Shown here: positions 1-18,280 of the stretch, in pieces
How the letters are laid out: every line of letters begins with the position of its first letter
How positions within the stretch are numbered: the stretch's first letter is position 1
IMG/VR virus record: IMGVR_UViG_3300010261_000182
Direction: 5' to 3' (one strand)
Origin: a virus
Taxonomy: Duplodnaviria; Heunggongvirae; Uroviricota; Caudoviricetes
Length of the DNA: 18,280 bases
Position numbers and translations under genes: made by a program
The notes under the pieces: model-generated
The model's input: the letters and a program-made list of their open reading frames with translations, nothing else
Told to the model about the DNA's origin: nothing
Databases searched by the model: none

Positions 1-348
1 TTACGAATTACTGCGGCGCTGTTGCTTTTCCGCATGTACGCGTTTCACAATCTTATAAATCCATTGCAGCGTCAGATTATATTTCTTCGCTAATTCGGCG
101 TAGTTGCGCCCATCGCACTCGCTATAGATTTGGTAGTCACGCTCCGATGCTCGTCCGGAGATCCCCTTAGGGAAATAAATGCTTTGTCCGCCCCAGTTAC
201 GCATCATTCGGTCGGCAATGGCAAAGCCCACATTTTCTGCCGATGAACTGTCGAGATTGATGCTTTCAATCAGAACTTGCGATGCATGAAAAGCCAAGTC
301 GTTAATGATCTCCGGTGTCCGGGCCATCTCTTTTGATTTTCGTATCAT
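1..348 (-). CDS. Mor/C-family transcriptional activator (Mu-like middle/late gene activator)
   Basis: 115-aa ORF with TAA stop at 1-3 and GGAG 7 nt upstream of the ATG. The central GGQSIYFPKG and the C-terminal helix-turn-helix-like segment YAELAKKYNLTLQWIYKIVKR resemble the Mor/C activator family. Family assignment is from memory, not searched. Confidence 0.7.
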   Translation of the reverse strand: MIRKSKEMARTPEIINDLAFHASQVLIESINLDSSSAENVGFAIADRMMRNWGGQSIYFPKGISGRASERDYQIYSECDGRNYAELAKKYNLTLQWIYKIVKRVHAEKQQRRSNS

Positions 349-569
349 TTTTCATCTCCATATATCTTGCATCCTGAATAAGACCCGATGCGTGTAAAAC
401 CACGGATATACGCTAAGCAGTTGTCATTACTGCTACTCAATACATTCAACAAACAAATAAACAATTAACAAAAATATAAATTTTTAATATTAATGAACGC
501 CATAAATTCATGAAATAGATATATTGTTTGCGTTATGTTTCTTGTCAACAGGTGTATCATTTTACACGA

Positions 570-589
570 TACTGTATACACATACAGTA
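570..589. promoter_or_regulatory. Candidate LexA (SOS) operator
   Basis: TACTGTATACACATACAGTA is a perfect 8-bp-arm palindrome that fits CTGT-N8-ACAG with TA flanks. It differs from the idealized TACTGTATATATATACAGTA only at two central positions. It lies between the divergent activator and lysis genes. Confidence 0.6.
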
Positions 590-885
590 TTATTTTTACT
601 TGTAGTGTAAAAAGATCGTTTCCCTCACAGTCGCTGACTTTCTTAAACAAACTTTAAAAATCAAATAACTATCGAATATTCCTACGATCCACCATCATCT
701 TTCCCCTGCATAATGATGCACTTGTTCGCCAGGTCACCTTTTGCTCTTTTATTGACGGGTGGATTTATTAGCGGGCATGTTCATTTATAGAGAATCTATT
801 TTTTAAACTTATTTATTAAAGCTTTTTTCATTCTTCACTGGCGGGTTCTGACGACACTAAACGCTCATTTATCAGGAGATATCGT

Positions 886-1173
886 ATGAAAAAAATCACA
901 TTTCCCCGGCTTTCCGGCTGGCTGGTCGCTTCCGTCGCGCTGTTTGTCGTGATCGGCTGGACCTCTTCCGCACAGATCCCGGTCGTCATTTATAAACTAA
1001 GCCTGGTTTCGCTTTCCGCGGTGCTGGGATACTGGCTCGATCGCAGTTTGTTCCCCTGGGCACGGCCTGACTCTTTTTGCCCCTGGAAGGAACCGCGTTG
1101 CTGCGCGGCGGCAATGATTCGCCGGGCTATCATCGTTGCTGCCGTCTGCCTTTCCGTCGCGTTAGGGCTATAG
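886..1173 (+). CDS. Small membrane protein, possible holin
   Basis: 95-aa ORF with AGGAG 8 nt upstream of the ATG. Three hydrophobic segments (WLVASVALFVVIGW, LSLVSLSAVLGYWL, AIIVAAVCLSVALGL). It sits immediately upstream of the lytic transglycosylase gene. It lacks the charged C-terminal tail typical of holins, so the call is positional. Confidence 0.4.
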   Translation: MKKITFPRLSGWLVASVALFVVIGWTSSAQIPVVIYKLSLVSLSAVLGYWLDRSLFPWARPDSFCPWKEPRCCAAAMIRRAIIVAAVCLSVALGL

Positions 1174-1175
1174 TG

Positions 1176-1781
1176 ATGTGGCTGAAATATATCGCGTCTA
1201 TGATTATTTTCGTTCTTTTCCCACTCAACGCCTCTGAACCGCCGAGAGCCTCTCTGGCATGGCGAAACGAACTAATTCGTACCGCTCGAGAAGTCTGGGG
1301 ACTGAATGCCCCAGTGGCCGACTTTGCCGGGCAATTACACCAGGAGTCCGCCTGGCAGCCAATGGTACGTTCCCCCGTTGGCGCACAAGGTATGGCGCAA
1401 TTCATGCCTGCTACAGCGACATGGGTAAGCCAGTTGTATCCGCAGTTGCGTGAAAACAAACCGTATAACCCAACCTGGGCGATTCGCGCGCTGGTGCAAT
1501 ATGACCAGCATTTGTGGAAAAACATCTCTGCGAAAAATGATTGTCAGCGTATGGCGTTTACCCTAAGCGCCTATAACGGCGGTCAGGGATGGGTTAATCG
1601 GGATAAAAAACTGGCCGCATCCAAAGGGTTAGATGCCACCATCTGGTTTGGTCATGTTGAGCACGTCAACGCCGGGCGTAGCGCCGCAAACTGGCGAGAA
1701 AATCGTCACTATCCGAAGATGATCCTCTATCAACATGCCGCCCGCTACCTACTCTGGGGGCAGGCAAGCTGTCTTCATTAA
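1176..1781 (+). CDS. Lytic transglycosylase (SLT domain) endolysin with signal-peptide-like N-terminus
   Basis: Family-1 lytic transglycosylase motifs are present: LHQESAWQP (catalytic Glu-Ser), GMAQFMPATA and AYNGG. The N-terminus MWLKYIASMIIFVLFPLNA/SEPP has an n-h-c signal-peptide layout. The start is ATG 1176 or GTG 1173; the track ORF from 1077 is a TTG-initiated extension overlapping the upstream gene. Confidence 0.75.
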   Translation: MWLKYIASMIIFVLFPLNASEPPRASLAWRNELIRTAREVWGLNAPVADFAGQLHQESAWQPMVRSPVGAQGMAQFMPATATWVSQLYPQLRENKPYNPTWAIRALVQYDQHLWKNISAKNDCQRMAFTLSAYNGGQGWVNRDKKLAASKGLDATIWFGHVEHVNAGRSAANWRENRHYPKMILYQHAARYLLWGQASCLH

Positions 1782-1793
1782 TCAGAGGGGCCG

Positions 1794-2108
1794 ATGAAAC
1801 TCAGTATCGATTTTTGGGAAGTGATCTCCCTTATGCTTTCCTTCGTTGGATTAATGTTTGCTGCCGGAAAATTGCTGTTAGCGCAAATTGAAAAAAGACT
1901 TAATGAGCGTTTTGAATCTCTGGAAAACGCGCGCCGGGAATCAGAAACAAGTTGGTCGAAACTGGAAAGAGAGTTTCTTGAATTTCGTGCCGAGCTTCCG
2001 CTGCATTATGTCCGCAGAGAAGATTATCTTCGTGGGCAAGCAGTATTAGAAGCAAAGCTGGATGCCTTATATAGCAAAATCGAGCTATTACAACGTGGCA
2101 GTTATTAA
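1794..2108 (+). CDS. Lysis-associated membrane protein (Rz/i-spanin-like or holin-like)
   Basis: 104-aa ORF with GAGGGG SD. One N-terminal transmembrane segment (VISLMLSFVGLMFAAGKLLL) is followed by a charged, helical, coiled-coil-like region. It is the last gene of the lysis cassette before a terminator. No embedded lipoprotein (o-spanin) ORF was recognised. Confidence 0.35.
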   Translation: MKLSIDFWEVISLMLSFVGLMFAAGKLLLAQIEKRLNERFESLENARRESETSWSKLEREFLEFRAELPLHYVRREDYLRGQAVLEAKLDALYSKIELLQRGSY

Positions 2109-2114
2109 ATACAT

Positions 2115-2146
2115 CCCCACCTTTACGTAAGTGTGGGGGTTTTTTA
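2115..2146 (+). terminator. Rho-independent terminator after the lysis cassette
   Basis: Stem CCCCAC (2115-2120) pairs with GTGGGG (2133-2138). The loop contains the palindrome TTACGTAA. A T-run follows at 2140-2146. Confidence 0.7.
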
Positions 2147-2254
2147 TAGCCATTCAATTTTTTCTCTAAATCACATTAAAAGATTCTTCACCTTCACTGC
2201 TTCAGAATATATCTCAACGATAACGAAGTGAGCGGTAATTAAGGTACAGCCTAT

Positions 2255-2710
2255 ATGGAAATTTTATCTGTAATGAATTGTGTCGTGACAAGATTACGTG
2301 AGCACAACCCCGAAATGGACGTATTTATTTCATCTACGGATGCCCAGAAATATATTCCACAGACACAACAAGTTGCGGTGATTGTTAATTATAGCGGTTC
2401 TGTCTTTACCACGCCCGAAAGCAGTGATGCCATCGTGCAACAGCAAATACTTCGCTTAACCGCCACCGTTATTGTTGGCAAAAATTGTGACGCGTTAAAC
2501 GCACTTGATCACATACGCAGCGCATTGGGTGGCCTTCAGCTTCCTGATTGCGATCGTCTGCTTTGGCTTGAAAAAGAAATTAATACAGGTGAGAGCGGCG
2601 GTTTCTGCCGCTACATCCTAGAAATGGCGACCAGCTCGCTGTTTATCGCGAAACGGGAAAGCACGGACCTTACCCTGCTTACGGAAGTTAATTACGAGGA
2701 AACTGAATGA
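2255..2710 (+). CDS. Conserved Mu-like structural protein (gp37-like; tail completion/terminator candidate)
   Basis: 151-aa ORF, first gene after the terminator, directly upstream of the sheath gene and coupled to the next ORF by an ATGA overlap. The function is inferred from position in Mu-type late clusters and is weakly supported. Confidence 0.4.
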   Translation: MEILSVMNCVVTRLREHNPEMDVFISSTDAQKYIPQTQQVAVIVNYSGSVFTTPESSDAIVQQQILRLTATVIVGKNCDALNALDHIRSALGGLQLPDCDRLLWLEKEINTGESGGFCRYILEMATSSLFIAKRESTDLTLLTEVNYEETE

Positions 2711-2904
2711 AATACATCTACAACGGCCCGGCAAGCGGCGTCACCCTTGCCGACGGACAAGAAATCTTATTGTGGCCGAACAGTGAAATTGATCTGCCAG
2801 AAGACAACGAGTGGGTCATGACCATGATTGCCCGCAATCATCTGACTCCTGTCATCACTCAGGAAGAACAAAATAACGGAGAGGAAATTGTACATGGCAG
2901 CTAA
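2707..2904 (+). CDS. Small Mu gp38-like protein of unknown function
   Basis: 65-aa ORF coupled by ATGA overlap to the upstream gene and overlapping the sheath start. The call is positional. Confidence 0.35.
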   Translation: MKYIYNGPASGVTLADGQEILLWPNSEIDLPEDNEWVMTMIARNHLTPVITQEEQNNGEEIVHGS

Positions 2905-4318
2905 TTATCTGCACGGTGTAGAAACCATTGAAATTGAAACCGGCCCGCGTCCGGTTAAAGCGGTAAAATCCGCCGTCATCGCTTTAATCGGTACGGCCCC
3001 CTGTGGTCCGGTAAATAAACCAACATTATGCCTTTCTGAAAGCGATGCTGCGCAGTTTGGTTCGACTCAGACTAACTTTACGATCCCACAGGCACTGAAG
3101 GCGATTTATGACCACGGTGCCGGTACGGTGGTGGTGATTAACGTGCTGGATCCGGCAAAACATGGCTCCAACATCAGCAATGAGAGTATCACTTTTGATG
3201 CTAACAACCAGGCGAAACTCACTCACCGCAATGTGCGTAACGTGGTTCTAAAGCCCTCTTCATCAAATTCATCAACCTATAACACCGCAGCATTTAGCGT
3301 AGATGAACAAACAGGCATAATTACCCGTACAGGAGCCGACATTCCTCCTGGTGCGAAAGTTTGCGCCTATTATTCCTGGTGCGACCCTACAAAGGTCACC
3401 GCAGCCGATATTATCGGTGCCGTTAATACCGCAGGCGATCGCACGGGGATGAAACTGCTACAGGACACCTATAACCTGTATGGTTTCTACGCCAAAATCC
3501 TGCTTGCTCCCGTGTTCTGTACGCAAAAATCAGTAACTACAGAGCTGATTGCACAAGCGGAAAAACTTGGTGCGATTACCTACATTGATGCCCCGATTGG
3601 GACGACATTCCAGCAGGTATTGGCAGGACGCGGTTCGCAAGGGGCTATCAACTTCAACACCAGCTCTGATCGTGCGCGTTTATGTTACCCACACGTCAAA
3701 GTTTACGATGGCATCACTAACCAAGAAGTTCTCGAACCGCTCTCTTCGCGCGCTGCCGGGCTACGTGCCAAAGTAGACCTCGAAAAAGGTTTCTGGTGGA
3801 GCAACTCAAACCAAGAAATTCAGGGTATTACCGGTATTGAACGTTCGCTTTCCGCAATGATTGATGATCCACAAAGCGAAGTGAATCAGCTAAACGAAAA
3901 CGGCATTACCACTATTTTCAATAGTTACGGCTCTGGTCTGCGCTTGTGGGGCAACCGCACTGCAGCGTGGCCTACCGTGACCCATATGCGTAACTTTGAA
4001 AACGTCCGCCGGACAGGCGATGTAATTAATGAGTCAATCCGTTATTTCAGTCAGCAGTATATTGATATGCCGATTAATCAGGCGCTGATTGATGCCCTGA
4101 CCGAATCGGTAAATACCTGGGGCCGTAAGCTGATTGCCGACGGCGCACTGCTTGGCTTTGAATGCTGGTACGATCCGGCGCGAAATTCACCGACTGAACT
4201 CAGCGCCGGGCATTTATTGCTTAGCTATAAATTCACCCCGCCGCCGCCGCTGGAACGTCTGACGTTTGAAACTGAAATTACTTCTGAATATTTAGTCTCT
4301 CTGGAGAGCAATAGCTAA
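2894..4318 (+). CDS. Contractile tail sheath protein
   Basis: About 474 aa from ATG 2894, with GGAGAGG about 9 nt upstream; the track start at 2888 is TTG. Size and N-terminus (MAANYLHGVETIEIETGPRP) are typical of Mu gpL / P2 FI-class sheath proteins. It is followed by the tube gene with a TAATG overlap. Confidence 0.8.
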   Translation: MAANYLHGVETIEIETGPRPVKAVKSAVIALIGTAPCGPVNKPTLCLSESDAAQFGSTQTNFTIPQALKAIYDHGAGTVVVINVLDPAKHGSNISNESITFDANNQAKLTHRNVRNVVLKPSSSNSSTYNTAAFSVDEQTGIITRTGADIPPGAKVCAYYSWCDPTKVTAADIIGAVNTAGDRTGMKLLQDTYNLYGFYAKILLAPVFCTQKSVTTELIAQAEKLGAITYIDAPIGTTFQQVLAGRGSQGAINFNTSSDRARLCYPHVKVYDGITNQEVLEPLSSRAAGLRAKVDLEKGFWWSNSNQEIQGITGIERSLSAMIDDPQSEVNQLNENGITTIFNSYGSGLRLWGNRTAAWPTVTHMRNFENVRRTGDVINESIRYFSQQYIDMPINQALIDALTESVNTWGRKLIADGALLGFECWYDPARNSPTELSAGHLLLSYKFTPPPPLERLTFETEITSEYLVSLESNS

Positions 4319-4842
4319 TGGCTGGAAAAATTCAAATTAACCGTATTACCAACGCCAATATTTATCTCGATGGTAATAACCTTTTAGGTCGTGCAACCGA
4401 AATTAAATTGCCGGATGTCAGTTTAATTATGCAGGAGCATAAAGCACTGGGCATGGTCGGCAAAATCGAACTCCCGGCAGGTTTCGATAAACTGGAAGGG
4501 GAAATTAAATGGAACTCCTTTTATCAGGACGTCATGCGTAAAACGGCAAACCCGTGGCAGGCGGTAGCATTACAGTGCCGCTCCAGTATTGATTGCTATA
4601 ACTCCCAGGGGAAAGCGAATCAATTAGCGTTAGTGACACATTTAACCGTGATGTTTAAAAAGAATCCACTGGGCACATTTAAACAGAATGAAAACCCGGA
4701 ATTCAGCAGCGCCTTTGGCTGTACTTATATTAAACAAGTGGTCGATGGTGAAACGCTGCTTGAACTTGATTATATGGCGAATATTTTTCGGGTTAACGGC
4801 GTGGATCAATTAAGTACCTATCGCAATAACATCGGTGGCTAA
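4318..4842 (+). CDS. Tail tube protein
   Basis: 174-aa ORF immediately after the sheath gene with TAATG coupling. Size and position match Mu gpM / P2 FII-class tube proteins. Confidence 0.8.
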   Translation: MAGKIQINRITNANIYLDGNNLLGRATEIKLPDVSLIMQEHKALGMVGKIELPAGFDKLEGEIKWNSFYQDVMRKTANPWQAVALQCRSSIDCYNSQGKANQLALVTHLTVMFKKNPLGTFKQNENPEFSSAFGCTYIKQVVDGETLLELDYMANIFRVNGVDQLSTYRNNIGG

Positions 4843-4846
4843 TTTA

Positions 4847-4866
4847 TTCGGGGCTACGGCCCCGAA
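4847..4866 (+). other. Stable intercistronic stem-loop (8-bp GC-rich stem, 4-nt loop)
   Basis: TTCGGGGC-TACG-GCCCCGAA lies directly after the tube stop codon. No T-run follows, so it is not a canonical intrinsic terminator. Confidence 0.55.
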
Positions 4867-4892
4867 CTTCGCAAAATAAATAAGGATACAAA

Positions 4893-5210
4893 ATGAAAGA
4901 GCATTATATCTTACAGTTCCCGTTTACTTCAGCGGCGGGAGACGTAATTAACACTCTGCAATTACGTCGCCTGAAAGTAAAAGATATGCGCAACGCGCGC
5001 CGGATCAGCGAAAAACCTGAAGAGTGGGATGAACCGCTAATGGCAGCAATGACCGGACTGGTGCCAGAAGATTTAGCTGAAATGGATTTGCTGGATTACC
5101 AGGCATTGCAGAAACGATTTCAATCCATGCTTAGCGTGGCTACAGAATCCGCCACTGTTATGGCAAGCGATGGCGTTACTGGCGAGATGGTTTCGCTTTC
5201 CGCCCAGTGA
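4893..5210 (+). CDS. Tail assembly chaperone (lambda G / P2 E analogue)
   Basis: 105-aa acidic ORF lying between the tube and tape-measure genes, the conserved position of the frameshift chaperone. AAGGA SD. An overlapping +1-frame ORF (5053-5298) continues past its stop. Confidence 0.6.
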   Translation: MKEHYILQFPFTSAAGDVINTLQLRRLKVKDMRNARRISEKPEEWDEPLMAAMTGLVPEDLAEMDLLDYQALQKRFQSMLSVATESATVMASDGVTGEMVSLSAQ

Positions 5211-5399
5211 GATAGACGCCCTTACCGTCGATGACTTTAGCAACTGGCTGGATGAAGCCAGCGCCCAAATAAAAATCGAATATGACTCGCAGACCTGATG
5301 TCTGCGAGTTTCCCAAGCCCGTCAGGTTTATTTCTTCCCTGCCCCTTTTTTTAGAAAAATAACCAGCGGGCCATTATCAATATTTAAAGAGAAACAATT

Positions 5400-7775
5400 T
5401 TGGCCAACGATATTATTACCCAGCTTCAGGCGCGTAATGAGACGTTGACGCAGGCAATAGCCCGTTACGGCTCACTCAACGCCAGAACATTGTTAACTCT
5501 CTCTACTCAGCAGGCGACAGTTATCAAACTAACGCAGCAGCTTGCCGATTCCGCTCTCCGCCTGGAGGAAAATAGCCGCAGCCGCGCTAATCTGATGGAG
5601 AAAACCCAAACATTTGCCGGGCAATTTAGCAAAGTATTCAATGTTGAAGCCCCCGACTGGAAGTTGCCGTATGAGTTTCAGGACAACATGGTCAATATGG
5701 CGACCAAAGGTGGGATGAATGCTACAACCCGCGAGACGCTCAGCCTTAATCTGCGCGACTGGAGCATGGATTTTAACCAGCAGCAGACCACCTTACAGAA
5801 CGCAGCCCAAACGCTGATCGAAGGCAATTTGTCGTCGATACAGGATCTCAACCGTTATATGCCGGAGATCGCCAAAGCTGCCACCGCCACGCGCGAAAGT
5901 GCTGAAACATGGGCGAATGCCGCGCTCGCAACCCATGATCGACTGAATATTGCCCCGGAAAATTTCCACGCCGCGCAAAACATGATGTACGGCATTAGCA
6001 AAAGCGGTGGGCCTGCCATTGCTGAACAAACGCAGTGGATAGAGAAATTTGCAGGTAAAACCGGCGCTCAGGGTCTGGAAGGTATGGCTGAACTGACCGC
6101 CACCATGCAGATCGCCATGAAAAACGGGGCCAGCGCCAGTGCGGCGGCGGAGAATTTCGACCACTTTCTGCAAACCACCTTTTCGAAAAAAACCGATAGC
6201 TGGTTCGCCAGCCAGGGCGTCGATCTGCAAGGCTCTCTGCTTGAACATCAGCAAAACGGTATGGGTGTTAGCGAAGCCATGACTCATATCGTACAAATGC
6301 AGCTTGAGAAGATGAATCCGGCGATCCTCGACACCTTCAAACGCACTATGCAGATTGAAGATTTATCTGCTCGCAGCAATGCGCTGCAATCGATGGTAAC
6401 GCAATTTAATCTGGGCGAAATGTTCGGCGATGCGCAAACGGTGGAATTCCTGGCACCTATGCTGGCGAATATGGAGGAATATCGCCAGTTAAAAGCCTCT
6501 GCCATGCAAGCCACCAGCAAGAATCTGATTAACGCTGACTTTTCTGCGCAAATGGCCTCGCCCATTGAACAGACTAAAGCGTTACAGCTGGCATTAAATG
6601 ATTTATGGCTCAGCATTGGTTTGCAGCTTATGCCGGCGATTGGCGAGCTGGCACAAAGCCTTACGCCGGTTATTCGCCAGTTCAGCGCCTGGCTACGCGA
6701 ACATCCGGCGCTGGTGCAAAACATTGCGAAAATCGTCGGGGCGGTTTGGCTGTTTAACGGCGCGCTGAATGTTTTAAAGCTGGGCGCGAACCTCATCACC
6801 TCGCCGTTTATTCGTCTGGTCGATATCTTCCTGAAAGTCAAGGCAAGTCTGGCGCTCACAGGCGGGGCAAATAAGATGCTATCAGCGGTTAAGTCATTGG
6901 GTGGCGGCGCAAAATGGCTAATGCAACTGCTTGGTCGTGGCCTGATTGGCGCACTGAAACAGGTAGGTCAGACCGTCTTCTGGTTGGGTAGGGTTTTATT
7001 GATGAATCCCATTGGTCTGGTCATCACTGCGATTGCGGGCGCTGCTTATCTGATTTGTCGCAACTGGGAGCCTATCTCCAGGTTCTTTTCGACCATCTGG
7101 CAACGTATCACCACAGCCTTTGACGGCGGCATTGCAGGAATTTGTCGGTTGATTCTCGACTGGTCACCGCTGGAGTTGTTCTATAGCGCCTTTTCCAGTG
7201 TGATGAATTGGTTTGGTGTCGAGATGCCTGCAAGTTTTAGCGAGTTCGGCAGCAATCTTCTGGGCAGTCTGGTTGACGGCATAATGAATGCCTTCCCCGC
7301 TCTGAAAGGCATTATTGATCAGGTAAAAAACGCCATCCCAGACTGGCTAAAAACCACGATGGGTATTAGTACAGAAGGATCGGCTACAGCTATTACAAGC
7401 ACGACTAATACCGCATCCGTCTCCCCCGCGACCGTTGTTCCAGGCGTTGCCGGTGCGATTTTAACGCCGCCGGTGGGCAAACAACTCGCGCCATCCGGCA
7501 AAACGGCTACGCCGTCATCGGCGCCAGCGGCAAAAAATACAGCCGCCAAACCCGTATCTGCCTCTTTACCTGGTAAATCCGTAACCAAACCGGCGACGCT
7601 ACCCTCCCGTTCCTCAGGAAAAGTCCAGGTAAATTTTTCGCCACAGATTACCGTGCAGGGAAACGGACAAAACACCACTAAAGACATTCAGAACGTGTTG
7701 ACGATGAGTAAACGCGAACTGGAAAGAATGATTAACGACGTAATGGCGCAACAACAGCGCCGGGGGTATGCCTGA
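5400..7775 (+). CDS. Tail tape measure protein
   Basis: 791-aa ORF with a helical N-terminal region, internal hydrophobic segments and a Ser/Thr/Pro/Ala-rich low-complexity C-terminal region. It sits between the chaperone and baseplate genes. The apparent start is TTG 5400 with AAAGAG upstream, so the start is uncertain. Confidence 0.8.
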   Translation: MANDIITQLQARNETLTQAIARYGSLNARTLLTLSTQQATVIKLTQQLADSALRLEENSRSRANLMEKTQTFAGQFSKVFNVEAPDWKLPYEFQDNMVNMATKGGMNATTRETLSLNLRDWSMDFNQQQTTLQNAAQTLIEGNLSSIQDLNRYMPEIAKAATATRESAETWANAALATHDRLNIAPENFHAAQNMMYGISKSGGPAIAEQTQWIEKFAGKTGAQGLEGMAELTATMQIAMKNGASASAAAENFDHFLQTTFSKKTDSWFASQGVDLQGSLLEHQQNGMGVSEAMTHIVQMQLEKMNPAILDTFKRTMQIEDLSARSNALQSMVTQFNLGEMFGDAQTVEFLAPMLANMEEYRQLKASAMQATSKNLINADFSAQMASPIEQTKALQLALNDLWLSIGLQLMPAIGELAQSLTPVIRQFSAWLREHPALVQNIAKIVGAVWLFNGALNVLKLGANLITSPFIRLVDIFLKVKASLALTGGANKMLSAVKSLGGGAKWLMQLLGRGLIGALKQVGQTVFWLGRVLLMNPIGLVITAIAGAAYLICRNWEPISRFFSTIWQRITTAFDGGIAGICRLILDWSPLELFYSAFSSVMNWFGVEMPASFSEFGSNLLGSLVDGIMNAFPALKGIIDQVKNAIPDWLKTTMGISTEGSATAITSTTNTASVSPATVVPGVAGAILTPPVGKQLAPSGKTATPSSAPAAKNTAAKPVSASLPGKSVTKPATLPSRSSGKVQVNFSPQITVQGNGQNTTKDIQNVLTMSKRELERMINDVMAQQQRRGYA

Positions 7776-8728
7776 TGTATGCCGTTTTAGGAGAGATTGA
7801 ATTTAAGGTTGTCACATTCTGGGACGGCTTTAAAAGCACAATGGGCGTGGATTACGCCACACATGCCCGTATAGAAGGCAAACCCGGCGTGCAGTTTATT
7901 GGCGATAAGCTGGATATGCTGGCGCTGGAATTTTCCCTGCACAGCCAGTTTTGCCAGCCCACAACAGAGCTGAACCGACTGCGTGAAGCCATGCTTGCTC
8001 ACAAGGCGATGGCACTGGTATTTGGCAATGGCGATTATCGCGGCTGGTTTGTGATTACGGAGCTAACCGCCACCCACCAGCACACCGATCCCTGGGGCAA
8101 TGTGATTGCCCAAAACGGAACGATGTCGCTCCAGGAGTACACCGGCGATCCTAAAAATCCACTTTTACCTCCGGCGATTACCACCCAGGAGCCCAACATC
8201 GAGGAAAAGGCGAGCGATTTTCCCGACAAGGTGGAGTCCTGGTTTGATCAGATATTAAACGCCATTGAAGAAGGTATGCGTAAGGCCAAAGAGATGCTGG
8301 ATGAACTGACACAATCCATTGAAGATATTAAAAAAACGGTGGCAAAAGTGAAAGCAATGATTAAAGAGGCCAAAGCGTTAAAAGAAAAGTGTGAAAAGAT
8401 AATTACGTCATTGAAAAAGACAATCGACGCCATCGAAACCCTGTTTAAACAGCCAATGGATCTGCAAACGCTGGCAGGCCTACCAAAAGCGTTGTCGGCG
8501 CAGATTAAAGCTTTACTGGGTAACATGCCAGGTATCCGGGACTGCGCCAATGACGCCAGTACGCTGGTTGACCATGCTCAGGCGCTTTTCGACGACATTA
8601 CCAGCGACATCGCCGAAGCGACGTTCGATAAAGCCACGTCGTTGGTTGAGCAGGCACGTACAACGGTACAACAAACCACTCCCGCAGTGAGCCAGCTTGC
8701 TGCCGTAACCATTACCAGGAGCTGGTAA
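7775..8728 (+). CDS. Tail protein of the P2 gpU / Mu N (DNA circularization protein) family
   Basis: 317-aa ORF coupled by TGATG overlap to the tape-measure gene. The N-terminal ~130 aa (MYAVLGEIEFKV...DYRGWFVITEL) follows the gpU/N pattern as remembered. The C-terminal part is a K/E-rich helical extension. Confidence 0.55.
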   Translation: MYAVLGEIEFKVVTFWDGFKSTMGVDYATHARIEGKPGVQFIGDKLDMLALEFSLHSQFCQPTTELNRLREAMLAHKAMALVFGNGDYRGWFVITELTATHQHTDPWGNVIAQNGTMSLQEYTGDPKNPLLPPAITTQEPNIEEKASDFPDKVESWFDQILNAIEEGMRKAKEMLDELTQSIEDIKKTVAKVKAMIKEAKALKEKCEKIITSLKKTIDAIETLFKQPMDLQTLAGLPKALSAQIKALLGNMPGIRDCANDASTLVDHAQALFDDITSDIAEATFDKATSLVEQARTTVQQTTPAVSQLAAVTITRSW

Positions 8729-8937
8729 TGCGATACCTTGAACATATCACCACCGATGGCGAACGCTGGGATAACCTGGCATGGCATTACTACGGTGATG
8801 CGCTGGCTTATGAACGCATAATCGCCGCCAATCCACATGTAGCCATTTACCCGGTACTGCCTTCCGGTATTCAGCTCATTATTCCGGTCATTTCCGTTAA
8901 TAAAACCTTATCGGAGATCCCACCATGGCTGAGATAA
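8728..8937 (+). CDS. Tail protein X-like (LysM-like) small protein
   Basis: 69-aa ORF with TAATG coupling. GERWDNLAWHYYGD...IIAANPHVA...VLPSGIQLIIP matches the remembered P2 gpX pattern (GDTLD..YYG...ANP...LP.G..V.LP). Confidence 0.6.
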   Translation: MRYLEHITTDGERWDNLAWHYYGDALAYERIIAANPHVAIYPVLPSGIQLIIPVISVNKTLSEIPPWLR

Positions 8938-9965
8938 GCGTAACTGGTGGCGTCTTTGCCACACTCACGCCCATTTTTACCCTCTGGTATGGGCATAAAG
9001 ATATCACTTATGACATCACACCCTATGTCACCAGCATCAGTTACCACGACAGCATCAAAAACGAGTCGGATACCATCGCAATTACACTGGATGACACAGA
9101 TGGACGCTGGATAAAAGAGTGGTATCCCGGCAAAGGCGATACGCTGGCGCTGCATATGGGTTATCAGGGAGAGAAGCTGCTCGATTGTGGTCAGTATATT
9201 ATTGATAAAATTGATATTTCAGCGCCACCTTCCACGGTAAATATTGATGGCATCGCCACTTCCGTCAATCAGGCGCTGCGCACCCGTAACAGCCAGGGCT
9301 TTGAAGAAACGACGCTTTCGGCGATCGCCAGCCGTATTGCCCAAACGCACGGTCTGAAACTGGTGGGCAAAATCGAGTCGCTCACCATCGACCGGGTAAC
9401 GCAGTATGGTGAAACCGATGTCGGATTTCTCAAACGTATGGCCAGTGAATATGGTTATGCCGTAAAAGTGACGACAAAAGAGCTGATTTTTTCACATTTA
9501 CCCACGCTGCGCTGCCTGGCACCGGTAAAAAAGATCGAGCGCAAAGAGGTTTCTCATTTTACCTTCAAAGACACCATTAACCGGATCTACAAGAACGCCA
9601 CCGTACAGCATCAAAATAGTAAGAAAAAAGAACTGGTTATCTACACTCACGACAGCCAGCAAAAACCATCTGTCCGTGGAGTCGGCACTAGTGCCGACAC
9701 GCTAAAACTGAACAGTCGGGCGACGGACGTTGGCGCAGCACAGGCAAAGGCTAACGCTGCACTCGACAGCCACAACGAATATCAGCAAACCGGAACGCTC
9801 ACAATGATGGGCTGCCCGGAACTGACGGCGGGCAATAAAATCGAGCTAACCGATTTTGGCGTGCTTTCCGGTCAATGGCTAATTGATAAATCTACTCACA
9901 GTTTTGTGCGCAGCGGCTATACCACTGAAATCGACGTGTCGCGCGGGCCAGCGACCAGCCAGTAA
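8925..9965 (+). CDS. Baseplate hub protein, P2 gpD / Mu P-like (late control D family)
   Basis: 346-aa ORF. The segment ETDVGFLKRMASEYGYAVKVTTKELIFSHL resembles the conserved gpD-family core. It sits upstream of the spike gene. Confidence 0.65.
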   Translation: MAEISVTGGVFATLTPIFTLWYGHKDITYDITPYVTSISYHDSIKNESDTIAITLDDTDGRWIKEWYPGKGDTLALHMGYQGEKLLDCGQYIIDKIDISAPPSTVNIDGIATSVNQALRTRNSQGFEETTLSAIASRIAQTHGLKLVGKIESLTIDRVTQYGETDVGFLKRMASEYGYAVKVTTKELIFSHLPTLRCLAPVKKIERKEVSHFTFKDTINRIYKNATVQHQNSKKKELVIYTHDSQQKPSVRGVGTSADTLKLNSRATDVGAAQAKANAALDSHNEYQQTGTLTMMGCPELTAGNKIELTDFGVLSGQWLIDKSTHSFVRSGYTTEIDVSRGPATSQ

Positions 9966-9974
9966 GGAGGAAAT

Positions 9975-10634
9975 ATGAAAGGAGTAACCCGGCAAACGGG
10001 GATTATCAGCGATATTGACGAAACCAGCGTTCGGGTGCGAGTCACGCTCCCAGAGTGTGACAATCTGAAGAGCAACTGGCTTGCGGTACTTCAACGCAAT
10101 TCCCAGGACAATAAAGACTACTGGCTACCGGATATGGGCGAGCAAGTGGAAGTTCTGCTGGACAATAACGGTGAAGATGGCGTGGTGCTGGGCGCAGTTT
10201 ATTCTACGGTTGACACCGCGCCTGTGGCCTCGCGCGATAAACGTTACGTCCAGTTTTCTGATGGCGCAGCGTTTGAATATGACCGCAGCACGCACCAGCT
10301 GACGATTAACGGCGGTATCGAGAAAATCGTGATTGAGGTTATCGACCGTACCAGCCTGACATCGCCCAACGTTGAGATTAAAGCCCAACAGGTCATCGTG
10401 ACTTCCGATACTGTCGATGTTAAAGCGGCAGCAGTGACGGTAGATGCGCCCATGAGCACCTTTACTGGCAACGTCACGGTAATGAAAAAACTCACCTGGC
10501 TTGGCGGGATGGCAGGAAGTGGAGGCATCGGTAACGCCGCCACAATAACCGGCAATGTCAACGTGATCGGCAACGTTCAGGCCAGCGGCGCATTGCAGGA
10601 CAGTGGTGGCAACTCCAACCACCACTCACACTGA
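9975..10634 (+). CDS. Baseplate central spike, gpV-like
   Basis: 219-aa ORF with strong AAGGAGG SD. The N-terminal OB-like segment (NWLAVLQRN...YWLPDMGEQVEVLLDNNGEDGVVLGAVYS) matches the gpV pattern. The C-terminus is Gly/Asn/Val-rich and repetitive (GNVNVIGNVQASG) and ends in NHHSH. Confidence 0.7.
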   Translation: MKGVTRQTGIISDIDETSVRVRVTLPECDNLKSNWLAVLQRNSQDNKDYWLPDMGEQVEVLLDNNGEDGVVLGAVYSTVDTAPVASRDKRYVQFSDGAAFEYDRSTHQLTINGGIEKIVIEVIDRTSLTSPNVEIKAQQVIVTSDTVDVKAAAVTVDAPMSTFTGNVTVMKKLTWLGGMAGSGGIGNAATITGNVNVIGNVQASGALQDSGGNSNHHSH

Positions 10635-10639
10635 CGTTT

Positions 10640-10669
10640 AACCCGCCTGATGGCGGGTTTTCTCTTTTT
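10640..10669 (+). terminator. Rho-independent terminator or attenuator inside the baseplate region
   Basis: AACCCGCC (10640-10647), loop TGAT, GGCGGGTT (10652-10659), followed by TTCTCTTTTT. It starts 6 nt after the spike stop codon. Confidence 0.6.
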
Positions 10670-10732
10670 AATCAATCAGTTTTCTAAATCGCTTTAATAT
10701 CACCACAGCCCGTTCAGGGCGAAAATACCCTC

Positions 10733-11092
10733 ATGAACACAAAAACACGACCCTCAACGCTGCACTGGCAACCGGCCTTGCTGCGGCCTGAAGAATACGT
10801 CTGCGGACTGGATGATATTCACCAGGCAATACACATCATTCTGCGTACACCGCGCGGCAGTGATCCCCACAGACCGCTGTTTGGCAGCAACTTGTGGCAC
10901 TACATCGATTACCCCATCGAGCGGGCTATCCCGCATGTGGTACGGGAGTCGGTGGAAGCCATCCGCCAGTGGGAACCGCGCTGTCGGTTGCTGAAGGTGA
11001 CACCAGTAATCGACGGCGAACATCTGACGTTACGTGTGCAATGGCGCGCCGCTGACGGCGTTATCAACTCAACGGAGGTGTTATGGCGATAG
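10733..11092 (+). CDS. Baseplate protein, gpW / T4 gp25-like
   Basis: 119-aa ORF. IHQAIHIILRTPRGSDPHRPLFGSNLWHYIDYP matches the GPW/gp25 family pattern as remembered. Confidence 0.7.
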   Translation: MNTKTRPSTLHWQPALLRPEEYVCGLDDIHQAIHIILRTPRGSDPHRPLFGSNLWHYIDYPIERAIPHVVRESVEAIRQWEPRCRLLKVTPVIDGEHLTLRVQWRAADGVINSTEVLWR

Positions 11093-12198
11093 CCGAACCC
11101 AATTTTATTGACCGCGATCCTGCGCAAATTACCAGTGAGATGATTGCGCAATACGAAGATGCCAGTGGTAAAAAACTCTATCCGGCACAGGCTGAACGGT
11201 TGCTCATCGACCTGTTTGCCTATCGTGAAAACCTTGTACGCATCGCCATTCAGGAAGCGGCGAAACAGAACCTGGTCGCGTATTCCCGCGCGCCAATGCT
11301 GGATTATTTAGGGGAGTTGGTGGGCGTTCACCGTTTGCCTGCGCAGCCGGCAAAAACGACGTTGCAGTTTTCGGTCGTCAGCGCGTATACCAGCAATATC
11401 CTGATTCCCCAGGGGACGCGGGCCAGTGCCTCTGATAGCGTGATGTTCGCCACCGATGAAGATGTTCTGCTTCCGGCCAGGAGTTTGCATATCGCCGTTC
11501 CTGCCACCAGCCTCGCAGCAGGTGAACAGGGTAACGGCTGGCAGCCTGCACAAATTAGCGCACTGGTCGACAGGATTGGTCATTATGACATCAACGTAAC
11601 CAACCTGACTGCGTCAACGAGCGGCTGCGGTGAAGAGAGCGATGACGCATTGCGCCAGCGTATCCAACTGGCACCAGAAAGCTTTAGTAATGCGGGCAGC
11701 TATGGTGCCTACCGCTTTCATACGCTTTCTGTTAGCCAGTCGATTATTGACGTTGCAGTACTGGGGCCGGACGAGGGATTGCCAGAAGGCTGCGTGGAGA
11801 TCTACCCGCTAACCCTGAATGGTCTACCCGGCACGGAGTTGCTGGCGCAGATTGAACAAGAAGTCAGCAAGGAGAAAAAACGACCGCTGACCGACAAAGT
11901 GAGTGCGAAATGCGCTCTTCGAGTGCCGTATGAGATCCGTGCGCAGCTAACGCTGTTTACCACCGCCGATCAGGAGACAACGCTGGCTGCGGCGCGTAAA
12001 GCGATTAGCCTCTGGACGCAACAGCGGCAGAAACATCTGGGGCAGGACATTGTGCCAAACCAGATAATCAAAGTGTTACAGGTCGATGGCGTCTATGACG
12101 TTGCGCTGAATATGCCTACAAAACGTATTTTGCAGGCGCATGAGTGGGCGGAATGCACCGCAATAGACGTCACGATTGCCGGAGTCAGCGATGGATAA
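11083..12198 (+). CDS. Baseplate wedge protein, gpJ-like
   Basis: 371-aa ORF with GGAGG SD, overlapping the end of the gpW-like gene. Position and size match baseplate J family proteins. Confidence 0.7.
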   Translation: MAIAEPNFIDRDPAQITSEMIAQYEDASGKKLYPAQAERLLIDLFAYRENLVRIAIQEAAKQNLVAYSRAPMLDYLGELVGVHRLPAQPAKTTLQFSVVSAYTSNILIPQGTRASASDSVMFATDEDVLLPARSLHIAVPATSLAAGEQGNGWQPAQISALVDRIGHYDINVTNLTASTSGCGEESDDALRQRIQLAPESFSNAGSYGAYRFHTLSVSQSIIDVAVLGPDEGLPEGCVEIYPLTLNGLPGTELLAQIEQEVSKEKKRPLTDKVSAKCALRVPYEIRAQLTLFTTADQETTLAAARKAISLWTQQRQKHLGQDIVPNQIIKVLQVDGVYDVALNMPTKRILQAHEWAECTAIDVTIAGVSDG

Positions 12199-12907
12199 AT
12201 TGCTGCCACCGCCGCCGCTTGCCAGCGATGAGCGTTTTTCGATTCTGGCAAACATCGCCGCCGAGCGTTTTGCCCAACTCGATCTGACGGCGTTGATGGT
12301 TTATCTGGTCGACCTGGTTGATGCTTCGGCATTACCAGCCCTTGCAGAACAATTTCACGTTCAGGGGCTGGAAGGTTGGTTATTTACCACCGATGAGCGG
12401 GAGAAACGCGAGTTAATTAAACAAGCCATTGAACTGCATAAATATAAAGGAACAATTTGGGCGGTGCGGCGGGTGCTGGAAATACTCTCCTTACCCGGAA
12501 CTATTTCAGAATGGTTTGAATATGGGGGAAGGGCTTACTTTTTTAAGGTTGATATTACACTAGAGGAAAAAGGATTAAATGAAGATGAATTCAATGCACT
12601 TATCACATTAATTCATGAATATAAAAATGTCCGATCAAAGCTGGAAAGCATTGTTATTTGGCTTATTAATCGAAGCCCAATACCAGTTATTGGCAGTGCC
12701 ATGCAAGGAGGGGAAGTCATTACAGTATTGCCTCCTGTTGCAGAAAGCCTCAGCCAGTCATCTGGAATATTTTTAGCGACAGGTTATTGTGTGGAGGAAT
12801 ATATTCAACTACTACCTTATCAACCCGTTCGACTAACACAATCCCAACCGATGAAGGTCGGCACAGGATACTGGAGCACCGAAATTATGTCTGTATATCC
12901 GGAGTAA
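12191..12907 (+). CDS. Baseplate/tail protein, P2 gpI-like
   Basis: About 238 aa from ATG 12191, with GGAG at 12181-12184; the track start at 12176 is TTG. The N-terminus [22 protein letters not shown] is typical of the gpI family. The C-terminal half is markedly AT-rich. Confidence 0.6.
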
Positions 12908-12909
12908 TA

Positions 12910-14550
12910 ATGGCAAGTGAATTTTTTACAATATTAACTGCTGCAGGCAAAGCCAAAATTGCCTCAGCACTGGCCGAGCAAAAACAGATCCGTCTGCAAA
13001 CTATGGTAGTTGGCGACGGTAATGGTAAATATATCGAACCGACAGAAAGTCAGACCAAAGTAGTCCATGAGGTCTGGCGTGGTCAGCTCAATACATTAAA
13101 AATTGCGCCAGATAATCCGGCCTGGGTTATCGCAGAAGCGATTATTCCCGAACAAGTCGGAGGCTGGTATGTACGCGAAGTTGGGTTACTGGATACCGAC
13201 GGCACGATGGTCGCTATTGGTAAATTCCCGGAAACCTATAAGCCACGATTACCTGCGGGGGCCAGTAAGCAAATCGTTATACGCGCGGTCATGGAAGTCA
13301 CCAATGCAGATGCGGTGACGCTTTTGATCGACCCTTCAGTCGTTGTGGCAACCAGGGAATATGTCGATGACGCGTTGAAAACACATCAGCAATCACGAAA
13401 TCATCCTGATGCGACGCTGACACAAAAAGGTTTTACGCAGCTGAGTAATGCGACTAATAGCGATGATGAAACCAAAGCGGCCACGCCAAAAGCGGTAAAA
13501 ACGGCATATGACCTGGCAAATAGCAAAGCTGCCACCAGTCATAATCATGCCTGGAATCAGATTACTGGTATCCCTGATGGTACACTGACGCAGAAAGGAG
13601 TCGTTAAGCTTAACAATACAACAAATAGCACCAGTACGACGGAAGCTGCAACACCAAGTGCGGTTAAGGCAGCGATGGATAAGGCTATTGCTGCGGCACC
13701 GTCCAGCCATACCCATGCCTGGGGGCAAATAACAGGTATCCCCGACGGTACGCTGACGCAAAAAGGGGTCGTGAAACTTAATAATGCGACCAACAGCACC
13801 AGTACGACGGAAGCTGCAACGCCGAACGCTGTTAAGGCAGCGATGGATAAGGCTATTGCTGCGGAAAGCTGTCCTGTAGGGATGCCTATTCCTTGGCCAT
13901 CTGATTCTATACCTTCAGGCTACGCTCTGATGACAGGTCAGACATTTAATAAAGCCTCCTATCCCAAACTGGCAATTGCATATCCATCTGGTGTTATTCC
14001 TGACATGCGCGGATGGATAATTAAAGGAAAACCATCCAGTGGGCGAGCTATATTATCTACTGAACTGGATGGAATTAAATCACATAACCATACGGGCAGT
14101 ATTTCGAGTACTGATTTAGGGACAAAGGCAACATCATCTTTTGATTTTGGACACAAAACGACATCTGCCTCTGATCTTGGTTCTAAGACAACATCGTCGT
14201 TCAATCACGGAAGTAAATCGTCGACCAGCACAGGGGGCCATTCACATCAAATAACATGTAAAGGTGATGCTGATTACGGTGGCAATGCACTAACCGCTGA
14301 TTCTATAGGTGACTCTCGTTATGACTACGTTAATACCGATACTGTAGGTGATCACTCTCATACTACAGCCATTGGTACCCATGCACATACTATCGCATTG
14401 GGTAGCCATACACATGAACTTTCAATTGGCACCCATTCGCATTCAATTGCCCTTGGTTCCCATAATCACTCCCTAACCATTAATAATACCGGCAACACCG
14501 AAAACACCGTCAAAAATATCGCATTCAACTATATTGTGAGGCTAGCATGA
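12910..14550 (+). CDS. Tail fiber protein
   Basis: 546 aa from ATG 12910, with GGAG at 12901-12904; the upstream in-frame extension in the track is rejected. It has a conserved gpH/S-type N-terminus ([24 protein letters not shown]...MVVGDGNG), internal 56-aa tandem repeats, and a C-terminal region of short periodic repeats with five HxH motifs. Confidence 0.85.
13408..13866 (+). repeat. In-frame tandem repeat, period 168 bp, about 2.7 copies, inside the tail fiber gene
   Basis: Protein units [12 protein letters not shown]... / [40 protein letters not shown] / [40 protein letters not shown]. Copies 2 and 3 are near-identical at nucleotide level. The antisense ORF 13557-13799 shows the same peptide at both ends. 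Confidence 0.85.
14349..14469 (+). repeat. 27-bp (9-aa) periodic repeat encoding five HxH motifs in the tail fiber tip
   Basis: [42 protein letters not shown]; the repeat is also visible at nucleotide level (ggtacccatgcacatactatcgcattg / ggtagccatacacatgaactttcaatt ...). Confidence 0.8.
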
Positions 14551-15254
14551 ATACTTTTACCTTTTCCGATGAAGCTCAAATACTAACTGTATATAATTTT
14601 TCACAAGACTCCCAAGAATATATCGGTGAGTCTGATGCATACATTGCACCTAATACAGGCTTGCCAAATTATTGCACATTAATTTCACCTCCCGAAAAGG
14701 TTCCTGGTTTTACTCCAGTGTGGGAGAATGAAACATGGAGATTTATTGAAGATCATCGAGGCCAAACTGTTTATAACAAAGTTGATGGTAGCCAGCTTAT
14801 TATTCAAGAATTGGGCCAATTACCTGAAAATGTAACAGTCATTTCCCCGACAGGTTCTTTTGAACGTTGGGATGGTGAAAAATGGCAACCATCTATAACC
14901 GATGCTAAAGAGGCGAAATACTCTGCAATCAAAAATCAACGCGATGCCATCACAACCGATTACATCATCATCAACAACCATCACTTCCACAGTGATACAA
15001 ATAGCCGTATCCAGCAGCTCTCACTCACAAAAATGGGAGCGGAGAAAAAAATTCCGCCAGGGTTAATGTGGAAAACTAAAAATAATGGTCTGATCGAGTT
15101 AACCAACGAAATCGCCGCCCAGTTTGAATCGGTCACCATGGATCACGATATGCGCTTGTTCGCAAACGCCCAGCACCATATCGCGGCGGTGGAAGCACTG
15201 GACGATATTCAGGCGGTGCTCGACTACGATTATTCAACAGGCTGGCAACCATGA
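14547..15254 (+). CDS. Putative tail fiber assembly chaperone
   Basis: 235-aa ORF coupled by ATGA overlap to the tail fiber gene, with GAGG SD. The call is positional. The 5' half is AT-rich like the fiber tip, consistent with a co-transferred fiber/chaperone unit. Confidence 0.5.
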
Positions 15255-15691
15255 GTAAAACCACTGTCTGGCTCGCTTGTTATAAGGGCCGAACAGAGCA
15301 CCGTGGTATTGCCCGACTGGCTGACTGGCTTACCCGTAAAATCACACGCGGCAGTTATTCCCACTGTGAATTAGCCGTTAAGCATGGTGAAAAGAGTTAC
15401 CTTTGTTACTCCGCATCACTGCGCGATCGCGGTGTACGCGGAAAAATAATGCCATTGCCAGCGGATAAGTGGGATATGCTGCCGCTCCAGGCCAGCCTTC
15501 AGGATGTGGAAACTTTTTTCCGTAAACATGATGGCAAAAAATATGACTGGCGCGGAGCATTAGGAATTATTATCGGTAATAAAGAACAGCGCGATCGCCT
15601 GTTTTGCAGTGAATTTTGTGCTGAATTTCTGCAACTGAAGGAAAGCTGGCGCTATTCTCCAAACCACTTGTACGCTTTAGTCAGCAGTTAG
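15251..15691 (+). CDS. Hypothetical protein, possible permuted papain-like (NlpC/P60-LRAT/YiiX-like) enzyme
   Basis: 146-aa ORF coupled by ATGA overlap to the fiber chaperone gene. YSHCELAV (His-containing) lies upstream of LFCSEFCAEF (Cys-Ser-Glu-Phe), which is reminiscent of permuted NlpC/P60 catalytic motifs. This is a weak, unverified resemblance. Confidence 0.35.
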   Translation: MSKTTVWLACYKGRTEHRGIARLADWLTRKITRGSYSHCELAVKHGEKSYLCYSASLRDRGVRGKIMPLPADKWDMLPLQASLQDVETFFRKHDGKKYDWRGALGIIIGNKEQRDRLFCSEFCAEFLQLKESWRYSPNHLYALVSS

Positions 15692-15710
15692 CAATACCAG
15701 CAATAAATCA

Positions 15711-15731
15711 CGCCGGGCTTTATGCCCGGCG
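15711..15731. terminator. Hairpin between convergent operons (candidate bidirectional terminator)
   Basis: CGCCGGGC-TTTAT-GCCCGGCG, an 8-bp GC stem. It overlaps the stop codon of the minus-strand nucleotidyltransferase gene and lies 20 nt after the + strand 146-aa gene. Flanking T-richness is only moderate. Confidence 0.5.
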
Positions 15732-16520
15732 CATTACCGTTTGATACAGCAAATTATCTAGCTCCCGAACATCTCCATCTCGACTGTCCGGTAAAATCGG
15801 TGGAATTTCCCCACGCGCCAGTTCCGCACGAATAAACGCATGTAACAAAGGACGGCGCGGACCATATTCCGCTTCTCCCGCGCGCTGTTTACGTTCCAGC
15901 AGTTCGTCTATTTCTACGCGTAACGGCGCATCAAGCTCGCTTCCCGCCAGTAACTCGGCAAAGCGCATTGGCGGCACGCCTTTTCCCGCTTCAACCCAGC
16001 GTACGGCCAGCAGCGGACGCAGCACGTAAAAGTATTTTTTCAGTCGAACTTCATCGCCCTGCAAATAGCCGCGGAAGTTTTTCTGCGCCATCGAATAGTA
16101 ATGCCAGCGTGCACGCAACGAAGAAAACCACATTGGGACCATTGCCTTAAGCGCCGTTATCGTTTCTTCATCTTGTTGATAGACCACCGGAGAATCCAGC
16201 CATTCTATCAGCGTCGGATTCGCGCCTTTCAATAATCCCAGCGCCTTACGCCACTCCCAACCGGAAACATCTAATTCGTCGTCGATGGGCAGCTCGATAA
16301 CATCGCGCGGTGACTCTACACGCAGATACCATTCCAGCGGATGGACATACAAAAACCGTACATCGTAGTCGCTATCGGGCGAGGCAAATCCCCAGCCGCG
16401 GCTGCCTGATTCGCAGGCGTACAGCACTTTCACGCCATAGAGACGTTCTATTTCTTTTAACTGCTGCGATACCCGTTCGCGCATCGCAGCACTGACTCCA
16501 TTTAATGGTATGTTACTCAC
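15720..16520 (-). CDS. Pol-beta superfamily nucleotidyltransferase
   Basis: 266-aa ORF. LYACESGSRGWGFASPDSDYDVRF fits the hG[GS]x9-13Dh[DE]h signature, with acidic residues downstream (IDDELD). The GTG start overlaps the upstream stop as GTGA; an alternative in-frame ATG lies at 16484. Confidence 0.7.
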   Translation of the reverse strand: MSNIPLNGVSAAMRERVSQQLKEIERLYGVKVLYACESGSRGWGFASPDSDYDVRFLYVHPLEWYLRVESPRDVIELPIDDELDVSGWEWRKALGLLKGANPTLIEWLDSPVVYQQDEETITALKAMVPMWFSSLRARWHYYSMAQKNFRGYLQGDEVRLKKYFYVLRPLLAVRWVEAGKGVPPMRFAELLAGSELDAPLRVEIDELLERKQRAGEAEYGPRRPLLHAFIRAELARGEIPPILPDSRDGDVRELDNLLYQTVMRRA

Positions 16521-17644
16521 CCTTTGATATTAACCAACCCATGCAGAACCTGATCCAGACCGCCAAATACAGAGATGTTATCGATCCGCTCAGCCACTCT
16601 CTCCAGCGTTTCCAGTTCTTTTAAGCGTAACGCCACCGGGTTGTTTTCCATGACTTTAGCGGTATTGAGTAACGAACGTGTCGCTGCCGTTTCTTCACGC
16701 CGACGAATCACATTCGCCTGCGCAGATTTCTCTGCCTCAACCAGCTGCGCGAGGATATTTTTCATATCACCAGGCAGGACGATATCTTTCACCCCTAATG
16801 AGGCAATCTCCATACCAAATGGCAACATACGCGATTTAACCTGTTCGCTGACAACGTCATCAATGACCTGTTTATCTTCCAGCAACTCATCCAGCGTACG
16901 CGTACCTACCGCTTCACGCAGTGCAAATTGCAATTCCCGATACAAATGATCAATCGGCTTCGTTAACTGACTAAATGCCAATAACACGTCGCTGTAGCGC
17001 CAGTTGGCGGCGAGGTTAATCCGCAGATTGACCTTATCTTTCGTTAAGATTTCTTGCCCGCTGACTTCCAGTACCTGCAAGCGGGTGTCAACCACTTCAG
17101 CTTCAACCAGATGGTTAATTTTCCAGTACGCAGTCAGTCCCGGCGGTAACAGCGCCTGCGTTTTACCATCGATTTTCAGTACACCTACGTGCCAGGCCGG
17201 AACCTGCACCGTCAGTATCGCATCGCGGCCTTTAACTGCCCCTTTGCGCCGTGGCTGCAATACCGCATTCATCACCTCCGTTTGAACCTGGACTTGCTGC
17301 GTATTCATCCGCACAAGCGTCAAATCATCCTCTACACGCCAGTACAAACGACGCGTTGATGGCGGCAGGATCTCCAGCAAAATACCGTCCATATACAACG
17401 CCCCGGCTTCAGTCTCCGACAAGTCGGCCACCACGCAATATCTTTCCACCCACTCTGGCTGAAAGCGACGCAAATAATCCGCCAGCACGTCGGGAACTTC
17501 GCTGCCATCGAGCGTAATCAGCAAGACTTCTGGCGTATTTAACCAGGGTAAAAGATGCTCGCCTGCATGCAGCACTTTGTAGTAATCGCCATTTCTGGAG
17601 AGTAATGCCAGCTGATCTTTTCTTACGCTTATTTTCTTAATCAT
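16517..17644 (-). CDS. SPFH/band-7 (stomatin-prohibitin-flotillin-HflK/C) domain protein
   Basis: 375-aa ORF with AAGGA SD. The C-terminal ~220 aa (VQVPAWHVGVLKIDGKTQALLPPGL...DIVLPGDM...AEKSAQANVIRRREE...) has typical band-7 features. No N-terminal transmembrane helix is evident. Confidence 0.7.
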   Translation of the reverse strand: MIKKISVRKDQLALLSRNGDYYKVLHAGEHLLPWLNTPEVLLITLDGSEVPDVLADYLRRFQPEWVERYCVVADLSETEAGALYMDGILLEILPPSTRRLYWRVEDDLTLVRMNTQQVQVQTEVMNAVLQPRRKGAVKGRDAILTVQVPAWHVGVLKIDGKTQALLPPGLTAYWKINHLVEAEVVDTRLQVLEVSGQEILTKDKVNLRINLAANWRYSDVLLAFSQLTKPIDHLYRELQFALREAVGTRTLDELLEDKQVIDDVVSEQVKSRMLPFGMEIASLGVKDIVLPGDMKNILAQLVEAEKSAQANVIRRREETAATRSLLNTAKVMENNPVALRLKELETLERVAERIDNISVFGGLDQVLHGLVNIKG

Positions 17645-18172
17645 TATCTATTCCTTGCTTAACAGCCGTCGCGGAAGCAGATACGAAGCGACAGGGGAAT
17701 TCCCTTTTGCCTGTTACCCGGCGTCTTTATCGGCGACGTTATCGGGGATCGCTGACTGCGCAATCCCTCATTTTTTATTTAATAAGTTACAACCAGTATT
17801 CATTTCAGGAATGAATGCGGGAATCGAGCCCGTAATTGGCGTCAAAGGCTGACGGAACACGCCCGGAAAACAGCCAGGCCGTTCCTGGTGTGCCGACGGG
17901 GTTTAATCCCCTTTGAAATTCAGTATCAACGCAAAAGTGTTATTGCGAGAAGCGTGCCAGAATTGAGAAAAACCATTAACAAAATGAAAAATAAAGAGTT
18001 AATAAATTACTGTTGTTTGTAGAGGGAAAACTTTTTGCTAAATTTTTATCTGTATTTATCGTCAATTATCAAGAAAGATAGATATTTAAGAAGGGAACAA
18101 AGGAATATTATCAGTTCTGCTTGCAAATGAATTCCCGTACACTGAATCCATCAGCTAACTGAGGGCACCATC

Positions 18173-18280
18173 ATGGCACTCCCCCGTATTACCCAAAAAG
18201 AGATGACTGAACGCGAGCAGCGTGAACTTAAAACACTGCTGGATCGGGCGCGGATTGCGCATGGTCGCGTACTGACCAAC
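18173..18280 (+). CDS. Hypothetical protein, 5' fragment (runs off window)
   Basis: ATG at 18173 with GAGGG SD 7 nt upstream. The open frame MALPRITQKEMTEREQRELKTLLDRARIAHGRVLTN continues to the window end. Family not recognised. Confidence 0.4.
   Translation, partial: MALPRITQKEMTEREQRELKTLLDRARIAHGRVLTN

Follow-up and report, generated by a model that had tools for sequence, protein, structure and literature searches.

Three E. coli chromosomes match the 18,280-nucleotide window at 100% identity, and the RefSeq annotation of one such strain was used to read the flanks. Positions 1–15691 form a 20-gene island flanked by the core genes lysC and yjbD, with flush junctions (54 bp from the lysC stop to the Mor stop codon) and with boundaries that other E. 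coli strains and E. albertii share. The 15 kb on each side hold core genes (the mal operon, pgi and lysC on the left; yjbD, rluF, sor genes and metH on the right), and in this annotation neither 15 kb flank contains a capsid, terminase, portal, integrase or transposase gene. The initial annotation had seen no terminase, capsid, integrase or transposase gene in the island, and this now extends to the flanks, where a check for head or packaging genes and att sites returned core genes only and no att sites. No tRNA was found at the locus, nor were direct or inverted repeats of at least 18 nt found flanking the island. A terminator-like hairpin predicted at the right edge (15709–15733, reported on the − strand) is also present in strains without the tail cluster. 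The lysC–yjbD intergenic region is a hot spot, being empty in K-12 and carrying different cargo in TW14425. The gene order and content given initially agree with the open reading frames, the Pfam matches and the RefSeq annotation of the identical strain.

The leftmost gene (1–348, − strand) encodes a Mor/C-family late transcriptional activator of 115 aa (PF08765 Mor, E 7e-38; phrog_532) with 49% identity to BcepMu gp01. Its divergence from the late genes had been taken as a departure from related phages; the orientation is as described, but it is the native one of BcepMu, and the derived feature here is that Mor directly adjoins the lysis genes. These comprise, on the + strand, a 95-aa holin (886–1173; PF13272 Holin_2-3, E 2e-27; phrog_1528 holin) homologous to BcepMu gp21, and a 201-aa SLT lytic transglycosylase endolysin (1176–1781; PF01464 SLT, E 2e-14) with 52–55% identity to BcepMu gp22 and a hydrophobic signal or anchor at its N-terminus, both much as first proposed. 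The endolysin translation contains the motif HQESAW, whose Glu-Ser pair we take to be catalytic as in SLT enzymes. The next gene (1794–2108, +) had been called Rz-like, an assignment that we reject: its 104-aa membrane product is the orthologue of BcepMu gp25 (46% identity, E 2e-35; 50% to a PhiKM membrane protein), has one N-terminal TM segment, a coiled coil and no cysteine, and bears no similarity to the BcepMu Rz, gp23. No spanin (Rz/Rz1) gene was found in the island and no lipobox ORF in 1176–2250, so that release of tails may be inefficient or achieved by a different route. The terminator noted after the lysis genes was recovered at 2115–2146 (+) as an intrinsic terminator closing this unit, its hairpin and T-run being retained in five taxa despite differing stem sequences.

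All tail genes lie on the + strand. The series begins with Gp37, the tail terminator or cap (2255–2710; PF09646; match to the Salmonella structure PDB 2GJV, E 1e-54). An AF2 model of Gp37 (pLDDT 74) superposes on 2GJV with TM 0.77–0.85 and 55% identity over the structural alignment, and it also matches the phage Mu terminator 9khy, T5 p142, lambda gpU and the pyocin R2 collar 6u5f; as modelled, the protein has a tail-terminator fold. Then come a 65-aa gp38-like protein (2707–2904; 46% identity to BcepMu gp38; phrog_895), which always accompanies gp37, the tail sheath (2894–4318; PF04984/PF17482), which is 71% identical to BcepMu gp39 and 74% to its PhiKM and KP12 counterparts and matches the pyocin R2 sheath 3j9q (E 3e-45), the tail tube (4318–4842; PF04985, E 4e-56) and the tail assembly chaperone (4893–5210; PF10109). 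The chaperone has a +1-frame extension to 5298 (open 5077–5298, +). PhiKM and carotovoricin share with E. coli the peptide encoded by this alternative frame, which includes LLARWFRFPPSEIDAL, and the extension matches PF06528 GpE weakly (E 0.002). A 791-aa tape measure (5400–7775; PF10145) is followed by gpU-like (7775–8728; PF06995), gpX (8728–8937; PF05489), gpD hub (8925–9965; PF05954) and gpV spike (9975–10634; PF04717) genes, an intrinsic terminator (10640–10668, +) and the baseplate wedge genes gpW (10733–11092; PF04965), gpJ (11083–12198; PF04865) and gpI (12191–12907; PF09684).

The tail fibre gene (12910–14550, +; PF12571, PF03406, PF07484) encodes a gpH-type N-terminus, fibre repeats and a collar domain and carries a 168-bp tandem duplication at 13535–13864. 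In strain LR-28 the fibre tip (14158–14439) has been swapped, and in strain PSJ-42 positions 12700–14931 are only 71% identical against 96–98% elsewhere; on these comparisons the fibre is the hypervariable part, with E. coli variation concentrated there. The island was found to have neither an invertase nor an inverted repeat that would serve fibre switching. The last two genes, both +, encode a fibre assembly chaperone (14547–15254; PF14301/PF02413) and a 146-aa accessory ORF (15251–15691) with homologues adjoining fibre-assembly genes in Pasteurella phages and others in Moraxella phages; phrog_1807/105 is listed for the two jointly. Judged by its genes, the contractile tail set is complete, running from the terminator protein to the chaperone of the fibre.

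Between Mor and the holin gene lies the LexA (SOS) box TACTGTATACACATACAGTA (570–589), with an invariant flank CATTTTACAC at 558–567. The box agrees with what we take to be the consensus at 18 of 20 positions by our own count. It is the sole occurrence of CTGT-N8-ACAG in the window (0.22 expected by chance) and, having been proposed from the one sequence, is confirmed and conserved: all seven lysC-type loci scanned keep it, with examples in Salmonella, two species of Superficieibacter, Phytobacter and two further E. coli haplotypes. It is absent from the Lelliottia, carotovoricin, Brenneria, PhiKM and BcepMu loci. The box overlaps a promoter-like TTTACA-16-TACAGT on the + strand (561–588) and adjoins a TAAAAT on the − strand; as these fit equally well, the orientation of the putative LexA-controlled promoter is ambiguous.

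An AT-rich late-promoter-like element precedes each of the three + strand units (holin-SLT-gp25-like; Gp37 to V; W to the 146-aa ORF), terminators close the first two, and in related complete phages the same element lies ahead of late operons. On the 5′ side of the holin gene, a regular-expression match, TTTCTTAAAC-AAAC-TTTAAAAATC (639–662, +), is a consensus-like copy of the family's holin-promoter element and a candidate Mor site; PhiKM, carotovoricin, Lelliottia and Brenneria have the same element, as CTTAAAC-N4-TTTAAAATC, 5′ of their holin genes. A second AT-rich element, TTTTAAACTTATTTATTAAAGC (797–820, +), precedes the holin start by about 65 nt, is nearly invariant in five taxa and, in alignment, falls in register with the holin-promoter element that related phages have; it is a candidate promoter for the lysis genes or a candidate activator site. 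Upstream of the tail operon, TTTCTCTAAATCACATTAAAA (2161–2181, +) is conserved and aligns both with the gene G/head-protease intergenic element of the full phage PhiKM and with an element upstream of gp37 in carotovoricin, and TTTTCTAAATCGCTTTAATA (10680–10699, +), upstream of W, occupies the same V–W position in PhiKM and carotovoricin. By position, the AT-rich element is a candidate Mor target.

Comparison with the Burkholderia phage BcepMu and the E. coli phage PhiKM (both Bcepmuvirus) indicates where the island came from. Mor, holin, SLT, gp25 and gp37 through gpI are colinear with these phages, the tube is 68% identical, and the divergent Mor gene and chaperone extension are shared, as is, with PhiKM, the late-promoter element. 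The tail had been described initially as Mu-type; descent from a Mu-like phage stands, but the type is that of BcepMu, with P2-like tail proteins. Three blocks are missing relative to BcepMu: the early/transposition region between Mor and holin (transposase, B protein, repressor, GemA and others), Rz/Rz1, and gp26–gp36 (terminase, portal, protease/scaffold, capsid, head–tail adaptor). The last block, which bears out the reported lack of a head segment between lysis and tail genes, includes gp26, TerS, TerL, portal, F, G, protease/scaffold, the major capsid protein, gp35 and gp36. What has been kept is one Mor/C activator, the holin, SLT and gp25-like genes and every gene from Gp37 to the fibre and its chaperone, and the LexA box belongs to the island and not to either phage.

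The closest characterised relative is carotovoricin (Ctv) of Pectobacterium, a Mu-type tailocin that is proven as such and controlled by the SOS response (PMC13566846; PMC13195805). Both are headless derivatives of enterobacterial BcepMu-like phages with the gene order holin, SLT, gp25-like, gp37, gp38, sheath, tube, chaperone, tape measure, U, X, D, V, W, J, I and fibre, and both have the late-promoter element 5′ of gp37 and of W; Pectobacterium loci matching Ctv, which adjoin a TolC-family gene, have 75–76% sheath identity to the island. Each is fixed at one chromosomal site genus-wide with a variable fibre locus, the site being tolC_2–ybiB for Ctv (PMC13195805) and lysC–yjbD here. Rz and gp26 are still present in Ctv and neither a Mor gene nor a LexA box adjoins it, whereas the island has adjacent Mor and LexA box and no spanin; an ein invertase occurs in about 47% of Ctv clusters (PMC13195805), and the island has no invertase. 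In a sheath-plus-tube tree (neighbour joining, no bootstrap) the island group and Ctv belong to two distinct clades, and the sister of each is a different headless element that still bears a transposase, so that head loss was probably independent in the two.

An orthologous cluster lies at the same site in Salmonella enterica LT2, STM4198–STM4219, the ‘phage remnant’ by lysC, with the same deletions, LexA box and promoter elements and with protein identities of 55–96%. The S. typhimurium protein of PDB 2GJV is presumably STM4215. The Salmonella cluster differs in having the gtrABC O-antigen glucosylation operon inserted at the V–W junction, different fibre alleles and right-hand cargo without the slipin/NTase pair. 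Part of the fibre gene STM4200 is used in PCR as a marker largely specific to Typhimurium (PMC6201931), and the sheath orthologue STM4213 is transcribed and indole-induced (PMC3405474). The published literature that we searched held no functional study of the LT2 cluster as a tailocin, and in open-access papers we found no report of tail-like bacteriocin activity from this locus, even with its orthologue present in LT2.

Is the island an inert, decaying BcepMu-like prophage that lost head and early genes by chance and makes nothing useful? It is carried by only 201 of 5426 complete E. coli genomes (3.7%) and certain copies are interrupted by ISEc53 or shortened to as little as 27% of the query, so it is dispensable; the spanins are lost and in one E. 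albertii strain the chaperone ORF was not called. Against this, the headless layout at lysC recurs in E. albertii (91.3% nucleotide identity over 12.7 kb), Salmonella, two Superficieibacter species and Phytobacter, and all 17 fully comparable genes are full length in these four taxa, with dN/dS of 0.02–0.27 at dS of about 0.6 to more than 2, and the flanking genes pgi and lysC have dS values about level with or below those of the island. As the four taxa have the same deletions at the same site, this divergence built up in the headless state. Two additional E. coli haplotypes also have the cluster intact and free of pseudogene flags, and terminators, promoter-like elements, LexA box and the alternative frame of the chaperone are all conserved. 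By these measures the island genes are under purifying selection in several genera at one shared site. The decayed prophage that the initial annotation had offered as its alternative is thus disfavoured, and we regard it as very unlikely, whereas the tail-only layout, which was to be compared across strains, proves conserved across genera.

A complete preserved tail kit with a DNA-damage switch and lysis genes and no head makes a tailocin the most likely product, and on genomic grounds (core-only flanks and the conserved tail-only layout) the original R-type tailocin reading gains support. We consider it probable, taking both parts together, that the island is a domesticated headless derivative of a BcepMu-like (Bcepmuvirus) transposable phage and an SOS-inducible R-type tailocin; most likely it is an uncharacterised tailocin related to the carotovoricin of plant pathogens. 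A selected role other than bacteriocin, such as SOS autolysis releasing colicins, DNA or vesicles, or supply of tails to capsid-only satellites or other prophages, would fit a LexA box adjoining lysis genes, where the + strand promoter-like site could drive lysis directly, and a lysis cassette unusual in having no spanin; the sequence, moreover, offers no proof of killing. Selection nevertheless covers all tail genes, spike, baseplate and fibre included, lysis alone would not require the full terminator-to-fibre set, the 15 kb flanks hold no head or satellite partner, and the diversifying part is the fibre tip, so we think such a role unlikely. Fibre diversification has likewise been reported for carotovoricin and other tailocins (PMC13195805). 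That the island is instead an extracellular contractile injection system (eCIS, Afp/PVC-like) or a T6SS-related device delivering toxins to eukaryotic or bacterial targets would fit the common sheath, tube and baseplate architecture and the weak similarity of the sheath to those of Afp3 and Pvc2 (E ∼3e-4), but Pfam returned neither an AAA+ ATPase nor toxin cargo nor genes of a T6SS membrane complex, the island has, like phage tails and R-type tailocins, a tape measure, a gpH-type fibre with its chaperone and a holin/endolysin pair, and the nearest relatives by sheath identity are Bcepmuvirus phages, leaving this reading highly improbable. That a complete prophage, with head and packaging genes just beyond the window, has the island as its tail half, for which the end of the window at 18280 is the sole point in favour, is refuted by the housekeeping-only flanks, the 54-bp distance from lysC and the shared boundaries, and has practically no likelihood left.

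If the island is an SOS-inducible tailocin, DNA damage would lead to LexA self-cleavage and so free the LexA-box promoter, most likely that of Mor, from repression; Mor would in turn switch on the three late promoters. Tails would be built on the baseplate and capped by Gp37, and holin and lytic transglycosylase would lyse the producer and let the particles out. The fibres would then attach to a surface receptor of related strains, probably LPS, sheath contraction would push tube and spike through the envelope and kill the target, and recombination at the fibre end would alter the target range.

The R-type pyocins of Pseudomonas aeruginosa, which are P2-derived and so have a different phage ancestor, offer a parallel: they too combine regulator, lysis genes and a full contractile tail without a head at a fixed site, with a homologous sheath and the same collar/terminator fold. 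They are induced by DNA damage, and SOS induction of the island is predicted from its LexA box. Their regulation is by PrtR/PrtN rather than LexA plus Mor, and the pyocin cluster retains Rz/Rz1-like genes.

The interpretation of the island as an R-type tailocin, put forward in the initial annotation, is supported on genomic grounds by a complete tail, the lack of a head, a conserved site and purifying selection. Gene content was established by ORF calling, Pfam, PHROGs and RefSeq annotation, all of which agreed. A minus-strand gene for a Mor-family activator (1-348) is followed on the plus strand by genes for a holin (886-1173) and an SLT lytic transglycosylase whose N-terminus bears a hydrophobic segment (1176-1781), and then by those for a 104-aa membrane protein orthologous to gp25 of the Burkholderia phage BcepMu (1794-2108) and for the 151-aa Gp37, a predicted tail terminator (2255-2710). 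After a 65-aa ORF come, in order, the sheath, tube, gpE-type chaperone and 791-aa tape measure, the gpU-, X-, D-, V-, W-, J- and I-like proteins, a gpH-type fibre, the fibre chaperone and a plus-strand 146-aa ORF that ends at 15691. Judged by Pfam and fold, the contractile-tail gene set is complete (terminator, sheath, tube, chaperone with its frameshift product, tape measure, hub, spike, wedge, fibre and fibre chaperone), and with tblastn every gene of BcepMu gp37-gp51 was found in the island, plus a fibre. For lysis and regulation Mor, a LexA box, the holin and the SLT endolysin are present, the cassette being incomplete by phage standards in that a spanin is absent. The proposed layout of a headless Mu-type tail joined to lysis genes was thus borne out, as the expected gene set is present and head, terminase, transposase and integrase genes are absent. 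PHROG labels the 146-aa ORF 'enoyl-CoA hydratase-like'; this was set aside, Pfam being empty and the homologues small ORFs that adjoin fibre-assembly genes in phages with annotated neighbours. The +1-frame extension of the chaperone (…LLARWFRFPPSEIDAL…) is kept from E. coli to the complete E. coli phage PhiKM while the overlapping zero frame varies; it lies at 5077-5298 in the +1 (= -2) frame, the E/E' extension of P2 being in the -1 frame, and no XXXYYYZ slippery heptamer was found in the chaperone frame overlap. The chaperone ORF is uncalled in E. albertii CP045690 (12586-13140 of that locus), where it may be a strain-specific pseudogene, and is called in a second E. albertii strain.

By comparison with the BcepMu map and tblastn with BcepMu proteins the island is BcepMu minus three blocks: the early genes between Mor (gp01) and the holin (gp21), with GemA, a B-like protein, the transposase and the repressor; Rz/Rz1 (gp23/24); and gp26-gp36, that is both terminase subunits, the portal, F, G, the protease/scaffold, the major capsid protein, gp35 and the head-tail adaptor. 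For the sheath, identity is 71% to BcepMu gp39 and 74% to the sheaths of PhiKM and the Klebsiella phage KP12, both of them Bcepmuvirus-like. This kinship does not extend to a functional Bcepmuvirus prophage, as the transposase/B, repressor, terminase, portal and capsid genes are all absent. Nor does the contractile tail belong with the Afp/PVC or T6SS machines, as a holin and an endolysin are present; no domain of an AAA+ ATPase, a cargo toxin or the T6SS membrane complex was found by Pfam in any ORF. The gene at 1794-2108 had been read as Rz-like, and that reading was rejected: the product is the orthologue of BcepMu gp25 (46% identity, E = 2e-35; 50% identity to the PhiKM counterpart), has no cysteine and shows no similarity to Rz. 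A spanin search turned up nothing resembling BcepMu Rz, nor any lipobox ORF inside or downstream of the SLT or gp25-like genes. Because 1794-2108 is unlike Rz and cysteine-free and no lipoprotein ORF is embedded, the cassette appears from its sequence to have no recognisable spanin, which raises the question of how particles would cross the outer membrane. The initial annotation had also singled out Mor as divergent rather than co-directional; the gene is divergent here, and BcepMu Mor likewise lies on the strand opposite to the late genes. The orientation is therefore ancestral and only the adjacency of Mor to the lysis genes is new.

Gp37 matches PDB 2GJV (E = 1e-54), a Salmonella protein crystallised with six chains. 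The homologue search for Gp37 returned close relatives only (it also revealed the E. albertii copies), giving a shallow alignment for structure prediction, and the AlphaFold model has a pLDDT of 74. In Foldseek this model matches 2GJV with a TM of 0.77-0.85, and also the phage Mu terminator structure 9khy, the tail terminators T5 p142 and lambda gpU, the monocin cap and the collars of pyocin R2 and diffocin. On the strength of the PDB match and of these matches to known terminators and collars, Gp37 is assigned as a tail terminator by its modelled fold, and the PHROG label 'portal protein' was rejected for a 151-aa protein with a terminator fold. Reportedly, STM4215 of Salmonella was assigned as a tail terminator in an earlier paper. 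The phage genes upstream of gp37 (head and neck) are gone and those from gp37 onward are all kept, the deletion boundary coinciding with the start of the tail pathway.

The LexA box (TACTGTATACACATACAGTA, 570-589) is the sole CTGT-N8-ACAG in the window, where 0.22 would be expected by chance. With the adjoining CATTTTACAC it is among the few blocks of the Mor-holin spacer conserved in E. coli, Salmonella, two Superficieibacter species and Phytobacter, and it is absent from all relatives scanned outside the lysC group (the headless BcepMu-like tail and lysis loci next to lysC). It overlaps a plus-strand promoter-like TTTACA-16-TACAGT and abuts a minus-strand TAAAAT, and its conservation fits a promoter on either strand. 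We infer that LexA controls Mor, because no other conserved promoter-like element precedes Mor and because an activator cascade, in which Mor released from LexA control would act on the late promoters, makes biological sense of the layout. An AT-rich element (approximately TTTYCTAAA-N4-5-WTTAAWA) occurs in the window only at 639 in the Mor-holin spacer, at 2161 upstream of Gp37 and at 10680 upstream of W (0.005 expected by chance), with a variant at 797-820. It is found at equivalent positions in Salmonella and Phytobacter, upstream of gp37 and of W in carotovoricin (the R-tailocin of Pectobacterium), and in PhiKM in the gap between G and the head protease, in the V/W gap and upstream of the holin. 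Since the element ahead of gp37 in the head-less clusters aligns with that of the PhiKM head operon, the head deletion probably fused the late promoter of the head operon to gp37, which would explain how the tail operon stayed under activator-dependent expression; in Brenneria alni the flanking sequence beyond this element also matches PhiKM. The island is divided into three units by terminators at 2115-2146 and at 10640-10668 together with a terminator-like hairpin, called on the minus strand, at 15709-15733, and the first hairpin is kept in five taxa with differing stem sequence.

The window is a stretch of E. coli chromosome, to which strains A37, GF130 and Q5 are 100% identical. In the RefSeq annotation of GF130 the 15 kb to the left carry the mal operon, psiE, yjbE-H, pgi and lysC and the 15 kb to the right yjbD, rluF, the sorbose PTS operon, pepE, yjbB and metH. 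The lysC stop lies 54 bp left of window position 1 and the island (1-15691) occupies the whole gap from this stop to the right-hand hairpin, a terminator that is also found in strains without tail genes; in K-12 the lysC-yjbD gap is 252 bp. Head and packaging genes were sought in these flanks, which by annotation carry core genes only over 15 kb on each side, and tblastn of the window with both flanks gave no match to BcepMu TerS, TerL, portal, F, G, protease, MCP, gp36, transposase or B. Att-type signals were sought at the island ends and there was no flanking direct or inverted repeat of at least 18 nt and no integrase at the lysC-yjbD island. A tRNA scan of the window was empty, hence there is no tRNA-linked integration site, and Rfam at gathering thresholds gave no RNA family in the window. 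A slipin/SPFH gene and an RlaP-type nucleotidyltransferase gene (15720-17644, minus strand; 2554-5440 of locus L085) form an accessory pair at this hot spot. Of 5426 complete E. coli genomes 1632 have the pair and 201 the tail cluster; the two occur independently, and the pair is separate cargo outside that cluster. In strain TW14425 the lysC-yjbD site holds the pair along with a zeta-toxin gene. As PADLOC gave no match for the slipin, RlaP nucleotidyltransferase or zeta-toxin genes, the pair could be an undescribed defence or toxin module.

The tail-only layout was compared across strains and species, and the same lysC site holds it in the E. coli haplotypes, E. albertii, Salmonella, Superficieibacter and Phytobacter. 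Specifically, a head-less, spanin-less arrangement with Mor and the LexA box adjoins lysC in Salmonella Infantis and LT2 (STM4198-4219), Superficieibacter electus and a second Superficieibacter species, Phytobacter massiliensis and Escherichia albertii. The orthologues are full length with dN/dS of 0.02-0.27 (17 genes comparable in full). Between E. coli and Salmonella dS is 0.6-1.8 for island genes, 0.71 for pgi and 1.18 for lysC; between E. coli and E. albertii, whose clusters share 91.3% nucleotide identity over 12.7 kb, it is 0.14-0.55 for island genes and 0.31 for pgi. Because all taxa compared carry the same deletions, this divergence built up in the head-less state under purifying selection. 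Beside these values lysC (13597-14946 of the window with its 15-kb flanks) stands out with an unusually high dS of 0.90 between E. coli and E. albertii, a hint of recombination at the hot-spot border. The S. Typhimurium orthologue of the sheath gene, STM4213, is expressed, and indole induces it (PMC3405474).

The closest characterised relative of the island is carotovoricin, a defective prophage under SOS control that encodes a Mu-type tailocin (PMC13566846) and whose four transcription units, from holin to fibres, lie between tolC_2 and ybiB (PMC13195805). The Pectobacterium loci retrieved have this structure by a TolC-family gene, with a sheath 75-76% identical to that of the window. The island differs in its site and its adjacent Mor and LexA box and is without Rz, gp26 and invertase. 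In a neighbour-joining tree of sheath and tube, which has no bootstrap and is indicative only, the lysC group forms one clade whose sister is a Lelliottia element without head genes but with a transposase, carotovoricin falls elsewhere with similar Lonsdalea elements as sister, and head-less Brenneria elements are nested among full prophages. With lysC-yjbD as site rather than tolC_2-ybiB, and a separate clade in this unbootstrapped tree, the island is not carotovoricin itself; the lysC cluster appears to be a parallel domestication that, by its genes, would work in the same way. As head-less groups fall in separate places in the tree, head loss appears to have occurred several times among BcepMu-like transposable phages. 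Head-less BcepMu-like elements were seen in Lelliottia (L007), Brenneria (L010 and L014), Lonsdalea (L041 and L047) and Chromobacterium (L070-L074), some retaining transposase, B protein and Mor; those of Chromobacterium have Mor directly upstream of gp37 and no adjoining lysis genes. These elements suggest a repeated, stepwise genesis of tailocins in this phage family, which is a good model of tailocin origin given that transposase-keeping intermediates exist.

The island is carried by 201 of 5426 complete E. coli genomes (3.7%), in 158 of them over at least 80% of its length. The two further haplotypes examined are fully intact and the differences cluster at the fibre end. In LR-28 identity is 97.9% up to 14157 and 96.6% beyond 14439, with a differing fibre tip (14158-14439) in between; in PSJ-42 it is 95.8% up to 12699, drops to about 71% over 12700-14931, which covers the gpI C-terminus, the fibre and the chaperone, and rises again to 93.8%. 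The tail-fibre locus of carotovoricin has the same pattern of diversity (PMC13195805), and in Salmonella part of the fibre gene STM4200 serves as a PCR marker largely specific for serovar Typhimurium (PMC6201931). The concentration of diversity in the fibre is an indirect hint of strain-specific killing. Damaged copies exist, with an ISEc53 insertion or truncated to 27% of the query; the ISL3-family ISEc53 transposase gene lies inside the matched region in several human isolates (H4, H5, H73, H74). The fibre gene contains a 168-bp tandem duplication (13535-13864, two copies 84% identical), which probably explains why BLAST reports two places per genome, and a repeat search gave no inverted repeats able to mark an invertible fibre segment. 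In Salmonella the gtrABC O-antigen glucosylation operon (18227-21062 of the Infantis locus; STM4204-4206 in LT2) is inserted in precisely the gap that separates the V terminator from the W promoter element and could be a moron conferring self-immunity to the particle.

From the genes we infer that the locus would form particles that kill and that are released without a spanin. Annotation pipelines routinely name the island genes, and R-type tailocins are a familiar kind of system. A more far-reaching reading, which we hold to be possible but rather unlikely in its entirety, is that the lysC cluster is an ancient tailocin predating the Escherichia-Salmonella split, largely vertically inherited (on the basis that synonymous divergence tracks that of flanking housekeeping genes), lost from most E. 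coli, rewired so that a single phage Mor activator is under the direct control of host LexA, able to release its particles without a spanin and provided in Salmonella with self-immunity by gtrABC. If true, the best-studied enteric bacteria, including S. Typhimurium LT2, would possess an overlooked natural interbacterial weapon. In the open-access literature searched, no naturally occurring R-type tailocin is characterised for E. coli or Salmonella, and nowhere is the lysC locus or STM4198-4219 treated as a tailocin. Work in these species uses engineered pyocins or engineered phages (PMC11762384; PMC10670071), the 'tailocin' reported in E. coli ST131 is a different element, a complete P2-like prophage, and a 2026 survey of Salmonella T6SS set tailocin/phage loci aside without analysis. 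An SOS-wired tailocin that is native to these hosts, intact and available in several natural fibre haplotypes would offer precision antibacterials a ready chassis, and would also be a candidate factor in strain competition in the gut.

Partial matches to the tail cluster were also seen in short unannotated contigs deposited as Escherichia phage ECO95 1-6-1 (OR845313 and OR845696) and Salmonella phage S.Kent 1-2-1 (OR851066, OR850896, OR850955 and OR851449). They have 75-87% nucleotide identity to parts of the cluster and resemble the Salmonella version, and they may be host or tailocin-locus DNA in phage preparations.

Follow-up and report, generated by a model that had tools for sequence, protein, structure and literature searches.

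In Escherichia coli, recA is governed by an operator of the TACTGTAT-N4-ATACAGTA pattern, present as a single box between and over the -35 and -10 elements of a sigma-70 promoter, and the divergent uvrA and ssb genes have a single LexA box in common. Colicin operons, such as cea of colE1, place a lethal, lysis-coupled locus under direct repression by host LexA with no repressor encoded by the element; in their promoters a pair of overlapping LexA boxes closely follows the -10 element, and the operons lack a dedicated activator. LexA also controls phage antirepressors, among them Tum of coliphage 186 and those of the Gifsy prophages, which act on a phage repressor. Tailocins add an activator to such circuits. 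RdgB of Pectobacterium is a Mor-like activator that turns on tailocin and lysis functions after DNA damage, and RdgA, encoded next to rdgB, is a cleavable, cI-like repressor. The control of both pectin lyase and carotovoricin by RdgA and RdgB was reportedly described by Liu et al. in 1994 (cited in PMC3349551). For the R-pyocins of Pseudomonas, the SOS-sensitive repressor PrtR blocks the activator gene prtN, and PrtN switches on the tail and lysis genes (PMC12066065, PMC12297226). Phage Mu runs its late functions through a cascade of Mor acting at Pm and C acting at the late promoters (PMC4390567, PMC2582627), and the promoter targeted by Mor carries a 16-bp dyad centred near -43.5 (PMC4390567).

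The locus analysed here brings together elements of several of these systems. The window, by which is meant the whole 18,280-nt stretch of DNA that was analysed, holds a Mor-family activator gene (mor), a divergent lysis/tail operon and, in the spacer between them, a predicted LexA operator at positions 570-589. The interpretation that we favour, with slightly more confidence than doubt, is that this site is a functional, high-affinity LexA operator that overlies the core of the single conserved promoter region in the spacer separating mor from the lysis/tail operon, such that DNA damage would release mor and Mor would in turn activate a late promoter. A search of the literature returned no description of this locus or of the regulation of STM4219, the Salmonella counterpart of mor. 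A paper on an 'ST131 tailocin' was considered as a possible description of the island and set aside, as it concerns a P2-like prophage instead.

Results

A tailocin-like island at the lysC junction

The first 2.2 kb of the window matches 197 of 5426 complete E. coli genomes (~3.6%) at 95-100% identity and always on the chromosome; in E. coli A37, where the match is 100%, the island lies between lysC and yjbD/rluF. The same cluster is found at the same lysC junction in Salmonella, where the LT2 locus tags run from STM4219 (mor) to STM4212, and in an Enterobacter hormaechei lineage. Orthologues of Mor that are 80-100% identical occur in several enterobacterial genera. In the island, mor stands alone between lysC and a 537-bp spacer (349-885), beyond which the lysis cassette and the contractile-tail genes follow (Table 1). 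The Pfam assignments bear out the gene order given in a preliminary description of this DNA, which had placed a Mor-like activator on the minus strand and lysis and tail genes on the plus strand. The lysis cassette was recognised from Pfam (PF13272 and PF01464) and RefSeq annotation. Its genes resemble the lysis genes of BcepMu-type phages.

By Pfam and RefSeq annotation, the lysC-yjbD island contains no head, terminase, replication or integrase genes, and the same two sources gave no cI/PrtR/RdgA-like repressor gene in the island or at its borders, such that Mor is its sole regulator. Because its tail and lysis genes are unaccompanied by genes for a head, replication, integration or a repressor, it can be classed as an R-type tailocin-like cluster; by gene content it is a predicted chromosomal R-type tailocin derived from a Mu/BcepMu-like phage.

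In some E. coli alleles mor is only 342 nt long, two codons less than in the window (WP_001402759.1), and its 3' end has diverged; matches to these alleles begin at window position 19, the divergent region being 1-18. At the right end, positions 15720-17644 on the minus strand encode an RlaP-type nucleotidyltransferase (PF10127, E 4e-95) and a RefSeq slipin-family gene. These two genes are oriented against the tail operon, do not belong to the tail set and may be island cargo; the defence-system models of PADLOC gave no match to them.

Table 1. Observed and predicted features of the mor-holin spacer and its flanking genes (window coordinates)
Feature	Position	Strand	Details
mor, Mor/C-family transcription activator, 115 aa	1-348	-	PF08765, E 7e-38, profile positions 2-103 of 107; WP_000619864.1
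Conserved run, mor ribosome-binding site			
Conserved block CATTTTACAC	558-567		adjoins the box; left outer arm of the preliminary description; 27-30 of 30 at each position
Candidate promoter P_L, toward mor	559-598	-	-10 TAAAAT 564 to 559, 17-nt spacer, -35 CTGTAT 587 to 582
A-tract of P_L, like a proximal UP element	598 to 590	-	predicted start of P_L near 552
Candidate sigma-70 promoter P_R	561-588	+	-35 TTTACA 561-566, 16-nt spacer, -10 TACAGT 583-588; start near 595
Conserved run TTTACA	561-566		
Predicted LexA operator (SOS box) TACTGTATACACATACAGTA	570-589		low mismatch count, rarity, invariant half-sites
Conserved run ATACTGT	569-575		
Conserved run ATACAG	582-587		
Right outer arm GTGTAAAAAGAT	605-616		outside any conserved palindrome
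Conserved A/T-rich block TTAAACAAACTTTAAAAATCAA	645-665		inverted copy of the TTTTTAAAGTT motif, also at 800-810
Candidate Mor-dependent late promoter	795-858	+	A/T-rich block 795-822; TTTTCATTCTTC 824-835 replacing a -35
Conserved run TTATTTATTAAA	809-820		
-10-like hexamer GACACT of the candidate late promoter	853-858	+	GATACT in most genera
Conserved run, holin ribosome-binding site			
Lysis cassette	886-2108	+	holin 886-1173; SLT lytic transglycosylase 1176-1781; spanin-like membrane protein 1794-2108
Contractile-tail set	2255-15691	+	Gp37, sheath, tube, chaperone, tape measure, gpU, X, D, V, W, J, I
Contractile-tail set, remainder	within 2255-15691	+	tail fibre, fibre-assembly protein, one unknown ORF; Pfam and RefSeq

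A near-consensus LexA box in the spacer

The 20-mer TACTGTATACACATACAGTA matches the LexA consensus TACTGTATATATATACAGTA at 18 of 20 positions, with both mismatches in the central tetranucleotide, and is an exact fit to the recA-type pattern. It is the sole match to the consensus with three or fewer mismatches in the 18,280 nt, and 0 of 200 dinucleotide-preserving shuffles of the window yielded any such match. The looser pattern CTGT-N8-ACAG occurs once, against an expectation of 0.14, and at least once in 24 of 200 shuffles; alone, it is weaker evidence than the full consensus match. Strength was estimated with a weight matrix compiled for this purpose from 30 E. coli LexA operators, and all heterology index values are approximate. 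By this matrix the site has a heterology index of about 3.2, ranking fourth of 30 operators and ahead of recA, where the 30 operators themselves range from 2.0 to 12.5 and the runner-up site in the window, at 12432, scores 12.1. The matrix values for recA, umuDC, sulA and polB agree with those reported. For comparison, the peak of low heterology indices in E. coli was placed at 7.34 in a published survey (PMC12527982). The preliminary description had proposed a near-consensus, recA-type operator at this position and had suggested scoring it in this manner, and both the mismatch count and the index are in line with that proposal. It had also called the site a perfect palindrome, which is accurate for the arms ATACTGTAT/ATACAGTAT, a perfect inverted pair, but not for the 20-mer as a whole, since the central ACAC is not self-complementary. 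The box is 221 nt from the ATG of mor and 296 nt from the ATG of the holin gene.

The larger structures reported around the box fared less well. A 62-bp imperfect palindrome with 12-bp outer arms had been described as bracketing the operator, with the right arm at 606-617; the arm actually occupies 605-616, and the outer arms are centred at 586 and are not concentric with the box, centred at 579.5. When the spacer was simulated with a first-order Markov model, 12-nt inverted arms that pair at 11 or more positions within 60 nt turned up in 9% of the simulations. E. coli itself is polymorphic for the right arm (GTGTAAAA or GAGTAAAA), and the arm is missing in other genera, where partial conservation in its region is limited to AAAAAGATCG (609-618); of the two outer arms, conservation is confined to the left one, where it is accounted for by the predicted promoter hexamers. 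The palindrome was rejected as a unit on these grounds. The 8-mer GTGTAAAA, noted earlier as a recurring element, was likewise rejected as a repeated regulatory motif: its three copies are not above chance, with some 8-mer present in three copies in 26% of the Markov simulations, and, like the right arm, the copy at 392-399 is not conserved outside of E. coli.

Conservation of the box across enterobacterial spacers

Orthologous loci were drawn from species genomes, IMG/VR, metagenomes, Logan assemblies and E. coli alleles, and provided 35 distinct spacer sequences, 30 of which (from several enterobacterial genera) contain the LexA box and five of which have no box. At every locus with a Mor at least 81% identical to that of the window, mor is divergent from the holin gene. 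The 30 box-bearing spacers hold 19 different versions of the 20-mer, and the CTGT and ACAG half-sites are invariant in 30 of 30, with positions 578, 579 and 581 in the centre freely variable and a heterology index of 0.5-7.5 for all variants (by the same matrix). The mean column identity of the spacer across genera is 51-57%. Only six runs are conserved in the 537-nt spacer among nine diverse lineages, and the two halves of the box are two of them (Table 1). This pattern is the footprint that purifying selection on LexA binding should leave. In its core pattern, in its heterology index and in the conservation of its half-sites, the site corresponds to an E. coli-type LexA operator; the box is real, strong and under selection, and is best described as a predicted LexA operator.

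The distance from the box to the ATG of mor hardly varies, at 219-244 nt, or 291 nt in the one spacer with an insertion, and the distance to the holin gene is 296-347 nt. The insertion, in Superficieibacter electus, consists of 62 G/C-rich nt between 449 and 450, in the mor-proximal part of the spacer, and moved the box from ~230 to 291 nt from the mor ATG; the box sequence itself is unaltered.

The five spacers without a box form an Enterobacter-like lineage with Mor 88-90% identical to that of the window. In this lineage the box and the adjoining CATTTTACAC block have been lost together, and a plus-strand TATAAT-like hexamer stands in place of the box region (aligned to 556-590), with mor, holin and tail genes still intact. 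The cluster can therefore persist without the box, and the joint loss indicates that the box and adjoining block are one functional unit. Retention of the genes without the box, together with the distance of the box from both start codons, would be consistent with a relic of an ancestral phage SOS circuit that has no regulatory consequence in present-day E. coli. We consider such a relic improbable: half-sites that remain invariant over 30 spacers and 19 variants in a background of ~50% identity are not expected of a neutral sequence, and the disappearance of the adjoining conserved block along with the box points to one functional unit. Distant homologues of Mor (44-50% identity; Pasteurellaceae and one contig) are encoded directly after gemA, as in the early operon of Mu, and without a LexA box; the free-standing, divergent mor with its LexA box is therefore a derived arrangement of the enterobacterial tailocin.

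Insertion sequences in the centre of the box

Of the 197 genomes with the island, 11 have a split spacer. ISL3-family elements have entered the exact central 8 bp of the box (576-583) in three E. coli backgrounds as separate events (L024 1161-1190 and 2490-2520; L118; L119), each insertion having its own 8-bp target duplication. CREC-544 has ISKox3 in the box with the duplication ATACACAT and also a frameshifted sheath gene; isolate 648 has ISKox3 with the duplication ATACATAT; and AF14 has ISEc53 in the opposite orientation, carrying a ClbS/DfsB-family gene, with the duplication ATGCACAT. The repeated insertions reflect either a target preference of these elements or recurrent silencing of the switch.

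The recurrence of these insertions in the box centre could also be taken to indicate that the palindrome is the target of a factor other than LexA, such as Mor or a different dimeric protein, or else a structural element or an IS target, and Mor-family proteins do bind dyad elements (PMC4390567). This alternative appears highly improbable. The invariant CTGT and ACAG at an 8-nt spacing, the T/A flanks and the free centre constitute a pattern specific to LexA, the described Mor site has 5-bp repeats around a G/C-rich 6-bp spacer (PMC4390567) that are a misfit to the box, and there is no second copy of the box elsewhere in the cluster.

Candidate promoters over the box

The box overlaps predicted promoter hexamers on both strands (Table 1), where P_R, directed toward the holin gene, was called by a consensus scanner and P_L, directed toward mor, was read by eye from the sequence and alignment. 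The box covers the spacer and -10 of the predicted P_R. Although P_R is the sole promoter-like site returned by the scanner in 300-950, and was called in Salmonella as well, this match alone proves little because 2.7 such sites are expected by chance per shuffle of the A/T-rich spacer. The -35 of P_L, inside the box, matches the consensus at only 2 of 6 positions.

These features leave room for an arrangement in which LexA represses P_R alone, transcription passing through a ~290-nt leader into the lysis/tail operon, with mor outside of SOS control and regulated otherwise. In addition to being the only site to pass the scan in both E. coli and Salmonella, the P_R hexamer at -35 coincides exactly with a conserved run, the invariant C565 and A566 are explained solely by that -35, and the box-less Enterobacter-like lineage has its TATAAT on the plus strand at the same place. 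We nonetheless regard control of P_R alone as rather unlikely. It leaves the conserved A559, T560 and T-run at 593-596 unexplained, all of which P_L explains; its leader is unconserved between 670 and 790; and uncontrolled Mor ahead of the holin gene would be lethal, with no other regulator in the island to restrain it. The conserved CATTTTACAC block reaches beyond the hexamer of either promoter and a conserved T-run follows the box, and both observations fit P_L.

The most economical reading of the predicted hexamers is two fully overlapping, divergent promoters with one shared operator. The distances to the two start codons are weak evidence as to which gene is controlled. The biological logic favours control of mor by the box, given that Mor is the only regulator of the island and a candidate Mor-type promoter precedes the holin gene, at which uncontrolled Mor would be lethal, thereby requiring tight control of mor. 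It is possible, if short of probable, that a single LexA dimer acts as a two-way switch by occluding mirror-image promoters, each with its -35 on top of the other's -10, an arrangement that would make this widespread tailocin of E. coli and Salmonella (STM4219-STM4195) directly SOS-inducible without a repressor of its own, with the central 8 bp serving as a recurrent ISL3 target and natural off-switch of a self-lysis locus.

A candidate late promoter and other conserved blocks

The most conserved 20-nt stretch of the spacer falls in a block at 795-836, within a region (795-858) that looks like an activator-dependent, -35-less promoter for Mor. The block is 30-90 nt upstream of the holin gene, and the promoter-like region precedes the holin ribosome-binding site by ~20 nt. 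A comparable geometry, with a -10 and without a -35, is described for Pm of Mu, which depends on Mor (PMC4390567); a search of the block for a Pm-like 5-bp dyad with a G/C-rich spacer found no clear one. Lineages that lack the LexA box still conserve the 795-836 block, along with a second A/T-rich block at 645-665. The two A/T-rich blocks share the motif TTTTTAAA(G/C)TT in inverted orientation, at 650-660 (minus strand) and 800-810 (plus strand), a separation of ~140 bp.

The interval between these blocks (670-790) is not conserved between lineages. A 25-codon ORF at 712-789 in E. coli was considered as a conserved small ORF of the leader and dismissed, as it lies in the most variable region and, by eye, has no similarity to Salmonella. 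A search of the spacer for Rfam families gave one chance-level match (E 0.89). In Salmonella (L019 3610-3650, aligned to 605-640), a perfect 16-bp palindrome, CTCACGATCGCGTGAG, is followed by a T-run and is called terminator-like on both strands by the scanner; three GATC (Dam) sites lie within ~30 nt to the right of the box, where E. coli retains one (614-617) and has no such hairpin. The idea that the box is followed by a conserved hairpin or attenuator was rejected when RNAalifold returned no consensus pair among 11 lineages, and the Salmonella hairpin is therefore lineage-specific.

Discussion

The observed sequence of the box and its statistical rarity, the conservation pattern and the gene content of a repressor-less island are the basis on which we infer LexA binding, the positions and directions of the promoters and the action of Mor at the holin-proximal promoter. 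For the operator itself the case for SOS control is good, and direct SOS induction of the cluster is very probable. Under the favoured interpretation, in uninduced cells one LexA dimer would cover the spacer and a hexamer of each of the overlapping, mirror-image promoters P_L (to mor) and P_R (to holin). DNA damage would free the box through RecA-stimulated self-cleavage of LexA, allowing mor to be transcribed, and Mor would then activate the -35-less promoter just upstream of the holin gene, from which the lysis genes and a tail operon of roughly 15 kb would be expressed. P_R may contribute a direct, LexA-controlled read-through. LexA would in this manner hold the role that belongs to a cleavable phage-type repressor (PrtR, RdgA) in other tailocins.

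Several observations count against this interpretation: both start codons are over 220 nt away from the box, the one promoter that passes the scanner points away from mor, the -35 of P_L is poor, and the Enterobacter-like lineage lost the box with its genes intact.

The preliminary description had considered SOS control of a Mor-type activator to be foreign to the regulatory logic of Mu and closer to that of colicin and tailocin loci. The second half of that statement is supported by the presence of a LexA-type operator at a repressor-less, tailocin-like cluster, and, as the island is without a phage-type repressor gene, direct LexA control is a fair description that resembles the logic of the colicins. 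The implied novelty of placing a Mor-type activator under SOS control needs to be tempered, as RdgA and RdgB provide a precedent.

The locus appears to hold a tailocin switch wired straight to host LexA with a Mu-type activator retained, where the tailocins studied so far receive the damage signal through a cleavable repressor of their own (PrtR, RdgA). If correct, this would reduce the circuit to its minimum, one repressor, one activator and one late operon, in the two best genetic models, E. coli and Salmonella. The carriers of the island include many clinical E. coli isolates, and if the box works as predicted, fluoroquinolones and other antibiotics that induce the SOS response should cause these strains to lyse and release the tailocin, which bears on strain competition in the gut. 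The repeated IS insertions in the operator suggest a switch that is costly enough to be recurrently silenced.

The comparison with described systems places the locus at the intersection of host SOS genes, colicins and phage-derived regulation. The operator pattern is that of recA, as would be the position of a single box across the predicted sigma-70 hexamers. Unlike at recA, the box at this locus occupies the spacer of a divergent gene pair, over 220 nt away from each gene and with hexamers readable on both strands, and it accompanies a phage-derived activator and a lysis/tail operon rather than a repair gene. One box serving two divergent genes would be a trait shared with uvrA-ssb. The colicins resemble the locus in the proposed direct gating by host LexA without a repressor of the element, but the island has one box only (the runner-up being the site at 12432) and encodes an activator, Mor. 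In coliphage 186 Tum and the Gifsy prophages, host LexA likewise directly gates a phage-derived regulator, as is proposed here; the island differs in having no phage repressor and in that the regulated product is a transcription activator.

Among tailocins, RdgA/RdgB is similar in employing a Mor-like activator of tailocin and lysis functions, and differs in that the island has no RdgA-like gene and has a LexA box instead. The cascade proposed here from repressor to activator to tail and lysis genes parallels that of PrtR and PrtN, with the distinction that PrtR is a LexA-like protein encoded at the locus and PrtN is not a member of the Mor family, whereas host LexA is the proposed repressor of the island. 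With Mu, the locus shares a Mor-family activator and a candidate target in which an A/T-rich block precedes a -10-like hexamer and a -35 is lacking; the G/C-rich spacer of the Mu Mor site is not seen here. In Mu-type phages, mor ends an early operon after gemA under a phage repressor, in contrast to the island, where mor stands alone and divergent beside a LexA box.

Follow-up and report, generated by a model that had tools for sequence, protein, structure and literature searches.

A conserved +1-frame extension of a tail assembly chaperone gene and a candidate UUU_C frameshift site in a contractile-tail cluster related to BcepMu-like phages

This cluster's gene for the tail assembly chaperone is overlapped by an open frame in the +1 (equivalently -2) register, which raises the question of whether ribosomes move into that frame to make a second, longer chaperone and, if so, where they do it. 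The frameshift in tail chaperone genes is among the most conserved recoding events of phages and, to our knowledge, almost all documented cases are -1 shifts. Such a frameshift yields two products that share their N-terminus and are made in a fixed ratio (PMC5009743; PMC2628397). A preliminary description of the window, i.e. of the whole stretch of 18,280 nucleotides analysed here, had proposed, between the tube and tape measure genes, a chaperone with two products, the second of which would come from the +1/-2 frame instead of the -1 frame that is usual. The gene positions fit this proposal, the +1-frame peptide very likely corresponds to the E'/GpE domain of phage P2, and the conservation of the +1/-2 geometry in homologues speaks for the proposed frame as well.

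The locus and its two reading frames

On the strand given, the genes are ordered sheath (2888-4318), tube (4318-4842; PF04985, E=3.7e-56, and TIGR01611, E=2.9e-65), chaperone (4893-5210) and tape measure (5400-7775; PF10145, E=1e-10, and TIGR01760, with a start identical to that in RefSeq), followed 3' of the tape measure by gpU, X, D, V, W, J, I, fibre and fibre-assembly genes. DNA of 98-100% identity adjoins lysC in 200 of 5426 complete E. coli genomes, and the closest phage relatives of the cluster are the BcepMu-like phages. Positions 1-15700 of the window carry genes for a Mor activator, a holin, an SLT transglycosylase, a membrane protein and Gp37 and then a full contractile tail from sheath to fibre assembly; among the genes of this part we found none for capsid, portal, terminase, transposase or integrase. 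The flanks behind the cluster, at 15720-17644, carry RlaP and SPFH genes of non-phage kind. The cluster looks like a headless tail cluster of the R-type tailocin kind, and its Pectobacterium homologues are found on contigs of like size (~16 kb). The gpU-like tail protein (7775-8728) has 317 aa, with the GpU domain at residues 6-123 and the remaining ~190 residues matching coiled-coil-type entries weakly, and is much longer than P2 gpU, the gene of which has 480 nt.

The chaperone gene encodes a frame-0 product of 105 aa that matches PF10109 (Phage_TAC_7) over residues 6-80 with E=3.9e-18 and 65.7 bits against a cut-off of 25. The family is described as 'E, 41 or 14', and the E. coli RefSeq label for the protein is 'phage tail assembly protein'. 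Constraint on the frame-0 protein is apparent over approximately residues 1-77 only. The +1 frame has no stop between 5077 and 5295 (73 codons) and overlaps the chaperone ORF over 5077-5210. It had been given as open from 5053 to the TGA at 5296-5298; the end stands, but the start has to be moved to 5077, because a TAG lies in that frame at 5074-5076. The peptide that had been read in the +1 frame beyond the chaperone stop, PSEIDALTVDDFSNWLDEASAQIKIEYDSQT, was reproduced by translation, and the -1 frame is indeed closed, by a TAG at 5213-5215. The extension itself had been counted as 30 codons from its position past the chaperone stop. Since we place the shift region at 5118-5121, the trans-frame part would instead comprise 58 codons plus the TGA, together 5122-5298, and encode NPCLAWLQNPPLLWQAMALLARWFRFPPSEIDALTVDDFSNWLDEASAQIKIEYDSQT.

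A perfect 7-bp hairpin, CGCAGAC-CTGAT-GTCTGCG at 5285-5305, spans the stop codon of the +1 frame and is followed by a gap of 100 nt with a T7 run and then by the TTG at which the tape measure gene starts. The hairpin was not called as a terminator by a simple scan, and a terminator and promoter scan of 4800-5450 returned nothing relevant.

The PF06528-like (Phage_P2_GpE) domain of the +1-frame peptide, encoded at 5170-5271, matches the Pfam model with 17.8-18.6 bits (E ~0.002; 0.0023), below the cut-off of 23 bits, while 10 of 20 aligned diverse relatives match PF06528, the best of them with E=4.8e-10. In an hhalign comparison, a profile of the 20 relatives matched P2 E' with a probability of 94% and E=1.2e-7. 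In some genomes a 42-aa ORF from the ATG at 5170 is listed by PGAP as a gene of its own, under the label 'GpE family phage tail protein'. On the strength of the family matches, the profile comparison and this label, we take the +1 peptide, which is very likely homologous to PF06528 and P2 E', to be the counterpart of P2 E' (hereafter E', and the chaperone E). Among PDB sequences, neither the E profile nor the E' profile found a meaningful match, and no NCBIfam model matches either E or E'.

Conservation of the +1 geometry and the change of frame under selection

Loci were gathered from species-representative genomes, from IMG/VR and from phages in GenBank. Relative to E (PF10109), E' occupies the +1 frame at ~95 loci in a first pass and in 110 unique sequences overall, a relation that holds down to ~35-40% identity of E and was found in all non-degenerate (intact) BcepMu-type homologues recovered. 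Among enterobacteria it is seen in Escherichia, Salmonella, Enterobacter, Superficieibacter, Phytobacter, Lelliottia, Pectobacterium and Samsonia; among phages in PhiKM, Burkholderia BcepMu and phiE255-like phages, Ralstonia YO107_2 and Pseudomonas Komp_PAO1_1 and Bise; and it also occurs in a Conchiformibius MAG (Neisseriaceae). The peptide is moreover conserved above the C-terminal quarter of the chaperone that it overlaps (80% versus 50% identity for Pectobacterium). Given this uniform relation among the non-degenerate homologues and the higher conservation of the peptide, the arrangement is, as judged from these alignments, far beyond chance expectation. The exceptions are two degenerate loci, L021 (Erwinia tracheiphila) and L174, in which the C-terminal half of E' is read in frame 0. 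For L021 a one-base deletion is visible in the G-run of CCGGGGGAG inside E'; L174 was classed by its frame only, not by inspection of its sequence, and in both cases the frame-0 read-through is probably due to decay or to a homopolymer sequencing error.

The E' peptides of the Conchiformibius MAG (L025) and of Pasteurella phage AFS-2018a (L202) are 57% identical over 46 aa, yet the former lies in the +1 frame, with ACC_TTT_CGC at the site, and the latter in the -1 frame, with the A-rich site CAAAAGGGAAAG. The recoding mode therefore appears to switch between fairly close relatives.

To find where the reading frame under selection changes, we considered variation by codon position in an alignment of 72 unique enterobacterial sequences. 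Through 5123, variation falls on the third positions of frame 0; from 5136 on, it falls on the first positions of frame 0, which are the third positions of the +1 frame. Mean entropy at frame-0 positions 1, 2 and 3 was 0.51, 0.33 and 1.07 over 4893-5111, in comparison to 0.76, 0.45 and 0.29 over 5136-5207 and 0.92, 0.46 and 0.38 over 5208-5295. This change in entropy by codon position places the passage of selection to the +1 frame between 5123 and 5136. In the same 72 sequences the Trp codon at 5137-5139 is invariant, and Trp is kept at this alignment column in at least 90% of 20 diverse members.

Stop codons in the homologues bound the shift independently. Frame-0 stops occur in homologues with intact E' as early as +27 nt past the codon for Phe-76, and +1-frame stops as late as -27 nt before it, the upstream bound being tighter, at -9 nt, in Ralstonia YO107_2 and Pseudomonas Komp_PAO1_1. 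Counted from the first T of the TTT codon, these limits (-27 to +27) would confine a positionally conserved shift site to 5092-5144. The stretch just past the proposed junction, 5122-5135, is poorly conserved in both frames, so that conservation by itself would leave some room for a shift a few codons downstream of UUU_C. Together with the invariance at the nucleotide level described below, the codon-position variation and the bounding stops form three independent lines that point to the same location.

A candidate +1 site and its rivals

Aligning the homologues for a conserved slippery sequence and a conserved extension, as had been proposed in the preliminary description, brought out both: the +1-frame extension is conserved, and an invariant TTT_C, a +1-type site rather than a canonical X_XXY_YYZ heptamer, lies in the overlap. 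Within 5092-5144, CGA_TTT_CA (5115-5122) is the sole element invariant among the 72 enterobacterial sequences, and the block AAA CGA TTT CA (5112-5122) around it is almost invariant, third positions included. TTT is found in 72/72 sequences and CGA in 71/72, with CGG in the remaining one, whereas other conserved codons in the same genes vary (Phe: TTC 53, TTT 13; Arg: CGC 32, CGT 40). Likewise, in the BcepMu group the homologous Phe codon is TTT at 14/14 loci, compared with 48 TTC and 12 TTT in neighbouring genes. All six +1 lineages in fact have TTT followed by C where the homologous Phe is encoded, even those from GC-rich hosts with a preference for TTC: CGA_TTT_CAR in enterobacteria, CGA_TTT_CTG in Ralstonia, YCC/GCC_TTT_CGY in the BcepMu group, ACC_TTT_CGC in Conchiformibius, GTG_TTT_CGG in Pseudomonas Komp_PAO1_1 and GCA_TTT_CAA in Pseudomonas Bise. 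The flanking CGA is conserved in the enterobacterial/Ralstonia clade only, and the cassette beyond TTT_C is thus not universal. Relatives with -1 geometry have no such Phe codon; in nearly that position, a few codons away, they carry a T6 or A-rich heptamer instead (GGTTTTTTG, GATTTTTTC or the A-rich CAAAAGGGAAAG).

TTT at 5118-5120 followed by the pyrimidine C5121 has what a UUU_Ynn site requires for +1 re-pairing of tRNA-Phe, and it is the sole codon in 5092-5144 whose tRNA can re-pair perfectly at +1. CGATTTC occurs in frame a single time (at 5115) among the 4217 tail-gene codons of the window. Across the tail genes (2255-15254), TTT is followed by C in 8 of 83 in-frame cases (A 32, G 26, T 17); taken as raw counts without a null model, these numbers are compatible with an avoidance of shift-prone UUU_C. 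A +1 slip at the neighbouring AAA_C, with a slow CGA in the A site, was considered as well and rejected, as the preceding codon varies (GAG, ACC, ACA, CAA) and BcepMu-type sites are without CGA.

We propose that most ribosomes would stay in frame 0 and terminate at the TGA at 5208, giving the 105-aa E protein, and that a minority would shift by +1 within the cassette CGA_UUU_CAA (5115-5123), at CGA_UUU_C (5115-5121), with the slip on UUU_C (5118-5121). CGA is decoded through inosine. The peptidyl-tRNA-Phe could move from UUU at 5118-5120, where it is held by a G.U wobble, to UUC at 5119-5121, where it would pair G:C; alternatively, Phe-tRNA could bind UUC out of frame while the weakly I.A-paired tRNA of CGA occupies the P site, a route that would also explain the invariant CGA of enterobacteria. 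Both routes would give one identical protein and are not distinguishable here. Translation would then proceed from AAT at 5122 to the TGA at 5296 and yield a 134-aa E+E' protein, made of residues 1-76 of E and a 58-aa tail with the GpE domain, with the junction peptide ...ALQKR followed by FNPCLAWLQNPPLLWQAMALLAR (KR-F-NPCLAW). If lambda G/GT and P2 E/E+E' are a guide, coating of the tape measure protein might fall to the N-terminal part that both products share, and recruitment of the tube protein to the rare C-terminal part; the ratio of E to E+E' would then be set by how often ribosomes slip.

How often the shift might occur is suggested by what surrounds the site. Between -30 and +110 nt, an alignment of 18 diverse homologues contained a trivial 3-bp helix only and no covariation that would indicate a conserved RNA structure, no conserved Shine-Dalgarno-like stimulator was seen by eye upstream of the site in the alignment, and the A site in frame 0 holds a codon (CAA/CAG or, in other lineages, CGC/CGG) that is not a stop and not obviously rare either. 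With no recognisable stimulator of these kinds, the efficiency could be low, and low frameshift efficiency is normal for tail chaperone pairs. That ribosomes shift at this site at all, that they do so by +1 rather than -2, how efficiently, and to what end in assembly, is what we infer from the sequence comparisons. In our view it is highly probable that E' is produced as an extension of E in the +1 frame; to the more specific reading, a +1 shift at UUU_C 5118-5121, we give a rough probability of 0.75.

Several other readings lead to the same peptide or dispense with the shift. E' might be a separate 42-aa protein translated from its own start, the ATG at 5170, without any frameshift; there is such an ATG, a stand-alone GpE CDS is annotated from it in a 98%-identical E. 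coli genome, and the record of BcepMu also starts gp42 at an internal ATG. Homologues do not keep the ATG at 5170, however: Pectobacterium has CAG at this place, L061 has ACG and others have GGG or GCG, and no Shine-Dalgarno-like sequence precedes it. Constraint on the +1 frame (the Trp at 5137-5139 and the motif P-x-x-L-W-Q-A) reaches 11-16 codons upstream of it, the P2 record gives the homologous E' as a -1 extension of E, and the invariance of TTT_C and of CGA at the nucleotide level would be left unexplained, all of which makes an independent start unlikely. A -2 frameshift, as in Mu gp41, would enter the same frame and add one residue, and we regard it as clearly less probable still, even though the Mu chaperone belongs to the same family, PF10109, and the Mu record calls a -2 shift with the same +1/-2 geometry verified, at CGG_GGG_CGA. 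Re-pairing at -2 takes a run of about five identical bases, and the longest run in 5092-5144 has three; none of the codons would pair after a step of -2 (UUU to GAU, CGA to AAC, CAA to UUC), and the G-runs of some homologues are not conserved.

It is also conceivable that nothing is recoded, and that the two frames reflect a decaying or mis-sequenced indel pseudogene or are rejoined by transcriptional slippage. Databases do hold indel-fused 134-aa proteins (P0023, P0026) and deletion fusions (P0002, P0008, P0048, P0060), and in L021, with its single-base deletion in a G-run, and L174, E' is partly in frame 0. Set against this are the recurrence of the same two-frame arrangement in the 110 unique sequences from several genera, complete phage genomes included, purifying selection in both parts, and, for transcriptional slippage, the lack of a homopolymer of sufficient length in 5092-5144; we would be surprised if this explanation held. 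The least probable of the readings considered is the +1 slip that had been suggested at CTT_TCC near the end of the chaperone gene. The sequence is present at 5196-5201, as had been noted, and it resembles the prfB slip codon, CUU_U (PMC10885494). As a slip site it fails on comparison: homologues with intact E' end frame 0 earlier, at the equivalents of 5145 (L055 group), 5160 (L061) and 5193 (L057/L058), the best-conserved part of E', ALLARWF, lies upstream of it, the +1 pattern of variation is already in place from 5136, ~60 nt earlier, and in other homologues CTT either reads GTT or is found past the stop of frame 0. The junction that such a slip would create, GEMVSLPPSEIDALT (...GEMVSL-PPSEIDALT), is thus one that we hardly expect to be found, and the +1 shift at UUU_C remains the reading that we prefer.

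Annotation, significance and comparison with known systems

The E+E' fusion is absent from every record examined, E' being either omitted or called as a free 42-aa gene. There is no slippage join of E and E' in the records of E. coli RefSeq, PhiKM, phiE255, vB_E427, KP12, Komp_PAO1_1 or Bise, and BcepMu is the one examined record with a slippage annotation, which makes a different join, gp42 to gp43. When the predicted 134-aa fusion was compared with 5.8 billion proteins, no entry with the RF/N junction was found, only indel and deletion fusions. Some of the public one-frame fusions of E and E' carry a small indel near the equivalent of 5148-5155 and others larger in-frame deletions, e.g. MDLL/ARWF; they may be sequencing errors or real mutants. 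In the open literature searched, which did not take in Xu et al. 2004, no description of this +1 site in BcepMu-like or P2-like chaperones was found.

The BcepMu record (AY539836) illustrates the consequences for annotation. Its gp41 is the counterpart of E, and gp42 is the E' ORF, in the +1 frame; over 3786-4291, however, the record (L003) lists gp42 as the equivalent of lambda G and has it run by 'ribosomal slippage' into gp43, a region that in the annotation of phiE255 encodes an opposite-strand membrane protein. Comparison with the locus described here suggests instead a +1 shift from gp41 to gp42 at UCC_TTT_CGC, and the gp42/gp43 annotation probably joins the wrong ORFs.

The evidence inclines us, with less assurance than for the site itself, to the view that a whole clade of P2/Mu-family chaperones may make E+E' by a minimal, stop-codon-independent +1 cassette, N_UUU_C, in the Burkholderia version UCC_UUU_CGC, the PA-X motif. 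Among its members we would, with similar reserve, count the BcepMu-like phages as well as the headless, carotovoricin-like tail clusters found in E. coli, Salmonella, Enterobacter and Pectobacterium. If true, one family with +1, -1 (in a relative with 57%-identical E') and -2 (Mu) shifts would form a natural series for studying the interconversion of recoding modes, and would show that the same two-product outcome is reached in all three ways within one protein family. It would also be suited to the study of what determines +1 efficiency, e.g. the invariant CGA before UUU in enterobacteria, and a conserved +1 case in tractable E. coli would provide a clean bacterial model for UUU_C, working without a stop codon, a Shine-Dalgarno-like element or an RNA structure. 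On a practical matter, both the BcepMu gp42/gp43 slippage model and the current PGAP annotations would be wrong for the +1 clade. Should the clusters act as tailocins, both products and their ratio would likely be needed for correct tail assembly.

The pair would belong to the class of tail chaperone frameshifts and, through homology, to the family of P2 E/E' and Mu gp41, with the recoding features of neither, the -1 shift on a T-run or the -2 shift on a G-run. Lambda gpG/gpGT, in which a -1 shift occurs at G_GGA_AAG, follows the same logic of overlapping ORFs directly upstream of the tape measure gene, without sequence similarity to the pair described here. P2 gpE/gpE+E' in the FETUD operon shares the gene position between tube (FII) and tape measure (T), the chaperone family (PF10109 for E), very likely that of the extension (PF06528 for E'), and a similar extension length; a (F/W)xxPPSE motif follows the shift after 24 residues here and ~28 in P2, as counted from the sequences. 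P2 shifts by -1 on G_GTT_TTT_TG, as marked in its record, whereas the candidate here is UUU_C, E' is encoded in the +1 frame, a stop closes the -1 frame (5213-5215) and there is no T-run. Mu gp41/Mu_56, with a -2 shift recorded as verified (PMID 15469818), shares the chaperone family and the +1/-2 frame relation; its G5 run permits -2 re-pairing, in contrast to the absence of any run above three in 5092-5144, and its extension has no obvious sequence similarity to E'.

Phage tail genes are known to use -1, -2 or +1 shifts, and a +1 shift in tail genes has been cited as 'very likely' for the haloarchaeal virus HSTV-2 (PMC5009743). Shift-prone +1 sites of the UUU_Ynn type include the argI error site of E. 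coli, Yersinia YopN-TyeA and PA-X of influenza A virus, the last with UCC_UUU_CGU (PMC5009743). These share with the site proposed here the tetranucleotide, the step of tRNA-Phe from UUU to UUC and the lack of an adjacent stop or an evident stimulatory structure. The UCC and CGN flanks of PA-X are absent here, where the cassette reads CGA_UUU_CAA, and the context, tail assembly, and the host differ as well. The BcepMu-like relatives, in contrast, carry UCC/GCC_TTT_CGC, and their UCC_TTT_CGC is nearly identical to the PA-X cassette.

Follow-up and report, generated by a model that had tools for sequence, protein, structure and literature searches.

A gp37-type hairpin needle tip predicted on the P2-type tail fibre of an Escherichia coli lysC-locus island

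The C-terminal 230 residues (aa 317-546) of the tail fibre described here very probably form a receptor-binding tip of the T4 gp37/lambda Stf type, a predicted trimeric needle riveted by metal ions; we would put this reading at about nine chances in ten. It draws on direct homology to the T4 gp37 tip and on an arithmetic rule that ties an array of 10-aa repeats to an array of 9-aa HxH repeats. The fibre is encoded in a window of 18,280 nucleotides (the whole stretch of DNA that was analysed), all of which is 100% identical to E. coli strain A37.

Layout of the fibre and homology to the T4 gp37 tip

The fibre gene begins with the ATG at 12910 (MASEFF...) and not at 12787, as in the list of open reading frames (12787..14550), and RefSeq agrees. 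The exact protein is found in NCBI on 50 contigs under the name 'phage tail protein'. An antisense open reading frame of 81 aa (13959..14204) falls within the fibre frame, which has strong support, and was taken as mechanical. The features of the region are as follows.

11083..12907, + strand: P2-type baseplate wedge genes J (11083-12198) and I (12191-12907), the fibre attachment point (PF04865, PF09684; RefSeq annotation)
12910..14550, + strand: tail fibre gene, 546 aa, WP_097751946.1 'phage tail protein' (translation; RefSeq CDS with the same ends; PF12571, three PF03406, PF07484)
12910..13356, + strand: N-terminal baseplate-attachment domain of P2 gpH type, aa 1-149 (PF12571, E = 2e-59; tblastn of aa 1-155)
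13414..13864, + strand: shaft, three 'phage tail fibre repeat' units (PF03406, three stretches)
13867..14082, + strand: collar (knob) domain, aa 320-391 (PF07484; 2XGF alignment; 74% identical to T4 gp37)
14083..14475, + strand: swapped specificity cassette (60-column identity against the FDAARGOS_497 allele)
14083..14091, + strand: collar-proximal HxH, HNH at aa 392-394 (aligns with T4 H883/H885)
14089..14238, + strand: outgoing (ascending) strand of the needle, aa 394-443, made of five 10-aa units (49 residues separate the collar HxH from the one after it)
14119-14238, + strand: the four 10-aa units of the preliminary description, part of the outgoing strand
14239..14247, + strand: tip-proximal HxH, HSH at aa 444-446 (aligns with T4 H929/H931)
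14248..14352, + strand: head (distal tip) segment, aa 447-481, 35 aa, hypervariable (identity by region)
14353..14469, + strand: returning (descending) strand of the needle, aa 482-520, five HxH spaced exactly 9 aa apart (motif list)
14470..14547, + strand: conserved C-terminus, aa 521-546 (last 18 residues identical to T4 gp37; 85% identical to T4, 100% to the other E. coli allele)
14547..15254, + strand: tail fibre assembly chaperone, 235 aa (Caudo_TAP and DUF4376; PHROG 1807/105)

The shaft carries a 168-nt direct repeat in two copies that are 83% identical (TRF; repeat families D1/D2). Both copies open with SH(N/T)HAW, giving two HxH motifs in the shaft (SHNHAW from 211 and SHTHAW from 267). 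The Pfam Collar match (PF07484, aa 324-370, E = 3.5e-10) falls immediately 5' of the needle, and the T4 D10 boundaries used for the collar limits were taken from PMC6957217.

A phmmer search of PDB sequences aligned aa 317-546 with 2XGF (T4 gp37 785-1026) at E = 6.2e-73, covering chain residues 25-242 and reaching the C-terminus, and a profile built from 35 homologues matched the same structure at E = 2.3e-95. The preliminary description had seen in the HxH spacing the signature of the metal-coordinating needle of the T4 long tail fibre; these matches support it by direct homology and not mere motif likeness, with metal binding itself predicted. It had also named both gp37 and gp12 as structures for an HHpred-type comparison. 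The profile match bears out gp37 but not gp12, with which the collar alone is common (1OCY, E = 0.57). The short tail fibre of another phage (9CUY) matched aa 318-404 only in the PDB sequence search.

T4 gp37 785-1026 contains exactly seven HxH motifs, at 883, 915, 929, 966, 980, 989 and 998, whose histidines hold seven iron ions in the T4 tip (PMC6957217, PMC6116203, PMC8174754); H929 is one of the iron ligands (PMC6957217). Six of the seven align with HxH motifs of the fibre (392, 444, 482, 500, 509 and 518), those of its returning strand pairing with T4 H966, H980, H989 and H998 and leaving the unit at 491 as an extra one. At the T4 915 site the fibre has a single histidine (H433), so that the total stays at seven in a 2 + 5 layout versus 3 + 4 in T4. 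The T4 iron site at 915 is thus not kept in place, an observation that we counted against the needle reading.

Identity to T4 varies by region, at 74% in the collar, 26% in the head and 85% in the C-terminus. A conserved collar and C-terminus around a divergent head is the pattern expected of a scaffold with a variable receptor-binding head. An AlphaFold2 monomer of aa 317-546, predicted with the 35 homologues, scored poorly (mean pLDDT 52, pTM 0.20), as expected for an obligate intertwined trimer that depends on metal and a chaperone.

The fibre and T4 gp37 therefore share a collar, an HxH hairpin needle, a small distal head, an identical C-terminal motif and seven HxH per chain, with 56% identity over 230 aa (tblastn) and a gp38-family chaperone gene directly downstream. 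They differ in that the H915/H917 site is missing here and a fifth contiguous returning unit is present instead. The tip here sits on a 546-aa P2-type fibre, whereas that of T4 sits on a 1026-aa distal half-fibre.

Paired repeats in the two needle strands

The repeats pointed out in the preliminary description (14113-14469) correspond to aa 402-520 of the fibre. Its four 10-aa units are present exactly as written (aa 404-413, 414-423, 424-433 and 434-443), as are five HxH motifs at an exact period of 9 (starts at aa 482, 491, 500, 509 and 518). The 10-aa units were said to be followed by the 9-aa HxH units; the order is right, but the two arrays are not adjacent, since the HSH at 444-446 and a non-repetitive 35-aa stretch (447-481) intervene. 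A fifth, degenerate 10-aa unit lies at aa 394-403 in register with the other four. Two needle HxH motifs had gone unremarked (HNH 392-394 and HSH 444-446), and they bring the number in the tip to seven.

The HxH periodicity is beyond chance. When the His-rich C-terminal 230 aa were shuffled 20,000 times, a period-9 chain of at least three HxH never arose (five were observed), nor did a total of at least seven HxH. The DNA of the repeat units has diverged, such that TRF recovered no more than 2.1 copies of a 27-nt period and any two units are 44-70% identical. Recent duplication is therefore not the source of the periodicity, which is kept at the level of the protein.

Histidine richness might also mark a tract with no bearing on fibre architecture, either a generic metal-sequestering one or one of low complexity, and the C-terminal 230 residues do hold sixteen histidines. 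Such a tract would not be expected to show the exact period-9 spacing that the shuffles never gave, a residue-by-residue alignment to the T4 gp37 structure sequence, G-x-H-x-H columns that are invariant across the 35 homologues, and an HxH array that moves in lock-step with a 10-aa array. We consider this explanation effectively refuted.

The lock-step relationship was quantified by letting k stand for how many 9-aa HxH units follow one another without a break before the C-terminus, and counting the outgoing residues from the collar HxH to the next HxH. For k = 3 to 7, the outgoing count equals 10k-1. It is 29 residues for k = 3 (for example T4 and SEN4), 39 for k = 4 (lambda Stf), 49 for k = 5 (the fibre described here), 59 for k = 6 and 69 for k = 7. 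The rule fits 121 of 122 sequences in the close set (close homologues plus T4, lambda, SEN4 and others) and 115 of the 120 representatives of 50%-identity clusters that were parsed. At least two of the misfits are parsing effects: P0018 has lost the tip-proximal HxH and still has four 10-aa units for k = 4, and P0145 has an extra HxH in the outgoing strand and still spans 49 residues to the tip-proximal HxH for k = 5. P0202 and P0214 are one residue off the rule, and the second outgoing-strand HxH is absent from P0215 and P0238. Among the 120 diverse representatives, k is 3 in 84, 4 in 30, 5 in five and 6 in one. The class with k = 5 and seven HxH is thus at the longer end among diverse representatives, and it is common among the close relatives of the fibre.

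Given that the two arrays are gained and lost in lock-step, each returning 9-aa HxH unit is matched by one outgoing 10-aa unit. This gives indirect but strong support, at the level of sequence, to the view that the arrays pair structurally as the outgoing and returning strands of a single hairpin needle. The T4 tip is such a hairpin, in which the chain runs from the collar to a small head at the far end and then back again (domain limits from PMC6957217). The HxH units would line the axis and the G-x-K-x-T-S units would wrap around them, and the axial order of the metal sites is predicted from the T4 topology together with the pairing rule.

We propose that each of three chains would leave the collar and run outward as five 10-residue units of the G-x-K-x-T-S type, pass one HxH, form a small 35-residue head at the far end, and return as five 9-residue HxH units, with the conserved C-terminus packed into the collar again. 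At each HxH level of the trimer, six histidines would sit on the three-fold axis around one metal ion (Fe(II) in T4), and seven metal sites are predicted in the tip. The metals would fasten the three chains together as a thin, stiff needle, with the variable head held out to a receptor on the cell surface. The downstream chaperone, of the lambda Tfa/T4 gp38 family, would start the folding at the conserved C-terminus.

The variable head, the swapped cassette and the chaperone

At 35 aa, the head is close in length to the 34 aa of T4. It is only 20-26% identical to the heads of T4, lambda, Salmonella and the other E. coli allele, in contrast to the flanks, which are 74-100% identical. The head is presumed to be the receptor-binding surface. 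Since it is only 26% identical to that of T4, which binds OmpC and/or LPS, neither of these can be assumed as the receptor.

The other E. coli allele, the fibre of the same island in strain FDAARGOS_497, is near-identical as far as the needle start (about aa 407) and once more from the last HxH units on. Between these matching ends it has k = 4 and an unrelated head (20% identical). When 11083-15675 was compared with FDAARGOS_497, DNA identity was at least 93% in nearly every 60-column window. The main exception was 14083-14475, where identity fell to 32-60% (82% in the first window, 14083-14142) between flanking windows of 97-100%. The stretch singled out in the preliminary description essentially coincides with this specificity cassette, which is swapped between the E. 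coli alleles. The exact fibre allele occurs in six complete E. coli genomes (H1-H6) among the matches listed. An invertible or alternative tip cassette in the style of Mu or P1 was ruled out; an invertase and a second tip are absent, and there is one imperfect 19-nt inverted repeat.

The start of the chaperone gene overlaps the stop codon of the fibre gene (ATGA), and the two are translationally coupled. In its N-terminal half the chaperone shares 38% identity with lambda Tfa (E = 2e-35) and 25% with T4 gp38 (E = 5e-13), the protein that gp37 requires for folding in T4 (PMC3004832). The two E. coli alleles, whose heads differ, have chaperones that are 99% identical. This conservation suggests that the chaperone tracks the conserved collar and C-terminal part of the fibre, and it would fit an action on those parts.

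A different role for the downstream 235-aa protein would be that of a tip-bound adhesin, setting receptor specificity in place of the fibre head, as T2/S16 gp38 does or as a virion-associated Tfa-like protein might. The additional C-terminal DUF4376 and the PHROG 1807 label 'tail fiber protein' would suit such a role, and the chaperones of Ur-lambda and Mu have been reported in mature virions (PMC9608196). However, the alleles whose heads are 20% identical differ in the fibre and hardly at all in this protein, its N-terminal half is homologous to the chaperone-type T4 gp38 and lambda Tfa, and the fibre has a complete head segment of T4-like length. Moreover, the protein matches lambda Tfa, T4 gp38, Caudo_TAP and DUF4376 and is not an adhesin of the T2/S16 type with glycine-rich motifs; the fibre keeps its own head. 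We therefore regard an adhesin role as improbable and retain that of an assembly chaperone.

Chimerism, island context and implications

Two ends of different affinity meet in the fibre, as the preliminary description had suggested in calling the tip chimeric on its baseplate. The fibre is of P2 type, with its PF12571 match (E = 2e-59), three PF03406 matches and a gene placed directly after Baseplate_J and Tail_P2_I. In tblastn searches, aa 1-155 had matches in 435 phage records, to fibres of Peduoviridae and of further temperate myophages. The C-terminal 230 aa matched 562 phage records, among them T4 (56% identity), lambda orf-314 (50%), and SEN4 and RE2010 (about 49%). Searches of all proteins gave 1,666 and 1,631 relatives of the tip. 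Megablast of the fibre gene against the phage collection gave zero matches; the relatives were found by protein-level search.

The interpretation of the tip is thus right but ordinary, as the module is widespread among phages, and its novelty had been overrated. The same tip is already present on the P2-like Salmonella phages SEN4 and RE2010, and that of E094 has been published: this Burkholderia myophage carries a seven-HxH gp37-like tip together with a Mu-Tfa-like chaperone (PMC8174754). gp37-like HxH tips have also been noted in several BASEL phages (PMC11990801).

The closest parallels in architecture are SEN4 (Peduoviridae), RE2010 and E094 gp23/gp24, which share the P2-type baseplate and fibre N-terminus, the gp37-type HxH tip and a downstream assembly protein. 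The SEN4 fibre is likewise 546 aa long and encoded just after the baseplate genes, but its needle is short (k = 3, five HxH) and its head much reduced. These three are complete phages, whereas the element here is without head genes. The tip of lambda Stf (orf-314 in lambda PaPa) is 50% identical over 99% of the 230 aa and has the same lock-step repeats, and lambda Tfa (orf-194) resembles the chaperone in its N-terminal half. In contrast to the fibre here, lambda Stf has eight HxH and a 45-aa head and belongs to a siphovirus, and lambda Tfa is without DUF4376. That T4 gp37 and lambda Stf are homologous and that gp38 and Tfa can replace one another has been known since the late 1980s and 1990s, and tail-fibre mosaicism involving P2 H since 1992.

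The island runs from position 1 to about 15700, bounded by lysC on one side and on the other by chromosomal genes for NTase, slipin and yjbD; the latter genes are present in many E. coli without the island. It contains a Mor-family activator, a lysis set (holin, transglycosylase and membrane protein) and a complete Mu/P2-type tail module. The RefSeq annotation of the identical island locus lists no head, replication or integration genes. By gene content, the island is tailocin-like, a headless tail island. In the literature searched, we found no description of the lysC-locus island as a tailocin, only mentions in diagnostic-PCR and mutant-screen work. The published 'ST131 tailocin' (PMC9205054) was ruled out as the same element because it is a complete P2-like prophage. 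NTase and slipin were ruled out as defence cargo, being chromosomal in many island-free E. coli and giving zero PADLOC matches.

In Salmonella, an island of the same content and gene order occupies the same locus (STM4198-STM4219); its DNA is about 78% identical, and its baseplate region carries an insertion of gtrABC. Of 5426 complete E. coli genomes, only 51 contain 80% or more of the window. Some E. coli have a broken fibre gene at the locus, and the island of H62 carries an IS element, which indicates that the element is not always maintained.

These observations bear on whether the fibre is a relic, that is, part of an unexpressed, decaying prophage remnant whose repeats are inherited without current function. 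The rarity of the island, the pseudogenised fibre copies, the IS insertion in H62, and the want of head, replication and integration genes between lysC and NTase/slipin all fit such a remnant. On the other hand, every tail, lysis and regulator open reading frame in the window is intact, and gene order is kept at the Salmonella locus despite the DNA divergence. Furthermore, the only diverged stretch between the E. coli alleles is an in-frame cassette within which the lock-step rule is preserved, a combination that argues for continued selection on function. On balance, we think decay rather unlikely.

A further possibility, which we advance tentatively and with less than even confidence, is that the fibre belongs to an uncharacterised R-type tailocin at the lysC locus of E. 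coli and Salmonella, that swaps of the cassette of ~390 bp reprogram its killing, and that the paired units act as a ruler of reach. Each paired 10-aa/9-aa unit gained or lost would then correspond to one metal site, and the length of the needle would tune the reach of the head through the surface polysaccharide of the target. The comparison with R1/R2 pyocins is one of headless contractile P2/Mu-related particles, the particle of the island here being predicted from gene content. Pyocin fibres, to which the fibre here can be likened, hold a buried iron in their shaft at a trimeric HxH site and have a chaperone of their own (PMC6116203). They differ in having one HxH site and a lectin-fold end, in contrast to the gp37-type needle and head, and sequence and profile searches of the PDB with the fibre tip did not match them.

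The protein now named 'phage tail protein' can be confidently annotated as a receptor-binding tip of the gp37/Stf type, for which seven metal sites are predicted. Its homologue of solved structure is 56% identical, and the fibre is another example of the long-known horizontal exchange of tips among unrelated phages, and the less ordinary threads are only two, the headless island and the lock-step repeat 'ruler'. The 10k-1 rule makes it possible to mark out needle and head and to count the predicted metal sites from sequence alone in any member of this large family, and the pairing that it reflects defines safe junctions, at the collar end and at the last HxH unit, for host-range engineering. 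Should the island prove to be an active tailocin, it is the cassette that would determine its specificity in E. coli and Salmonella.

The tail island at the lysC locus

The features of the island and its surroundings are as follows (window coordinates; strand in brackets where assigned).

1-15700: headless contractile-tail island, classed on gene content and equivalent to positions 1092-16782 of the matching E. coli locus
13540-13557 and 13708-13725: fibre shaft, two extra HxH motifs (SHNHAW starting at aa 211, SHTHAW at aa 267)
15251-15691 (+): 146-aa ORF, the next after the chaperone gene
15720-17644 (-): adjacent nucleotidyltransferase-domain and slipin (SPFH) genes, adjoining yjbD

The island is bordered by lysC on one side and by chromosomal genes on the other. 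It encodes a complete tail module of the Mu/P2 type together with a lysis cassette and an activator of the Mor family, and no head, replication or integration genes were found within 1-15700. In gene content it corresponds to an R-type tailocin; our literature search returned no paper describing the lysC-locus island in these terms. The nucleotidyltransferase-domain and slipin genes, neither of which had a match in PADLOC, also occur, at ~94% identity, in many E. coli genomes without the tail island, indicating that they are chromosomal and not cargo. The 146-aa ORF is conserved in Salmonella as STM4198. Searches of Pfam and PADLOC gave no match for this ORF. Its match in PHROG is to the N-terminal portion of family 1128, annotated as 'enoyl-CoA hydratase/carnithine racemase-like' and placed in the moron category.

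Variation in the fibre tip and shaft

Comparison with the E. coli FDAARGOS_497 allele revealed a single strongly diverged stretch, 14083-14475, in which identity per 60 columns falls to 32-60%, versus 97-100% in the flanking windows. The difference is an in-frame swap of the needle plus head, and the number of contiguous 9-aa HxH units on the returning needle strand is five here versus four in FDAARGOS_497. Despite this swap, the chaperone genes of the two islands are 99% identical.

The fibre shaft contains a 168-nt direct repeat, and one of the two extra HxH motifs opens each of its copies; the Salmonella orthologue carries NHTHTW at the equivalent position. The shaft motifs may represent additional metal sites, which would bring the total to nine per chain. 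In SEN4, a P2-like Salmonella phage, the gp37-tipped fibre gene is separated from the tail fibre assembly gene by one for a 'macro domain-containing protein' (4555-5938 of that locus).

The island in other genomes

Salmonella carries the same island at the same locus (STM4198-STM4219), where it has a gtrABC insertion separating the V and W baseplate genes. Some E. coli genomes have the fibre gene at the lysC locus annotated as two pseudogene fragments (positions 2501-3697 of one such locus), and one island copy contains an ISKox3-family transposase (NZ_CP024826.1). The island is decaying in part of the population.

Follow-up and report, generated by a model that had tools for sequence, protein, structure and literature searches.

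The YaeF/YiiX-like permuted NlpC/P60 proteins (Pfam PF05708, Peptidase_C92) include YiiX from E. coli (PDB 2IF6) and BcPPNE from Bacillus cereus (PDB 3KW0), each encoded by a solitary chromosomal gene. Their permuted core, in which the His precedes the Cys, is shared by the LRAT/PLAAT (H-RAS-like suppressor) acyltransferase-phospholipases and by the picornavirus 2A H-box/NC proteins, which use an acyl-thioester mechanism of the kind proposed below for the enzyme described here. The T6SS effectors TseH and Tox-Act1 are secreted toxins with immunity genes beside secretion systems. Canonical NlpC/P60 peptidoglycan hydrolases display papain-like Cys/His/Tyr chemistry with the Cys placed before the His and a hydrophilic S1 site, and are either exported or built into virion proteins; phage tail-associated lysins of this canonical type provide a precedent for such chemistry in a phage-tail context, which is also the context found here. 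The gene order of the window, with a fibre gene and then a DUF4376 chaperone gene ahead of the enzyme gene and with starts that overlap or nearly abut, is shared by ORF28 of Alteromonas phage V22 and UOF76987 of the metagenomic myovirus MW202455, both annotated as 'permuted papain-like amidase'. In the V22 paper the gene appears only under 'protein catabolism', and the linkage goes undiscussed.

The window analysed here, a stretch of 18,280 nucleotides from a tailed virus (Caudoviricetes; IMG/VR record IMGVR_UViG_3300010261_000182), contains an E. coli phage-tail (tailocin-like) operon of which the enzyme gene is the last gene (Table 1). A search of the literature for an E. coli tailocin at lysC-yjbD found no description, and Kosakonicin was ruled out as a matching described tailocin, being a different, P2-derived element. 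The 146-aa gene and its ATGA overlap at position 15251, first noticed in a sequence-only reading of the window, were confirmed, and the gene is a real one under purifying selection. Start/stop overlaps of the ATGA type or similar are the norm among the neighbouring genes of this operon, as judged from the ORF coordinates; the enzyme gene is therefore an ordinary operon member and its ATGA is nothing special. The coupling of the enzyme start to the upstream stop means that the producing cell would have the enzyme and the tail-fibre assembly protein in its cytoplasm at the same time, and production from the tail operon late in the cycle only is strongly inferred. The relatives compared with the window protein at this end (P0001 and others) are 147-151 aa in length, and the C-terminal tail that is lost in the window protein is not conserved across the family.

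Table 1. Coordinates of the enzyme gene, its candidate active-site codons and the adjoining features of the window.
Feature	Position (nt)	Strand	Remarks
Tail fibre gene	12910..14550	+	Pfam; start per RefSeq; tail-collar N-terminal domain, fibre repeats, HxH-rich needle tip
Upstream partner, 235-aa tail-fibre assembly protein	14547..15254	+	Pfam: Caudo_TAP residues 71-134, C-terminal DUF4376 residues 119-227
Gene for predicted permuted NlpC/P60 (YiiX-like) thiol enzyme	15251..15691	+	146 aa, 17 kDa, pI 9.5; ATG start, 146 codons, then TAG; stop codon included
ATGA start/stop overlap with tail-fibre assembly gene (translational coupling)	15251..15254	+	Read in sequence (...caacc ATGA gtaaa); enzyme ATG 15251-15253, upstream TGA 15252-15254
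YSHCELAV motif	15356-15379	+	Residues 36-43
His38 codon CAC, putative general base	15362..15364	+	Motif YSHCE; aligns with catalytic His49 of BcPPNE
Glu40 codon, clade-specific acid at His+2	15368..15370	+	99% conserved; candidate triad-acid substitute
R-D-x-G-V-R motif	15422..15439	+	Residues 58-63; aligns to 'EDDGVR' of 3kw0
Tyr98 codon TAT, candidate oxyanion/P1-carbonyl tyrosine	15542..15544	+	149/149 conserved
FCSEFCAEF motif	15602-15628	+	Residues 118-126
Cys119 codon TGC, putative nucleophile	15605..15607	+	Motif FCSE; aligns with 'ICSEF' of 3kw0
TAG stop	15689..15691	+	TGG (Trp) instead in close relatives, which are five residues longer (…SSWQYQQ)
GC-rich hairpin	15709..15733	.	Between convergent operon end and RlaP gene; T-run on minus strand only

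From the order of the two motifs, in which the His precedes the Cys, the sequence-only reading had proposed a permuted papain-like enzyme of the NlpC/P60 type, a call that is confirmed by three independent lines, namely a profile match, a fold match and the conserved residues. Searched against the PDB sequences, the family profile retrieved two chains only at E<=10, namely 3kw0 (BcPPNE; E=2.5e-5, with both motifs aligned) and 2if6 (YiiX; E=0.72, with the alignment limited to the His region). A Foldseek search with the predicted structure, the check that had been suggested at the outset, matched 3kw0 in the PDB (E=4.6e-4, probability 1.00) and returned permuted NlpC/P60 proteins only; among the viral structure matches is one that bears the name 'Permuted papain-like amidase, YaeF/YiiX, C92'. 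The structure model shows a predicted circularly permuted NlpC/P60 fold of the YaeF/YiiX type in a soluble, minimal 146-aa protein: the beta-sheet subdomain of the papain-like alpha+beta core comes first and the Cys-bearing helical subdomain second, with the invariant His38 N-terminal to the essentially invariant Cys119. Neither the NCEHF-type Cys motif nor the typical C-terminal membrane anchor of LRAT and H-box/NC proteins was found.

In Pfam, the 146-aa protein gave zero matches at E<=10, NLPC_P60 and PF05708 included, and a scan of NCBIfam gave no match; PF05708 matched two of 74 relatives, both below threshold (best E=0.0053). A bridging sequence (L093) connects the two groups, with PF05708 at E=2e-4 (21.9 bits, against a cut-off of 27) and with the family profile at an hhalign probability of 98%. 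The MW202455 protein is homologous to the enzyme family (hhalign probability 98%), and the V22 protein is related to that of MW202455 (tblastn E=8e-12); for distant relatives, then, annotators had recognized this fold before. These sequences are nearer to PF05708 (the MW202455 protein matches it at E=2e-4), and the signature S-S-x-R-D-G-G-V-R is missing from them. A clade outside Pfam coverage is thus defined, and a propagated misannotation is corrected. The enterobacterial members are named hypothetical protein or enoyl-CoA hydratase in the databases, and the window protein matches PHROG 1128 with E=2.1e-57 (residues 1-145 on profile positions 20-169 of 381), the functional label of which is judged to be wrong. 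Indeed, an enoyl-CoA hydratase or carnitine racemase-like metabolic enzyme, the name carried by PHROG 1128 and by many GenBank/RefSeq records, is favoured by these database names only and has a negligible probability: no crotonase Pfam match was found at E<=10, the fold is that of a permuted NlpC/P60 protein and 146 aa is about half the usual length of crotonase-fold enzymes, by which this identity is refuted.

Both motifs singled out in the sequence-only reading are present, although the second stands only in part as a Cys motif: Cys119 is 99% conserved (148 of 149 sequences, the remaining one having a gap), whereas Cys123 is absent from the list of positions conserved at 80% or more. Cys119 lies at the N-terminus of a predicted helix (residues 119-126), and His38 is invariant in both family alignments (74/74 and 149/149 sequences). 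The acidic third triad residue of YiiX and BcPPNE, Glu64 on the strand beside the His, is absent at the aligned position 55, which is Ala in the window protein and Ser (81%) or Ala (19%) across the family. Conversely, the window protein has a Glu at His+2 where YiiX and BcPPNE have a Gly (SHTG), and from alignment and conservation Glu40 probably stands in for the missing triad Glu. The R-D-x-G-V-R motif is conserved in its Asp59 (93%), Gly61 (98%), Val62 (95%) and Arg63 (97%); Asp59 is aligned to Asp68 of BcPPNE, a residue in contact with the amine of a bound lysine (PMC3142127), and may have a comparable role. Tyr98 would be equivalent to the P1-carbonyl tyrosine of the family by its position, 21 residues before Cys119 (13 in YiiX and 27 in BcPPNE) and outside the profile alignment. 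A catalytically inert adaptor or scaffold, such as a co-chaperone that has kept the papain-like fold for binding only, would agree with the missing canonical Glu, the minimal domain and the tight coupling to the chaperone, but is very improbable: the retention of His38, Cys119 and Tyr98 in 148-149 of 149 divergent representatives, and of Glu40 in nearly all, fits a working active site, and in LRAT the third triad residue is dispensable (PMC3142127).

The association with the tail-fibre assembly gene extends well beyond the window. In 74 of 83 viral or phage loci the enzyme gene starts within or directly against the upstream gene, by a -4 overlap in 59 of the 83, and the same holds for the upstream ORF in 57 of 75 non-edge genome loci. 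Nearly all of the overlapped ORFs encode 150-275 aa, approximately, and 78 of 83 upstream ORFs fall into one BLAST-linked family; DUF4376 was detected in 36 of 54 dereplicated partners, and of ten more that were scanned, eight match tail-fibre assembly or tail-fibre PHROG families. For the DUF4376 subtype of the window, the enzyme gene is adjacent in all 15 phage records. A partner that is always DUF4376 was ruled out, those of Pasteurellaceae and Neisseriaceae belonging to different PHROGs of tail-fibre assembly proteins (8258, 2618 and 105). The fibre-chaperone-enzyme trio is also found in Alteromonas phage V22 and in the Ralstonia phages RSA1 and RsoM1USA, and the slot after the tail-fibre assembly gene is kept in Enterobacteriaceae, Pasteurellaceae, Neisseriaceae, Moraxella, Ralstonia, Alteromonas and Acidovorax. 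The accessory slot of the sequence-only reading, behind the fibre chaperone, is therefore borne out, but this term understates its conservation across bacterial families.

A single word-indexed search yielded 89 homologues, and among 50%-identity cluster representatives 4,509 matched at E<=1e-3 and 1,917 at E<=1e-10. A single chromosomal copy is present in 196 of 5,426 complete E. coli genomes, and a mean pairwise dN/dS of ~0.075 among 22 enterobacterial alleles indicates strong purifying selection, under which the gene is retained in a tail-only element.

These data bear on the possibility that the gene is cargo (a moron) in a permissive insertion site, protecting the producer or lysogen through superinfection exclusion, tailocin self-immunity or host takeover. 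In P2, the region between the fibre-assembly and sheath genes holds a non-essential gene, and in P2-like phages the slot behind the fibre chaperone also takes up cargo genes that are unrelated to one another; since the slot receives cargo and overlaps are common in the operon, linkage alone could explain part of the association. Consistent with cargo, the enzyme gene of RSA1 and RsoM1USA lies between the fibre-assembly and sheath genes, a lone homologue without tail context is found in the jumbo Ralstonia phage RP12, and fibre function in V22 does not depend on the gene, as discussed below. Nevertheless, this explanation is improbable. No sigma-70-like promoter was found on the + strand between positions 14300 and 15251, and in most lineages the start overlaps the preceding late gene, so that expression is predicted only during particle production. 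The strength of selection and the fixed position across several proteobacterial families are unusual for cargo, and the many different fibre tips that accompany the same enzyme make tuning to one receptor impossible. Known receptor-blocking exclusion proteins are envelope proteins, unlike this cytoplasmic enzyme. A scan of PADLOC-DB 2.0 matched none of its defence families at E<=0.01, and the window gene differs from those of TseH and Tox-Act1 in having neither an immunity partner nor a secretion context. An exclusion or immunity function, one of the roles put forward in the sequence-only reading, is accordingly disfavoured.

Fibres and their chaperones decide which bacteria can be attacked, and are the parts that engineers swap in order to retarget phages and tailocins. 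At least eight unrelated fibre-tip types precede the same enzyme module, a diversity that rules out an enzyme tied to a single type such as the HxH needle. When compared with enzyme identity, the identity of the DUF4376 part of the chaperone gave a Spearman coefficient of 0.84, as against 0.29 for its N-terminal part. In the lineage of the window, the DUF4376 domain and the enzyme gene thus form a single inherited unit, and it is the fibre tip and the N-terminal part of the chaperone that are swapped. A conserved enzyme that accompanies the constant half of the chaperone, and that is represented by thousands of sequence clusters and occurs in several bacterial families, had previously gone unremarked. 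The 3' part of the tail fibre gene corresponds to a swapped host-range cassette, as seen from the tip diversity across loci.

Co-expression of the V22 fibre gp26 and its chaperone gp27, with nothing else, was sufficient for host-cell binding (PMC7289586), and phage A5, which has a DUF4376 chaperone, has no listed counterpart of V22 gp28. Folding and binding can therefore proceed without the enzyme, and any role that it has in the fibre must be subtle; by analogy with V22, where fibre and chaperone alone suffice for a binding-competent fibre, it is best described as an accessory.

Several characterized permuted NlpC/P60 members act on lipids: YiiX contains a bound fatty acid (PMC3142127), Tox-Act1 and TseH are phospholipases (PMC12994826) and LnsA takes part in lipoprotein N-acylation (PMC7387801). 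By this precedent, the window protein could be a lipid-directed envelope enzyme that cleaves or transfers a fatty-acyl group of a phospholipid, a lipoprotein N-terminus or lipid A, acting either on the producer envelope at or after holin action, in release, or on the target outer membrane, in penetration or killing, in which case it would be a minor fibre-associated component of the particle. In several phages lysis genes follow closely behind the enzyme gene (a holin and a lysozyme in AP1, a lysis protein in pAN and a GH108-like gene in L088), and one BFVD match, a myovirus protein of 821 aa, contains such a domain and may be a structural fusion. In the window, however, 13 kb separates the enzyme gene from the lysis genes, which are at the opposite end of the operon, and no hydrophobic segment, signal peptide, lipobox or membrane segment was found in the 146-aa protein, which is shorter than the matched solved chains (180-190 residues, of which the structure alignments cover 112-120 positions). 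The hydrophobic S1 pocket of YiiX and BcPPNE is formed by beta1-beta2 and alphaD-alphaF (PMC3142127); in the model of the window protein these regions appear shorter and are of low confidence (pLDDT 60-76), and a lipid tunnel is not evident. Furthermore, ORF25 and ORF26 (the homologue) of RsoM1USA are absent from the proteins assigned to the 11 abundant virion bands that were analysed; the SuMu paper, whose proteomics is shallow, does not mention gp51. On balance, a lipid target is possible but not favoured. Should envelope lipids or lipoproteins prove to be the target, the system would offer a tractable model with a clear phenotype for the poorly understood YaeF/YiiX-like enzymes. The cell-wall role suggested in the sequence-only reading turned out to be its weakest guess: characterized peptidoglycan hydrolases are canonical and non-permuted, whereas the window protein has the permuted order (His38 before Cys119) and is devoid of an export signal.

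The reading that best accommodates these observations, although it is put forward tentatively, is that of a cytoplasmic, late-produced thiol acyl or amide hydrolase or transferase, a generic, non-structural accessory of fibre assembly. In such an enzyme, His38 would activate Cys119 for attack on an acyl carbonyl, and the resulting thioester, its oxyanion stabilized by Tyr98, would be resolved by water (hydrolase) or by an amine or hydroxyl (transferase). Glu40 would probably take over the role of the missing Glu, and Asp59 would probably hold a leaving group or acceptor that carries an amine, for instance the side chain of a lysine. The most likely target would be a component of the fibre-chaperone system, which may be processed, acylated or de-acylated, or else a molecule that interferes with that system. 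The enzyme would be generic to the fibre-assembly step and not receptor-specific, and the benefit would be better assembly or performance of the particle, fibre folding itself proceeding without it. If fibre assembly or particle potency is affected, retargeting designs should include the enzyme.

A narrower proposal, which we consider rather unlikely, is a dedicated post-translational modifier that acylates, de-acylates or clips the fibre tip or the chaperone, for instance at a lysine, and may thereby adjust chaperone-cap release or the behaviour of the fibre at the membrane. If true, this would be the first known enzyme devoted to tail-fibre maturation, kept across thousands of phages and tailocins. 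A search of the longer family members for natural enzyme-DUF4376 fusions gave none; in one longer member a C-terminal extension resembles a lipoprotein signal and probably represents a merged neighbouring gene.

The gene for the putative thiol enzyme is real and under constraint, with a mean pairwise dN/dS of approximately 0.075 across 22 enterobacterial alleles. It opens with ATG and shares the sequence ATGA with the upstream gene for a tail-fibre assembly protein (the partner, or chaperone); this overlap, proposed in a sequence-only reading, was read directly in the DNA (see the table). Close relatives are mostly 151 residues long because they carry TGG at codon 147, where the window has TAG, and the five residues thereby lost are not conserved in the family. 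A word-indexed search returned 89 homologues, and an exhaustive profile search returned 4,509 cluster representatives (50% identity) at E<=1e-3, nearly all of which are stand-alone proteins of 135-170 residues. The gene is present in 196 of 5,426 complete E. coli genomes as a single chromosomal copy, always annotated 'hypothetical protein' and adjoining a 'DUF4376 domain-containing protein'. In some genomes, those of Bergeriella denitrificans and Spirabiliibacterium pneumoniae (loci L113/L115/L140 and L105/L118/L124), three copies lie at separate loci, as would fit genomes that hold multiple prophages or tail elements.

Coordinates of the features discussed in the window and in related sequences
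Feature	Sequence	Position	Strand	Details
Entire Mor-controlled tail-only cluster	window	1-15691		equals 5455-21145 of locus L001; inserted between lysC and yjbD
Span that includes the exchanged cassette	window	12910-15254		fibre C-terminus and N-terminal part of assembly protein
Tail-fibre assembly protein (partner)	window	14547-15254	+	235 residues
Caudo_TAP domain	partner	residues 71-134		
DUF4376 domain	partner	residues 119-227		
Partner stop codon	window	15252-15254	+	TGA
Enzyme gene	window	15251-15691	+	146 codons
Enzyme stop codon	window	15689-15691	+	TAG
YSHCELAV motif	enzyme	residues 36-43		
FCSEFCAEF motif	enzyme	residues 118-126		
Region shared with E. coli chromosomes	window	14547-16520		100% identity
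RlaP-family and SPFH/slipin gene pair	window	15720-17644	-	convergent
Bridging protein	L093	3354-3797		metagenomic myovirus
Lone homologue	phage RP12 (L091)	174091-174534		opposite strand

Pfam and NCBIfam scans of the enzyme returned nothing, while its match to PHROG 1128 (2e-57) bears the label 'enoyl-CoA hydratase/carnithine racemase-like', which recurs in GenBank and RefSeq for SuMu gp51, RSA1 ORF26, RsoM1USA gp26, RP12 ORF176, V22 and Pasteurellaceae genomes. This identity was rejected, as no crotonase was matched even at E<=10 and the structural evidence all points elsewhere; we regard it as next to impossible, and the name has spread through PHROGs and RefSeq without support from sequence or fold. 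A profile of 74 homologues matched only two chains among PDB sequences at E<=10: the B. cereus 'cysteine peptidase' BcPPNE (3kw0; E=2.5e-5), with which the His and Cys regions align separately, and E. coli YiiX (2if6; E=0.72), with which the His region alone aligns. An AlphaFold model built from the alignment of these homologues (pLDDT 83, pTM 0.81) places helices after five strands, with one helix starting at Cys119, and its only significant Foldseek match in the PDB was 3kw0; among viral structures, one match bears the name 'Permuted papain-like amidase enzyme, YaeF/YiiX, C92 family'. The L093 protein, named 'permuted papain-like amidase' in GenBank, forms a bridge, matching PF05708 (Peptidase_C92) at E=2e-4 and the enzyme-family profile at an hhalign probability of 98%. 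The proposal of a permuted papain-like enzyme, with His preceding Cys, is thus upheld, and the protein works like, and belongs to the superfamily of, the YaeF/YiiX-type permuted NlpC/P60 enzymes. In contrast to the Pfam C92 family proper, it falls below the gathering threshold and lacks the conserved Glu; as it also has a fixed genomic partner and a signature of its own (YSHCE…SSxRDGGVR…KWD…YDW…FCSE…SPN), it is regarded as a variant of a known enzyme type. Annotators have already applied the fold name correctly to a few distant relatives.

Another match to the model (E=5e-4, TM 0.61 on the query) is an 821-residue 'cysteine peptidase' of Myoviridae sp. ctwwN25 (BFVD A0A8S5PP64), in which a permuted papain-like domain may be joined to a large phage protein that is perhaps structural; if so, it would be relevant to whether enzymes of this kind can be carried on particles. 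Family member P0197 (227 residues, from the representative search) has a C-terminal extension with a lipoprotein-like signal (…AAFSLALAGCATP…), which could be either a genuine lipoprotein fusion or the product of a gene call merged with that of a spanin-like gene downstream.

In YiiX and BcPPNE, the catalytic residues are Cys, His, Glu and Tyr; a fatty acid was found in the former and a lysine in the latter, and both were proposed to cleave amide bonds between lipids and amino acids (Xu et al., 2011; PMC3142127). Among 149 divergent representatives of the enzyme family, His38, Trp74 and Tyr98 are invariant, Cys119 is conserved in 148, the remaining one having a gap, and Glu40 in 99%. Both of the motifs picked out from the sequence are therefore present, but the second Cys of FCSEFCAEF is not conserved among these representatives. 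That a protein with these residues serves as an inert adaptor is very improbable. Glu64 of BcPPNE falls opposite position 55 in the profile alignment, which is Ala in the window protein and solely Ser or Ala in the family, whereas Glu40 takes the place of a Gly in YiiX and BcPPNE. The triad acid may have moved to His+2, or it may be dispensable, as reported for the third triad residue of LRAT (PMC3142127). Asp59, in the R-D-G-G-V-R motif, aligns with Asp68, the BcPPNE residue that contacts the lysine ligand through its amine (PMC3142127), hinting at an amine-bearing substrate or acceptor. Judging from the chemistry of the family, Cys119 would form a thioester intermediate, which water or an acceptor would then resolve. 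With a pI of 9.5 the protein is basic, and it lacks any hydrophobic segment; export on its own is therefore not expected. The main alternative to a role in fibre assembly is that the enzyme acts on lipids of the envelope, either at release or at attack. This reading draws on the bias of characterised permuted members to lipids and on the lysis genes that occasionally adjoin the enzyme gene; it appears rather unlikely given that the enzyme has no targeting signals and that the model has short, low-confidence segments where YiiX builds its lipid pocket.

The enzyme start overlaps the stop codon of the ORF upstream on the same strand by 4 nt in 59 of 83 viral loci (IMG/VR and GenBank phages), with overlap or abutment in 74; an overlap is kept in 22 of 25 clusters after dereplication at 70% identity, and in bacterial assemblies (one genome per species from the Enterobacteriaceae, Pasteurellaceae, Neisseriaceae and Moraxellaceae) an overlap is found in 57 of 75 informative loci. 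The upstream ORF measures about 150-275 residues in nearly all loci, and 78 of the 83 belong to one BLAST-linked family. DUF4376 was detected in 36 and Caudo_TAP in 13 of 54 dereplicated partners; when ten others were scanned, eight matched tail-fibre assembly or tail-fibre PHROGs (8258, 2618, 105, 188), one matched an unknown-function family only and one matched nothing. Used alone as a query against phage genomes, the DUF4376 part retrieved 15 records, all with the enzyme gene directly downstream. The trio of fibre, chaperone and enzyme is found in Alteromonas phage V22 (ORF26 fibre, ORF27 DUF4376 chaperone, ORF28 'permuted papain-like amidase') and in the P2-like Ralstonia phages RSA1 and RsoM1USA, with the enzyme gene between the fibre-assembly and sheath genes, and distant members (34-40% identity) likewise have a fibre-like gene and a small ORF in front of them. 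An exception is the Ralstonia jumbo phage RP12, where a lone homologue lies amid hypothetical genes, away from tail genes; the enzyme can thus occur in the absence of a chaperone partner. A literature search found no paper discussing the family or its linkage; in the V22 paper ORF28 is confined to a table, under 'protein catabolism'. Apparently not described before are the association with genes for tail-fibre assembly, the constant module of DUF4376 and enzyme, and the displacement of the acidic residue.

At least eight unrelated types of fibre C-terminus precede the chaperone-enzyme pair, a diversity seen even inside the enterobacterial tail-only element. Over 946 locus pairs, enzyme identity is tracked by that of DUF4376 (Spearman 0.84) and not by that of the N-terminal part of the chaperone (0.29), and where the enzymes are >=75% identical the mean identities are 84 and 33%, respectively. 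These values argue for an exchangeable host-range cassette formed by the fibre tip and the chaperone N-terminal part, with DUF4376 and the enzyme as its constant right flank. Since this flank stays constant while the tip is swapped, the function of the enzyme presumably cannot depend on the receptor recognised by the fibre. The N-terminal domain is usually the conserved part of tail-fibre assembly proteins; in the elements compared here this picture is reversed, the DUF4376 domain being constant and the N-terminal part exchanged. Exchange of the cassette was seen among otherwise near-identical elements (loci L006-L034), and the tip types include an HxH needle and Gly-rich tips ending in GFVKISW.

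In V22, a GFP-tagged gp26 fibre binds host cells only when co-expressed with gp27, the two being sufficient, and gp27 is absent from the final complex (PMC7289586); phage A5, a relative of V22, has a DUF4376 chaperone, but the published comparison table (PMC10579305) lists nothing corresponding to V22 gp28 for it. Fibre folding and receptor binding therefore do not require the enzyme. The abundant virion bands of RsoM1USA correspond to ORFs 6, 8, 9, 17, 18, 20, 22, 24, 27, 28, 30, 31 and 32, and include neither ORF25 (the assembly protein) nor ORF26 (the enzyme homologue). We tentatively favour a reading, suggested by the genomic context and the position in the late operon, in which the enzyme would assist fibre assembly as a late, cytoplasmic accessory that is neither structural nor dependent on the receptor. 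A cargo or exclusion role for the gene is improbable. The family may not greatly surprise a specialist, yet it is widespread, mislabelled and directly testable.

The shared region of the window is found in three complete genomes, those of E. coli A37, Q5 and GF130. The element of A37 lies between lysC and yjbD and encodes a Mor activator, holin, lytic transglycosylase (SLT lysin), sheath, tube, tape measure, baseplate, fibre and DUF4376 protein, followed by the enzyme. It contains no head, replication or integration (integrase) genes and is therefore a tail-only, tailocin-like cluster of which the enzyme gene is the last. The cluster looks like a candidate R-type tailocin of E. coli, and no paper describing a tail-only element at lysC-yjbD was found in the literature search. 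Elements of 16-17 kb with a close homologue of the enzyme gene are listed in IMG/VR as 'proviruses'. Just beyond the tail cluster lie genes for an RlaP-family nucleotidyltransferase (PF10127) and an SPFH/slipin protein, neither of which has a PADLOC match; this region is matched in 1,630 of the 5,426 E. coli genomes, well above the number carrying the tail cluster.
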